Shown one piece after another: positions 1-64,000 of a DNA stretch of 64,000 bases (position 1 is its first letter; each line of letters starts with the position of its first letter). The DNA comes from Chiloscyllium plagiosum. Its lineage: Eukaryota. Both the position numbers and the translations under genes were made by a program. The stretch is taken from contig NC_057749.1 in NCBI RefSeq assembly GCF_004010195.1, forward strand, positions 11,451,540-11,515,539, written 5' to 3'. The notes under the pieces are model-generated. The model had not been told where the DNA came from and searched no databases. It saw only the letters and a program-made list of their open reading frames with translations.

Positions 1-1830
1 TGAGTTGTCAGCTGTGCTTTACTATCTGATAATATACACCCATGAATAATTATATTTGGTTTCAGAAACCAAAGATTTTTGCTACGTCTTTTGAGCAGCT
101 GTGCTCTCCTCTGGAGCTGTTTCCTATCCTGAAGGAAGGAAATGCTCAGGGAAGCAGAAGGACACTGATAAGAAAATCTGCCAGTGTTACAATCATACTT
201 TATTACTTTAAACCTCTTAAGTAGAGAAACTAAACTTGGAAGCAGGTTGGCGGGTTGGGGGCTTTCAATGTTCTTAATGTAAATATTTTGAATGCTAACT
301 TTGTCCAATCTATAATCTGCCTTTGTAGAACCACAAAGTAGTGGCTACATTGTTATCAGAAAATGCCTTCAAGGCCGCTTTTGTTGGAGACTGCTGATAA
401 CTTTGTTAATTATTTGTTTGAGATATGTGACAGGGTGATGTGGGAGTGGTGCCTTTTCAAAGGCACTTCAACTGCATCCAAAAGAGACCCTTCTGCAAAT
501 GTTATCATTCTTAATCTTCTGAATCATCAATATTAGTGCATGTCTTTAAGGCATTCTGGATAAAAATGATACATTGAGTTTTTTGTTCACTTTTGATTCC
601 ACAATTTTTCAGCAAAATAATTTTCTTGTCTTTCAACTGTCTTTTCATTGCTTTGCATAATTAAAAGGTTATGTACTGAATTTAGAGATTATAACTTTCT
701 GACAAACTCTAATGTTGTATATGTAAGCAACTGTTCCTGTGATTAAAACAAGTCTTTTATAACTGGGTTACATTAATATCTCTGGTGGGTAGAGTTTTGT
801 ATTTAATTTTATCAAATTGGTTACTAGCCTGCACCTCTGAAGTGGGGATCCATGTGTTGCATGTGTCATAAAAAAAGTTTATATACCCAAAGCTCTTCTC
901 AGTCAACCAGTTTACTTCCTGTAATTTTTTAAATATTCATTAATTGCATGGGGCATCACTGAGCCAGTAAATATTACCTTTCCCATTCCTGTAAGCTACT
1001 GGAGAAAATTGGCTGATAAAGCTTTTCACAGTAACGATAAGTAAGGTTAACATTCTTGGAGTTATGTAGTGGAGTTACACAGGGTTGGGTTGTGCTGTGT
1101 TGTCAACATAGTTGCACATAAAAGATTACCATGCAGATTCAGCCTTTTCAACCCCACCCCTTGTCTGAGGCACGGTGCCCCGCAGGTTAAATTTGCCACC
1201 AGTAATCTTTTTCTAATGAGTGAACAGTCCTCTGGGACTGTGGCAACTTAATCTGACCTTTTGACATTTTTTTTACTCTTTTTAGTGCTGACATTTGCTT
1301 TCAGGTCATCTACAGAGAATGTCTACTAAGATACCAGATCAGGTGGAAAGTTTATTATCTTTGCTTGCCTAAGATAAAAGGCAAAGGTATATGCCAAGTC
1401 CTTAGTTGCTTAATGGTGACGATGCCACGCTAGAGTTCCGTTCTGAAGAAAGATGACAGCAAATGGACAGTCTCATTTGGTAATTATCATCAGAAAGAGA
1501 CAGTCATGGTCCAGGATGTGGCCATATATCTCATTGATAGTGTGACATTGGATGTTAATGAAAGCCTCCTGTATCTTAGCTTCACAGTCACCAGCAGTCT
1601 GTCTTGATGTTGAAATCTACATTTGTACAGCAAAAGCGGCAGCTGTCATGACCATACAGTAAGATGGTACGGAACAACTGCGACCTGACAGAACACCAAA
1701 CTTCACATCCACTAACCCATCTTAAAAGATTTCTCTACGGTAGTAAAGCCAAGAGACCACATGCTCGGCAGAAGGAAAGGCTGAATAATTTCAACTTTCT
1801 CTTTATCTCAGATGTGTCCTTTGTGTCTCT

Positions 1831-1928
1831 TCTTCCTGAAGAAGGGCTAATGCCCGAAACGTCGATTCTCCTGTTCCCTAGATGCTGCCTGACCTGCTGC
1901 GCTTCTCCAGCAACACATTTCCATCTCT
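1831..1928 (+). mobile_element. PLE pLTR fragment, family A, with intact hammerhead core and truncated 3' end
   Basis: Near-identical to 4665-4790 and 5565-5692, which flank a PLE RT remnant. Confidence 0.8.
1836..1863 (+). ncRNA. Minimal type-I hammerhead ribozyme core (family A)
   Basis: CTGAAGA-A-GGGC-TAAT-GCCC-GAAAC-GTC: conserved core, 4-bp stem II, palindromic ACGT stem III, GUC cleavage triplet. Stem I is weak (about 2 bp). Confidence 0.65.
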
Positions 1929-2219
1929 TTGGCAAGACAATGGCTCTAATTCGGAGCCCCGGAACCTACTCCTTGCTACTTGGGATGGCTCAAATGTACT
2001 TATCAATGGGCAATAGGATGTTTATCCAGTACCTTCTGTGACATGATTTGTTCACGAGGTCACAGCATTTTTGGGAGTCCCACCCTTCACAAGGATACCA
2101 ATAAGTGAAATGTGAAGGTGGCTAACTTTGCTATAGATACCTGACTTTTTGAAGCTAACTGTTTGGAAGGGCAGTGGAAAAGGCAAGCAGAAATAAAAGG
2201 CTCATCAGTCCTCTAAGAA

Positions 2220-2338
2220 GAGAAAGTGAGGACTGCAGATGCTGGAGATCAGAGATGGAAATGTGTTGCTGGAAAAGCGCAGCAGGTCAGGCAGCATCTA
2301 GGGAACAGGAGAATCGACGTTTCGGGCATTAGCCCTTC
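2220..2338 (-). mobile_element. PLE pLTR fragment, family A, complete 3' end but truncated within the hammerhead
   Basis: Reverse complement of the family A pLTR; stops before CTGA. Confidence 0.8.
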
Positions 2339-4275
2339 GAAGAGAGGCCAGCAAGTCTGGAACCTTATCAATCTGTTTTCCTAGATACCAAATATGGCAA
2401 AAATTGCCATACCAGAGTGGGACTGCTGAACCATTCAGGCAATGCTTTGCACAGAGTTGTGACCACTATGATTGTAAAAAAAAAAACCATTGTCTTATAA
2501 GACAGTGACAGCAAATTGTGTTTTTTTTTAAAGCAAAAGTAGTTGAAAGAAAGAGTAAACTCTTCAGTTACATTATGGTATATTGAGTTAACAGAATTGA
2601 TAATTTTGATTAAAAACTGTATGGTGTTTTTCTGTTGCAATAAGTACAAAAGAAGTATTATAAAATCCTTGTGTTGATAAAGTACTGTGAATTCTGCAGA
2701 AGATTTATAGAGTGATCGACTTTGATAGTATAATGTTTAGTATTTTAAATCTCTAGTTAATATTGAATGGAAGCTGTTGCTTATATGTGGTTACTGTATT
2801 TACAGAGAATAAAATTATAGTGATTAATATATTTAGAAATATTTTGATAAGTCATTTCATGTGGCTAATAGGAAAGATGGAATTTGGGTTGCTACGGGAA
2901 CATGAGTGACATTATTAAAGGAGATAGAGCAGGTTATTAATGAGAGAATAAGATTAGTATAATTGAAACTGAAAACATGAAACTTGAGGTTCCATTGTTG
3001 AACTTGTTTGTCAAATGGGACATTGTCTTTGATGGTCTCTAACTATGCCTGTGCAGGAGAATCTTACTGTTGTTTATGGAACTACTGTTAGAATGCAGCG
3101 GGGGGATGGGAATCTGAATTGTAGAGCCGGAGTACAGGAGGTTCAGCGTAGTGAGGTCAGGGATAGGTTTACAAGGTTGTGAGGGGGCACCGGCAATCAG
3201 GATGTTGGTTTGAAATGTGCATACTTCAATACCAGGAGTATCAGAATAAGGTGGGTGAACTTGCAGCAAGGATTAGTACCTGTGATTTCGATGTTGTGGC
3301 CACTTCAGAGACATGGCTAGAGAAGGGACAGGAATGGTTGTTGCAGATTCTGGCATTTAGATGTTTCAGCAAGCACAGAGAAGATGGTAAAAAAGGCAAG
3401 GGAATGGCATTATTAATCAAGGGTAGTATTACAGCAGCTGAGATAACATTTGAGGACTAATCCACTGAGGTAGTTTGGGCTGAGGTTACAAACAGGCACG
3501 GAGAGTCACCCTGTTGGGAGTTTTCTATAGGCCTCTGAATTGTTCCAGGGATGTAGAGGAAAAGATAACAAAGATGATTCTTGATAGAAGTGAGATAACA
3601 AGGTAGTTGTTATGGGGGACTTTAACTTCGGCAATATTGACTGGGAATACAATAGTTCAAGTAGTTTAGGTGGGGCAGGAGGGTTTCTGACACAGTATGT
3701 AGACAGGCAAACAAGGGGTGATGCCATATTGGATTGAGTACTGAGGAATGAACTCGGCCAGGTGGTAGATTTGGCGATAGGTGAGCATCTTGGCAATAGT
3801 GGCCATATTCCGGTTATGTTTACCATAGCAATGGGCAGGGATAGGTATATACCACAGGGAAAGAGGTATAATTGGGGAAAGGCAATTATGATGCAATGAG
3901 ACAAGATTTAGGATGGGGAAGGAAACTGCAGGGGATGGTGCAATTGAAATGTGCAACTTATTCAAAGAACAGCTGCTGCATATCCTTGATAAGTATATAG
4001 CTGTCAGGCAGGGAGGTAGTTGTTGAGAAAGGAGGCCATAGTTTGCTAAAGAAGTTGAAGCGCTTCTCCAGAGGCAGAGGAAGGCTTATGTGAGGATGAG
4101 GGGTGAAGGCTCAGTTAGGGGCCTTGCGAGTTATAAGTTAGCCAGAAAAGATCTAAAGAGAGGGCTAAGAAGAGCCAGGAGGGGACATGAGAAGTTGTTG
4201 GCGGATAGCATTAAGGAAAACCCAAGGCCTTCGAAAGGTATATTAGGAATAAAAGAATGGCCCTAATCTTAGTCA

Positions 4276-4480
4276 AGGAGAAAGTGAGGACTGCAGATGC
4301 TGGAGATCAGAGTCGAGGGTGTGTTGTTGGGAAAGCGCAGCAGGCTAGGTAGCAGCCTGAGGAGCAGGAGAATCGATGTTTTGGGCATAAGCCATTCCTG
4401 ATGAAGGGCTTATGCCTGAAATGTCGATTCTGCTGCTCCTCGGATGCTACCTGACCTGTGCTTTCCCAGCAACACACCAT
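4276..4480. mobile_element. Palindromic family A pLTR insertion with a hammerhead core at 4398-4425 (+)
   Basis: Left arm 4276-4393 is the reverse complement of the pLTR and right arm 4394-4480 is forward. Core CTGATGAAGGGCTTATGCCTGAAATGTC shows CpG decay. Confidence 0.8.
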
Positions 4481-4665
4481 CTAACCTTATTCCAGTCAAT
4501 CAAAGATAGTAGTGGAAAGTTGTGTGTGGAATCTGAGGACATAGGGGAAGTGCTTAATGAATACTTTTAGTCAGTATTCATGTTGGAAAAGGACCATGTT
4601 AGTGAGAATATGGAGATACAGGCTACAAGATTAGATGGGATCGAGGTTGACAAAGAGGTGGTTTC

Positions 4666-4693
4666 CTGAAGAAGGGCTTATGCCCGAAACGTC
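4666..4693 (+). ncRNA. Minimal type-I hammerhead ribozyme core (5' pLTR)
   Basis: CTGAAGAAGGGCTTATGCCCGAAACGTC. Confidence 0.68.
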
Positions 4694-5016
4694 GATTCTC
4701 CTGTTCCTTGGATGCTGCCTGACCTGTGCTTTTCCAGCAACACATTTTCAGCTCTGATCTCCAGCATCTGCAGTCCTCACTTTCTCCTCGAATATTTTAA
4801 CCTACTGCGAATCCTCATACAAGGATACCTTCCTTGAAGAAGCTCTCTTCCTCCCTCTACAAGGATTTCAGTGAGTCCCTCTCTCACTGCACTCCCCAGG
4901 TCATCTCCTCTGCACAGAAGCTCTTCAGCCACGTTCTCAAACAGACTCGCTACCACAGCCACATCTTCCTCAGCACCTGCCTACGGAACTGACTGATCCC
5001 GCACGGACTCCGGACT

Positions 5017-5545
5017 ATGTTCCGACCAACAAAATTTGGACCCAACCGGGACAACCAGTACCTACAACAAATCCGAAGCCTCCAGCAACAGACCTCCCTC
5101 TGGATCCTTCACTCCATGCTTGCAGCCATGCGGCGCTACCTACATTCCCTGCAATTAGACCTACCCCAGCTCAGGGCAACACACTCACATGCCTGTAAAG
5201 GACCTCAGCTGTTCTTCATCCACAGAAGAATCCATACACTAAATAAACAGTTCTTCCTAGCCATATCGGAAATTAAAGACAGTAAGTACCAAAAACTTTC
5301 ATGTACTTACCCCCACACTCTGGGTTCCTCAACTGTTCCAGAATCATCCATCGGCCTCCGAAATCGTTCCAGCTCTGCCTGCCTTTTCGTAGGATATGTG
5401 GAACAGTCCATCTTCCGCAGATACACTGGCACCACCCCCCACCTTTTCCTCCGCTACATCGATGACTCTATCGGCGCTGCCTCGTGCTCCCACGAGGAGG
5501 TTGAACAGTTCATCCACTTTACCAACACCTTCCACCCCGACATCA
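5017..5545 (+). pseudogene. PLE ORF remnant: N-terminal region fused in frame to an RT core fragment
   Basis: ORF 5017..5661 contains ACLFVGYVEQSIF...FLRYIDDSIG...FIHFTNTFHPDIK (PLE RT, YIDD motif). Most of the RT and the GIY-YIG domain are missing. Confidence 0.85.
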
Positions 5546-5566
5546 AAAAAAAGACTTTCCTCATTC

Positions 5567-5594
5567 CTGAAGAAGGGCTTATGCCCGAAACGTC
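5567..5594 (+). ncRNA. Minimal type-I hammerhead ribozyme core (3' pLTR)
   Basis: CTGAAGAAGGGCTTATGCCCGAAACGTC, identical to 4666-4693. Confidence 0.68.
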
Positions 5595-7229
5595 GATTCT
5601 CCTGTTCCTTGGATGCTGCCTGACCTGCTGCGCTTTTCCAGCAACACATTTTCAGCTCTGATCTCCAGCATCTGCAGTCCTCACTTTCTCTCCAAAGAGG
5701 AGGTTTTAGCAATTTTGGAAGATCTGAAAATAGATAAGATCCTGGGGCTGGATGGGATTTATCGTTTGATCCAGCAAGCCTTACTTTGATTGTGGATAAG
5801 GTGTTGGAAAGGGTTATAAGAGCGGATTTATCATCTTCTGGAAAAGAATAATTTGATTAGGGATAGTCAGTGTGGTTTTGTGAAGGGTAGATTGTACTTC
5901 ACTAACGTTATTGAGTTTTTTGAGAAGGTGACAAAACAGATGAATAAAGGTAAGGTGGTTGATGTGGTATATATGGACTTCAATAAGGCATTTAAGGTTT
6001 CACAAGGTAGGCTATTGCACAAAAGGAGGAGTTTCAGGATTGAAGGTTATTTAGTGGTTTGGATCAGAAATTGGCTCGCTGAAAGAATACAGGGTTGGTT
6101 GATGGGAAATGTTTATCCTGGAACTCAGTTACCGGTGGTGTGCCACAAAGATCTGTTTTGGGACCACTGCTGTTTTTATAAATGATCTGCATGTGAGTGT
6201 AGAAGGATGGTTAGTAAATTTGTAGATGACACCAAGGTAGGCAGAGTTGTGCGCAGTACTGAAGGATGTTGTGGGTTACAGAGGAACATCGATAAGATGC
6301 AGAGCTGCGTGGAGAAGTGGCAAATTGAGTTTAATGTGGAAAAGTGTGAGGTAGTTTGCTTCGCAAGAAATAACAGGAATGCGGAGTAGTGGGCTAATGG
6401 TAAAATTCTTTGACAGTGTAGGTGAACAGAGAGATCTATGTCCAGGTGCATAAATCTCTGAAAGTTGCGACCCAGATTGATAGGGTTGTTAAGAATGCCT
6501 ATGGTATGTTGGAGATTATTGGTAGGGGGGGGGGGGTTGAGTTTCAGAGCCACGAGGTCATAAGGCTGCACCTGGAGTATTGCATATAATTCTGGTCACC
6601 ACATTATAGGAAGGATGTGGAAGCTTTGGAAAGGGTTCAGATGAGATTTAGTAGAATGTTGCCTGGTATGGAAGGAAGGTCTTACGAGGAAAGGCTTAGG
6701 GAACTGAGACTATTTTTGTTGGAGAGAAGAAGGTTGAGAGATAACTTAATCAAGTCATATAATCGGGGGTTAAATAGGGTTGACAGGTGAGAGCCTTTTT
6801 CCTCAGATGCTGAAGGCTAACATGAGAAGTAGCTTTAAATTGAGGCATGATAGATTTAGGACAGATATTAGGGGTAGTGTCTTTACTCAGTAGTAGGGGG
6901 CATGGAACAGTCATAAACTTGCCAACGTTAAGGGCGTTTAAACGGGCATCGGACATACATAGGGATAATAATGGAACGTTGTAGTTTAGATGGGCATCAG
7001 ATTAATTTCACAGGTCAGCGCAATATCGAGGGCTGAAGGGCCTGTACTGGACTGTTATGTTCTATATCTCCTCACCTAAAGTCAAGGTTTGCGTTCCTAT
7101 AAATTGATTTAAATTTAAGCATTGATTTCCAGCATCTGCAAAAAGAAAAAGAGCTCATGTTTGAGGTGTATGACGTTTTGAGTTTTCATGAAAGTCATCA
7201 ACATGAAATGTTGACTCTTTCTTTCCACA

Positions 7230-7433
7230 ATTTGGAGATGCCGGTGTTGGACTCGGGTGTACAAGGTTAAAAATCACACAATACCAGGTTATAGTCCATC
7301 AGGTTTATTTGGAAGCATTAGCTTTTGGAGCACTGCTCCTTCATTGCACTACCTGACGAAGGAGCATCGCTCTGAAAACTAGTACTTCCAAATAAACTTG
7401 TTGGGCTATAACCTGGTGTTGTGTGATTTTTAA
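7230..7433. mobile_element. Palindromic short element, family B, with a hammerhead-like core at ~7353-7382
   Basis: Arms ~7267-7344 and ~7352-7433 are inverted repeats. Core CTGACGA-A-GGAGC-ATC-GCTCT-GAAA. TSD CTTTC(C/T)ACA at 7221-7229 and 7434-7442. Second copy at 43598-43817. Confidence 0.75.
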
Positions 7434-8844
7434 CTTTCTACAGTTGTTATTGGATCTGCTGAATTTATCCAGCTTTCTTTCATTCATATTTCAGGTTTCC
7501 AGCACCTGCAATTTTTGCTTTTGTTTTATTGTAGGCATGGAGGGATCATGGTGTGCAAGGAGCCACTCAGTCTTGAGCTTACAACCTTTCCTGCATAAAC
7601 TACTTTTATGAGCATTTGAGTTACTGATGTTACATATTTTTATTATTTCAATTAAGATGAGATTTGTTATTCTGAGTTCTCTTGCTCTTGGATGCCCAAG
7701 AATAACACATTACATTAAAAACACTGTTTAAATACAATGAAACTCCTTGCGATGGTTTACAGGCACATTGTGAAACAAAGGCAACAAATGACAGTTTTAA
7801 GTCAGCTCACTGAAAACTGAATCAGAGGTGAGGCTTAAGGATTTTCAACAGGAACTAGTGAGCTAGAGAGGCAAGAGTCATAGAGCTTTTTATTCCAGAG
7901 GTTGGGCATGATTGGAACTGAAGGTGTGGCTGCTTGTGGAGCAATTACATTTGAAAGGTGTTGAAGGAGCGGTGGCAAGTTCCTGTAGTACATTTTTTTT
8001 TCTTATTCATTCGAGGGATGTGGATGTCATTGGCTGGCCAGCATTTTTTATTGCTGTCTCTAGTTTGTTTTGAGAAATTGGTTATGAGCTGCCTTCTTAA
8101 ACTGCTGCAGTCTGTGTGCTGTGGGTTGACCCACAGTGCCCTTGAGGGGTTTTCAGGAATTTGATGCAAAACAGTGAAGGAACAATAATATATTTTGAAA
8201 TCAAGATGGTAAGTGGCTTGGAAGGGAACTTGTAGATGGTAGTGTTCCCATGTATGTGCTGGAAGCCCTTGTTCTTCTTGATGGAAGTGGTCATGGGTTT
8301 GGAAGGTGCTGTCTGAGGATCTTTGGTGAATTTTTGCAGTGTATCTTGTAGATAGTAGTACATATTTCTGCAACTGAACATCGGTGGAGGAGGGAATGGA
8401 TGCTGTGGATGTGGTGTCAATCAAGAGGGCTGCTTTGTTGTGGATGGTGACCAGCTTCCTGAGTGGTGTTGGAGCTACACTTATCCAGGGGAGTATTCCA
8501 TCACATTTGTGACATGTGCCTTGTAGATGATGGTCAAACTTTGGGGAGTCAGGCGGTGAGTTGTATTGCCACAGTATTCCTAGCCCCTGACCTGCTGTTG
8601 TGGCCTCTGTTTATATGGCAAGTCCAGTTCAGTTTCTGTTCGGTGGTAACCCTGTGATTTGGCTGTTTATGCTGCAAAGCCATGTAATTGTTCCATGGGC
8701 AATACCTTGAATAATCAAAGTTCAATTGCCAACTAGTTAATATTCTTTTCTCTTACAATATAACTTATTATTTACTTTGAGATCCAGTGTTCTTGCCATA
8801 TTGTCCTGATGAGTGCAAGACAAAAATCCTTGAGTGCAGTAATA

Positions 8845-8975
8845 GTAAATAAAGCAAAACTGGAAATTGCTGGAGAGCATGCTGATGAAGGGTCACTGGA
8901 CCCGAAACACTGACTCTTCTTTCTCCACTACCAGACCTGCTGAGTGCTCCAGCAGTTTCTGTATTTATTTCAGCT
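8845..8975 (+). mobile_element. Older pLTR-like short element, family D, with a decayed hammerhead at 8882-8912
   Basis: CTGATGA-A-GGGTC-ACTG-GACCC-GAAAC, then CCAGACCTGCTGAGT...CCAGCA. Related degenerate copies at ~7120-7520, ~13010-13215, ~27935-28140, ~37630-37770 and ~58555-58620. Confidence 0.6.
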
Positions 8976-9051
8976 TTGACTACAGGTTTGTTTTTACTGA
9001 TCATTGATCTCCAGAATGTTAATAGTGAGAGTTTCAGAAATGATCTTTTTA

Positions 9052-9353
9052 AATGGATGCAAGTTTGCTCGCTGAGCTGGAAGGTTCATTTTCTGATGTT
9101 TTATCACCATACTAGATAACATCAGTGAGCCTGTAATGAAACACTGGTGACATCACCACAGGAAATGACATCACCAATACAAGGAAGCCTAAACACAAAT
9201 AGAAAGCGGGTCATTAACACCAGTGCTTCATCGGAGGCTCACTGGTGTCACCTAAAATGATGATGAAATGTCTGAAAATGAACCTTCCAGGTTAGCGAAT
9301 CCAACTTACATCTAGAACCTCAACCTGAGCTACACACCTTCTCAAAACTCACT
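9052..9353. mobile_element. Palindromic family C PLE pLTR insertion (decayed hammerheads)
   Basis: 9052-9132 is the reverse complement of 9235-9312. Homologous to the pLTRs of the GIY-YIG PLE at 53670-54640. Confidence 0.75.
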
Positions 9354-9899
9354 AATGTTAATCTAACCATCTTCCCTGACATTTATCTTGGAGCTGTAGA
9401 TTTCCAGCGCTTGAATGGCATGATTGTTACTTGCTGTTTGTCAACCCAAGTCCAAATGTTGTCTAGATCTTGTAGTATGTTAATATAGGCAGCTTTGTTA
9501 CTTGAGGACTTATAAATGGAAAGCAACACGATGTAATCCTGAGCAAACACACCCACTGCTGACCTTATGGTGGAGGTATGGTTATTGATCAAACGACTGA
9601 ACTAGCCTAAGGAACTCTGCAGCCCTGATCTGGGGTTGCAGTGATGAATGGTTTCCAATAACTAGAACCACCATCTTTTTGTACTGAGAGTTCCCTCTCT
9701 GATTTTATTGAGTTTAACTTCAGCATGGCTCCTTGATGTTACTTAACCAAATGCTGCCTTGGATGTAAGGGAATTGCTCACCCCATGTTTGCATTCAGTT
9801 TTGGAACTCCATGAACGTGGAAGAACTGAAGCTGAGCATCAGAATGCAACTTGTTAGCAAATTCGGTAACCAGTTCTTAATATTACATAAATCCAAGAC

Positions 9900-10030
9900 A
9901 GTTGGGTACACTGTTGTTCATCACTTATATAAACAACTTGGATGAGAATATACAAGGCATGGTGAATAAGTTTGCAGATGACACCAGAATTGCTGATAAT
10001 GTACAGTGAAGAAGGTTATCTAAGAATGGC
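9900..10030 (+). mobile_element. CR1 RT fragment
   Basis: LFITYINNLDENIQGMVNKFADDTRI on manual translation. Confidence 0.7.
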
Positions 10031-10039
10031 AGATGGGTT

Positions 10040-10250
10040 TGGGTTTCTTTGGGTTAGTAATGTCATATAATCATATGACATACAAACATATAAATAGAAA
10101 GCAGGAATTTTCAGCATTGCTTCGCCTGAGGCCCACTGAAGATGTTACCTAGTAGGGTAGTGAAATGTCTGGAAATGAACCTTGCAGCTCAGTGAGCAAA
10201 CCTACATCCAAAACCTCAAACCTGAGCTACACATCTTCTCAAAACTTGCT
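10040..10250 (+). mobile_element. Family C PLE pLTR with hammerhead core at 10136-10169
   Basis: CTGAAGA-T-GTTACCTAGTAGGGTAGT-GAAATGTC; homologous to 54545-54640. Confidence 0.75.
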
Positions 10251-10398
10251 ACCTTGACAGTAATTGTTCTCTCCTGTGCTTGTCAATCTCCACTTGTTAA
10301 AAGGATTGGAGTATGCGCGTGTGTGTATATATATATATTTTGTAATCTGTCTACTCAGATGTTATGTATGTCTGGAGCAGGTGTAACTTGAACCCAGA

Positions 10399-11250
10399 TC
10401 ATAGAGTCATAGAGATGTACAGCACGAAAGAGACCCTTCAGTCCAACTCATCTATGTTGACCAGATATCCTAAATTAATCTAATCCCATTTGCCAGCACT
10501 CAAAACCCTTTTTATATACCGATCCAGATGCTTTCAAATGTTATAATTTACCAGCCTCCACCATCTCTTCTGGCAGCTCATTCCATACCCACACCATGCT
10601 CTGCATGAAAAAGTTGCTCCTCAGGTCTGTTTTATATCTTTCCCTTCTCACCCTAAACCTATACCCTCTGGTTCTGGACTCCCTCACCCCAAGAAAATAC
10701 CTTGTCTATTTGCCCTATCCATACTCATGATTTTATAAACCTTCATAAGGTCTCCCCTCAGCCTCCAATGCTCCAGAGAACACAGCCCCAGTCCATTCAG
10801 CCCCTCCCTGTAACTCAAACCCTCCAACCCCAGCAATGTCCTTGTAAATCTTTTCTGAACCCTTTCAAGTCTCGCAAAATCTTTCTGGTAGGAGGGGGAC
10901 CAGAATTGAATACAATATTCCAACAGTGGCCTGAGCAATGTCCTGTACATCTGTAACGTGACTTCCCAACTCCTACACTCAATATTCTATCCAATGATGG
11001 AAAGCATACCACACTCGTTCTTCACTATTCTATCTATCTGCAGCATCACTTTCAAGGAACTATGAACTGTACTCCAAGGTCTCTTTGTTCAGCAGCACTC
11101 CCCAGGACCTTACTGTTAAGTGTTTAAGTCCTACCCTGATTTGTCTTTCCAAGATGCAACACCTCACATTTATCTAAATTAAACTCTATCTGCCACTTCT
11201 CAGCCCATTGGCCCGTCTGATCAAGATCCTATTGTAATCTGAGGTAACTA
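10399..11250 (-). mobile_element. CR1 LINE 3' fragment
   Basis: ORF YRTLLRPLLEYCIQFWSP..LERVQKRFTR; 3' tail read on + as ATCATAGAGTCATAGAG. Confidence 0.92.
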
Positions 11251-13849
11251 TGAAAGTAGAGACACTACCATTGCACCACAAGAGCCCCAGTCATATCTCG
11301 ATATTTTGGGAAATAAATTTATTTGTTAGCATTCAATATGGGTACTCATCATCTGACTAGCTTTGAAGAGTATGTTTAAGGTAAGCTCAAAATTTAAAGG
11401 ACTATTTAACTGAACTAAAACAAACATTGATATGTTATCAAAAATAAATTACTTTAATTAAAGTTGTGATATAATATATTGTGCACCTTCTCCACCTCCC
11501 TTTCCAGAAAATGGGGCAGAGGTTGTGAAGACCGAGAGGGGCTTCTGAACCACAGCCACCAATGGTTAATACCATTTCCTCTATAATACATACTGTTGAC
11601 TTATGAGGTAGAATGATAACAGTGTGTAATTAGGTTAAGTTTTCATTTGGCCTGATTTTGTTTTCAACACATCTTGGGGACAGGAAATATACTGTTAAGG
11701 TGCCCACAGTGCCTCAATTTGATGCTCTGAGGTCAGAAGTTACATTGTGTAAACTTGCATCAGTGCTCCATTGTAAATGTAAATTTTTCTTACAAAGAAT
11801 TCTGATTTAATTGACTACGATTACTCTGAATTTGTTATAATAGAGTCTAATTACTGGTAACCATGATGAAATGTTGTTTGCTTTTAATGACAGTGCCCTT
11901 TAATTGATCACGGTTGTATATATTCTGGCAGGACAAACCAGGTTATTTTAGCTTGGCTGGGAAGCACATGCTTCTTGATGATTTTACTCTTGTTATTGAT
12001 AGTTGAGGCCGTATAGACCATGAAAGTCTCTGGTGTCTGCTGAATTACTTGTTTTGGTTTCCATTCTGGGAGAGGTATTTCCGGATAGTATTATGGTAAA
12101 ATGCAAGGATATGAGGAAAACAAAGGGTTAAGTGGAAAGCTCTTCCAAAGAGTCAGCACAAGCATGATGATTTCAATGGCTGCTACCGATATTTTTAGAT
12201 TCTATGCTTAGTTCTCATCAGTCATAGTTAAAGCAGGTTATTTGGTTGTCTGTCTCGTTGTTTAAAGGGGTTTTGTTATGATTACATTGGTTGTGATATT
12301 TCCTGAATCCAATTGCTGTATTTACTGAAACATTTTTGGAGTCATGAAAGGTACTATATAAATGCAGATTGTCTATTTTACCCTGGCTTTGACATCCCTT
12401 CACGGTTGTGCTTCTCCCTGCCTCTGCAAATTCCTGCATTCCTCTGAGATACCGATGTACTTTCAATTCTAAATAATTGCTCAATAGTCCAAAACTTAGT
12501 GGGCAGCATCCTGATCATGCTCAACCAGCCCATGGTTGCAAGGGTCAGAAAAGATATGAGATGTGATTCTGCTATTGGAAATCATTTAATAAATAATCCA
12601 GACTGTGGTAAGTTGTACTGGAAACCAATTTAAAGTCATTAGTATCTCTCAGTGAGCATTCTAGAAACTATGTTTGTGTGCTTGATGTTATCTATATAAA
12701 TACATAAGACCCTGTTCTACGTAGGTAAAAGGAGTTTTGCTTCCATTGCTCCAAAACAGTAATGCAGACAACCCATCTTTCGTACATCCACATGGCAACA
12801 CATTGACCAATCAGAATCAATATGCTTGGTCTGACAATTAAGATTAACAGGCAACTGCTGCATCCCCATACAATAGTCTGCACTCTATTTACTTGCTTGA
12901 TAAGGATGGTGTGTGTTTCTTTTGTATCCTTCTGATGAGTGCAAGAAAGTAAGTTTTGTCTTGTTCCCTTGAGTCATGCTTATAACCTTTAACTCTGCAA
13001 AAAAAGAGAAACAATGTTGTCAGTACTCATGACAGTCAGTATCTGTGGAGAGGAAAGTTGGCTTTTCGGGTTGAGATGACCTTTCGTCATTAGAAAGGTC
13101 TTCACGACCTGAAACATGGACTCCATTTTCTCTCCAAAGTGCTGCCTGACCCCTCTTTCCAGCATTTGTTTTGGCTTTTTACTTCAGTTTTCCAGCATTT
13201 GTAGTATTTTGCTCTTGTGTAACTCATTTCAATTCTAACCTCTGTCCCCAGTTTACTCATTGCACAACTGGTGGTCATGCTTTCAGCTGCCAAAGGCCGA
13301 ACGTCTGGAATTTTGTTGCTCCCTTCTGATATGCAACTAACAAAGAGTGTTGCCTAAACAACCTGTTGAAAACGCTATTTTAAAATGTTGAAAGGCTGTA
13401 TGTAAATTTGACTGGCACACATGGCTATATTTCACTTTCCCAAGACAAGCTGTCATCTATTGTATTGAGTAAATGTGAAAAAAACTTAACTTGTTTGACT
13501 AAGCAGTCACTGGACAAACAGGTTTTTCGGAAATTGTTCATCACAAATGCTGTGGCTAAAGAGTAGGGATAACATAATGCAGTTTACCTTTTGTTAGTGA
13601 ACAATCAAAAATCTGTTGAGTTGAAGGTGGAAATAAATAACTATCATTCACCCTTGTAACAGCAGTCTGAATAATTCAGTCATGTTTACTTATATGGCTC
13701 TTTGTATGGACCTGAAATTGAGAAGATAACATACTGTGGAAATAATATGGTATTTCTAGATGCTGTTACATAAGAGCAGAAGGAGGCACACTAGTGGCCA
13801 TGTAAGAATAAATTCAAGTGCCCATGCACAGAAATGAAGCAGCTGTGCT

Positions 13850-14650
13850 TTCTAAAAGAACAATAGACGACACCCTTATTTAGGAAAAGATGTAAGGATA
13901 GTCTCATCAACGACAAGCAAGTTAGTTTAACACTAGCTAAAGTTTTAAAAACAATAATCATTAACACTTGAGCAGGAGCTGTTTGAATTAAAGTAGCCAG
14001 TATAGATTTGTGAAAGGCAAGGAATGCTTGACTCAATGAAATTTTTGATAAAGAAGGAAACAAGCTGCATGCCAAATGAGTTCTGCAAAAGCATTTGAAG
14101 TCAGTGTATATTAACAAAATTGAGGCCCATAGCATAAAGAGTAACTAATTGGCTTAAAGATAGAAAGCAGAATGTCGTGATCAATGGTACTTTTCTGACT
14201 GGAGCACAGTGTTCCCCAAGGATCACCGCTCAGACCACTGCTTTTTCTGCTTTTATGTAAATGCTTTCTATCTTAGAAAATAAACCAGGACTTTGAAATT
14301 CCTGATGGTACCAAATTTTGAGGAGTGGTTAACAGTGAGTGATTTCTATCATCTGCAAAATGGCATTGATTAGATAAGAGAGAAATGGTCAGTGGTATTT
14401 TCTACAGGGGAGTGTGAGGTGAAACATTTTAGCATAAGAAATAAGGCAAGATATTATAGATTTGATAACACAGTTATGGCCATTATGGAAGAAAAGGATC
14501 TGGAGGATGTGTGCATTGATCTTCAAATGTGGCAGGGCACATTTGGAGCAATTTGCAAATGATTTATCATCCTTAAACATCATTAATAGAGACATTTGAA
14601 TATAAAAGCAGAGAATCTGTGTTGAATCATTTTTAAGCTTTGTTTTGGTT
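13850..14650 (+). mobile_element. Old degenerate CR1-like RT remnant
   Basis: Nucleotide similarity to the CR1 RT region (AGCCAGTATAGATTTGTGAAAGGCAAG..., GTTCCCCAAGGATCA) with no intact frame. Confidence 0.55.
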
Positions 14651-15419
14651 ATAGTTACTATTTTTTTTTAGAAGGCCTTGAAAGTATTTCATATACACCA
14701 CTAGGAAGTCAGAATGTATTTTTAAGATTTCAGAAATGTGTAGTATGGTGTCAGTATGTTTGAGTGTATCAGGTCTTTGGGTAGATAACCAAAGCTAAAA
14801 GAATGCCATACTGAGATTAGTTAATCAGTGTCTCTTTCATCTGGTTTACATTTCTCTTGTTATGAGGTTTGTTTCATTTTTGTTAAAATTCCATCCTGTC
14901 GTCTTTGTATTTTATCACTGCCTACCACAGTACTGTAGAAATAAATTGTTGAAATAGACTCTGTTTCCCAGTAATGCTACATTCCACACCCCCACAATTA
15001 ACTGCTGGCAAAGAATTGCATCACTGTTTCATAGGCCAGCAACTTTACAATGTGGGTTGTGTTGTAGAAATTCTTACTGTCTGCTATTTAACAGTTTTGG
15101 CACTATATTGAATGCCATGATATACAGTGTAATCTTTCTTCCTTGCTCTGAAAAACAATGATTCACGTGAGGGTGCCAAACACCTATCGTGTTGTACCCA
15201 CGTAGCTAGGTTTGAATAGAGTTTGGTGGAGTATCACTAACTGAGATGACATTCAGGCCTATCAACAAAGTAGAATTTAGATGCTGCTTATGAGTTAGAG
15301 GGAAAATGTTGAGAACCTAGACCAGAAAAGCACAGCATGATGCCATTCTAAACTAATCCCATCTATCTGCATATGGGCCATATTCCTCTATTCTCTGCCT
15401 GTTCTTCTGACTGAATGCC

Positions 15420-15755
15420 TTTTTCTTGTTCATGGGATGGTCCTAGGCGAGCAATTATTGCCCATCCCTAATTGACCAGAGGGCAATTAAGAGTCAACCA
15501 CACTCTCTGGGTCTGGAGTCATGCATTGGGCAGGCCAAGTAAGAATTTCCAATTATTTTCCCTATCGGACATTAGTGAATCAGATTTGGATCTGGTGACA
15601 GTGTAGGATTTTTGTGGCAATCAGCAGTGGTTACTATCCGTTTAGTTTTTTTAAATAAAACTCCCTACTGTGTGGAAGCAGGCCATTCAGCACATGGAGT
15701 CCACACTGACCCTCCGAAGAATGTTCCACCCAGACTCGCCCTATCCCTGTAACCT
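15420..15755. mobile_element. SINE-like remnant (15420-15620) and HE1/CR1 3'-tail fragment (15660-15755, -)
   Basis: 15420-15480 resembles the L2-like tail at ~8005-8070; 15660-15755 resembles the tail of the SINE at 32400. Confidence 0.45.
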
Positions 15756-16329
15756 TTTATTCCAGATACTTTTCATTGAATTCAAATTTCTTCATTGGCT
15801 GTGATGGGACTGGAATCTCTGACATTAGCCTCATGTTCTGAAATACTAGCCCGGATACGAGATCCGCCAAACTCTTTGTAATTGCAACAAGACATCTTTA
15901 ATTCTGTACTTGAGCCTCCTTACAGAGAAAGCAAACATTGCCATTTGATTTTCATGATCCATCACATATCCAAGTTCTTTTGGATGTCAACACTTGACAA
16001 TCTGTCACCAGTTAAGAGCCTTTCTCTCTTCGACCATAACTTCAAACCTATTCACATCATGTTCCGTCTGCTATATTCTTGCCCATTCAGTTAAGTTTCC
16101 AAGTCCCCTTGAAGCTTCCTTGCACCCTTTTCAAACATGTATTCTCACTAGTTTCGTGTTATGAGCAAATTTTGAAATAATACATTTAATTTTCACATTC
16201 ATAAAGTCCTACAGCACAGAAACAGACCTTTGGGTCCAACCAGTCCATGCAGACCATAATCCCAAATTAATTTAGACCTACCTGCTTGTGCTTGGCCCAT
16301 ATCCAGGTAGTTCTCCTATAACACGTGTT

Positions 16330-19300
16330 ATGTAGAACATAGAACAATACAGCACAGGACAGGCCCTTCAGCCCACGATGTTGTGCCGAACATTTGTCCT
16401 AGCTTAAGCACCTATCCATGTACCGATCCAATTGCCGCTTAAAGGTCACCAATGATTCTGCCTATGCCACTCCCACAGGCAGCGCATTCCATGCCCCCAC
16501 CACTCTCTGGGTAAAGAACCTACCCCTGACATCTCTTTNNNNNNNNNNNNNNNNAAAAGTTTCTGACTGTCTATTCTATCTATTCCTCTGATCATCTTAT
16601 AAACCTCTATCAAGCCACCCCTCATCCTTCGCCTTTCCAATGAGAAAAGGCCTAGCACACTCAACCTATCCTCGTACGACCTATTCTCCATTCCAGGCAA
16701 CATCTCTGTACCCTCTCCAAAGCTTCCACATTTTTCCTAAAATGAGGCGACCAGAACTACACACAGTACTCCAAATGTGGCCTTACCAAGGTCCTATACA
16801 GCTGCAACATCACCTCACGACTCTTGAATTCAATCCCTCTGCTAATGAACACCAATATACCATAGGCCTTCTTACAAGCTCTATCNNNNNNNNNNNNNNN
16901 NNNNNNNNNNNNNNNNNNNNNNNNNNNNNNNNNNNNNNNNNNNNNNNNNNNNNNNNNNNNNNNNNNNNNNNNNNNNNNNNNNNNNNNNNNNNNNNNNNNN
17001 NNNNNNNNNNNNNNNNNNNNNNNNNNNNNNNNNNNNNNNNNNNNNNNNNNNNNNNNNNNNNNNNNNNNNNNNNNNNNNNNNNNNNNNNNNNNNNNNNNNN
17101 NNNNNNNNNNNNNNNNNNNNNNNNNNNNNNNNNNNNNNNNNNNNNNNNNNNNNNNNNNNNNNNNNNNNNNNNNNNNNATCTACTGCCACTCTCTGACTTC
17201 GGCCGGTTAGCTAGTTCTCTATCCAACTGGCCAAACCTCCCACTATCCCATGCCTCCTGACTTTCCGCATAAACCTACCATGGGGAACCTTATCAAATGC
17301 CTTACTAATATCCATGTACACTATATCCACTGCTCTACCCTCATCCACTTGCTTGGTCACCTCCTCAAAGAATTCAATAAGACTTGTAAGGCAAGACCTA
17401 CCCCTCTCAAATCTGTGCTGGCTGTCCCTAATCAAGCAGTGTCTTTCCAGATACTCATAAATCCTATCCCTCAGTACCCTTTCCATTACTTTGCCTACCA
17501 CCGAAGTAAGACTAACTGGCCTGTAATTCCCGGGGTTATCCCTATTCCCTTTTTTGAACAGGGGAACAACATTCGCCACTCTCCAGTCCCCTGGCACCAC
17601 CCCCATTGATAGTGAAGACGAAAAGATCATTGCCAACGGTTCTGCAATTTTCTCTCGCTTCCCACATAATCCTAGGATATATCCTGTCAGGCTCGGGGGA
17701 CTTGTCTATCCTCAAGTTTTTCAAAATGCCCAACACATCTTCCTTCCTAACAAGTATCTCCTCTAGCTTACCAGTCCTTTTCATACTCTCCTCTTCAGCA
17801 ATACAAGCCCTCTCATTTATAAATACTGAAGAAAAGGACTCATTCAAGACCTCTCCTTTCTCTTCCGACTCAATACACAGTCTCGCACTACTGTTCTTGA
17901 TCGGACCTACCCTCGTTCTCGTCATTCTCATGTTTCTCACATACGCATAAAAGGCCTTGGGGTTATCCTTGATCCTACCTGCAAAAGATTTTTCATGCCC
18001 TCTGTTAGCTCTCCTAATCCCTTTCTTCAGCTCCCTCCTGGCTATCCTGTATCCCTCCAACGCTCTGTCTGAACCTTGTTTCCTCAACCTTATGTAAGCC
18101 TCCTTCGTCCTCCTTACAAGACATTCAACCTCCCTCGTCAACCAAGGTTCCCTCACACGACCATCTCTTTCCTGCCTGACGTGTCCTTAATATATATGTA
18201 CCTGTCGTATCTGTTCCTTGAAAAAGTTCCACATTTCCACGACATCCTTCCCTGACAGCCTGTGCTCCCAATTTATGCTCCTCAGATCCTGTCTTGCAGC
18301 ATCGTATTTACCCTGCCCCCAATTGTAAAACCTGCCCTGTTGCACGCACCTATCTCTTTCCATAACCAAGGTGAAAGTCACAGAATTGTGGTCACCATCA
18401 CCAAAATGCTCACCCACTAACAAGCCCATCACTCGTCCCGGTTCATTACCAAGTACCAAATCCAATATGGGCTACCCTCTGGTCGGACAATCTACATACT
18501 GAGTTAGAAAAGCTTCCTGGACACACTGCACAAACACCGCCCCGTCCAATCTACTTGATCTAAAGAGCTTCCAATCAATATTTGGGAAGTTGAAATCGCC
18601 CATGACTACTACCCTGTGGCTTCTGCACCCCCTCCTTTTTTACCATCCCCCCCAATCTTACTGCAACATCTGTAACCAGGAACCTCCCACAACCATTCCT
18701 ATCCCTCTTCTATCCACGTTTCCGTGATGGCCACAACATCATGGTCCCAAATGCCGATCCACGCCTTAAGTTCACCCACCTTATTTCTGATACTCCTTGC
18801 GTTGAAGTATACACACTTGAGCCCATCTCTGTGTCCGCAAGTATTCCCTGTCAGTGCTACCTTCTCCACAGCCTCCCTACATTCTTGGACATATTGAAAA
18901 ACAGCTAACCTACTTGCTGGACTACAAGTCCGGACCCCATCCCCCTGCCAAATTAGTTTAAACACCCCCGAAGAGTGCTAGCAAACCTACCTCCCAGGAT
19001 ATTGGTGCCCTTCTGGTTCAGGTGCAACCCGTCTTGCTTATACATGTCCCACCTTCCCCAGATTGCAGTCCAATTGTCCAAATATCTGAAGCCCTTCATC
19101 CTGCACCATCCTTGCAGCCACGTGTTCAACTGCGCACTCTCCCTATTCCTTGCCTCACTGTCACGTGGCACCGGCAACAACCCAGAGATGACAACTCTGT
19201 CCGTCCTAGCTTTTAGCTTCCAGCCTAATTCCCTGAGCTCCTGAATGACCTCCCCATCCCTCTTCCTACGTATGTTGTTGGTGCCAATGTGCACCATGAC

Positions 19301-20160
19301 TTCTGGCTGCACACCCTCTCCCTTGAGGATTCTGAATACACGGTCCGAGACGTCTCGGACCTTGGCACCCGGGAGGCAACAAACCATCCGAGAGTCTCAC
19401 CCATGTCCACAGAATCACCTGTCTGTCCCTCTAACTATAGAGTCTCTTATAACTAGCGCTCTCCCCCTCTCCCCCTTTCCCTTCTGGGCCTCAGAGCCGG
19501 ACCTCGTGCCAGAGACCCGGTCACTGCAGCTTACCCCTGCTAGGCCGTTTCCCCCCACCCCCCCCACCCCATACAGTATCCAAAGTGGTATACTTATTGT
19601 TGAGGGGAACGACCATAGGGGATCCCTGCATTGCCTGCTTCCTCCCCTTCCCACCTCTAACTGTTACCCAGCTACCTCTGTTCTCTGGCGTAACTATGTC
19701 CTTGTAGCTTCTATCTATCACCCTCTCAGCCTCTTTAATAATTCTCAGTTCATCCAACTCCAGCTCCAGTTCCCTAACGTGGTCCGTGAGGAGCTGTAGC
19801 TGGCTGCACTTCCTGCAGGTGAAGTCGGCAGGAGCATCGGTGGTCACCCCTACCTTAAACATCCTGCAGGAGGAACATTCCACTGCCTGCGCTGCCATAA
19901 CTCTACACTTAGTGTCCAAAACAAGAACACTAAGTAGCTTACCTGTTCAGCCGACTGGGTCCTTTTTTTTAGGTTAGAGGAGGCGGGAGGGTGGGAGACA
20001 CTACACATGCAGTGTCTTGGGTTCCTTCTCCACTCAAACTTCTTACCTTCCCAGAAGCCTCTGAGACGACTTCCTGCTCCTAGTTGAAAAAAAAACACAG
20101 ACTGCGAAAAGAAAAATGTTAATTTAAACTGGTCTCCGCTTACCTTCTGGCTCCCCTCTC
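16330..20160 (-). mobile_element. Near full-length CR1 LINE (5' UTR, ORF1, ORF2) with assembly gaps and internal deletions
   Basis: Long ORF2 pieces 17542..18156, 17211..17636 (GNYRPVSLTSVVGK..MDISKAFDKVPH) and 18699..18965 (YFNARSIRNK..AITETW). TAGAACATAGAACA tail at ~16332. Confidence 0.95.
18953..19919 (-). pseudogene. CR1 ORF1: zinc finger, leucine zipper and SGNH esterase domain, frameshifted
   Basis: CSSC..CRKC, LELELDEL, VIRDSIVRG (GDS block), CLPGAKV, HIGTNN, DGLHLN across three frames. Confidence 0.9.
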
Positions 20161-20417
20161 TGTGCACTTGCTGTAGCACTGAGGATGCGATTTGTAAATG
20201 CGATTTGGCTGTAAGACAATTTGTGAATTGTGGGCTTGATTTAGAAAGTGAAATCTTGTTGGTTATTGCACGATTCCATCCCTTTATTACCAGTAGGTTG
20301 TGATTTTGGGGGAAGGAGGGACCCCTCGTTTGTCTAAAACCTGAGACCCATCAAAACCTCCAGCCGTTCAAAGCATCCAGTCTTTCAGCCACTCCCTCAA
20401 AAAAAAGCTTTTACTGA

Positions 20418-23400
20418 ACATCACAGAGATGTACAGCACGGAAACAGACCCTTCAGTCCAACTCATCCATGCCGACAAGATATCTTAATCTAGTCTCATT
20501 TGCTAGCATTTGGCCATCTCCCTCTAAACCCTTCCTATTCACATACCCATCCAGATACCTTTAAATGTTGTGACTTAACCAGCCACCACCACTTCCTCTG
20601 GCAGCTCATTCCATGCACCACCCTCTGTGTGAAGAAGTTACCCCTTAGGTTCGTCTTAAATTTTTCCCCTCTCACTCTAAACCTATGCCCTCTAGTTCTG
20701 GACTCCCCCACCCCAGGGAAAAGACCTTGTTTATTTACCCTATCCATGCCCCTCGCGATTTCATAAACCTCTATAAGGTCATCCCTCAGCCTCTGACCCT
20801 CCAGGGAAAACAGCCCTAGCCTATTCAATCTCTTCCTATAGCTCAAATCCTCCAACCCTGGCAACATCCTTGTAAATAATTTCTGAACCCTTTCAAGTTT
20901 CACAACACCTTTCTGATAGGAGGGAGACCAGAATTGCAAGCAATATTCCAAAAGTGGCCTAACCAATGTCCTGTACAGCTGCAAACTGCCCTTCCAACTC
21001 CTGTACTCAATGCTCTGACTGAAAAAGGAAAGCATACCAACCACCTCCTTCACTATCCTATTGACCTGCAGGTCTACTTTCACGAACTCGAACCTGCATT
21101 CCAAGGTCTCTTTGTCCAGCAACATTCCCCAGGACCTTACCATTAAGTGTGTAAGTCCTGCTCTGATTTGCTTCTCCAAAATGCAACACCTCACATTTAT
21201 CTAATTTAAACTCCCTCTGCCATTCCTCAGCCCATTGGCCCATCTATCAAGATCCTTTTGTACTCTGAAGTAATATTCTTTGCTGCCCACTGCACCTCCA
21301 ATTTTGGTGTCATCTGCAAACTTATCTCCTTTGTTCACATCAAATCATTTACATAAATGACGAAAAGCAGTGGACCGAACTCCGATCCTTGTGGTACACC
21401 ACAGGTCACAGGCTTCCAGCCTGAAAGGCAACCCTCCACCACCACCACCATCTACCTTTGAGCCAGTTCTCCATCCAAATGACTAGTTCTTCCAGTATTC
21501 CATGAGATCTAACCTTGATAACCAATCTCCCATGGGAACCTTGTTTAATGCCTTACTGAAGTCCAAATAGATCATGTTGACAGCTTTGTCCCCCTCAATC
21601 CTCTTCATTACTTCTTCAAAAAAGTCCATCAAGTTAGTGAGGCACAATTTCCCACAGGCAAAGCCATGTTGACTATCCCTAATCAGTCCTTGCCTTACCA
21701 AATGCATATAAATCCTGTCCCTTGGAATTCCCTGCAACAACTTACCCACCACCATTGTCAGGCTGACCGGTCTATAGTTCTTTGACTTTTCCTTACCACC
21801 TTTCGTCAATAGTGCCACCATGTTAGCCAGTGTTCCGGCATCTCTCCTGTGACTATCGATGATACAACTATCTCAGCAAGGGGCCGAGCAATCACTTCCC
21901 TAACTTCCCACAGAATCCGAGGGTACACTTGATCAGGTCCCTGGGATTTATCCATCTTTATGCATTTTAAGACATCCAGCACCACCACCTGTTCAATACG
22001 GACATTCTTCAAGATGTCACTGTCTATTTCTCCACATTCTATATTTTCCGTAACCTTTTCCACAGTAAATACTGATGCAAAATACTTAGTATCTTCCCAT
22101 CTCCTGTGTTTCCACATTGGCAGCTTTGTTGATCTTTGAGGGGCTGTATTCTCTCCCTCATTACCCTTTTATCCTTAATGTATTTGTGGAATCCCTTTTA
22201 GATTTTCCTTAACTCTATTTGCCAAAGCTCTCTCATGACCCCTTTTGCCCTCCTGATTTCCCTCTTCAGTATATTCCTACTGCCTTTATACTCTTCTAAG
22301 GATTCACTTGATCTTTGCTGTTGAAACCTGTCATCGGCTTCCTTCTTTTTCTGAACCTACCAGCTTTGCCTTTAACCCAAACAGGAATATACTGTCTCTG
22401 GACACTCTATCTCGTTTCTGTCGGCTTCCCATTTTCCATTCTTCTCTTTACCTGCAAATATCTGCCCCCAATCAGCTTTTGAAAGTTCTTGCCTAACACC
22501 GTCAAATTTGGCCTTCCTCCAAATTAGAGCTTCAACTTTTAGATCTGGTCTATCTTTTCCATCACTAATTTAAAACTAATAGAATTATGGACACTGGCCC
22601 CAAAGTGCTCCCCCACTGACACCTCAGTTACCTGCCCTGCCTTATTTCCCAAAGGTATGTCAAGTTTTACACCTCTAGTAGGTACATCCATGCTTAACAA
22701 ATTCCTCTCCATCTAAACCCTTAACACTATGGCAGTCCCAGTCTATGTTTGAGAAGTTAAAATCCCCTGCCATAACCACACTAATATTCTTCAAGATAAT
22801 TAAGATATCTTTACAAATTTGTTTCTTAATTTTCCACTGACTATTGGGGGGTCCATTACACAATCCCAATAAAGTGGTCGTCCCCGTGTTAGTTCTCAGT
22901 TCCATGCAAATAACTTACCTGAAGCATTCTCAAGAATATCTTCCCTCATTACAGCCATAATGCTATCCCTTATTAAAAACACCACCCCCTCCTTCCCCTT
23001 TCTGTCGTTCCTGTAGCATTTGTATCCTGGAACATTAAGCTGCCAGTCCTGTCCATCCTGGAGCCATGTCTCTGTAATTGCTATGATATCCTAGTTACAT
23101 GTTCCTAACATGCCCTGAATTCATCTGCTTTCCCTTTTAGGCCTCTTGCATTGAAATGAATGCAGTTTAATTTATTAATCCTACCTTGTTCTCTGCTTTG
23201 TTCTTGCCTGCCCTGACTGTTTGACTCGCCTTTATTCTCAACATCAGATTGATCTCTTTCCTCATTATGTCCCTAGGACTAGTCCCCTACCTTACTTGTT
23301 TAAATTCTGCTGAGCAGCCTGAGCAAATCTCCGTGCCAGTATATTAGTCCCTTTCCAATTCAGGTGCAATCCGTCCTTCTACAGGTCACTTCTACCTGAG

Positions 23401-24570
23401 AAATTATCCCAGTGATCCAAAAATGTAAATCCTTCTCCCCTACACCAGCTCCCCAGCCATGTATTCACCTGCTCTATCCTCCTATTCCTATCCTCATTAG
23501 CACGTAGCACCAGGAGTAATCCGGATATTACTACCCTCGAGAATCTCTTTTTTAAAAATTCCTGCCTACCTCTCTGTAATCTCCCTCCAGAATCTCATCC
23601 TTTGCCGTTCCTGTGTTGTTAGTTCCAACGTGTACAATGACCTCCTGGTCCCTCTCCCCTTGGAGAATATCCTGCACCCTGTTTAAGATACCCTTGATCC
23701 TGGCACTAGGGAGGCAACACCATTCTGATTTCTTGGTGTTAGCCACAGAAATGTCTGTCTGTCTGCCTTTGACTTAGATGGTTCCCTATTACAATCGATT
23801 GCGTAGAATCTGACGTAGCCCTCATTACATTAGTGCCATTCTTAATACCAGAGACTTTGATCGTGCCATACTCCCCCAACAGGCCATCACCACCTACATT
23901 TTCCAAAACAGCATACTTGTTTGAGATGGGGATAGCCACAGGAGATTCCAGCACTACCTTCCTCCCTCTCCTACCTTTCTTGGAATTAACCATCTACCTG
24001 ACTGTACCTACGGCTTTTCTCCAGTCCTGTAACTGCCATTCATCATCTCCCCAGCTCCTGTAAATTCCTTATTACCTCTAACTGCTGCTCCAACCGATCC
24101 ATGTGATCTGATAAGAATAGCAACTAAAAACACTTTCTGCAGATCAAATTATCAGCAGCATGGAAACTTTCCCTAATCTCCCACAGCCAACAGGAAGAGT
24201 ACATCACTCTACTAATGACCATGTTTTGCTCCTTTATAATGTACAAACCCAGAAAATGGCCCAGTCTTAGAGCTCTAAAAACATTGCTCCAGACTAACTC
24301 TGTATTTATAGTTTATATTTTGAAAATTTAATCTCGAAACCGATCTCAATAAAACACAATCAAGAAAGAAGCCACTGTACTCACTGTTGTAGATTTACAG
24401 CAGGGTTGCACTTAAAAGCTGTGCACTTATCTGTTCCTGTGCTGTGAGCTCTCCCACACAGCTTCCTCCAAGGTCATCTGTGAATTTCACTCTTAATTTT
24501 TCCTAAACTTACTCCGATGTCCAGAGATACATAAACTCAAACAGCAAAGGCAGTAACTGTGCAGATTCAT
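20418..24570 (-). mobile_element. Near full-length decayed CR1 LINE (same subfamily as 51651-56592)
   Basis: ORF2 fragments 20535..21194, 21483..21821, 22675..22905; ORF1 esterase fragment 23552..23746. 5' UTR 24400-24540 matches 56470-56592. Confidence 0.93.
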
Positions 24571-25235
24571 AGAACATTACAGCACAGTACAATCCCTTCA
24601 GCCCTTTGTTGCGCCGACCTGTGGAACCAATCTGAAGCCTATCCTACACTCTTCCATTTTCATCCTTATGTTTATCCAGTGACCGTTTAAATGCCTTTAA
24701 AGTTGGCGAGTCTACTACTGTTGCAAATAGTGCATTCTACGCCCCGACTACTCGAGTTAAAAAAACTACCTCTGATATCTGGTTCTGTGTCTATCACCCC
24801 TTAATTTAAAGCAATGTCCCCTCGTGTTAGCCATCACCATCTGAGGAAAAAGGCTCTCACTGTCTGCTCACGCTCGCTCTCTTCACCCCCCCCCCCCCCC
24901 CTTTTCCTTGCCTTGCTAGCACCTGGCACGGCTAACAAACCAGAGATGATAACTCTATCTATTCTAGCTCCAAGTGTCCACCCTGGCTCCCTGAATTTCT
25001 GCCTTAAATCCCCATCCCTTTCCTACCTATGTCACTAGTATCTGTGTGGAACATGACTTGGAGCTGCTCCCCCTCCCTCTCCAGGATCCCAAAAACACAA
25101 CCCGAGACATCACCAATCCTGACACCTAGGAGGCAATACACTGACCCTGAGTGTCTCTCATTCCCACCGAACCTTCTATCAGCACTCCAGCTATGGAGTC
25201 CCAATGACTAATACTCTGCCCTTCTCTCTCTTCCC
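24568..25235 (-). mobile_element. CR1 3' end (24568-24870) next to an ORF1 esterase fragment (24905-25235)
   Basis: CATAGAACATTACAGCAC tail; ORF 25004..25204 YCLLGVRIGDVSGCVFGILEREGEQ. Confidence 0.8.
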
Positions 25236-25419
25236 TCTCTTCCCCCCCCCCCCCCCCCCNTGTTTCTTTCTTTGACCATTTGATCACTGCATTTGTTTGT
25301 CTTCCTCCTTGTGTGAAAAGAAAGCTTCCTGCTTTTTTTCCTTCCTCTTTGGAAATGTTTTGGGAATAATTTATTTATGACTGTTTTCATTATGGCACAG
25401 AAGGTTCCCCCATTAAATC

Positions 25420-26630
25420 CGTGCTGGCTGTTAATTGCAGTGATCCCTCTTAATCATTTATACCAGTGTATTGCTGCCAATGGTCTGATTTTTTGTTTAC
25501 TAACATTCTGTGTGGAACCTTGTTAAAGCCTTGCTGAAAATTGAAGTGTTCCACATTAATTGGTTCTCCTTTAGCAAGTAATATTCTCAAATTTCCAACT
25601 GGGTTGACAAATCTAATTTCCCTTTCATAAATCCATGTTGACCTTGCTCAAAGTGCCTCGTAATACCATCCTCTGTGTAATGGATTCTAACCTTTCCTCC
25701 AGTTCTAATGTCAACGTAGCAGGTTTGTAGTCTCCATTTTCTCTTTCCCTTCTGTTTTAAGTTGCGAACTTGGCTTACCAAACTGCAGAAACCTTTCCAG
25801 AATTCAAAGATTTTGAAAGATGACCACAAATGCACACTCTCCCTATCTCTGTAGCACATCCTTTCGCACTCTGGTCCAGGGATTTATCAACCCTTGATCA
25901 AGTGTTGAGTCTTTACTAATTTCTTGAATTCCTCATTTTTACAAGTCATAGAATCATAGCATATGCCATTTGATTCCCCAGCATTTCTGGGAGATTTAGT
26001 GTCTTTTATGAAAACCGTTACAAAGTAATTGTTCAGTTTCTCTGACATTTCCTTATTTTCTTAAAAAATCTTTTTTGTCTCCGTTGGGAACTTGGCATTA
26101 TTTGTCCTGTCAGTCTGTTCCTTTTCGGGTATCCCAGAAAAGCTTTTACAGTTCACTAGATTGCCACTTTTTTTTTCTGGCAGTCTTTTTTTGATTTAAT
26201 GCAATTGTTAATAAGTTTAGCTAGCCACGGTTGATTTTCCCTTCCTGATGTGTTTTTGTGTCTTTACTGAATGTGTATTTGTAGACCTGATAATACTCTA
26301 GTGGAAATATTAGCTAGACTACTATCAAATATATTCCTGTGATTTTCCAGTCCACCTACCTTGCCCAAAATACCTTCACTTTTTTGTTCAGATTTGCGAC
26401 TCTAATTTCAGAATGAACTCTTTGCTTTTAAACTTAATGTAAATGCTGTCATATTATGGACATTCTTTCCCAAGGGCTATTGTACGGTAGGAATTATTAA
26501 TCAGACATTTCTTGTTACATAATGCTGAATATAAGGTAGCCCAATCTCTCTCTCAATTTTTTTCCACATTCTGCTCCAGAAGCCCATCTCATACATACTC
26601 TAGGAACAAATTTCCACAGCATTCATGCTT
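25420..26630 (-). mobile_element. Old degenerate CR1 ORF2 remnant
   Basis: QGQHGFMKGK in ORF 25587..25859 plus patchy nucleotide similarity to other CR1 copies. Confidence 0.6.
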
Positions 26631-27193
26631 TTTAGGATTACCCATTCTGACAGGAGGGATGCGCTCCATGAATCCAAAACCTGTACCAAAAGTGTAATGG
26701 TCTTATTTTATCAGCAAAGTAGCCATGATTCTCTTGTTGCTATTATCTAAAATAAAAGTGATTTTCACCGGTTTCTTAAACTCAGTAATAACTTGATTGA
26801 AGAATGAATTTGTTCTTAATAAATAAGTGGCATATAAGTAGCAAAACAGGTTCTTAACGAAGATGCTATGCAGTCTTAAACTATATCTCCCTTAATCCTA
26901 ATGCAAGTACATTCATAGACAGGTAAAGACAAAACAGCTCTGCAGTTTATTATGGGTTTTAACAGGTATGAGTTTAGGGGTGGGGAAGCATGTTTGTGGT
27001 TCAAGTATTCAAATTAAAAAAAAAATAGAATGAGTTGTGTTCTGACTGTTCCTTCAGTTTCCTGTGAGCAAGATAAAGTTGCGACTATTTGAAAAATGAT
27101 GAAACATTTTTAGGCCAGATGGGGAAACAGTTAAAATTCTGAAAACTGAAATGTTTAGAGAGAGAGTGCTTTTTAGCTGAGTTTGATTTTTCT

Positions 27194-27913
27194 TGTTAGG
27201 TCACTGGGTAGACCGTCCTGTTTAATTTAAACCAGCAACACAAAAGATTTATCCCATGCAGTAATCTGCGAAAATTTGAGAGGCCAAGAAGTATTTAAAG
27301 TAAAATGAAAAACTTTATTTCATAAAAGTATGCCAGGGAGTAATTAACTAACACCTATTTACCAACTCCTTCCTCTACTCTATCTTTTACTTTCCCTTCT
27401 ATAATACTGGTCTGATTAAAAAAAAAACCCCTGATTTAAGATTTACCAAAAATTCAAATTTTCAAAACCAACCAGATATCGAATCTTCTTCCTATATTTT
27501 CCCATGTCGTCATTTCTTCTTCATAGGGATGACTGTTTCACAGGTTACTGATTGATAAAGTTATCTTTCAGAGCTGTTCTTCGGGTAGTCTGCAGATGCT
27601 GGTGGCTTGGCAGTTCTCCTCTCGACTGTTAAATTTTCCCCAGTCTTATACCCCCAAAGCATCAGATTGTGTCATTGGCTTTTAAGATTGTCAATATACT
27701 AAATTCAAACTTGGTTGGAGTTTGGTATTTTTTGGGTATAATTTAAATTGATTAGCCTAATTAGAATTTGTTCTGTCGTCTCTGGGCAACCAGCTAATGG
27801 AGTTGTTTGACCAAATGTTACACTATATCTTGTTCAGAGCACTTGGTGCTGTGTCAAGTAGTTCTGCGAGCTTTTAACTCTCAAAGGTACAGTACACCCA
27901 CATCTTCATAACA
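27194..27913 (-). mobile_element. Probable solo LTR
   Basis: TGTTA...TAACA inverted termini; on the minus strand a TATA-like GGGGTATAA (~27646-27654) and AATAAA (~27314-27319) in the expected order. No clean TSD (TTCT vs CACT). Confidence 0.6.
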
Positions 27914-29501
27914 CACTCATCAACTTTGAAAAAGAGAAACAAAAACCAAGTACTGGAGAAACTCAGCAGGTCTTTCAGCATTGATAACAAGGAAAAGAAA
28001 AGTCAATATTTTGAGTCTAGTGACCATTCTGATAGCGTTAACTCTGTTTTTCTTTCTACAGATGCTACTAGACCTGTTAAGTTTCCCTAGCACTATCGGC
28101 TTTTGTTTCAGATTTCTAGCATCAGCACTTTTGTTTTATTTTTGTGATAGAGCAAGGGAGATGTTTTCAGAAGAGACTGTATTTACTATTTTCAGCTAGG
28201 AAGCCCTTTGTCAACTGACTAATAAAAGAAATAGCAACTCCATTTAAGAAGCTGCTTCTAGGCACCTCTAGTGCAGGGCCCTCAAATCTAGTTTGTATGA
28301 CTTAGTTATAGCCATAAAGCAATCTTTTACCTTTGTTTCAAAACCTTCTGTCACAAAATTATTTGTCTTTTTGAAAACAGTCGGCAATTGCTCATGCTCT
28401 TTGACCTTTTGCTTTCAGGAAGTCATATGGTGAATCCTCTAAATCTTCTATTTCCTGATTGTCATAGCCTATAAACTGTTTCAGTACTAATTGACAGAGA
28501 AGTTGAAGTTGCTCATAATTGCTGTGTTATCTGTGCTGCGTATACAGAGGAACTTTGATTATCTGAAGGACACAGGCAGGGAGTATTTCGTTTGGTTAAT
28601 CGAATTCTGGATAATCGAATGTCAGATTATTGAGGTCGCCTCAATTATCTAATTTCCTGATTTATGTAACGTTTGAAGATACCCCTACTATTTGGCCTAT
28701 AAACAGCTCTCACCGATGTTTCCTGTTCCTTTCAGAGCTTCACTCTGAACTGTTTCAACAGCTTGATCCTTCAATTTAGGATCCTTTCTCACTAATAGAC
28801 AAATATCGTCCTTTCATCAGAGTATTTTTTTAATTTCAAAAATAAGCTTTATTTGTTAAAAGTCCTGTCCAGTAGCATATCAAGGAAACAAACAAACATT
28901 GAAGTTTGACTCTATCAAACAAAGTAAACACATCTCTTACTTGATCAAGGTTATATCTACATGCAACCTTAAGTCAGAGTGCTATCCCATATCCTTTTCC
29001 TTTTTGCCCATCTTACCTAAATGAACATTACTGAATGCTGATTTCCCAGTCTCTGAAATGGCAACTTATTCACATCCATTCATCTCTGTACCTTGTAAAG
29101 ACAGTTTCATTTTATTTTTTCTGTACATTTCTTTTTGGTCTGAAATGGAAAAAAAGACTTTTCACACCCAGTACTTTTTAAAAGCCAGTTCCTGAAACTT
29201 GTCAGTTATGTTTACACTGCTCCTTTGATCAACCAAAGAGAGCTTAGTTGCAGATAGGCTGACATCAGGGGATATATATCAAGTGAAATTTAACCAGCAA
29301 GAAGTAGTTTGGTTTATAGAGTTGTGACCCACTGTGAATGACAAAGGCCGCCTGCCTGCCAGTAACTGTGGATACGTTGCTGAGATTCTCATCAGCTTGT
29401 GGGTGTGCATGATATTGCCGTTGGATCTTGAGAAGGGGTGATAATGAGTCTGAAATAGAAAATATTTGAAGTCTGAGGAAAGCTGGTTATCTTCTCCCAC
29501 C

Positions 29502-29686
29502 GAGGACAATACTGGGAGAAAGTGAGGACTGCAGGTGCTGGAGAGTCAGAGTCAAAAGGTGTGGTGCTGGTAAAGCACAGCAAGTCAGGTAGCATTTCTG
29601 AAGAAGGGCTTATGCCCGAAACGTCGATTCTCCTGTTCCTTGGATGCTGCCTGACCTGCGCTTTTCCAGCAACATATTTTCAGCTC
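29502..29686. mobile_element. Palindromic family A pLTR insertion
   Basis: Exact 14-bp TSD TATCTTCTCCCACC (29488-29501, 29687-29700); inverted arms. Confidence 0.85.
29598..29625 (+). ncRNA. Minimal type-I hammerhead ribozyme core
   Basis: CTGAAGAAGGGCTTATGCCCGAAACGTC. Confidence 0.65.
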
Positions 29687-30024
29687 TATCTTCTCCCACC
29701 AGTTACCAAAAGCCGTGGCTTTTAATTAATAACTAAGTTACAGTCTGTTCTTCTATAACGTAACAACTGCATTCTTGTGTGACCTTGCATTATAGAAAAT
29801 CGCGCAATAAAAGTAACAAGGCCTTTGAGGAAAACTGAGTTAGAGGTGGACTACCAAAAATATCAGTAAAAATTGAAACAAAAGTTGTAGTTAGCTTAAC
29901 CTAAACAATAGCAGTCTTAAGTAAATATTAAAATCAGATATTTTGGTGAAATAATACAATAAATTTAAAACTTTACCCTGAAAAACTGGAAGGTAACTTG
30001 AAGGAGTTTGAGTTTGCTGAGTTA

Positions 30025-30187
30025 ATGCTGGGAGAAAGTGAGGACTGCAGGTGCTGGAGAGCCAGAGTCAAAAGGTGTGGTGCTGGTAAAGCACAGCAAG
30101 TCAGGTAGCATTCCTGAAGGGCTTATGCGAACCGTCGACTGTCCTGCTCCTTGGAGGCTGCCTGACCTGCGCTTTTCCAGCCACACA
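30025..30187. mobile_element. Palindromic family A pLTR insertion, hammerhead decayed
   Basis: TSD CTGAGTTA on both sides; left arm nearly identical to 29515-29596. Confidence 0.8.
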
Positions 30188-30369
30188 CTGAGTTACAGTA
30201 GTGTATAATACTGAGTTATATTCGTGGAAAACAGATTTGCAAAAAATGGACTGAAAATTACTAAGTACAGCAATTTTGTTTCTTTTAACCTGATCCTCAT
30301 CTAAGGTAGGTAAGTTCTGATTTTGTGGACTTGGATCATCTGTTTTGTGATGACACCAGAAATATTGGG

Positions 30370-30860
30370 TATGATTTCCAGCATGCCAACTCAGTGAGGC
30401 ATGGCAGCCTTCAAATCATCCACCTTGTTGCAAATGCTGTTTGTGTTCAAAGTACCCTTGGTTTTATCTTTTTAACATTATTCCATGTTCTGGTCCTTGG
30501 ATGCTTGCTGTTGCTTTGTCTGCCATCTAGTTTTGCTTCCTAGCTTTTTACTTTCCATTAGTAGAGCTGCTGTTTTTCAACCTGAATTCCTTGTTAATAT
30601 AGTTTAGACTTGCCTCAACTGCACTGCCAAGTCTCCCTGAGCAGATGTTAGTCCCAGTGCTGCTAATGTGCAACCTATCAACTTATGCATGTTCCAGCAG
30701 CTCCAGAAGGTTGTCCTGCAGCCACCACTTGATGTCCTCTATCCTGACACCAGGAAGGCAAAATACAACCCTGGAGTCAAGTCTGTGGCAGCAGAAACAC
30801 CTGTCTGCTCGCCTAATTACTGAGTCCCTTATCGATGAACTTCACAGCTCCCGAAACTAC
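30370..30860 (-). mobile_element. Old CR1 ORF1 esterase / ORF2 start remnant
   Basis: CCTGACACCAGGAAGGCAAAATAC...GAAACACCTGTCTG matches the LPGA esterase region of the other CR1 copies. Confidence 0.55.
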
Positions 30861-32399
30861 ATCCTACAGTAACCTCATTTCTAGCTTTTTAAATGGAAAG
30901 TCAAAGAAAAGTTAAACATCCCTAGGGCTAAACTTGAAAATTGCTGCAGCCACTCAACTCTGCCCTGTGTTCACAGCTTTTAAAACTCTGAGCTCCATGG
31001 TGCTCACTGCTGTCTTGGGATTGCAAGCCCAAAATTTCAGCTCTCAACCACATTTGGGATCCTGACCCCACTTTGGGAAGCCCTTCTTTGCAAAAATATT
31101 ATGTTTCTGTTGAAGTACTACCAAATACACATCTGTCAACTGTGATGAATATTGTGGGAGGAGATGGAATTGATATGTTTAGGATTACTTAAAGTATGTT
31201 CTACAAAAGCTCCATTGAAAGTTAAAGTGCAATGCCACTGTTTCGGAATATTTCAATAATGGTGATCAAGGATTGCTATTGGTTCAGGACTTTGATTTAA
31301 AAATTTTTAAGAAACATGAATTCTTACAATTCAGCTCAATTTGCAGGCAAATATTTACCTTAAGTACTTTCCCCTTTGGAATTGAATTGAGAAAATGTAA
31401 TTTTTACTCCAGTCATGCTACCACATTTGGTGGCATAAAAAAACATGCTGACAGGTTCCTTTGCATGCCATTCTGACTGCATCATTCTGTACTGTCTCTG
31501 ACCAAATAGCATAGTTCAAACCCATTGGAGTCTTGACATTCCATTTGAAAGTTGGTAGTTTATTCAGCAGTGAGACAAAGTTGTGAAATTTGGGCAGCTA
31601 AATTGCATCTTATTAATCACCATCCCGTATTGGAACACTTCAGTTCAAAACTGCCTATACATTAAATTGATCATGTCTTAGAAACTTGAAATCTCAAAGG
31701 TTACGTCCTGATCAGAGGGTGGAGCAGAACTGGAAGACTGGGTTGCGGTGAAACTAGTTGCATCATATTTGCTGCACCCACAGAGTTCACTCCCAGTCAC
31801 ATGATTGCTGGAATGCATTAGTTAGATAACTAATTTGCAGTAAACTTTAATGTAATTGAAGGTAAAAGTCACCTCCTTAAACCAAATGTCTCAAGCAGTC
31901 ACAGTTTGTGCAAGGTGTGGCTAATCAAATTTAGGGCATACTTGGATCCAGGTGCTTTACATATACCAGTTGTAATTGGAATTTTTGCTAAATACAAAAA
32001 CAGACAAACTGCTTTTTCAGCTGGAATTTAGTGAAGCCATAGGGTTTTTGGAGCCTTGATGCTGTTTATGAAATGTGTAGCACAGAACTTCCAACAAAGG
32101 AAGATATTGCTCAAGTTCCATGTGGCTACTTTAATGAACACCAGTATATATAAATACTTCTGTGTATTAGGAAAGGCTACTTACTTACTACTTGTATAGC
32201 ATGAAAAATTCACATGATGTAGTAGACCTTTTTTTTTTTACATTTACAGAAAAGTCTCCAAAGATTTGCTGCCATAATGAATTCTACATGAGGAAAAGAA
32301 TGCTGGGCTGACTGAACTTGCTAGTTTACTCTTTTTGGAATTAAAATTATTATTGTGTGCTGTAAAGGCCAAATTAAAACTTGTTTATAGGCTTTTTAT

Positions 32400-32715
32400 T
32401 TAGATTAGATTCCCTACAGTGTGGAAACAGGCCCTTCAGCCCAACAAGTCCACACTGATCCTCTGAAGACTAACCCACCCAGACCTGTTTCCGTTTGATT
32501 AATGCAACTAACACTATGGGCAATTTAGAATGGCCAATTCACCTTACCTGCACATCTTTGGACTGTGGGAGGAAACCGGAGCACCCGGAGGAAACCCTCA
32601 CAGACACAGGGAGAATGTGCAAACTCCACACAGACAGTCACCAGAGGCTGGAATCGAACCTAGGTCCTTGGCGCTGAGAGGCAGCAGTGCTAACCACTGA
32701 GCCATCATGCCACCC
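32400..32715 (-). mobile_element. HE1-like tRNA-derived SINE
   Basis: Minus strand shows A box TGGCTCAGTGG and B box GGTTCGATTCC, a conserved central domain, and a CR1-like 3' tail ending in (AATCT)n. Confidence 0.88.
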
Positions 32716-33639
32716 TTATTGTAATACTGATTCAGAAACCACATTTATGTGTGCATAACTATTACTAAACTTTGAGTTTCCATTCTTGAAAATGATTTCC
32801 CTGTTTAAAGTATTTGGCTAGCAATTTATGGATATAGTACTTTGAAAAATACCGTGACAATGTTTTTTCTGTTTGGGTATATGAGGTGCTATAAAAGTAG
32901 TTGTCTAAGACCTTTAGAAATGCAATTTTTTGTTTAATAAAAGTTATTTAATTTTCTCATACCCACTATTTAATAAAACCAATACTTTAACAAATTTGAG
33001 CACTGCTGATTTCAGATTTGAGATTTTAATGGAAGGGTTTTTCTGTTTTCAGTGTGAGCTGAGATCTTGAGACAATAGTTGCCAACAAATCAACTTGTTC
33101 AGGGCTGAACTGCTTGACCTCTTGGTAGCAAAATATGTTCAGTAAGTTATCATTATAACTTCGGTGAACTGCTCCTCTGCCTGCTGGCGTGATTGTAAAA
33201 TTTTGACCCTTGCTGTAGTAAACTAAAGACCAGTCCACCAAGTAAGTCTAAGCAGGACCATTTGCTGAGTTTACATCAATAACTGTTTAGAAACTGAAGT
33301 CTTTTAAAGCTGGCGGAATATCATGCTATTGCTGACAGATCAATATGCATTCTTTATAAGTAAAAGTTATTCATAACCAATTCGTGTTTCCACGCACTTA
33401 TCAAATTTGTCTACTGTGTAAAGTCTACTGTTTACATCAATGTGACAAATTGTCTTTCCCATGAGTGGTGATGTTGAAATGTTTGAATTTTGCATTACGC
33501 AGTTCCTCAAACTGTAAGTACAGACTTTTTGCTTAAAACAATATTTCTTGCTGGACTGCTGCATGTTTTATGACTTAATCAAAATAGAATGTACATCAGA
33601 GTAGAATGTCTGGCTTCTGAAGCAAAAGCAGGAATCGTT

Positions 33640-35556
33640 TGAGAAAGCTGAAGTTGTACAGGATATTACTTCCTCTGGAATACTGTGTAAAGTTCTGGTC
33701 GCCCTGCTTTTGCAAAGATACTATTAATTTCGAGAAGCTTCAGAAAAGATTTACCGGGATGTCGCTGGAATTGGTTGGTGAGAGTGATAATGAGTGGCTG
33801 GATAGGCTGGGACTTTTTTTTTCATTGGCCCGTAGGAGGTTGAGGGATTGTTATAAAATCATGGGGACCTAGGTAAGGTGAATAGCCAAGGTCTTTTTCA
33901 TAGACTAAGGGACACACTTTTAAGGTGAGAGGTGAAAGATTCAAAAGGGACCGGAAGGGTAAATTTTTAACACACAGCATTGATTTATTTATTGTCACTT
34001 GTAATGCAGTACAGTGAAAAGCTTGGTTTACGAGCAGTACAGGCAGATCATAGGAAGCAAAGATGTACGGAACAAAAGATTTAGATGGAGGCATACAAAT
34101 AACATTGCACAGGGTGTGCAAGAGAGATCACGTTAGCAAGAGTAGCATTACTTTAGACAAGAGTCCATTCAATAGTCTAATAACAGCCAAGATGAAGTTG
34201 TCTCTGAACCTACTTTGTGTGTGTGTGTGTGTGTTCAGGCTTCTGTATCTTCTGCCTGATTGAAGAGGTTTTAGGAGATCATTACTAGGGTCTTTTGAAG
34301 TTGGCAGCCTTTCCACAGCAGCGAGCTATGTAAATGACGTCCATGGGTGGAAGGTTGGCTCCTGTGATGGCCAAGGCTGTGCACACCATTATCTGTAGTT
34401 TCCTGCGATCCTGGCAGAGCAGTTGCCATACCAGGCCATTATGCTCCTGGACAGTTTACTTTCAGTTGTGCATCTGTAAAAGTTGGTCAAGGTCCTTAGG
34501 AAAAATGGCATGTCCAAGTGGTGCCTGAGGAGGAAGAGATGCTGTTGTGCCCTCTTGACTGTCTCAACTATATGTGAGGACCAGGACAGGTCGTCGGTTA
34601 TCGTCATTCCTAGGAACTTGACGCTCTCCACCTTTTTGATGTCAGTTCCGTTGATGAGGGGTGTGTTCTCCTCCTTTCTTACTAAAGTCAATCAGTTCTT
34701 TAGTTTTGCAGACGTTTAAAGAGAGGTTTTTGTTACACCATGTCACCAAACCCTGAGCCCATGCTTTCCTTGGGTTGACTCCCAGGAAGACCAATCTAAC
34801 GTCTGCAGCGGTGACCAAGGGAACACGTGTCTGGGGCTGTATGGACAGGCATCGCTGTGCCATTGGCATTCTGCTCAAACTGAGTATAGAAAGCATTGAG
34901 CACATGAGGGAAGAATATGTCTCTGGTGTCTTGCTCTGCTTCATTTTGCATCCGTAATGTTGCATAGGCCTTGCCATAGGTGGCGGCTTCTGTTTGGCAG
35001 GTATGGGTCTCTAACCTGGTCCGGTACTGCCATTTGGCATAAGTGATGGCTTTGCGGAAGTCATATCTGGATTTCTTGTATCAGTCTGGGTCATCCGACT
35101 TGAATGCTGCACATCTCCCCTTCAATAAGGAGTGGATTTCCAAGTTCATCCAAGATTTACAGTTGTGAAACATTCTGATTGACTTCCTTAGTACGCGGTC
35201 TCCCACACACTTGCTAATGAAGTCCATGACATTAGTGGCGTACTTGTCTTGGTTTCCCGCTGAGTACTTCAACCGGTCCAGTCTGCTGATTCCAAGTAGT
35301 CCCTGAGATGGTCTTCCACAGCCTAGGACCAACGTTGTACTTCCTTTTGTGAAATACCCCCTCGTTTCAGCTTCTGGCTGTTTGTGGAATGAATTGCCAG
35401 AGGAAGTGGTAAATGCAGGTTCAGTTACAACACTTAAAAGACATTTGGACAGGTACGTGAATAGGAAAGATTTTAAAGGTATGTGGGCCAAAAGCAGGAA
35501 AGTGGGTCTAGTTAGATTTAGGAAACGTGGTCGGCATGGATGTGTTGGAGTGAAGG
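33640..35556 (+). mobile_element. CR1 3' fragment (33640-33978 and 35378-35556) split by a Rex1 insertion
   Basis: LPLEYCVKFWSP..LQKRFTG before the break; LWNELPEEVVNAG..KRHLDRY after it. Confidence 0.8.
33980..35335 (-). mobile_element. Rex1/Babar-clade LINE remnant with an internal deletion
   Basis: WCNKNLSLNVCKTKEL, VESVKFLGMTITDDLSWSSH, KRAQQHLFLLR, LTNFYRCTTESKL..AWYGNCSA are characteristic of the Rex1 RT C-terminus. Confidence 0.82.
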
Positions 35557-37592
35557 GGTTAGACCATAAGACATAGGAGTGGAAGTAAGGCCATTCGGCC
35601 CGTCGAGTCCACTCCGCCATTTAATCATGGCTGATGGACATTTCAACTTCACTTACCTGCATTCTTCCCGTAGCCCTTAATTCGTTGTGACATCAAGAAT
35701 TTATCAATCTTTGCCTTGAAGACATTTAGCGTCCCGGCCTCCACTGCACTCTGCGGCAATGAATTCCACAGGCCCACCACTCTCTGGCTGAAGAAATGTC
35801 TCCGCATTTCTGTTCTGAATTTACCCTGTCTAATTCTAAGGCTGTGTCCACGGGTCCTAGTCTCCTCGCCTAACGGAAACAATTTCCTAGCGTCCACCCT
35901 TTCCAAGCCATGTATTATCTTGTAAGTTTCTCTTAAATCTCCCCTTAATCTTCTAAACTCCAATGAATACAATCCCAGGATCCTCAGCCGTTCCTCGTAT
36001 GTTAGACCTACCATTCCAGGGCTCATCCGTGTGGATCTCTGCTGGACACGCTCCAGTGCCAGTATGTCCTTCCTGAGGTGTGGGGACCGAAACTGGACAC
36101 AGTACTCCAAATGAGGCCTAACCAGAGCTTTATAAAGTTTCAGTAGCACAACGGTACTTTTATATTCCAACCCTCTTGAGATAAATGACAACATTGCATT
36201 CGCTTTCTTAATCACTGACTCAACCTGCATGTTTACCTTTAGAGAATCCTCGACTAGCACTCCCAGATCCCTTTGTACTTTGGCTTTATGAATTTTCTCA
36301 CCGTTTAGAAAGTAGTGCATGCTTGTATTCTTTTTTCCAAAGTGCAAGACCTCGCATTTGCTCACATTGAATTCCATCAGCCATTTCCTGGACCACTCTC
36401 CCAAACTGTCTAGATCTTTCTGCAGCCTCCCCACTTCCTCAGTACTACCTGCCTGTCCACCTAACTTCGTATCATCGGCAAACTTCGCTGGAATGCCCAG
36501 AGTCCCTTCATCCAGATCATTAATATATAACGTGAACAGCTGCAGCCCCTACACTGAACCCTGCAGGACACCGATTGTCACTGGCTGCCAGTTCGAAAAA
36601 GAACTTTTTATCCCAACTCTCTGCCTTCTATCAGACAGCCAATCCTCAATCCATACCAGTAGCTCACCTCGAACATCATGGGCCCTCACCTTGATCAGCA
36701 GCCCCCTGGGGGGCACCTTATCAAAGGCCTTTTGGAAGTCTAGATAGACCACATCCACTGGNNNNNNNNNNNNNNNNNNNNNNNNNNNNNNNNNNNNNNN
36801 NNNNNNNNNNNNNNNNNNNNNNNNNNNNNNNNNNNNNNNNNNNNNNNNNNNNNNNNNNNNNTTACAACAGTGATCTTCCAATCATCCGGGACTTTCCCTG
36901 ACTCGAGTGACTTTTGAAAGATCTCAACCAATGCCTCTGCTATTTCCTCAGCCACCTCCCTCAGAACTCTAGGATGTAGCCCATCGGGGCCAGGAGATTT
37001 ATCAATTTTAAAACCTTTTAGTCTTTCTAGCACTTTCCCTTTTGTAATGGCAGCCATACTCAACTCAGCCCCCTGACTCCCTTTAATTGTTGGGATATTA
37101 CTCATGTCTTCCACTGTGAAGACTGATGCAAAGTACTTATTAAGTTCTCCTGCTATTGCCTTATCTCCCATCACTAGGCTTCCAGCATCAGTTTGAAGTG
37201 CCCAATGTCTACTTTTGCCTGTCGTTTGTTTCTTATGTATTGAAAGAAACTTTTACTATCATTCCTAATATTACTGGCTAGCCTACCTTCATATTTGATC
37301 CTCTCCTTTTTTATTTCTCTCTTTGTTATCCTTTGTTTGTTTTTGTAGCCTTCCCAGTCTTCTGATTTCCCAGTGCTCTTGGCCACTTTATAGGATCTCT
37401 CTTTTTAGGATCTCTCTTTTTCTTTAATACATTTCCTGACTTCCTTTGTCAGCCATGGCTGTCTAATCCCTCCCTGGATAATCTTTCTTTTCTTGGGGAT
37501 GAACCTCTGTACAGTGTCCTCAATTATACCCACAAACTCCTGCCATTTTTGCTCTACTGTCTTCCCCACTAGGCTCTGCTTCCAGTCTATTT
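35557..37592 (-). mobile_element. Relatively young 5'-truncated CR1 LINE (ORF2), with an N gap
   Basis: Open 261-aa C-terminal frame 35649..36434; VDVVYLDFQKAFDKV; KSPGPDGLHPRVL. Confidence 0.95.
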
Positions 37593-39461
37593 TCGGCATG
37601 GTTTGTTCCTGTGCTGTATTTCTCTCACTCTAAACTCAGCAGGTTTGGCAGCATGTGTCAGGACAAACTGTGCTTTTTCTCCACAGATGTTGCCAGACCT
37701 GCTGAGTTTCTCTAGCACTCTTGCTTTTTGTTTCAGATTTACAACATCTGCAGTTCTTTGTTTCATTTTTATGTATGGCTTCTAATTGACTGATTTTAGT
37801 GTGCATTTCCCACTCTTTAATGTAACTTTATTTAAAGACTACATTTGATTCATGACGACATGCGTACTTCATTATGGAAGATCAAATATTGTCGTAATGC
37901 ACACAGTCAACTCAGTTTCATCAGCGTATACCTGTTTTGGACAGCATTTTCAAAACCAGTGACTTCTATCATCTAGAAGATTACAGTTAGCCAGCACATT
38001 GGAGCAATGTCACCCACAAGTTCCGTCCAAATCTTACACCAACTCCAATTGAAAGTATGTTCTTTAATCATTGCTAGATCAAAACCTGGAACTCCTCAGT
38101 GCCACTGGTAGACCTACACTGTATGAGCTGGAAAAACAAAATGAAGTGCTCGTTACTTTTAAGGGCCATTACATTGGCATTGCCAGTGACACCTGAGTGA
38201 GGTTTTGTTTAATAAGTCCAGGATTGCAATGGATGGCAAATTATGCATATATAATTGGTTTTTCTACATGGCATCTTCTGAATTGCTGCTGGGAGGAAGC
38301 AATTGTTATCAAATGAGTTAATTCCCTTAAAGTCAAATAAATATAGAAAATGCTAGTGGAAATCTCTCTTTGGCAGCACATTAGATGTTTTGAGTTAAAT
38401 TTAAAATGATCTTTTACTGTATGAAGTATTTTATTGCAGCAATCCTTCAGGACTGTCAGAATGTTACCTGAAGAATGTGCCTGCTAAGTCCTAAATCCAG
38501 ATCGATATCTTTGTTTTTGTTTAGTTGATGTTTACTCTTGATTCAAAAAATCTGTATTTCAGTGATACCTGCAGTCATTTATTTCCCTCAGAATTGTATA
38601 GTAAGAGTGAGAATAAATGATGCTGTTTTGGAAAGAGTGGACTTGAAAAGTGTATTCATATTTTATCACCTTATCTTTCCATTTCACAACTAGACTTAGT
38701 GTATGTCTGGGTATTTGTGACTAAAGCCTTATATTCTTGCTAGTCTTCATCATTAATTCTCAAAGGAGCACTTGCCTTAAACAATAATTTGCATTTATAT
38801 GCAGCCCTTTATTGTAATAAATGTTAGTGTTTCACAGTATCAAACAATGATGTGACCATGGTAGAAGAATGGAAGAGATGACCATATAAAGGCAGTTTTG
38901 CACATTTGAATTTTTTTGAAAGAAGGGAGTGCAGGAGAAGTGGTTTGAGGGAAGAAGTTTCAGAATGTCAGATAAACTCTTAAAGGTTATGTATTTTATG
39001 TATTTTCTAGTTGTTCGTGCAATGGTGGACTGTTGAAGAACGAAAATTTATTGTACAAAAAAATTTTATGCACTTGTAGAACTTGACTGTCGCTAGTTGG
39101 ACAGCATTTAAATGCCCTCCTCTCGCTGTACTTCAGTGGTCAGCTGCCTTTTTGAACCACTGCAGTCCATGTGCTGTAAGTAGCCCCTTAATGCCACTCA
39201 GGGAATTCCAGGACTTTGACTCAGTGACAACGAAGTAATGACGATCTGTTTCCAAGTCAGGATGGTGAGTGGCTTGGAGGTGCAATAGACTAGATCATGT
39301 TCTGTAAAGGGTGGTGCTGAAGCCATACTTTGAGTTGGGGTTGAATTCAAGATCTTTATTTGCAATTGTAAGAGAGTGAAATGTCTGAGCACTTAATGTC
39401 AGTAGTTTAAAACAAAGTATAAAATCAAGCCATGTAAACAGCTATGAGATGACCAAAGTCT

Positions 39462-40070
39462 TAGAACATAGATAGAACATAGAAAAGTACAGCACAGAGC
39501 AGGCCTTTCGGCCCACAATGTTGTGCTGAGGTTTAATCCTAATGTAAAATATAATAACTTACGCATCCCTCAGCTCACTGCTATCCATGTGCATGTCCAG
39601 CAGTCGCTTAAATGTCCCTAATGACTCTGCTTCCACAACCACCGCTGGCAATGCATTCCATGCATTCACAGCTCTCTGCGTAAAGAACTTATCTCTGACG
39701 TCCCCTCTATACCTTTCTCCTAATATCTTAAAACTATGACCCCTCGTACCAGTCAATCCTGCCCTGGGCAAAGGTCTCTGGCTATTGACTCTATCTATTC
39801 CTCTCATTTTGTGTACCTTGATCAGGTCTCCTCTCTTTCTCCTCCTCTCCAGAGAGAGAAGTCTGAGCTTATTCATAAGGCAAGCCCTCCAGTCCAGGCA
39901 GCATCCTGGTAAACCTTCTTTGCACCCTCTCCAAAGCCTCTCTGTCTTTCCTATAGTAGGGCGACCAGAGCTGGACACAATATTCCAAGTGTGGTCTCAC
40001 CAGGGACTTGTCGAGCTGTAGCAAAACCTCACGGCTCTTAACCTCGATCTCCCTGTTAATGAAAGTCAAA
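39462..40070 (-). mobile_element. CR1 3' fragment
   Basis: LVRPHLEYCVQLWSP; TAGAACATAG repeats at the tail. Confidence 0.9.
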
Positions 40071-40569
40071 GAAGCTAGTTTTCAAGGAGTATTTGAAAGG
40101 AGGAAAGAAAGGTTAAGGGGACAAGGGAGGAAATTCCAGAGCTTGTGATTAAGGCAGCTGAAGTCACAGTGGTGAAGCATTTAATTTTGGGATGCGTAGA
40201 AGTCTAGAATTATAGAGGTGCGGATATTGCATGGCACTGTGGTGGGAGAATCTGTTGAGATGGAGTGGGTCGAGGCCATGGGGGTATTTACAGAACAAGG
40301 ACAAAAATTTTAGAATGAAGCTGTTTGACGAAGAGTTACTGGAAATCAGTGAGCATCGGTAGCAGGGGAAATATGATGTCTTGCAAGTTAAAATGTAGGT
40401 AATTAAGTTTTGATGGATGGTGAAACGTGGGGGATCAGCTAGGACTGCATAGGAATAGTTGAGAAAGGGGGGAACTGGAGGAGGAAGTGAACAAATGATA
40501 AAAGTGCTTCATTGTATCGGACCCAAAACATCTCTGGAAAAGGCTAGCCTAATGGCAGCCATATTGCCA

Positions 40570-41710
40570 TTGTTATAAAAATCTCACTCATCTGAACTCC
40601 AGGGAATATAATCTTAACTGATCCAACCTCTCCTCATCTGTCACTCCTGCCATCCTTGGAACCAGTCTGGTAAAAATCCTGGAATACCCTCTCTAATGGC
40701 ATTGTGTCAACCCACAGCAGACGGACTGCAGTGGTTCAAGAAGGCAGCTCACCCCCACCTTGTCAAGGGCATCTAGGGACTGGCAATAAATACAGGCCAG
40801 CCAGAATGCCCACATCCCACAAGATAATTTTTAATAAAAAACTTTGCTGCAGTCCTTTTAAAACAAGAACATCTTTTCTCAGATGCGACCAGACATGCGC
40901 ATAATATTCCAGGTATGGTCTCATCAAGGCCCTATATAATTGTAGCATAACATTTTTGTTCATGCACTAAAATTCTGTGTGAAGGCCAACATACTGTTTG
41001 TCGTCTTTACCACCTGCTGCACCTGCATATTTACCTCCATTGACTTGTGTGTATGGACATCCAGATCTCATCCCCCTCTCTCCATTACAGCTATTAAGAT
41101 AATCTTCCTTCCTGTTTGTGCTGTGAAAGTGGTTAGCTTCACATTTATCCACATTATACTACATCTGTCATCTCAACTTGTCTAAATCTTAAGGATTGCT
41201 GCATCATCATCACACTCCCTCCAGCTTTGTCATCTGCAAATTTGGAAATACAATAATTCATATTGTGAATATCTGGGTTCATAGTCTTGATTGCTGTGAT
41301 ATTGAGGAGGAGAAAGTGAGGACTGCAGATGCTGGAGATCAGAGCTGAAAATGTGTTGCTGGAAAAGCACAGCAGGTCAGGCAGCATCCAAGGAACAGGA
41401 GAATCGACATTTCGGGCATGAGCCTGAAGAAGGGCTCCTGAAGAAGGGCTCATGCCTGAATCGTTGATTCTCCTGTTCCTTGGATGCTGCCTGACCTGCT
41501 ATGCTTTTCCAGCAACACATTTTCTGCTGTGATATTGAGCTAGTCTCTGTCTGCCAGTTTGAAATGACCTGTTGATTCTTTGTTTTCTGTCTGCCTGCCA
41601 GTTTTCCGTCCATCTCATCAATACATTACCCCATTCCAATGCACTGAGTTTACATGCCAATCTCTTCTGTGTGACTTGGTCAAAATCCTTGTGAAAATTG
41701 AAATAAGCCA
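40570..41710 (-). mobile_element. Old CR1 RT fragment with nested L2 tail and palindromic pLTR
   Basis: LYRALMRPYLEY; ISKFADDK; AYFNFHKDFDQV. Confidence 0.75.
41307..41524. mobile_element. Palindromic family A pLTR insertion
   Basis: Exact 15-bp TSD TGCTGTGATATTGAG (41292-41306, 41525-41539); tandem CTGAAGAAGGGCTC at the centre. Confidence 0.88.
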
Positions 41711-41712
41711 CT

Positions 41713-42263
41713 ATAGAACATAGAACAATACAGCACAGAACAGGCCCTTCGGCCCTCGATGTAGCACCGACATGTGAACTATTCTCAGCTCGTCTCCCAT
41801 CACTATCCCAAAATCATCCATGTGCTTATCTAAGGATTGTTTAAATCTCCCTAATGTGGCTGAGTTGACGACCTGAACAGGTAGGGCCCTTACCACTCTG
41901 TGTAAAGAACCTGCCTCTGACATCTGTCTTAAATCTATCACCCCTCAATTTGTAGTTATGCCTTCTCGTACAAGCTGACATCGTCATCCTTGTAAAAAGT
42001 CTTTCACTGTCTACCGTATCTAATCCTCTGATTATCTTGTATGTCTCTATCAAATTCCCCCCCTTAGCTGCCGCCTTTCCAATGAGAACAGATCCAAGTC
42101 TCTCAGCCTTCCTCATAAGACTTTCCCTCCAGACCAGGCAACATCCTGGTAAATCTCCTCTGCACCCTTTCCAATGCTTCCACATCCTTCCTGTAATGGG
42201 GCAACCAGAGCTGTACACAATATTCCAAGTGTGGCCGCACTAGCGTTTTGTATAGTTGCAGCA
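41713..42263 (-). mobile_element. CR1 3' fragment
   Basis: LQLYKTLVRPHLEYCVQLW; ATAGAACATAGAACA tail. Confidence 0.9.
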
Positions 42264-42899
42264 TTTGTAGCTGCACTATTGTAGCTGTTTTCCATTTCTC
42301 GCTATTAAATCTGCTATGCAGGCCTTGAGTAATTGACACACTTACTCATGACATGGGAAAAGAGCAGTGACCACTCAGCACGAATGAACCATGACCTCTC
42401 CGCCAAGCTACAGGGTTTCACAGGTTATATAGAATTACAAATAACTGACCGTTAATTACAGAACAATGCATGTATAACAACATTTGGCGGTCCATGTAGC
42501 ACACTGTTTGCAGAAGTTAGTAGCAGATAAACAGTGGTATGGTTCCAACAGAACTCCTGTGTATAGAGAATTATCAGCGGCTGAGGGGATACAGCAGCAA
42601 GGTCAGCAAAAGAATTCTCGTAAACAACTTCAGTTAGAAAACAGCTCAGCTTAAAAAAAAAAGGTTCCCTCAGAGGACAGCCTGGTTAGGGTCCTAAAAA
42701 TAGTTTATGCAATCCTTCCCTTTTTTTCACAATCAAAGGAGCAGGTCAGGAGCTTCAGCAAAAGGGGGACTACAGCCAGAACCAGGGGGGTTGTCTGGTG
42801 GGGGAAGCTTGGAATCGGGTGGGTGGCCCTCTGAATCGGAGTGGTCAGACCCAATGGGTTCTAGATCCGGATGTTCTGCGTAATGGCAGGGGTTTTCAG

Positions 42900-44470
42900 A
42901 AAGGGGAATCATGGTCAATTGGGAAGTCAGTGGGATGGAAGGCAGCAGTAGTGAGCTGAAACACGCAAAAAATGCTTAATGAAAATAATAAGGAAGGCAA
43001 GAAGTACAGAAACGGCAAGCACAATAAACCCTTGTCAGAGGGTGCTGCCCCAGGAACCGAGCCAGGAGCCCATCCAACTTCACGAGTCCCACCAGGAGCC
43101 GAGTTCACGGAGTGTAGAGGCTGCTTATTGAATGTGTTGAGCAAGGTTGGTAATGTTCTCACTGGGGTCGGATGTAGGTACAGCAGTCAGAGCCAATGAG
43201 GGCACATGTGCCACCCCCCCCCCCCCCACACCTTTTGGCTAAAGCAATTCTGTTCTGCAAGGCAATGGTGCGAATGTCAAATCACCTTTGCACTAAGCTG
43301 GTCCAGGGCCGCTGCCATAGCGTTCGATATTTCCTCCCCGGGTCATGACCATTCGCCTACCCTCTATCTCCAGTCAGACAGCTGCATAAGAGGGGGAGAA
43401 GATAGCAAGAACCTGCTCAAGTGTGATAATTGCTCTCTTGCTGCAAGCCCTTGGCTTCTCGAAAGGAGAGGAGTGCAAATGGTAAATAAAAGGGGCCACG
43501 TACCCTCAGTAGCAACTCCCAGTCCAAGTGAGTGGCAGCTAAGGGTAGGCCTTGTGACTGCACATGAAGTAGATGCCATTACAGGTTCTCAAATGATTAT
43601 GATTTGGAGACGCTGGTGTTGGACTGGGGTGGACAAAATTAAAAATCACAACACCAGGTTATAGTCCAACAGGTTTATTTGGAAGCACTAGCTTTCGGAG
43701 CGCTGCTCCTGATAACAACCACCTGATGACAACCACCTGATGAAGGAGCAGCGCTCTGAAAGCAAGTTCTTCAAAATAAACCTGTTGAATGATAACCTGG
43801 TGTTGTGTGGTTTTTAACTCAAATGATCAGTCTGAGTTCCAGTCAAGAAGGTTGGGAATGTGGTATATTTGGCGGTTTAGTTGAGAACTTTAAGGTTAAG
43901 TATGCTCTCATCTGATTTGGACTGAATTGTGTAGAGATAAGGAGCAGGGGATGGGCACATCTGATGCAAGCATTCCATCCTGACGAATGGTCGCTTTTCA
44001 AGCAGATGGATCCCATGGATGTATCCCTTCCTGTGGTGTTGATGAGGAGCAAGACTGGGGGTTCAAATGAGAGATTGTACCGAGGTTGGAACCAACCCTT
44101 AAATTTCTCCATTTTATAGCCTGCTGATTTCCAGCGTATCTGGCTGCTGTTCCCAAAAGTCCCTATTTTAATCATGGATGGTAACCAACTGTGGAGTTGC
44201 AAGGTTTGACTTCAGAGGGCCTATCTTGTTCCAGCCACTATTCGGCCGTGTCGGACATATTAAATGGAATGGGCCTTGGGGAATGCTTCCCTGGGAGTGT
44301 ATGGGTATATGGGCACACATCCAGCAGCTGGAGTGATTGACTTGTTGAGCTTAGATAAGTCATGTAAAGAAGGCTGTTGGCACGCAATTCCCAATTGCTA
44401 GGGTTCATCATGCCGTTCTCTCTGCTCCACTCACGTCCAGTCAATGTCACTAAAGCAATGAGCAGCATGG
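42900..44470 (-). pseudogene. env: Retroviral envelope remnant (SU and TM)
   Basis: Manual translation: signal-like MLLIALVTLTG; NGIYFMCSHKAYP*LPLTWTGSCY*GYVAP; IRTIALQNRIAL (truncated immunosuppressive domain); TCALIGSDCCTYI (CX6CC); hydrophobic LLCLPFLYFLPSLLFSLSIFCVF. Confidence 0.82.
43598..43817. mobile_element. Palindromic family B element inserted in env, hammerhead-like core at ~43737-43766
   Basis: Exact 10-bp TSD CTCAAATGAT (43588-43597, 43818-43827); CTGATGA-A-GGAGC-AGC-GCTCT-GAAAGC. Confidence 0.82.
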
Positions 44471-44599
44471 CAACTATTCGGCATCTACCACTGCTGTCGG
44501 GAGAGCTGGTGCCTCCTGCGCCGTCTATTCGCGTCCCCTCTGGTGCGGTGCTCTCTTGCATCAGGTTCCATGTGTCCAATTGGGTCTTCCTTCGACCTT

Positions 44600-45340
44600 G
44601 ACAGCTGTTTGGGTTATCAGGAGGACCCAGGGTCTTTCTCCTTTCTAGGAGAGAGAGAGAATTTTTGTCAAACGATTTTATCATGACATAGTCCCCAGGC
44701 TGGAAAGGAAACATTGGCTCAACTCAAGGCATGGGAATGACCTCTTTCACTTGATCATGGTTACGGGTGATCATTTTACAGAGTGCTTTGACAGAATCTA
44801 GTAGGGCCACCTTATCAGGAGCAATGGCATATCCACAGGGAGCTTTGGAGGACTAGCCGCTGGACGCATCGGTCTGCCCATCAGGACCTCAAAGGGAGTA
44901 AGTTCCATGGTTCTGTTGACTTGGTTCTTTATGGTGTACAGGGACAAAGACAAGGCGTCTGGCCACAACAGGCCCATGTTCTGTGTAATTTTAGTCAGGG
45001 TAGTTTTAAGTGTATCATTCATCCGTTCCACCATACCGGAAGACTGGGGCTGATAGGGAATATGATATTTCCACATGATGCCCAGTGCCTTACTAAATTA
45101 TCTGTGACGGCTGCTGTAAAGTGGGTTCTTCTATCACTGTTAATACTACCCAGAAATCTAGGGATGACATCTTTCATAAGGCATTTGACCAATGTTCGCG
45201 CACCATCCTTCCATGTAGCAAAGGCTTTTGCCCATTTAGAGAACATGCTGATAATTAGCAAAATATATCCTATTCAGCGGATGTGAGCAAAATCAATCTG
45301 CAGCTGAGAAAAGGCTCCTTGTCGGATTGGCACATGGTTA
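44600..45340 (-). pseudogene. pol: Retroviral integrase remnant
   Basis: FSQLQIDFAHI; MFSKWAKAF..VIPRFLGSINSDRRTHFT; HIPYQPQSSGMVERMNDTLK..TPFEVLMGRP; FQPGDYVMIK. Confidence 0.9.
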
Positions 45341-45904
45341 TATTTAGCTTCAAGCTTACCATGGGCGGCCAGGACATGCAAAAGGGATTTGGAGCGAATG
45401 ATACATCCATCAGGGTGCATTAGCCTCTTAGATTCCTTAGCGTCCCTGTGGACCCAGCTGTATTTCTCGGCTAGCGGAGCAGCCTGCTGTGCCGACCGTA
45501 CTCCTTTGTTAGATCGGTAGCTGCCGGAGTTGCTTATATTCTGGGAACACATGGTGGGAGTCAATGCGGCAGTCAGCACAAGTATTTCTGTGGGTGATGG
45601 GATCATCCGCAGCGATATGGGCGGCGGACTTCATAACGGCTATATTAGCGGGAGAAAGAAAAGTCTGTAACAGATTGTTGAGAGCTGAACATGTTGCAGG
45701 GGTCTTCCAGAAAAGTTAATGAACCCTTTGCTTTGCTGAGCTCATGCACCAGAACCCAGACAAAGTGGGGCACTCGCCCTCCCTTTACTGCATAATTTGT
45801 TGGAAAGAACCATTTCCTGACCGTTAGAACTATTTAGTATCAGTTTGGGACAGTGAAGAAAATGACTATAGGGGATCACACCAGGCAGTGACCCCCCCCC
45901 CCCC

Positions 45905-46036
45905 CCCCCCGATGAAGGGCTTTTGCCCGAAACGTTGATTGTCCTGCTCCTCGGATGCTACCTGACCTCCTGTGCTTTGCCAGCACCACTCTAAACTTGA
46001 CTCTGATTTGCAGCATCGGCAGTACCCATTTTTCCT
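45905..46036 (+). mobile_element. Family A pLTR variant, 5'-truncated in the hammerhead
   Basis: GATGAAGGGCTTTTGCCCGAAACGTT preceded by poly-C. Confidence 0.72.
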
Positions 46037-46049
46037 TGAATCAATCCAG

Positions 46050-49000
46050 TGCCTCTGGCAGCATTTTAGCGATTCGGAATAATGGGCCATAGCGTCAGAG
46101 ACTATGTCGGCATCCTCGGCGGATTGGGTTCAGACCCTGGAACGCAGAGTGCGAGCCTTGGAGGGGCAGAAAGAACATCCGGTTGCTGGGGCTTCCTGAT
46201 CGGGAGGAAGACAGCCAGCTCGTCAGCTTTTTGGAGTAATGGCTCCCACAGTTTCTAAGGCTGGGTTGCAGTGCACAGGCCTGGATCGGACCAGCACCCC
46301 CGCCTGGTCCTAGTGCGACTCGAACATTATAGAGACAAACAAATGATGCTGGAAGCCTCGAGAGCACTGGGAAAAGGATCCTCAGACTATAACATATAAA
46401 AGATCACAAATTATGCTTTTCCAGGACTTCTCTCCAGTCATGATTCTCAAGAAGAAGGCAAGAGAGAAGAGATTGCAGAGCCTATGACTTTGATCTTTAT
46501 ATTGGGGTCATAATTATTTCTGTTTCCTCTCCCTTCCTGTTATCCTTTGTTTTCCTGGGTTCTCTTTTCTTATTATTTCCTTTTGTCCTTTTTAATAGTT
46601 TTGGATGGTGGGGGGGAAGGGGAGGAAGAGGGAAGAGGTCTTTTTTTTGTTCTGCCAGGAGTGCCTAGGATTACAGTATGGAGGGGACAGTTTGAGTGCC
46701 CACTTTTAACTTGTTATAAGATATTGGTATTTTCTTCTTACTTTGTGTTGTCTGAGGTGGGGGCATGGTGGGGCTAATGGGTGGGATGAACGCCCCCTGT
46801 GGACAAGGGGGAAAGTCTCCTTTCCGTTGTGTTATATATTGATATGTTGTAGAAGTAGGTGTTAGAGGTTTTGATTTAGTAGTTTTGGAAGTTGCATTTT
46901 TAAACTTGTACAAACTGTTTTATGGTTTTCACTCTGCACGCTATGAGTTGGATTCTTCCTCCACGGGGATGGGGGTGGTCACGGACCGTTTCGGACGATC
47001 ATGGCTACCCATTCATTTAAATGGTGCACCTGGAATGTTAAGGGGAGTCATTCACCAATTAAGAGGAAAAAAGATACTGTTAAGCCTTAGAAAAAAAGAG
47101 GGTCGATGTAGCCTTGTTACAAGAACCGTACTTAACTGATAAGGAGCATTTGAAGTTGCAACAGGAATGATTCGTCCAGGTGTTTTTCTCATCCTTTAAC
47201 TCGAAAAGTAGAGGAGATGCTATTCTCATCTGGAAGAACCTCTCGTTTCAAATGCTAGGCCAAATTAAGAATGAGTGCGGGCGAATCATAATTCTTAAAG
47301 CTTTAATACGCAGAGAGGAATATGGGATTCTGAATGTATATTGCCCCCTGGCACGTCCCCTTAAATTCGTAACGGATGCGCTTTCTAGATTGATAGCCCT
47401 TGAGGCGTGTCAAACAATTGTATGGGGGAGACTTTAATTGTATTATTGACCCTGAGGTGGACAGGATACCTAGGGGTCTTGCGGGTATGTCTCCGCAATC
47501 CAAACAGTTGGTGGACCTGAACATGGAATTGGAGTTGGTGGACATGTGGAAATGTCTTCAGCTGAAGGTAGGGATTTCACCTTTTTTTTTCTAATCCGCA
47601 TAACTGCTATTTGTTTTTTGTCCCATTGGCCTTTTTGAACTCGGTGCTGTCTTGCAGAATAGGGAATATAGCCCTTTCTGATTATGCGGCAGTGTACATG
47701 GAGGTCAAGGCTGGTGGTGGTGGGATGGGCTCCTGGCACTGGAGCATGGACCCTTTCCTCCTGAATGATAGCAAGTTTATAAGAGTACGTTTTGTGGGAG
47801 TTTAAAATCTTTTGGGATATTAATTTAGGTATGGCCAGCAACCCATTGATGTTATGGGAGACTGCCAAGGCCTATGCACGGGGCTTGCTTATTTCTTACT
47901 CTGCGACTCTGAAGAGGCAGAAGGGGGAACAGTAGTGTTTGCTCGAGGCTCCCTGAAGGCAGCTGAGTTAGCATACTTTGACGTCTATAACTAAATTGCA
48001 GTGGATTACAGCTCTGAGGGCTACTTTGAATGTTGCACTCACCCAAACAGCAGAGAGGGAGATCTCTTTTGCAAAACAGAGATTATTTGAGTATGGTGAT
48101 AAACCAGATAGATATCTAGCATACTTGGCCAGAAAGAAGAATGACCCCCAATCTATTGCATCTATCAGAGAGAGTGCTGGTACTCTTACTTGCAATGCCA
48201 AAAAGATTAAATGCAGCATTTAGGAAGTTTTACTCTGAGCTGTACCGGTCGGAGGGCTATGAGGACAGATTGATGCAGATGGAATCTTTTTTTAAGACCC
48301 TGGATCTTCCGGGTGTAACTTCAGAGCAGGCATCCTTTCTGACTACCCCCCTGACAATTCAGGAAATACAGGAGGCGGTGAGGTTGCTGCAGAGTGGTAA
48401 AGCGCCCAGTCCAGATGAATTTCAAAGTGAGTTTTGTAAGGAGTTTATAGACATGCTGGCTGGGCCACTCTCTTGGATATGTACAATTACTCATGCAGTC
48501 AGGGCTGCCTCCCGTCTTCTTTTGAGAGAAGCAAATATTTCTCTCAGTCCCAAGAAAGGAAAAGCCCCAGAGGATTGCACTTTGTATAGGCCCATCTTGT
48601 TACTGAACATGGATTTTTAAAATTCTGTCGAAAATGCTGGTGTTAAGATTGGAGAGGGTACTGCCTTTTATTGTAAACTGGGACCAGGCGGGTTTTATTA
48701 AGGGTGCTCTCTCTCCCGCCACTATTATTTACAGTGGTGATTGAGTCGCTGGAGGAAACCATCTGGATGATCCCAATATAACTGCCCTGGAGGTAGGGTC
48801 AGACAGGCATAAGATCACCCTTTATGCGGATGACGTCCTTCTCTTTTTAACTGATCCAATGACATCTGTGCCCACTTAATAAAAGTGATTAATCTATTTG
48901 GTTTGTTTTAGGGTATAAAATTAATTTCATGGAATCTGAGGTCATGCCTCTAGGGGTTATTACTAGCATATCCAATTTTGGGGATGGAACCTGTTTCCCT

Positions 49001-50215
49001 TCTGGTGGTCGCAGGGAGGTTTTTTGTATTTAGGCGTTTTTATTACCCCAGTTTTTGATCAATTATATAAGCCAACTATGGGTAGTTGCTAGAGAAGATA
49101 AGGCACTGGGAGGATCTTCTGATATTTTGGTTGGGGCAGAATAGCTCTGGTTAAGATGAATGTTTTTCCTGGCTTATTATATACCATACAAATGCTCCCT
49201 TTGATGTTGCTAAGGCGAGCACTGCGCAGGCTTTACAGTTGGCTTGGTTTTTTTATTTGGCCTCATAGGTGGCCTCATTAAGCTGGATAAATTGTACCTT
49301 CCACAGGAGAGGCGGGGTCTAGACTTTCCGGACTTTAAGAAATACCAATTGAGTTCTTTTCTATTCTATGTGGCTGAATGGGCCTGTTGGGATCCTTGAT
49401 CCTAACATTGGACATTGAGGCCTCCCAGACAAAATGCCCTCTCATTAATTTGTTGTTTATGGACAAGATGAGAATTGTTATGGATCACTGCAAAAATCTG
49501 ATTGTCCTAAACACAATAAAAGCATGGAGAATGATGCGGCAGGACGAGGGTAATTTACCAAAGAACTTCCCCTTTCACTCCCATAGTGGGAAAGTTGGGA
49601 TTCCAGCCGGGTTCGATGGACTCTGGTTTTTAGCTCTGCGAGCCCAGCGGAATCTCTTGTTTGGGAGATCTATTTGTTGGGGAGGTCATGATGTCCTTCG
49701 AACAGCTGAGTCAGATGTTCGAGCTACCAAGGAGCGATCTCTTTTGTGACTTCCAGGTTAGAGACTTCATACAAAAAAAGACTACATTGATGGTTAGTCC
49801 CTACAAGTAGATTAGATTCCCTACAGTGTGGAAACAGCCCTTCGGTCCAACCAGTCCACACAGACCCTTTGAAGAATAACCCATCCAGACCCATTTCCCT
49901 CTGACTGATGCACCTAACACTATGGACAATTTAGCAGGCCAATTCATCTGACCTGTACATCTTTGGACTGTGGGAGGAAACCCACGCAAACACGGGGAGA
50001 ATGTGCAAACTCCACACAAACAGTCACTTGAGGCTGGAATCGAACCTGGGACCCTGGTGCTGTGAGGCAGCAGTGCTAGCCACTGTGCCACCCCTAATAT
50101 GTAGGGAATCTAATATAATCTACTTGTAGGGACTAACCATCAATGTAGTTTTTTTTTGTATGAAGTTTCTTGGACGTGGAGAGGAGAGTGCTCCAGCCTT
50201 ACGGCTCCCTCTTAG
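46050..50215 (+). mobile_element. Decayed L1-clade LINE (ORF1 remnant, ORF2 endonuclease and RT)
   Basis: RKNIRLLGLPDREE (~46168, L1 ORF1); TWNVKG..KRKKIL..LLQE; SSFNSKSRGDAILI; GGDFNCIIDP; LSDYAAV; FEYGDKPDRYLAY; LQSGKAPSPD; YRPILLLNMDF; ITLYADDVLLFL (~48813). Confidence 0.9.
49808..50093 (-). mobile_element. HE1-like SINE inserted in the L1
   Basis: A box TGGCACAGTGG, B box GGTTCGATTCC; homologous to 32400-32715. Confidence 0.88.
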
Positions 50216-50239
50216 TTAGCATTACCATAACAGCTGCTT

Positions 50240-51530
50240 CAACTCCAGTAGTTTCATCCTTGAAGAATTCCAAGTGGAGGCCTAATGATTTCTGTTTTGT
50301 AAATTTATGTATTCCCTGTCTGATTCGCCCACTTCTTTTTCAAGTGCTCAGCTGTTAATTATTTTATTCTCTAAAACTCTAGCATTTTCTCCACTACTGA
50401 CATTAGGCTAACCAATCTATAATTTTTTTTTCTCTCCGCCTCCTATTTTAAATAGTGAACACAGAGCATCAAACATTCTAGTGCAGTACAGGCCCTTCGG
50501 CCTCGATGTTGCGCTGACCTGTGAAACCAATCTGAAGCCCATCTGTGGGGTTACATTAGTTATCCCACAATTGTATGAACTGTTACAAAATCTTGGAATA
50601 TAACCACCAATGCCTCCAGTATTTCTAGGGTCACTTTCTTAAGTACTCTGAGATGAAGGTTATCAGGGTATATGGATTTGTCAGCTTTCAATCCAGTCAA
50701 CCACACCATTTCCTACTCATTCTGATTTCCTCCAGTAGCTTCCTCTCACTACACAATGTGCTCCCCAATATGTCTAGTATGTTATTTATGTCCTCCTTTC
50801 TGAACACAGAAACAGTGTATATATTTAATTGACTGACCGTTTCTTTGATTCCCATTATAAATTCCTCTGTTTCGGACTGTCTTCACCAATCTTTTTCTCT
50901 TTGCTTGCCGATGGGAACTCTTGCAGCCATGTTCCCCACAGCTTCGGCTTGGACTCTATTTTCCATTCTTAATCAATCCCTTTGTCCTCCTCTGAATTCT
51001 AAACTGCTTCTGCTCCTCAGTTCTATTGTTTTATCTGTCCAATTTGTCTGCCTCTTACTTGGATCTGATACTGTCTGTACTTTCCCTGTAAGCCTTGGTT
51101 TGGGCACCTTTCCCATTTTGCCTCTATGCCAGACAGGAGTGAACAATTGTTGCAGTTCACGAATGCACTCTTTGTTTTCCATTGCCTTTCCACCCTCATC
51201 CCTTTTAAGTAACATTCCCAAATCTATCATAGCCATCTTAGACCTTATATCATTGTTTCCTTTATTTAGATTCAGGACCTAAGTCTCCGACTCTATTCCA
51301 TCACTCAACCTTGATAGGGAATTCTATTATAAAATGGTCACTCATCCCCAACAGGCTTTGCACAACTAGATTACCAAATATTCCTTTCTCATTTCACAAT
51401 ACCCAGTTTAGTCTGGCCTGTTCTCCAGTTCGTGCCTCAATATCTTTGTCCAGAAAACCGTCATTGATATGTCCAGGAATTCCTGCTCAAGATCACCTTC
51501 CCAACACCACTCCTATGATTTGAGTGTCAA
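50240..51530 (-). mobile_element. Old degenerate CR1 ORF2 remnant with a nested CR1 tail (50460-50545)
   Basis: Patchy similarity to 35557-37592; nested tail similar to 24570-24640. Confidence 0.6.
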
Positions 51531-54109
51531 TATAAGCCCCCTCCTTTATGTTCTTTGCCCCATGTTATATCTCAGCTTGACTTAAATAGATTCCACATCA
51601 TTGAAACATGTCTGACACAAAACCTTAATGCTTATCTTTTAAACACTACTTAGAGTCATAGAGATGTACAGCACAGAAACAGACCCTTCGGTTCAACTTG
51701 TTCATGCCGGTCAGATATCCCAACCCAATCTAGTCCTATCTGCCAGCACCTGGCCCATATCCTTCCAAGCCCTCCTTATGCATGTAACCATCCAGATGCT
51801 TTTTAAATATTGCAATTGTACCAGCCTCCACCACTTCCTCTAGCAGCTCATTCCACACAAGTATCACCCTCTGCATGAAAAGGTTTCCTCTTCGGTCTCT
51901 TTTATGTCTTTCCCCTCTCACCTTAAACATATGCCCTCTAGTTCTGGACTCCCCCACCCCAGGGAAAAGACTTTGTCTATTTACCCTATCCATGCTCCTC
52001 ATAGATTTCATAAACCTCTATAAAGTAACCCCTAAGCCTCTGACCCTCCAGGGAAAACAGCCCTAGCCTATTCAACCTCTCCCTATAGCTCCAATCTTCC
52101 ACCCCTTGCAACATCCTTGTAAATCTTTTCTGAACCCTTTCAAATTTCATAACATCTTTCCATTAGGAAGGAAACCAGAATTGCACGCAATATTCCAACA
52201 GTGGCCTAACCAATGCACTGTACAGCTGCAACATGTCCTCCCAACTCCTGTACTCAATACTCTGACCAATAAAAGAAAGCATACCAAATGCTGCCTTCAC
52301 TATCCTATTTACCTGCGACTCCACTTTCAAGGAACTATGAACCTGCATTCCAAGGTCTCTTTGTTCAGCAACACTCCCCAGGACCTTACCATTAAGTGTA
52401 TAAGTCCTGCTAAGACTTGCTTTTCCAAAATGCAGCACCTCACATTTATCTAAATTAAACTCCATCTGCCACTTCTCAGCCCATTGGCCCATCTGATCAG
52501 GATCCCATGGTAATCTGAGACCTAACCTTGCTAACCAGTCTCCCATTGGGAAACTTGTTGAATGCCTTACTGAAGTCCATATAGATCACTTCTACTGCTC
52601 TGCCCTCATCAATCCTCTTTGTTACTAATTCAAAACACCCGATCAAGTTTGTGAGACATGATTTCCCACGCGCAAAGCCATGTTGACTACCCCGAATCAG
52701 TCCTTACCTTTTCAAATACATGTACATCCTGTCCCTCAGGATTCCCTCCAGCAACTTGTTCACCACCGATGTCAGGCTCACTGGTCTATAGTTCCCTGGC
52801 TTGTCCTTACCACACTTCTTAAACAGTGGCACCACGTTAGGCAATCTCCAGTCTTCTGGCACCTCACCTGTTACTATCAATGATACAAATATCTCCGTAA
52901 GAGGCCCAGCAATCATTTCCCTAGCTTCCCACAGAGTTCGAGGGTACACCGGATCAGGTCCTGGGGATTTATCCACTTTTATGCATTTCAAGACATCCAG
53001 CCTGTCCTCCTCTGTAATATGGACATTTTTCAAGATGTCACCATGTATATCCCTACATTCTGTATCTTCCATGTCCTTTTCCACAGTAAATACTCGCAAA
53101 ATACTTGTTTAGTATCTCCCCATCTCCTGTGGCTCCACACAAAGACTGCCTCGCTGATCTTTGAGGGGCCCTATTCTCTCCCTAGTTACCCTTTTGTCCT
53201 TAATGTATTTGTAAAAACCCTTTGGATTCTCCTTAACTGTATTTGCCAAAGTTATCTCATGTCCACTTTTTGCCCTCCTGATTTTTCTCAAGTATACTCC
53301 TACTGCCTTTAGACTCTTCTAAGGATTCACTCAATGTATCCTATCTATACCAGCCATATGATTCCTTTTTCTTAACCAAACCCTCAATTTCTTTAGTCAT
53401 CCAGCATTCCCTATACCTGCCAGCCTTTCTTTTCACCCTAACAGGAATATACTTTCCCTGGACTCTCGCTACCTCATTTCTGAAGGTTTCCCATTTTCTA
53501 GCTGTCCCTTTACCTGCAAACATCTGCCCCCAATCAGCTTTTGAAAGTTCTTGCCTAATACTGTCAAAATTGCTCTTTCTCCAATTTAGAACTTCAACTG
53601 TTAGATTTGGTCTATCCTTTTCCATCACTATTTTAGAACTAATAGAATTAGTTTTAAAATAGAATTATAGCAAGTTTTAAGAAGATTTGTAGCTTAAGTT
53701 CTGGATGTAGGTTTACTTGCTGAGCTGTTCTGGATGTAGGTTTGCTTGCTGAGCTGGAAGGTTCATTTCCAGACGTTTCGTCACTCTACCATGTAACATC
53801 TTAAGTGGACCTCCAGGCGAAACACTGCTGATAATTCCTGCTTTCTATTTGTGTATTTGGGTTTCTTTGGGTTGGTGATGTCATCTCCTGTGTTGATGTC
53901 ATTTCCTGCTCTTTTTCTCAGGGGTGGTAAATGGGGTCTAACTTGATATGTTTGTTGATAGAGTTCCGGTTGGAATGCCATTCTTCTTGGAATTCTCATG
54001 CGTGTTTCTGTTTGGCTTGTCCTAGGATGGATGTTTTGTCCCAGTCAGTGGTGTCCGTTAGTCAGGATACTAATGAGAAAGGGTCATGCCGTTTGTGGCT
54101 AGTTGATGT

Positions 54110-54511
54110 TCATGTATCCTGGTGACTAGTTTGTCCAATGTAGTGTTTGTTACAGTTCTTGCACGGTGTTTTGTAAATGACGTTAGTTTTGCTTGTTGTC
54201 TGTATAGGGTCTTCCAAGTTAATTTGCTGCTGTTTCAGTGTGTTGGTGGGTTTGTGGGCTACCATGATGCCAAGGGGTCTGAGTAGTCTGACAGTCATTT
54301 CAGAGATGTCTTTGCAGGGGAGATTGGCTAGGATTTCTGGATGTGTTTTGTCTGCTTGTTTGGGTTTGTTGCTGAGAAATTGGTGGACTGTGTTCATTGA
54401 GTACCCATTTTTAAAAAAAATACATGGTATAGATGATTTTCCTCTGATCTGCGTAGTTCCTCTGTGCTGCAGTGTGTTGGCTCGTTGAAACATCCACAAA
54501 CGAAGCTGCAT
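54110..54511 (-). pseudogene. PLE RT thumb/linker and GIY-YIG endonuclease remnant
   Basis: FFKNGYS...HKPTNTLKQ...NVIYKTPCKNCNKHYIGQT. Confidence 0.9.
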
Positions 54512-54566
54512 CAGAACAGTATTTCAGTAGAAAGGAGGGATTATTAGTGCTTCACCCGGAGGCCCT

Positions 54567-54600
54567 CTGAAGATGTTACCTAGTAGGGTGATGAAACGTC
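54567..54600 (+). ncRNA. Type-I hammerhead ribozyme core (family C)
   Basis: CTGAAGA-T-GTTACC-TAGTAG-GGTGAT-GAAAC-GTC. Confidence 0.62.
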
Positions 54601-56689
54601 TGGAAATGAACCTTCCAGATCAGTGAGCCAACCTACATCCGAATAGAATTATGCTCGCTGGTCTCAGTGTTCCCTCACTGACACCTCAGTCACCTGCCCT
54701 GCCTTATATCCAAGAGTAGGTCAAGTTTTGTACCTTCTCTAGTAGGTACATTACATACTGAATCAGAAAATCTTTCTTAACAAATTCCTCTCCATCTAAA
54801 CCCTTAACACTATGGCAGTTCCAGTCTTTGTTGGGAAAGTTAAAATCCCCTACCACAACCATCCTATTATTCTTAGAGATAACTGAGATGTCCTTACAAA
54901 TTTGTTTCTCAATTTCCCTCTGACTGTTAGGGGCTCTATAATACAATCCCAATAAAGTGATCATCCCTTTCTTATTTCTCAGTTCCACCCAAACAACTTC
55001 CCTGGAAATATTTCTAGGAATATCCTCCCTCAGCACAGCAGTAATGCTATCCCTTATCAAAAATACCACTCCCCCCTCCTCTCTTGCCTCCCTTTCTGTC
55101 CTTCCTGTAGCATTTGTATCCTGGAACATTTAAGCTGTCCATCCCTGAGCCATGTTTCTGTAATTGCTATGATATCCCAGTCCTATGTTCGTAACCATGC
55201 CCTGAGTTTGTCTGCCTTCCCTGTTTGTTCTCTGCTTTTGTTCCTGCCTGCCCTGACTGTTAGAGTCGCCTTTGTTCTCAACCGTACCAGTTTCCGATAG
55301 ATCTCTTTCCTCACTATCTCTCTGGGTTCTCCTGTCCGTCCTCTGCACCCACATTACTAGTTTAAATCCTCCTGAGCAGCTCTAGTAAATCTCCCTGCCA
55401 GTATATTAATCCCAATTTAGTTGCAATCAGTCCTCCTTGTACAGGTCACCTCTACACCAAAAGAGCTTCCAATGATCCAAAAATGTGAATCCTTCTCCCA
55501 TCCACCAACTCCTTAGCCATGCATTCATCTGTTCTATCCTCCTATTCCTGTCCTCACTAGTTCGTAGCACTGGGAGTAATCCAGATTTTGCTACTATCGA
55601 GGACTTTCTTTTTAAATCCTTGCTTAATTCTCTGTAATCTCCCTTCAGAATCTTAACCTTTTCTCTTCCTATGTCGTTGGTTCCAATGTGTACAATGACT
55701 TCCTGCTGGCCCATCTCCCCCTTGAGAACATTCTACACCCTCTGAGACATCTTTGACCCTGGCATCAGGGAAGCAACACACCATTCTGATATTTTTGTTG
55801 CTGGCCACAGCAACGTCTGTCTGTACCTCGGACTAGAGAGTCCCCTAACATGATCGATCTCTTGGAACCTGGCATGCCCTGGCAGAGCCAATCTCAATAC
55901 CAGAAATTTGGCTGTTCCTGCTACATTCCCCTGAGAATCCATCACCCCCTACGTATTCCAAAATAGCATACTTGATTGAAATGGGGATAGCCACAAAAGA
56001 CTCCCGCATTAACTGCCTACCTCTCTTACCTTTCCTGAAGTTAACCCATCCATATGACTGTATCTGCGATGTTTCCCCCTTTCTACAACTGCTATCCATC
56101 GCATCCCCTTGCTCTTGTAAATTCCTCATTGCCTCTAACTGTCTCTCCAACCGATCCATTTGATCTGATAGGATTTGCAACCAACAGCCTTTATTGCCGA
56201 TGTAATCCTCAGGAACCCATAAACTCTCCCTAAGCGCTCGTATCTGACCAGAAGAGCATATCGCTCTACTAAAGGCCATTTTTGCTTCTTTCAATCTACA
56301 ATCCCACATAATAGCACTGTCTTATTCCTCTACAAAACACTGCTCCAGATTAAATTAATATTTCTGGTTTATATTTTAAGTTTAATCAAGAGACATAACT
56401 CAATAAATCATATAATCAAGAAAGAAGACACTATACTGAGTACTGCAAGCTTACTGTAAGGCCACACTTAAAATGTCCGCTTATCTGTTTCTGTGCTGTG
56501 ACCTCTCCCAAACAGGTTCCTCCAAGATCAGTTGTGAATTTCACTGTTTGTTAATTTTCCGAGATGCACTCCAATGTCCAGCGATACATAAACTTTGTCC
56601 CCCTGTCTAGAAGTTTGCAAATGGAGTTGGTTCTTTGCTCTTGTTCTCTCTTTAGGGCTTTCATGCCTAATGAATATTTAAACAAGAGT

Positions 56690-57480
56690 CCCTTCATTGT
56701 GATCCCTGGGGAAGGGGGTCGTGGAGAGAAAGAGGGCTGAGAGATAAGTAGGAGGGTGGGGATGAGGTAGCTGGGAAGGCGATAGGTAGATGCAGATGGC
56801 AGGTGGTAATGATAGGTCGGAGGGGAGTGTGGAGTGGATAGATGGAAAGGAAGATGGGCATGTAGGACAGTTCAAGAGCGCAGAGCCGTGTTGGAGGGTT
56901 GGATCTGGGATGAGTTGGGCGTAGGGGAGATGAGAAAACGTGTGAAGTGAATGTTGATGCTGTGTGGTTGGAGGGTCCCAAGGTGGAAGATGAGGCGTTC
57001 TTCCTCCAGGCATCAGGTGGCTTGGATTTGGTGGGTGGAGGTGGCCCTGGAATTTAACTCCCCCTCCCACTCTGCCAAGGACAGGCAATCCTGGGCTGCC
57101 TCCATGGCCAAGTCTAAGCCCCCTGATGCCTGGAGGAAGAGTGCCTCATCATCTGCTTTGGGGCCCTCCAACTTCAGTTTCCTTATCCCAGATCCAACCC
57201 TGTCCATCTTCTTTCCCACCTATTCGCTCCATCCTCCCTTCCAACCTATCACCATCACCACCCACCTGTATCTACATATTGCCTTCCCAGCTACCTAACC
57301 GCCTCCCTCCCCTTGTATTTATCTCTCAGCCCCCTTCTCTCCACCCCCACATATCTGATGAAGGGCTTATGCCCAAAACGTCAATCCTCCTGCTGCTTGG
57401 ATGCTGTCTGACCTGCTGTGCTTCTTCCACACCACGCTTATTGACTCTGGTCTGCAGCGTCTGCAGTCCTCACTTTCTCT
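56690..57480. mobile_element. Family A PLE 3' end with a long inverted duplication (56690-57040 -, 57050-57480 +)
   Basis: Both arms carry the PLE C-terminus (FNSPSHSAKD; LEEERLIFHLGTLQPHSINIHF) and a pyrimidine-rich 3' UTR. Hammerhead at 57355-57382 has GAAA mutated to AAAA. Confidence 0.8.
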
Positions 57481-57492
57481 CAGAAAGCCAGT

Positions 57493-57799
57493 TTAGAATA
57501 CATTACAGTGTGGAAACAGGCCCTTCGGCCCAACATGTCCACACCGACCCGCCGAAGCGCAACCCACCCATACCCCTACATTTACCCCTTAGCTAACACT
57601 ACGGGCAATTTAGCATGGCCAATTCACCTGACCTGCACATCTTTGGATTGTGGGAGGAAACTGGAGCACCCGGAGGAAACCCACGCAGACACGGGGAGAA
57701 TGTGCAAACTCCACACAGGCAGTCGCCTGAGGCAGGAATTGAACCCGGGTCTCAGGCGCTGTGAGGCAGCAGTGCTAACACTGTGCCACCGTGCCGCCC
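57493..57799 (-). mobile_element. HE1-like SINE, full length and CpG-rich (young)
   Basis: Starts GGGCGGCACGGTGGCACAGTG; B box GGTTCAATTCC; CCAGTT flanks both ends. Confidence 0.9.
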
Positions 57800-58961
57800 A
57801 GTTAGCTTTCCAATACAAAATGATCATCTTTGCAACCCAGGTTGTACTGAGCCCAGTTGTGATCTAAATGAGCACAGACTTTGGATTAAACCTGTAGAGG
57901 TGACACGGGGCATGTTCTCTCATGCTCCCTCTTCTCCCCCACCACTTGTAAATATGCAATGTAGAGCAAGAAAGTCCTAATTCATTTCCAGGTGCTAAAT
58001 AAGCTTTCATAATGAGCGTTATGTATAAGTTAAACCATGCTTTAAGATGTCCAGCACAGGAGAATGCTGTCTAAAAGAAACAATCCTTCATTTTTTTGTA
58101 GCCCAAGACTATTTGCATATGTTTTCATTTTGATTCTTTTAAAAATTATTTCATGGAATGTAAGATTTCCTTAAAGTGAAGGAGTAGAGCTTTTTGTGTG
58201 CATTGAATTGATTTGATCTGACATGGTTGCAGTTTCAGTGAGAATCACAGTAGTATCGATAAATGACTTTTTTCCTTTAAGGTGGACTACTTAGAAGATT
58301 GATGTAAAAAGTAGCTGGGGCATTTACTTTTTCCATTCACTTGAACAAAGCATCCAACAAGGTTTTGCTAAATAGATGCAATGCACTATTTTCAGATCCA
58401 CTTTTAACACTTGATAAGATTGAAAATACTCTGAAGTATTGTGCCCTGAGTGCACTATTTGTTTGGCTCCGTGAGTATTAGTGCAGTTACAAAGTGCTGC
58501 ACTTGAAAATTTGCGTTCACATTGTTCATTTTAATTGTACATTTTTTTGGATCCCTTTCTCTCTCCACAGATACAACCGGTCCTGCTGAGTTTTCCTGGC
58601 ACACTTTATTATTTGTGCTTGTCTTTGGCATGAAGTGAGTTGCTGATGATAGACTTTGCAATTTTCCCTTACTATTGGAAGTCTGTATTTTTGAGGCCTA
58701 GCATGACGGTTGATGTGGAACTACACTGTGCAATACAAATTTAATGGTGTTTTCAATTTAGCACAGTTACTTGGTTATGCCAAGAACTGTGTTTTAATTG
58801 TTCTTGTTCAGGCTGTTTTATTAGCAAAGTGGTCAATCTTCCCTCACTACTTCTCCTGATTTCTCTTCCTTCCACTCACCATACCAATCAAAGCTTACTT
58901 GCTATGAACCAGGGAGTTGGATGAAGGATTGCATTGAGTGAGTCAGAAGAGGGAAATGGGA

Positions 58962-60098
58962 TATAGAACAAAGAGCATTACAGCACAGGAACAGGCTCTT
59001 TGGGCCTCCAAGCCTGCGCTGATCCATGTCCTCTGTCTAAATCTGCTGCCTATTTTCTAAGGATCTGTATCCCTTTGTTCCTGCCCATTCATGTATCTGT
59101 CAAAATAATGCTACGTGACGCTATTGTTCCCGCCCCTACCATCTCTGCTGGCAATGCGTTCCAGGCACTTGCTATGAAGAATTTTCCAGGTGTATCTCCC
59201 TTAAACTTTTCCCCCCTCACTTTGAACTCGTGACCCCTTATAATTGTGCCCTCTACTTTGGGCAAATGTTTCTTGCTATCCACCCAGTCTACGCCCCTCA
59301 TGACTTTGTTGGCCTCAATCATGAGAGGGTGGCTCAGTGGTTAGCACTGCTGCCTCTCAGCACCAGGGACCCGGGTTTGACTCCACCTTCTGGCGACTCT
59401 GTGTGGAATTTGCACCTTCTCCCCATGTCTGCGTGGGTTTCCTCCCACAATCCAAAGATGTGCAGGTTAGGTGAATTAGGTAAAAATCTCTCCACACTTC
59501 CGGCTCTCTGCCTTTGTTCCTGATGAAGGGCTTTTGCCTGAAATGTCGATTTTACTGCTACTTGGATGCTGCCTGAACTGCTGTGCTCTTCCAGCACCAC
59601 TAATCCAGAATCCAGGTTAGGTGAATTGGCCATGCTAAATTGCCCATAGTGTTCAGGGGTGTGTAGGTTAGCTGCATGAGTCAGGGGTAAATTTCGGGGA
59701 ATGGGTCTGGGTGGGATAATCTCTAAAGGATCGGTGTTGACTTGTTGCCCGAAAGGTCGATTTTGAAGCTCCTTGGATGCTGCCTGAACTGCTGTGCTCT
59801 TCCAGCACCACTAATCCAGAATCTGGTTTCCAGCATCTACAGTCATTGTTTTTACCTTGTTGGGCCAAGGGGCCTGTTTCCACACAGTAGGGATTCTAGT
59901 CCTAATTCTAATCAGGTTTCCCCCCAACCACCTCCTTTCCAATGAAAGTAATCCTAATCTACTCAAGCTCTCCTCCTAGCTAGCACCCTCCATACCAGGT
60001 GACATCTGGCGAACTTCCTCTGTACCTTTTGGTAATGTGGCGACCAGAACTGTACGCAGTACTCCAAATGTGGCTGAGCCAAAGTCTTATAGAACTGT
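58962..60098 (-). mobile_element. CR1 3' fragment containing a SINE that carries two pLTR insertions
   Basis: RGHEFKVRGEKFKGD..WNALP; resumes at ~59912. Confidence 0.85.
59323..59910 (+). mobile_element. HE1-like SINE with nested family A-variant pLTRs at 59478-59612 and 59748-59855
   Basis: A box TGGCTCAGTGG; TSDs CAGGTTAGGTGAATT (59463-59477, 59613-59627) and CTTGTTG (59741-59747, 59856-59862); hammerhead core 59520-59547. Confidence 0.85.
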
Positions 60099-61060
60099 GT
60101 GTATCTGGAAAAGGAAGCAGCAAGTGGGAGTCAAGTTTAAAAACTATTAATTAAAAAGATTTTGGGATCACTTAGATTCAAGGAAGCCAATAGGTTTTTA
60201 ATATCAATGGTGCAGGCCGTGTAGCCCATCTATATTGTATGCTTTCTTGGGTAAGCTATTTTCATTTCATGACTTTTGTTTAGCATGATATTTCTTTTTA
60301 AGAAACAGTAAGGAGTGTTTAAGGAGTCATAGCTGTACTACAGTTGAGAGCCCCACCCTTCAGTGTGCTGTGGAACATTGTGTCTCTGTAGAACTTTTTC
60401 GTAAAAGGAAATAAGAGTGTGCACGTGTAACTCCAGATAAACCACTTCAACATTTATTGTGAATGATTATTGGACTGTACAAAACTAAGCCTATAGTGAA
60501 GGCAAAAAAATTGGAAGATTGCAGTTCGTTGCAGTTAGCACATAGTTCCACGGAAAGAAGAATAGCAACAGTTTTTAATCAGTGAATTCTTCTTAACTTT
60601 TAATGCATTTGGAGTTATAAGCACAATGAATTCATTTTGTTTCAGAATTCACTTTTAGGGGAATAGCCACATCTGGTCATGAGAATGCAGTGAAACAAGT
60701 TGAATACCTCAATGACAGCAACATTAGGATGGCATTGAACACCTGATATTGAAGGTGTGTGCATGTGTTATGTAGGTGGCCTTTCTTCGAAAACACAATA
60801 AATGGCTTATTAATTAATAGGAAAGGCCAGTTAACTAGTGCAAGTATGTTTTGTGCATTTATGTTTGTTAATGTATCGATGCATTTTTTGCATTCTTGGA
60901 ATGAGTGTTGTTGGGTAAACCAGCATTTGTTGCTCATCCTTTGTTATTCACTATGATTAGATTAGTGCTTAGATTAGGCAGTTCAGAGGAGAACTGATTT
61001 TTTTTTCCCTCTGAGGAATGTTCATTCCTAGTTGGGGGTTTCAATGGCCATCTAGCAACT

Positions 61061-61995
61061 TAGAGTCATAGAGATGTACAGCCTGAAAACAGACCCTTCA
61101 GTCCAATTTGTCCTTGCCGACCAGATATCCCAACCTAATCTCATCACATTTGCCAGCACTTGATCCATATTCCTCTAAATCCTTCCTATTCATATACCCA
61201 TCAAGATGCCTTTTAAATGTTGCAATCAAACCAGCCTCCACCACTTACTCTGGCAGCTCATTCCATTCACATACTGCCCTCTGTGGAAAATGTTGCCCCT
61301 TCGGTCCCTTTTATATCTTTCCCCCCCTCACCCTAAACCTATGCCCTCTAGTTCTGGACTCCCCCACCCCAGGGAAAAGACTTTGTCTGTTTATTCTATC
61401 CAAGCCCCTCATTTTATAAACCTTATATAAAGTCACCCCTCAGTCTACGACGCTCCAGGGAAAACAGCCCTAGCCTGTTCAACCTCTCCCTATAGCTGAA
61501 ATCCTCCAACCCTGGCAACATCCTTGTAAATCTTTTCTGAACCCTTTCAAGTTTCACAAAATCCTTCCTATAGAAAGGAGACCAGAATTGCAAACAATAT
61601 TCCAACAGTGGCCTAACCAATGTCCTGTACAGCCACAATATGACCTCTCCACTCCTGTGCTCAATACTGTGACCAATAAAGGAAAGCCTACCAAACGCCG
61701 CCTTCACTATTCTATCTACCTGCAACTCCACTTTCAAGGAACTATGAACCTGCACTCCAAGGTCTCTTTGTTCAGCAACATTCCCTAGGACCTTACCATT
61801 AAGTGTATAAGTTCTGCTCTGATTTGCTTTCCCAATATGCAGCACCTCACATTTATCTAACTCCATCTGCCACTTCTCAGTCCATTGACCCATCTGATCA
61901 ACATCTCGTTGTAATCTGAGGCAACCTTCTTTGCTGTCCACTACACCACCAATTTTGGTGTCATCTGCAAACTTACTAACTATACCTCTTATGTT
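61061..61995 (-). mobile_element. CR1 3' fragment
   Basis: 172-aa ORF 61423..61941, RT C-terminus. Confidence 0.93.
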
Positions 61996-61997
61996 CG

Positions 61998-62248
61998 TAG
62001 GGGAGTTTGCACATTCTCCCTGTGTCCTCCGGGTGCTCTAGTTTCCTCCCACAGTCCATAGATGTGCAGGTTAGGTGGATTGGCCATGCTAAATTGTCCA
62101 TTGTGTCCAGGGAGATACAGGCAAGGTGGGTTGGCCATGGGAAATGCAGGGTTACAGGAATGGGTTGCATCTGGATGGGATGTTGTTAGGAGGGTTGATG
62201 TGGACCCAATGGGCTAAATGGCCTCCTTCCACACTGTAGGGATTCTGA
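61998..62248 (+). mobile_element. 5'-truncated HE1-like SINE
   Basis: Central domain GGAGTTTGCACATTCTCCC...GATGTGCAGGTTAGG and tail CCACACTGTAGGGATTC. Confidence 0.82.
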
Positions 62249-63317
62249 GATTGTTTGCGATCAAAGAATCCCTATAGTTAGCAAAATTTTTATAACAGTC
62301 TGGAATCAAACACAGATTCAGTTGCTTGGGAAGCTTAATTTTTACTGTGTTAACTTGCTCTCTTGAGTGATGTCTTCAAATTAGTAGTAATTACTTTAAA
62401 ATCCTGTTTATGCAGCATGCTTTTTAATTGGCCTCTAAATGCCCCAGGATGCTGAGTGCTAGTGTAAATCAGTGATGTTTACAATTTTAAATCTCCATGC
62501 ATTAATCTGTCTGACTCCACTGATCCATTACATTGATTTTAGTGAGTCACATGAGCCATTCACAAACAAAACAAATGGAGTCTGTCAGCAACATTTGGTG
62601 CTGTCTGAGTGGGTGTGTCACGATTAAATCAAACCGTGGAGCTTCTAAATGTCAAAAAGTTAAATTGAAGTAAAAGAAAGATAACTGAAATATGCAGTGT
62701 TGATCTTGACCTGCATTGTACAATCATTACATTATTCTAGAACAAAACAAAGCAGTAAATCCTTCATAATAAATACTTTACGAAATATCTTTGAATGTGA
62801 TTTACTATATTTTCCTACATTTTGTTCAGTGAAGATGTGGCAGTGATTTTCTCATCTCTTGTGCTATTTGCCAAGCAATTCTAAATTGGGCTCTTCCTAG
62901 AAAATAATATGGAAGAACCAGTCCCCTGAACTATTCCTGGTAATGAGGTTGTGGAATGGTTAGCTTCACTGTTCACTGCAGCTGTCTTAGAAAAGATAGA
63001 AATCAAGAGACAAAAGCTTGAAATTCTGTCTAAAATGAATTTTACTTCCATAAGATGATAAATCTTGAGAAATTTCTTCACCCAGAGGGTGGAATTCTCC
63101 AGAGAAAGAAGTTAAGGCCAAAATTGAATGTTTTCAAGGAGTTAGAGAAGTTCTTAGACTGAATGGTATGGGGTGAAACTGGGTACAGGGTCCTGAGTTG
63201 GATGATCAGTCATGATTGTATTGGATGGCAGAGCAGGCTTTAAGGACTAATGGGCCTCCTACTCCTATTTTCTATCTTTGGGGCTGTTACTTAAGCAGTG
63301 TGACACAGTCTATTGCT

Positions 63318-63402
63318 GTGTGTGTGTCTCTGCCTGTGTGTGTCTCTCTCTCCCTCTCTCTCTCTCGCTCGCGTGCTCTCTCTCGCTCATGCGCTCTCTC
63401 GC
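63318..63402. repeat. Compound (GT)n/(CT)n microsatellite
   Basis: Directly visible. Confidence 0.85.
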
Positions 63403-63479
63403 TTATGGGCTCTGGCTCTGTCTTTTTCCCATCCACCTACCTCTTATTTTCCTTCCCTCCTCAACAGCCCCCACTTGTA

Positions 63480-63788
63480 CATAGTCATGGAGATGTACAG
63501 CATGGAAACAGGCCCTCAGTGCAACTCCTCCATGCTAACCAGATATCCTAAACTAATCTAGTCCAATTTGCCACCACTTGGCCCATATCCCCCTCAATCC
63601 TTCCTATTCATATCCCCATCCAGATGCCTTTTAAATGTTGCAGTTGTACCAGCCTCCACCACTTCCTCTGGCAGCTCATTCTATACACATACCACCCTTT
63701 GCGTGGAAAAAGTTCCCCCTTAAGTCAGTGTTAAATCTACCCCTTCTCACCCTAAACCTATCCCCTCTTGTTCTGGACTCCCCCACTA
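63480..63788 (-). mobile_element. CR1 3' end fragment (an older plus-strand CR1 tail lies at ~63060-63275)
   Basis: High similarity to 61061-61370 and 51651-51960. Confidence 0.88.
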
Positions 63789-64000
63789 TTGATTTTAAAC
63801 TTGTCAACTGTTCACCAGATTAATTTGACATTAGCAACCTTCATAGTTCTCTACCTAAGGTTTTACTGAAATGCATAAAGTATATGGAATATGCTTGCTC
63901 CTCAGTCAACAGTTATTGCAAGTTTGGTAAAGAGCATTGCAAGAAATAACTGTCTTTGATTCCGTACAGACGAGTTAGCGTCACAATAGGTGATTCCAAC

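Follow-up and report, generated by a model that had tools for sequence, protein, structure and literature searches.

Minimal hammerhead motifs of the kind described for Penelope-like element ends, mostly in dead fragments, in a 64-kb window of the Chiloscyllium plagiosum genome

The window (the whole 64,000-nucleotide stretch of Chiloscyllium plagiosum DNA analysed here) contains debris of Penelope-like elements (PLEs): one internally deleted pLTR-ORF-pLTR insertion (pLTR, pseudo-LTR), solo terminal units and hairpin insertions. The pLTR-ORF-pLTR insertion spans 1030 bp and contains a copy of a short repeat, family A, at both ends, with PLE N-terminal and reverse transcriptase (RT) remnants between them. 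Both copies carry a minimal hammerhead ribozyme (min-HHR) motif.

4664..5693, plus strand: PLE insertion, pLTR(A)-deleted ORF-pLTR(A), inside a CR1/L2-like LINE ORF2
4663..4786, plus strand: tailed upstream pLTR of family A (blastn match of 96.9% with the copy at 5563); descriptor match at min-HHR 4666-4693
4864..5547, plus strand: internally deleted PLE coding remnants; N-terminal region 4864-5364, RT fragment with RYIDD 5347-5547
5563..5692, plus strand: tailed downstream pLTR of family A (blastn); descriptor match at min-HHR 5567-5594

The insertion is bordered by a 12-bp target-site duplication, aaagagg(t/a)ggtt, at 4652-4663 and 5694-5705, and the LINE residues KE(D/V/E)V are an alignment target common to both flanks. 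The empty site is observed in other LINE copies, in which contigs join 4650 to 5693 and skip 1042 nt (X1, n=1; X15, n=3). In tblastn with shark proteins, the coding remnants align with P0004 at 85.7% and with P0005-P0009 at 71-78%, and the nearest protein relatives come from orectolobiform species. The shark relative P0006 contains RVT_1 and GIY-YIG domains, and P0008, which aligns to 57181-57393, reads through an A-type motif ∼110 amino acids past its own GIY-YIG domain. Family A is a PLE terminal repeat (pLTR). Genome-wide read boundaries on the downstream pLTR fall at 5563, 5652 and 5690.

Family A is represented in the window by 16 segments (blastn). The other copies, several of which form inverted pairs, and the relative D are as follows.

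1833..1928, plus strand: family A copy without tail; min-HHR 1836-1863 (blastn, descriptor, alignment)
2209..2338, minus strand: family A copy with tail but without the CTGA box; TAAT loop variant in common with the 1833 copy
4278..4476, both strands: inverted A pair; minus arm tailed (4278-4405), plus arm tail-less (4393-4476) with hammerhead 4398-4425; imperfect duplication CTAA(T/C)CTTA..GTCAA on either side
8882..8960, plus strand: family D, a lone, old A relative with stem II GGGTC/GACCC and a non-palindromic helix III
29516..29691, both strands: inverted A pair; minus arm without its first ∼50 nt, plus-arm hammerhead 29598-29625; direct repeat ATCTTCTCCCACC at 29489-29501 and 29688-29700
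30032..30187, both strands: inverted A pair; deletion in the CTGANGA box of the plus-arm hammerhead
41310..41533, both strands: inverted A pair; mutated core in the plus-arm motif 41438-41465; perfect 14-bp direct repeat GCTGTGATATTGAG at 41293-41306 and 41526-41539
45908..46032, plus strand: family A copy after a poly-C tract; core without the first CT
56668..57481, both strands: inverted pair of 5'-truncated PLE 3' parts (tblastn with P0006 and P0008; inverted repeats); minus arm with GIY-YIG C-terminus 57021-56887, terminating within the hammerhead; plus arm 57181-57481 with an A-type pLTR at its end and a mutated hammerhead 57355-57382
59517..59600, plus strand: family A copy without tail; min-HHR 59520-59547 (blastn, descriptor)
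59746..59844, plus strand: diverged A copy with no recognisable hammerhead (blastn, alignment)

A GIY-YIG remnant adjoins family C at its 5' side, in the same orientation. The remnant comprises 54199-54128 and a frameshifted continuation. P0006 residues 349-372 align to 54199-54128 (E 0.004 on a 901-bp subject), and a three-frame read (IGQT..SILGQAK..EEWHSN..INKHIKLDPIY) continues into the C unit. The alignments at 4664-5693, 57181-57393 and 54199-54128 bear out the initial annotation in tying families A and C to PLE RT or GIY-YIG remnants; for B and D, no adjoining coding remnant was found within the window.

9055..9312, 9055-9123 minus and 9222-9312 plus: two decayed inverted family C copies, core deleted
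10095..10212, plus strand: family C copy; min-HHR 10136-10169 (blastn, descriptor)
53732..54199, minus strand: PLE 3' end; GIY-YIG remnant, then a family C unit with mutated hammerhead 53805-53772
54528..54643, plus strand: family C copy; min-HHR 54567-54600 (blastn, descriptor)

Family B is observed in two hairpin insertions. The consensus of their four arms is canonical and contains the helix III palindrome AGCT. The palindromic stem III ascribed earlier to this family is thus present in the consensus only and is kept in neither plus-strand copy (7353, 43737).

7226..7437, both strands: family B hairpin; inverted arm with a ∼40-nt tail and direct arm with motif from 7353
43603..43817, both strands: second hairpin of family B, with its motif from 43737 and flanked by the direct repeat TCAAATGAT (43589-43597 and 43819-43827)

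The initial annotation referred to more than 15 motif loci but lists 14, whose coordinates are all correct on re-check. The number 53772 on the minus strand denotes the cleavage-site end of a motif that occupies 53772-53805. The full descriptor consists of CTGANGA, one bulged nucleotide, a stem II of ≥4 bp, GAAA and a loop-less palindromic helix III (A..T) followed by H; the relaxed descriptor omits the helix III requirement. The core said to be common to the listed loci is complete at 8 of 14, from family A (1836, 4398, 4666, 5567, 29598 and 59520) and family C (10136 and 54567). Three loci match only without helix III (7353 and 43737 of B and 8882 of D), and three contain core substitutions: a GAAT box and GTT at the site in 41438 (A), G12 to A in 57355 (A) and CTTAAGA in 53772 on the minus strand (C). 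Exactly one bulged nucleotide is found in all 11 relaxed-descriptor matches.

Most of the motif repeats are copies of one repeat (the 16 A segments), so the independent units are three families plus D. The earlier division into four families holds for A, B and C, which exhibit no mutual sequence similarity outside the boxes (blastn within the window). It does not extend to D, which aligns with A downstream of the motif and is, as judged from its sequence, a decayed relative of A rather than an independent family. The bases of stem II (GGGC/GCCC, GGAGC/GCTCC and GTTACC/GGTGAT, with GGGTC/GACCC in D), helix III (ACGT versus AGCT) and helix I (TC/GA, CAC/GTG and CCA/TGG) differ between families with pairing kept, and all catalytic-core positions are retained in the three sequence-unrelated families, which agrees with the fixed core and covarying stems recognised at the outset. 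The contiguous helix I is as short as noted then, with 2 bp in A and 3 bp in B, and measures 3 bp in C at 10136 and 0 bp in C at 54567. Within family A, the expected excess of core over flank conservation is not observed: identity to the column consensus is 85.6% for the 28-nt motif and 88.1% for the next 60 nt (14 of 17 aligned rows, excluding D and two truncated inverted arms). Because the copies are dead transposons, this within-family test is ill-suited to them, and the informative comparison is between families. The window copies decay neutrally.

The motif is real and well beyond chance expectation. The full descriptor has 8 matches in the window and none in 300 dinucleotide shuffles, and the relaxed descriptor has 11 matches versus on average 0.08 and at most 2 in the same number of shuffles. 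A simple pattern gives 16 matches versus 5.84 ± 2.45. An Rfam search of the window yielded no hammerhead match even at E up to 10, as expected because helix III is loop-less, and thus gave no independent model support. In ViennaRNA predictions, stem II forms and the hammerhead junction does not. In the predicted A dimer, the 13-nt quasi-palindrome GAAACGUCGAUUC pairs in place of the 4-bp helix III, and in family C, G8, A9 and ACGUC are taken up by an alternative stem. Run X19, a single-cell poly(A) library ill-suited to detecting cleavage-site ends, provides 1979 RNA reads that display no pile-up of molecule starts or ends anywhere, including 4693|4694 and 5594|5595.

The window motifs agree with the published min-HHR consensus 'NNN CUGANGAH G..C GAAAN-palindrome-NU H NNN' and its four non-imposed features (Cervera & de la Pena 2014; PMC4209133). 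Consensus and architecture support their early placement in the minimal, dimer-type hammerhead class of PLE pLTRs. Like metazoan PLE min-HHRs, they combine CUGANGA and GAAA boxes with one unpaired base between A9 and 10.1, a G10.1-C11.1 pair (G-U in window family C), a palindromic helix III (ACGU or AGCU) that has no loop and precedes H, and a short helix I. Moreover, both are sited in pLTRs of elements with RT and GIY-YIG and occur as several unrelated families per genome, with many solo copies and opposite-strand pairs. Stem II of family A is only 4 bp, whereas published stems are 'larger than usual', typically 6-8 bp; helix I falls at the lower end of the length range, with 2 bp in A as in examples from Culex, D. 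virilis and Oikopleura (PMC4209133); and the A and B repeats start 2-3 nt ahead of the core. Rfam Hammerhead_1 shares the catalytic core and the type-I order of strands with the window motif, which differs in its minimal helix I and in a helix III without a hairpin.

The motifs are of the min-HHR kind already described for PLE ends and are here mostly dead fragments. The proposal of an uncatalogued radiation of non-autonomous ribozyme elements is not sustained, since several min-HHR families per genome are the published norm and the window presents ordinary PLE anatomy (pLTR-ORF-pLTR, truncated inverted partners, one-sided tail, duplications). Fish, coelacanth and frog genomes each contain several consensus families, in which covariation, a bulged base and pairs on opposite strands are present (PMC4209133). 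Supplement file 2 of that study lists no shark; the annotation of the whale shark genome includes PLEs (PMC8455134).

Families A and C and, by its consensus, B very probably represent type I min-HHR motifs of PLEs, lying in a 3'-terminal region that becomes a pseudo-LTR in partial-tandem inserts, with D as a decayed A relative. Family A contributes four inverted pairs and family B two hairpins, to which the 56.7-57.5 kb pair is added. In the hairpins, the ∼40-nt tail is limited to the inverted 5'-truncated arm, and the abutting direct arm is tail-less. Duplications vary from 8 to 14 bp. These pairs, the one-sided tail and the duplications agree with PLE insertion signatures in Craig et al. 2021. 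The Poseidon element of Anolis carolinensis (PAc) likewise has a hammerhead in the pLTR and tailed and tail-less copy ends, and its 'tail' signature is attributed to internal initiation of reverse transcription (PMC11167929). The PAc motif overlaps the ORF start, whereas the window A motif opens the pLTR ∼120 nt upstream of it. In A and B, a sharp 5' edge lies 2-3 nt ahead of the CUGA box. This edge is distinct from the ribozyme cut site; it most likely reflects where the template RNA begins, transcription being initiated within the pLTR. Active master elements would, on the published precedents, use the motif for weak self-cleavage of their own transcripts. Cleavage would require a second copy to form an intermolecular ACGU or AGCU helix III; dimer cleavage of min-HHRs is credited to Lunse et al. 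2016 in a review (PMC6765202). The element's protein would probably also be required; in the lizard PLE, cleavage depended on protein (PMC11167929).

The short A and B units (∼85-130 nt, hammerhead at the start) may possibly be more than truncation debris, namely non-autonomous elements whose SINE-like or mini-retrozyme transcripts would arise from the pLTR and be reverse-transcribed in trans by PLE RT, a tentative reading that supplements rather than replaces the PLE-terminus explanation. The 5' edge recurs in both B insertions and in 9 or more of the 16 A segments, whereas random 5' truncation would scatter it, and for many further copies the similarity of RNA and DNA reads is lost at 5563. 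Summed contig depth, a poor measure, is several-fold to ∼100-fold higher for A than for ORF parts. Moreover, ∼17 X15 and 2 X1 contigs link the A tail (4787-4789) to an A start (5562-5564), and such head-to-tail A-A joints in DNA contigs are a point in common with animal non-LTR retrozymes, which are likewise short non-coding type-I hammerhead units related to PLE pLTRs (PMC7229834); a preprint derives vertebrate retrozymes from PLE pLTRs (10.64898/2026.07.22.740005). However, retrozymes are by definition tandem arrays, usually of canonical hammerheads with loop-loop contacts (PMC7229834; 10.64898/2026.07.22.740005), and the window contains no such array. Template switching or pLTR-pLTR recombination could equally yield solo units, and the reads come from both strands and run into unlike flanks in 95% of cases, which indicates passive transcription within host transcripts. 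It is rather unlikely that the motif is hammerhead-shaped but non-cleaving here and kept as a structural RNA signal (e.g. for RT binding) or as a passenger parasitising PLEs. All catalytic-core positions, which a mere binding hairpin would not need, are kept in three unrelated families, and in the lizard PLE core mutations abolish cleavage and a compensatory double mutation restores it, although insertion in vitro proceeded without cleavage (PMC11167929). The helix I of 0-3 bp, the competing predicted folds and the lack of X19 poly(A) single-cell read ends at the predicted site would nevertheless fit a non-cleaving motif, as would the very poor cleavage by published min-HHRs, dimers included, and the Naiad and Chlamys PLEs, which thrive without hammerheads; a 'parasite' idea is raised by Craig et al. 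2021.

Chance resemblance of ordinary repeats with an accidental CTGANGA, hairpin and GAAA is disfavoured as highly improbable; the Rfam result and the preponderance of a single repeat speak for it, but the shuffles yielded no full match, the architecture including the bulge is common to unrelated families, and the motifs are linked with PLE coding remnants. Hardly any credence is likewise given to MITEs (foldback DNA transposons) or hairpins of miRNA precursors, in which a 'hammerhead' would sit close to the tip accidentally, a disfavoured reading suggested by the long inverted arms and by miRNA-model matches at 43673-43781 (46.4 bits versus a gathering score of 81), 41379-41491 and 56962-57181. 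Every such match is far below the gathering score, and the one within 43603..43817 arises because of the hairpin. Moreover, the arms are asymmetric with a single-sided tail, the duplication length is variable, and the same sequence also occurs as direct repeats flanking the RT ORF and 3' of GIY-YIG.

Family A is the pseudo-LTR (pLTR) of a Penelope-like element (PLE), and the insertion at 4664–5693 is an internally deleted copy of that element. This ~130-bp repeat forms 16 segments in the window by blastn, a count that leaves out two further HSPs of the same query that are flanking LINE. Both flanks of the insertion belong to one CR1/L2-like LINE ORF2. The end of the upstream flank and the start of the downstream flank share the residues KE(V/E)V, which match KEDV in a further LINE copy from the window, and the 12-bp repeats aaagagg(t/a)ggtt at 4652–4663 and 5694–5705 around the insertion are thus a target-site duplication. 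Contigs of two public runs join position 4650 to 5693, skipping 1042 nt, and represent the same LINE without the insertion. An ORF lies between two A copies in direct orientation. It opens with a stretch that shares 85.7% identity with a Hemiscyllium protein at the N-terminus, and its second part, with an RYIDD motif, is 71–78% identical to the reverse transcriptase (RT) of Chiloscyllium, Rhincodon and Stegostoma proteins. One of these RT proteins, P0006, carries both RVT_1 and GIY-YIG domains. The arrangement of A copies around the RT ORF and the domain content of P0006 identify family A as a pLTR. The repeat features are as follows.

Features of the hammerhead-bearing repeats
4663–4786 and 5563–5692: A copies in direct orientation, at the ends of the 4664–5693 insertion
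5592–5604: 13-nt quasi-palindrome around the predicted cut site, found in other A copies too
4278–4476, 29516–29691, 30032–30187 and 41310–41533: four inverted A pairs
29489–29501 and 29688–29700: 13-bp direct repeat around the 29516–29691 A pair
41293–41306 and 41526–41539: 14-bp perfect direct repeat around the 41310–41533 A pair
53805–53772, minus strand: mutated hammerhead of the minus-strand C unit

A second PLE locus is found at 57 kb. The C-terminus of a GIY-YIG domain is located at 57021–56887 on the minus strand, and 57181–57393 on the plus strand aligns to the C-terminal 78 residues of P0008, a shark PLE relative. The last aligned residues, LMKGL(C/R)PKR, are a translation of the hammerhead at 57355, and P0008 reads through an A-type motif ~110 residues past its endonuclease domain. 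Together with the RT ORF and P0006, this locus bears out the link between family A and PLE RT or GIY-YIG sequences that the initial annotation had drawn. P0006 contains CNRRKCYTC between its RT and endonuclease. Because a CX2-5CxxC linker is attributed to Neptune-type PLEs in the relevant part of Craig et al. 2021 (PMC8557442), the A element would be Neptune-like. The PLE remnants were detected only through tblastn with shark PLE proteins as queries. The window has 109 stop-to-stop ORFs that reach 90 aa or more, and a Pfam scan of 99 of them, excluding 10 that touch the window end or N runs, returned LINE-type domains only and no GIY-YIG; the protein P0001 alone matched nothing in Pfam, even at E up to 10.

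The hammerhead-like motifs exceed chance expectation. The pattern CTGANGA-N8–30-GAAA has 16 matches in the window, compared with 5.84 ± 2.45 in shuffled sequences. A strict descriptor was composed of CTGANGA, zero or one bulged base, a stem II of 4 bp or more capped by a 3–8 nt loop, GAAA, and a loop-less palindrome starting at A15.1 and ending at U16.1, followed by H. It identified eight sites in the window (six A and two C) and none in 300 dinucleotide-preserving shuffles. Removal of the helix III condition raised the number to 11, adding 7353 and 43737 from family B and 8882 from family D, with a shuffle mean of 0.08 and a maximum of 2. The 14 loci named in the initial annotation were all recovered where it had placed them. 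The CUGANGA and GAAA boxes occur in type-I order at 11 of the 14, and core substitutions are observed at 41438, 57355 and 53772 (minus strand). Two sites from a relaxed search, 29428 (plus) and 28214 (minus), have U3-A8 core variants and no palindromic helix III, and were taken as chance matches.

The motifs of families A and C and the four-arm consensus of B largely correspond to the minimal type-I hammerhead (min-HHR) of PLE pLTRs defined by Cervera and de la Pena 2014 (PMC4209133), whose consensus is NNN CUGANGAH G..C GAAAN-palindrome-NU H NNN. Family A reads UC CUGAAGAA GGGC UUAU GCCC GAAA CGU C GA. Among the published features that the original search did not impose are many consensus families per genome with covariation, the G10.1-C11.1 pair and the palindromic 15.2-16.2 (PMC4209133). 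At the 10.1-11.1 position, family A has G-C, or G-T at a decayed CpG; the 11.1 base of family B is C in two arms and T in the other two, and the closing pair of stem II is G-C in D and G-U in C. The single-nucleotide bulge between A9 and 10.1 is present in all 11 descriptor matches, even though a 0-nt bulge was also permitted; the bulged base is A in families A, B and D and U in C. A palindromic helix III (15.x-16.x without a loop, U16.1 and H17) is found in eight of the 11 matches, as ACGT or ATGT followed by C in families A and C. Contiguous helix I spans 2 bp in six A copies, 3 bp in the C copy at 10136 and 0 bp in that at 54567, and helix I of family B, read by eye from the motif sequences, is 3 bp. 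These lengths (0–3 bp) lie at the low end of the published 2–6 bp range, which includes 2 bp in Culex, D. virilis and Oikopleura (PMC4209133). Families A and C also share the min-HHR location in the pLTR or at the 3′ end of an RT plus GIY-YIG element, on the same strand.

Families A, B and C have no BLAST-detectable similarity outside the boxes, and between-family conservation is therefore confined to the core. The helices were compared by descriptor parsing; a MAFFT alignment of the 11 motif segments shifted family B and placed the stems out of register. The three helices differ in sequence among A, B and C while pairing is kept, in agreement with the fixed core and covarying stems of the initial annotation. 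Its further proposal of a possibly uncatalogued radiation is not supported as stated. The covarying families follow what has been published for the genomes of fish, coelacanth and frog, and do not amount to a new class. The window motifs differ from the canonical type-I hammerhead in scoring below the gathering threshold of Rfam Hammerhead_1. Rfam gave no match at gathering in the window and no hammerhead family among 15 matches at E up to 10. The models presuppose a hairpin at helix III, which min-HHRs do not have, and the miss is therefore not counted as evidence against the motifs.

The family C unit exceeds 200 bp, and its hammerhead motif is internal. On the minus strand, 54199–54128 aligns to the start of a GIY-YIG domain (TNVIYKTPCKNCNKHYIGQT; E 0.004, 901-bp subject), and a frameshifted continuation, SILGQAK..EEWHSN..INKHIKLDPIY, runs straight into the C unit. 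The motif is thereby placed ~100–130 nt 3′ of the endonuclease on the same strand, which substantiates the proposed tie between family C and a GIY-YIG remnant. No CxxC linker is visible in the family C remnant, and the element may accordingly fit the Penelope/Poseidon type. The 3′ part of the minus-strand C copy contains a tandemly duplicated 29-bp unit at 53698–53756.

Each B locus is a single hairpin insertion. The inverted arm extends ~40 nt further at its distal end, the direct arm stops at ..TTTTTAAC, and TCAAATGAT is found on both sides of the 43.6-kb copy. The palindromic helix III is missing from both direct arms, and AGCT followed by A appears only in the four-arm consensus, where GAAA-GCT-A is supported by at least three of four arms at each position. 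This consensus predicts an AGCU palindrome, a putative cut after CUA and a helix I of CAC/GUG. Downstream of its motif, family D can be aligned with A (..GACCTGCTG..CCAGCA..), and it has GGGTC/GACCC as stem II where A has GGGC/GCCC. The family consists of one old copy, whose helix III is not palindromic. No PLE coding remnant is seen alongside B or D in the window, with the ORFs listed around B, C and D read by eye, and B has insertion anatomy only.

The insertion anatomy in the window is the PLE arrangement outlined in the part of Craig et al. 2021 (PMC8557442) on this subject, in which partial tandems create pLTRs, a 5′-truncated inverted copy lies adjacent and a 30–40 bp tail occupies only one end. 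The inverted arm of each A pair breaks off at the hammerhead or within it and bears a ~40-nt tail (..GATCTCCAGCATCTGCAGTCCTCACTTTCTCC), and the direct arm has a complete 5′ end without a tail. Direct repeats also surround the pairs at 30 kb (at least 8 bp) and 4.3 kb (imperfect). Further inverted arrangements are the two B hairpins and a pair at 56.7–57.5 kb. The C copies end at ..ACATCC or ~40 nt beyond. The tail has been traced to internal initiation of reverse transcription, as stated in a section of Frangieh et al. 2024 (PMC11167929). At the tail-less junctions 41526–41539 and 29688–29700, the target-site duplication resembles A (GCTGTGAT versus GCTCTGAT; ATCTTCTCC versus GATCTCC), pointing to microhomology of the target with the RT start region.

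Sequence similarity begins 2–3 nt before CUGA in at least nine of the 16 A segments and in both B insertions, and reads from other copies also lose similarity at 5563. The predicted ribozyme cut lies 28 nt further on, so this 5′ edge is not the cleavage product; it probably marks the 5′ end of the template RNA. A different reading is independent spread of the short units, in the manner of a miniature retrozyme. The A tail is joined to the A start, across unspecified intervening letters, in ~17 contigs of public run X15 and two of run X1, which come from other places in the genome. Against this, the window holds no tandem array, and TRF reports a single 29-bp × 2 repeat; a non-LTR retrozyme would require a tandem array in which two or more neighboring units each have a complete hammerhead, and none is found in the window. 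We regard it as rather improbable that the terminal unit of Neptune-like and other PLEs, which opens with the hammerhead, has become an independent and hyper-abundant retroposon of ~85–130 nt in orectolobiform sharks. It would begin at the 5′ edge of a hammerhead whose helix I has only 2 bp, arise from short RNAs either initiated in the pLTR or processed by the ribozyme, and in some cases be inserted head-to-tail as in a miniature retrozyme. Such a retroposon would be the smallest retrozyme-type element known and would take up a large genome share, given the 16 A segments in 64 kb here.

Several observations, the short helix I of 0–3 bp among them, argue against function in the present copies. 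Within family A, the 28-nt motif is 85.6% identical to the column consensus and the next 60 nt 88.1% (14 of the 17 aligned rows), and the expectation that the core would be better conserved than its flanks thus fails in this family. The A copies decay neutrally, including CpG decay inside the motif. ViennaRNA predicted stem II but not the three-way junction. In an A dimer, the quasi-palindrome GAAACGUCGAUUC around the predicted cut site pairs and replaces the 4-bp helix III, and in family C a competing stem takes up part of the core. Published min-HHR cleavage is itself weak and limited to dimers or trimers (PMC4209133). In one poly(A) single-cell RNA run (X19), 1979 reads map to the window, nearly all on A copies. 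They run in both directions and 95% continue into dissimilar flanking sequence, suggesting that many copies are transcribed passively. Molecule starts or ends pile up at no position among these 1979 reads, including the predicted cleavage sites, which is weak evidence because the library is unsuited to 5′-OH and cyclic-phosphate ends.

Families A, B and C are three abundant and apparently unnamed shark repeats that can be classed as PLE ends with minimal hammerheads. Coelacanth and Xenopus contain thousands of min-HHR copies, mostly solo and some in opposite-strand pairs (PMC4209133). PLEs are annotated in the whale shark genome, according to part of its description (PMC8455134). A 2026 preprint, in the portion concerned, surveys the tandem repeats of 31 vertebrates, one of them chondrichthyan, for type-I hammerheads of the minimal and canonical kinds, and derives retrozymes from PLE pLTRs (10.64898/2026.07.22.740005). 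Literature searches on shark hammerheads and on Chiloscyllium Penelope elements yielded no description of shark PLE hammerheads, and the preprint's supplements may list shark families; the searched supplement of the 2014 paper (PMC4209133), file 1 excepted, contains no shark.

The repeats also matter for annotation, as two predicted shark proteins hold translated motif copies and the inverted pairs look like miRNA hairpins. In Chiloscyllium plagiosum, a FUBP3-like isoform has the C-terminal sequence ..EEGLMPATPILLFLGCCLTCCAFPATHFQL, with 86% identity to a window A copy (P0010/P0011 residues 532–567), and the C-terminal end of P0008 reads ..LMKGLRPKRQLLCS. Translated family A sequence in predicted shark proteins is either exonisation or an annotation artefact. 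The inverted PLE arms form long hairpins at 43673–43781, 41379–41491 and 56962–57181. They score far below threshold against miRNA covariance models (MIR845_1: 46.4 bits, gathering 81) and might be misread as miRNA precursors or give rise to small RNAs.

Two A copies have unusual upstream neighbors. A diverged piece at 1775–1832, which by eye resembles the 3′ part of A plus the tail, lies just upstream of the copy at 1833 and would make a partial head-to-tail tandem with it. At 45897–45911, a run of C precedes an A copy without the first two core bases. All 11 descriptor matches (1836 to 59520) lie on the plus strand, as do 11 of the 12 A segments other than inverted arms, and the LINE ORF remnants are mostly on the minus strand (e.g. 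17214–17705, 21486–21872, 35652–36548 and 54707–55129). The plus-strand excess may be an orientation bias, for instance within a host gene intron.

The N runs at 16539–16554, 16886–17177, 25260 and 36762–36861 are assembly gaps (409 N in all), two of which fall inside LINE-rich stretches. The LINE remnants at 18956–19396 (minus), 55430–55732 (minus), 3167–3457 (plus) and 54707–55129 (minus) include an ORF1 domain of the GDSL-esterase type and an AP-endonuclease domain, and Pfam detects CR1/L2-like RT at several places in the window. A weak integrase-core match (rve_3, E 5e-5, under the Pfam cut-off) at 44801–45097 (minus) is probably a remnant of an LTR element or DNA transposon.

Follow-up and report, generated by a model that had tools for sequence, protein, structure and literature searches.

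The closest described relatives of the loci reported here are the minimal hammerhead ribozymes of Penelope-like elements (PLEs), in print since 2014 for fishes, coelacanth and frogs (Cervera and de la Pena 2014, PMC4209133), with one cartilaginous fish included in a 2026 preprint (10.64898/2026.07.22.740005). Four features are listed for this class: an intact core, an unpaired base after A9, the pair G10.1-C11.1 and a palindrome replacing helix III (PMC4209133). In the Poseidon PLE of the lizard Anolis carolinensis (PAc; Frangieh et al. 2024, PMC11167929) the hammerhead lies at the junction of pLTR and ORF; two internal RT start sites, the first in an AC-rich stretch about 100 nt downstream of the hammerhead, give an optional tail, and both target strands are cut and extended, the two start sites and the extension of both strands having been shown in vitro. 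Descriptions of PLEs include a tail of 30-40 bp, a 5' copy in inverted orientation and heavily truncated 5' ends (PMC8557442). In Penelope of Drosophila virilis transcription starts in the pLTR upstream of the hammerhead, which places the ribozyme within the 5' leader (Schostak et al. 2008, PMC2377424).

The window, that is the whole 64-kb stretch of shark DNA analysed, contains short elements of lineages A, B, C and D, and C2, C3, D2 and B2-type variants occur elsewhere in the genome. BLAST of the window identified 28 fragments of the four families (16 A, 4 B, 6 C and 2 D), 9 of them matching a loose motif pattern (the core, GAAA, then NN-T-H). The earlier note had counted more than 15 loci sharing CTGANGA, one extra base, a stem II hairpin and GAAA; the figure was loose, and the 14 coordinates that it lists all hold this motif. 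A strict descriptor (CTGANGA with at most one extra base, then a perfectly paired stem II of 4-9 bp closed by a loop of 3-8 nt, then GAAA) found 11 sites in the window, about 0.1 being expected by chance, and 30 in a 264-kb sample formed by the window and two 100-kb genome samples. With the sequences reversed it found 0 sites, and 50 second-order Markov resamples gave 0.44 on average and never more than 2. The looser CTGANGA-N5-30-GAAA matched 17 times in the window against 6.33 expected, a count reached in 0 of 100 shuffles. The excess over chance stems from repeat amplification, so the independent evidence is the number of distinct lineages and not the copy count. Eleven of the 14 loci pass the strict descriptor and three fail by a single point change each: GAAA to GAAT at 41438, G12 to A at 57355 and CTGA to CTTA at 53772 (minus strand). 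CpG decay is seen at 4398, 59520 and 10136, where TGTC replaces CGTC. Stem III is mutated in the window copies of family B (7353 and 43737) and family D (8882); genome copies read GAAAGCTA in B and GAAACGTT in D.

By sequence, the loci carry the small hammerhead motif already known from PLEs, and their earlier assignment to the minimal type-I class with a palindromic mini stem III is borne out by every published sequence feature. The core boxes C3-U4-G5-A6-N7-G8-A9 and G12-A13-A14 are invariant in natural copies of lineages A, A2, B, C, C2 and D, these boxes being also the search criterion and hence circular as evidence of detection; a reversed pattern of the A-type motif gave 0 matches in the whole genome, against 126,899 real ones. 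The unpaired base between A9 and 10.1 is present in 29 of the 30 descriptor matches, where 0 or 1 was allowed; families A, B and D have A there, C and C2 have U. G10.1 stands opposite C11.1, or T/U at a decayed CpG, in all 23 stem types (51 matches). Helix III is absent and a palindrome is found in its place, ACGU (ACGU-C or ACGU-U) in A, C and D and AGCU (AGCU-A) in B, intact copies reading GAAA-CG-UC, GAAA-CG-UU or GAAA-GC-UA. The Watson-Crick 15.2-16.2 pair followed by U16.1 and H17 is kept in 15 of the 30 matches, the others differing at CpG-decay positions. In the family A reference at 5567 cleavage is predicted after 5594.

The core boxes, unpaired base, G10.1-C11.1 pair, palindromic 15.2-16.2 and short helix I (2-3 bp only) are those of the PLE hammerheads, as are the pLTR location with many solo and opposite-strand copies and the presence of several consensus families per genome with compensatory changes (PMC4209133). 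The differences are in the host, a shark, a group not named in the portions of that paper compared here; in stem II, of 4 bp in family A and usually 7-8 bp in Schistosoma; and in copy number, at least 126,899 intact A-type motifs in this genome against about 4,000 in coelacanth and 9,000 in Xenopus (PMC4209133).

Family A is the most frequent in the window. Arms on the plus strand with an intact hammerhead are a short form with no tail (1833..1928, core at 1836), a solo arm with tail (4663..4786, hammerhead 4666) and the full-length reference with tail (5563..5694, hammerhead 5567), whose positions are numbered q1-132. The latter is preceded by a PLE RT fragment (..LRYIDD..FHPDIK; 5170..5560, plus strand), 75% identical to P0010, and the A-rich junction between the two marks an internally deleted copy. 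Other plus-strand arms are one with its 5' end replaced by a C run (45908..45989), a copy preceded by about 175 nt of pLTR and bearing the G12 to A change (57180..57481), one of a TTTT-loop subfamily with a short pLTR extension and a CpG-decayed hammerhead (59517..59600, hammerhead 59520) and one 5'-truncated inside the hammerhead (59746..59844). A long-form arm on the minus strand is likewise truncated, starting at q10 (2219..2338). Inverted twin arms of this family are found at 4278..4476 (4278-4397 minus and 4394-4476 plus; hammerhead 4398 CpG-decayed), at 29513..29691 (29513-29595 minus and 29594-29691 plus, with duplicated TCTTCTCCCACC flanks; hammerhead 29598 intact), at 30029..30187 (both truncated) and at 41306..41533 (hammerhead 41438 without GAAA), the last with a 14-nt micro-duplication at its junction (41423-41451).

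Family B comprises two pairs of inverted twin arms, at 7230..7442 (7230-7344 minus and 7348-7442 plus; hammerhead 7353) and at 43599..43819 (hammerhead 43737). A plant microRNA model matches the hairpin of the second pair weakly, with a score under its threshold. Family D is represented by an arm at 8872..9031 (plus strand, hammerhead 8882). Family C comprises two inverted fragments with no intact hammerhead (9055..9312, formed by 9055-9123 minus and 9222-9312 plus), a plus-strand arm with a TATAAATA box upstream and a CpG-decayed hammerhead (10095..10209, hammerhead 10136) and a 5'-truncated PLE on the minus strand (53725..54523), in which a GIY-YIG fragment (54113-54523) is followed by the pLTR and the core-mutated hammerhead 53772. 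The plus-strand family C arm at 54522..54716, with hammerhead 54567 intact, is inverted relative to the 5' end of this truncated PLE.

The link of families A and C to PLE RT and GIY-YIG coding sequence, proposed earlier, is supported by the window and still better by longer copies from the genome, where the unit comes after about 250 nt of pLTR and after the C-terminal end of an RT/GIY-YIG reading frame. For both families the motif was found in the pLTR of an element encoding RT together with a GIY-YIG endonuclease at the C-terminus. Immediately upstream of an A hammerhead is an ORF (L009:3645-4160, minus strand) that aligns with the GIY-YIG end of P0010, which carries RVT_1 and GIY-YIG (53% identity, E 4e-29), and the RT sequence of window positions 5170..5560 was also identified upstream of the A hammerhead in L009. 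Window positions 54113-54523 (minus strand) are 61% identical to P0002 over its GIY-YIG stretch, and in 2 of 11 other genomic loci (L030 to L040) the GIY-YIG match is followed 370-500 nt downstream by a strict family C hammerhead. Since A and C run upstream into RT/GIY-YIG reading frames in longer copies, they are PLE ends. The radiation of non-autonomous ribozyme elements proposed in the earlier note is not supported; the short elements of A and C are 5'-truncated or leader-length ends of autonomous-type PLEs. No coding parent was found for families B and D, the former having upstream of it 300 nt or more of AT-rich sequence that is apparently non-coding and in which no ORF was found, and the copies retrieved included no full-length one whose A hammerhead is followed downstream by an ORF. 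The hammerhead of PAc is similarly placed at the pLTR/ORF junction, and the ORF of C and C2, like that of PAc, starts where stem II begins (PMC11167929); the ATG in loop II of family A opens just 26 codons.

The insertions show the PLE signature: their 5' ends are heavily truncated, a 5'-truncated copy lies alongside in inverted orientation, a tail is optional, and there are target-site duplications, identified at L007, at the L002/L003 pair and at L006. The unit begins with the hammerhead motif and extends for about 95 or 128 nt (95-130 bp) to one of two 3' ends, and a frequent form consists of two inverted arms with their hammerhead ends facing each other. In family A the long ends drop sharply after ..CACTTTCTC and the short ends around q93-100, and of 61 anchored arms 30 have the tail motif and 31 lack it. 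The tail measures about 31 nt in A (q97 versus q128) and about 38 nt in B, whose arms have the same geometry. The two 3' ends probably correspond to the two internal reverse-transcription start sites of the lizard PLE, and the twin arms would arise if both cut target strands prime cDNA synthesis, both likened to PAc, although compared with the PAc assays the architecture described here is read from genomic copies alone (PMC11167929). Tandem retrozyme arrays were considered and rejected: TRF found no tandem unit array in the window, only micro-duplications of 14-29 nt at junctions.

The 5' ends of the arms accumulate 4-8 nt upstream of the hammerhead core, with 35 of the 79 A arms in the 264-kb sample extending upstream to q6 or beyond. 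Among 100 young A copies tallied by hand, about 36 are pLTR-extended, 36 are at inverted junctions and 28 are solo, at least 12 of the latter starting exactly at ATTC. B arms without pLTR start 5-8 nt ahead of the core; a TATAAAT box, conserved in all 3 of the longer copies, lies 33-36 nt upstream of these starts. Canonical TATA boxes lie upstream in families B and C, and the TATA-like element of family A is weak (TTTATC). The pile-up would most simply reflect a transcription start in the pLTR, as in Penelope, where the start is 46 nt plus a 75-nt intron upstream, against an inferred RNA 5' end 4-8 nt from the core here, and where the promoter, unlike that of B and C, is TATA-less (PMC2377424). 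It suggests that the arms are copies of a short RNA leader; with a transcription start at that point, most of the short elements would be cDNA copies of just the first 95-130 nt of the PLE RNA and not separate non-autonomous families.

The hammerhead itself is probably weak, putatively self-cleaving and dependent on a dimer or a protein. The Rfam check suggested earlier matched no hammerhead model at the gathering score or at E<=10, on the 64 kb or on a 101-nt stretch; these covariance models, of canonical type I/III, include helix III. Monomer folds were no more stable than shuffles (z -0.98 to 0.75), and with 2-3 bp in helix I and no helix III the monomer should be inert. Raw RNA reads, from a poly-A single-cell library poorly suited to end mapping, showed neither starts nor ends accumulating at q1 or the cleavage site, and about 70 reads of this library begin in the pLTR and continue through the proposed start as far as the hammerhead. 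Of the 79 A arms, only 2 start at the first base after the predicted cleavage site, with no excess over neighbouring positions. The hammerhead of the lizard PLE is dispensable for insertion in vitro, with no reads starting or ending at its cut site (PMC11167929), and Naiad PLEs proliferate without canonical hammerheads (PMC8557442). All this would agree with a hammerhead kept by descent that does not cleave in vivo and is conserved for RT or protein binding, as a promoter-proximal element or as an ORF start, the last in line with the AUG spelled by A9, the extra U and G10.1 in C and C2. That reading is nevertheless considered unlikely, given the retention of all core nucleotides across the lineages seen while stem II changes in sequence and keeps its pairing, the change of the palindrome from ACGU to AGCU with self-complementarity retained, the compensated pair described below and the weak dimeric or protein-assisted cleavage published for such motifs (PMC4209133; PMC11167929).

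A fixed core with a stem II differing between lineages had been noted before and is supported, with at least one clear compensated pair. Positions 10.2 to 10.4 of stem II show three to four Watson-Crick pair types across lineages. In family A one pair is G-C in 126,899 copies, A.C in 2,826, G.U in 2,486 and A-U in 1,865, so that the compensated A-U subfamily is 34 times commoner than the approximately 55 copies expected under independent mutation. On these whole-genome counts, selection on stem II acts at the level of lineages. Among family A copies the core showed no slower decay than the other non-CpG positions, and mutations in the motif are most frequent at its three CpGs (24-32%). The hammerhead would be retained in master copies, and individual genomic copies decay neutrally.

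Could the short units be independent non-autonomous retroelements, SINE-like or retrozyme-like, with only a ribozyme and an RT recognition region and using PLE proteins in trans? Their abundance is in favour, with the family A 36-mer occurring 97,120 times in the genome when as many as 2 mismatches are allowed and 79 A arms counted in the 264-kb sample (about 1 per 3.3 kb, or 2.5% of the sampled DNA), as are the discrete 5' and 3' ends, the AT-rich upstream region of family B with no ORF found and one same-strand pair, 145 bp apart, among young A copies. Animal non-LTR retrozymes were reportedly treated by Cervera and de la Pena in 2020. Like the present units they are non-coding, occur as dispersed monomers and carry type I hammerheads with a relation to PLE pLTRs (Li et al. 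2026), and they are argued to derive from PLE pLTRs (10.64898/2026.07.22.740005). However, retrozymes are defined by tandem hammerhead units and circular RNAs, and the units of the window are dispersed or inverted, with no tandem arrays. In longer copies the A and C units form one stretch with pLTR and GIY-YIG sequence (about 36 of 100 in the hand tally), solo arms lack the upstream TATA-bearing region, and re-mobilised read-through transcripts would bring foreign 5' flanks and not sharp ends, so independence of the units is improbable. That the units are 3' tails of opposite-strand LINEs or SINEs, with the GC hairpin as RT recognition stem-loop and the hammerhead likeness due to chance, is hardly credible: one constant and one variable end and a window full of LINE fragments (AP endonuclease, RVT_1 and GDSL esterase matches) would suit it, but the variable end forms two discrete classes with no continuum, the GIY-YIG ORF is upstream on the hammerhead strand, contradicting the required orientation, the same 11 core nucleotides are common to four to nine unrelated stem II sequences, and reversed-pattern controls gave 0-229 matches against 10^4-10^5 real ones.

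The loci are thus, with good confidence, terminal PLE pieces from several lineages, the short units probably being mostly leader copies and the hammerhead probably weak. In this shark genome the known PLE hammerhead motif is amplified to very high copy number. The accumulation of 5' ends just upstream of the ribozyme, not described for PAc in the portions of that report compared here (PMC11167929), may be a new feature of these elements.

The assembly is eukaryotic, with a size of 3.56 Gb, and the window is rich in retrotransposon debris, including LINE fragments matching AP-endonuclease, RVT_1 and GDSL-esterase. Fragments at 17214-22168 and 54707-55732 (-) contain RVT_1, AP endonuclease and a GDSL-lipase/OSK-like ORF, a domain set that suggests CR1/L2-type elements with an esterase ORF1. 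The hammerhead cores that the earlier note had placed at 14 coordinates were identified at all 14, each with CTGANGA, one extra base, a hairpin and GAAA. A loose pattern gave 17 matches in the window against 6.33 expected, a number reached in none of 100 shuffles. A strict descriptor gave 11 sites in the window and 30 in a 264-kb sample comprising the window plus 100 kb each from contigs C1 and C40; the reversed sequences gave none, and 50 Markov resamples averaged 0.44. The excess over chance is due to repeat amplification, and lineages rather than sites are therefore what counts as independent evidence. The genome contains well over 150,000 intact motifs, far more than the few thousand PLE (Penelope-like element) hammerhead motifs given for coelacanth and for frog (PMC4209133).

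The intact motif of family A (for example at 5567) comprises a CUGAAGA core, an unpaired A, a GGGC/GCCC stem with a 4-nt loop and GAAA, followed by CG, U and C. The stretch GAAA-CG-U-C thus reads as A15.1-C15.2-G16.2-U16.1, a loopless self-complementary ACGU, with C17 as the predicted cleavage nucleotide. Helix I has 2 bp in family A and 3 bp in families B and C. Among the 30 strict sites of the 264 kb, the extra base is present in 29 and the mini stem III is kept in 15; the first pair of stem II is always G10.1 opposite C11.1, or T at a decayed CpG. Stem III is mutated in the window copies of families B and D, the genome copies reading GAAAGCUA in B and GAAACGUU in D. These features are exactly those of the minimal hammerheads of PLE pseudo-LTRs (pLTRs), proposed to act as dimers by Cervera and de la Pena (PMC4209133, in the text available). 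Rfam scans of the 64 kb and of a 101-nt stretch, at the gathering score or at E<=10, identified no hammerhead or other ribozyme family; for the hammerhead models this is the expected outcome, the motif having no helix III. Monomer folds were not more stable than shuffles. That family B is a MITE-like hairpin without a ribozyme was considered and dropped, as its genome copies show GAAAGCUA and the arm geometry of family A.

Between lineages the core is constant, and stem II varies in sequence and length with its pairing kept. Stem II pairs, tallied by script and from listings, are GGGC/GCCC in A, GAGC/GCUC in A2, GGAGC/GCUCC in B, GGGUC/GACCC in D, GAGUC/GACUC in a D2-like lineage and GUUACCU/GGGUGAC in C; C2 and C3 are C-like with one internal mismatch. 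At position 10.2/11.2 of the A frame, the whole-genome counts were G-C 126,899, A.C 2,826, G.U 2,486 and A-U 1,865, the last against about 55 predicted by independent mutation. The A-U copies form a homogeneous subfamily and therefore represent one compensatory event in a master lineage. Single genomic copies decay neutrally, and the three CpGs within the motif are its most mutated positions (24-32%). Within a family, a comparison of the core with its flanks gives no evidence of constraint: the low core mismatch of 1.8% is equalled at other non-CpG positions, and an edge effect of local alignment exaggerates it.

Families A and C are linked to PLE coding sequence. In family C, the stretch 54113-54523(-) is 61% identical to the homologous protein P0002 over a region weakly called GIY-YIG by Pfam, and a mutated hammerhead lies downstream of it at 53772(-). 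A strict family C hammerhead was identified 370-500 nt downstream of a GIY-YIG match in 2 of 11 other genomic loci. Of the 35 family A arms (single unit copies) that reach the 5' edge of the hammerhead, about 10 run on upstream into a common sequence. At locus L009 this sequence enters an ORF that aligns with the C-terminal GIY-YIG part of P0010 (53% identity, E 4e-29), a protein with RVT_1 and GIY-YIG both at Pfam threshold, and farther upstream is RT sequence also found at window 5170-5560. The nearest proteins are from carpet sharks, the whale shark and a stingray. The identity of the PLE fragments was established through homologues; on the decayed window ORFs Pfam gave no GIY-YIG and no RT for these fragments, and a PDB sequence search with them gave no match. 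No coding parent was found for families B and D, and the sequence downstream of the hammerhead is common to A and D. A minus-strand LINE-tail reading was ruled out, the orientation being fixed by target-site duplications and the upstream GIY-YIG ORF. The hammerhead and PLE identification of the earlier note is thus right, and the elements are of a known kind; the radiation of non-autonomous ribozyme elements that it proposed is not supported for A and C, whose units belong to PLEs, and may apply to B and D.

Two further observations concern coding sequence near the hammerhead. At window 5540-5566 eight consecutive A connect a PLE RT fragment to the family A leader, and about 1.1 kb is absent relative to the L009 copy, so this is an internally deleted PLE. 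In family C (window 54567) and in C2 (locus L018, 8279, minus), A9, the extra U and G10.1 form an AUG whose frame stays open to the arm end for at least 24 and at least 37 codons, respectively; the ORF of a lizard PLE likewise starts at stem II.

The reference arm of family A is window 5563-5694 (q1-132), with C3 at q5 and cleavage predicted after q32. Family A comprises 79 arms in the 264 kb, a density of one per 3.3 kb, and takes up 2.5% of this DNA; plain extrapolation gives about a million arms genome-wide. The shares of the other families are 0.84% (B), 0.36% (C) and 0.18% (D), and together the short PLE ends make up nearly 4% of the sampled DNA. Target-site duplications were identified at loci L007 and L006 and at the L002/L003 pair. 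Many insertions consist of two inverted arms with the hammerhead ends facing. Two classes of 3' ends were found, a long one ending sharply after ..CACTTTCTC (q128) and a short one at about q93-100, often after ..ACTCT; apparent ends at q85-86 are an artefact of BLAST breaks at subfamily divergence. Of 61 anchored A arms, 30 have the tail motif and 31 lack it. The geometry of family B matches that of A, with a tail of about 38 nt. The available text of PMC8557442 describes the PLE signature as strong 5' truncation, a neighbouring inverted copy and a tail of 30-40 bp.

The sole tandem-like case seen comprises two same-strand A copies 145 bp apart, with near-identical upstream sequence (assembly G000, C1:4847267 and C1:4847412). 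At two other loci, L018 (~8000-8290, minus) and L012 (~1500-2000, plus), a C2-type arm of hammerhead plus about 110 nt ends exactly at the start of a family B copy, these B copies being 5'-truncated at different points; the junctions look like PLE insertions at the tail of an older PLE from another lineage. An A pair (window 41423-41451) and a B pair (43708-43743) each carry a micro-duplication of 14 nt at the 5' junction, and one of 29 nt (53698-53756) adjoins a C copy at its 3' end, slightly beyond the BLAST-defined arm. They may represent template slippage at RNA ends.

The notable weak Rfam matches were limited to microRNA-like ones on twin-arm hairpins. Those at 43673-43781 and 41379-41491 weakly match plant microRNA models below threshold (MIR845_1, E 2.6e-07; MIR528). 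A GC-rich inverted repeat of about 220 nt at 56962-57181, with weak MIR1144 and mir-561 matches, directly precedes the family A copy at 57355, the one with pLTR sequence. For annotation, the long twin-arm hairpins imitate MITEs and microRNA precursors, and automated pipelines could mislabel them.

The 5' ends are unevenly spread. In a hand tally of 100 genomic copies of the youngest A subfamily, about 36 extend into the pLTR, about 36 end at inverted junctions and about 28 are solo, at least 12 of the latter starting exactly at ATTC, 4 nt before C3. Among 100 family B copies tallied in the same way, about half extend into the pLTR and most others start 5-8 nt before C3; a TATAAAT box 33-36 nt upstream of the B ends is conserved in 3 of 3 longer copies. 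Family C presents TATAAATA farther upstream, and family A a weak TTTATC alone at a distance similar to that of the B box. In the poly-A single-cell RNA run X7, a library type uninformative about ends, A copies are covered on both strands and neither starts nor ends pile up, while about 70 reads cross from the pLTR into the hammerhead. None of the records containing the stretch is an RNA record, and no reads were placed from run X8. Of the 79 family A arms, only 2 have their 5' end at the base that follows the predicted cut. Arms with this start were sought as a footprint of self-cleavage and showed no enrichment. If the ribozyme cleaves in vivo, the cleaved RNA would thus rarely serve as template, in agreement with the lizard PLE study (PMC11167929, in the text available).

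It is possible, though doubtful, that most of the roughly one million A arms and their B counterparts are leader retrocopies of PLE RNA. The PLE RNA would start at a pLTR promoter, 4-8 nt upstream of the hammerhead, at ATTC in family A and at ACAACCAC or ACCAC in family B. The RT would start internally about 95 or 128 nt downstream and so would usually copy the leader alone, often from both cut target strands, giving hairpin-like twin arms. This reading is in line with Penelope of D. virilis, whose transcription start, in the available accounts, lies within the pLTR and precedes the hammerhead (PMC2377424; PMC4209133). For the lizard PLE, RT is reported to start in vitro at two internal sites, in and past an AC-rich stretch, and both target strands to be cut and extended (PMC11167929).

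What had appeared as a striking pattern of many ribozyme families now falls within the known frame of minimal hammerheads in PLE pLTRs. The host group and the scale are new; leader-length copies whose 5' ends are sharp may be a third novelty. Literature combining Penelope, shark or elasmobranch and hammerhead yielded only a review and genome papers naming Penelope among shark repeats (PMC8455134, in the text available), although supplementary species lists may name cartilaginous fishes; a 2026 preprint, as far as its available text goes, places retrozymes in one cartilaginous fish (10.64898/2026.07.22.740005). Numbers are thus added for a vertebrate group in which no description of PLE hammerheads was found. 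Internal RT initiation and both-strand extension, both recently claimed from in vitro work, find a natural test in the copy ends. If the leader-copy reading is true, these ends would preserve a fossil record, formed in vivo, of internal initiation and two-strand priming, and the main genomic output of these PLEs would be dead 100-nt insertions making up 3-4% of the genome. The near absence of arm starts at the cleavage site would then mean that the templates are uncleaved RNAs. The ribozyme would lie at the extreme 5' end of the transcript, where cleavage would remove the cap together with the initial 32 nt, and this could be a switch between messenger and template.
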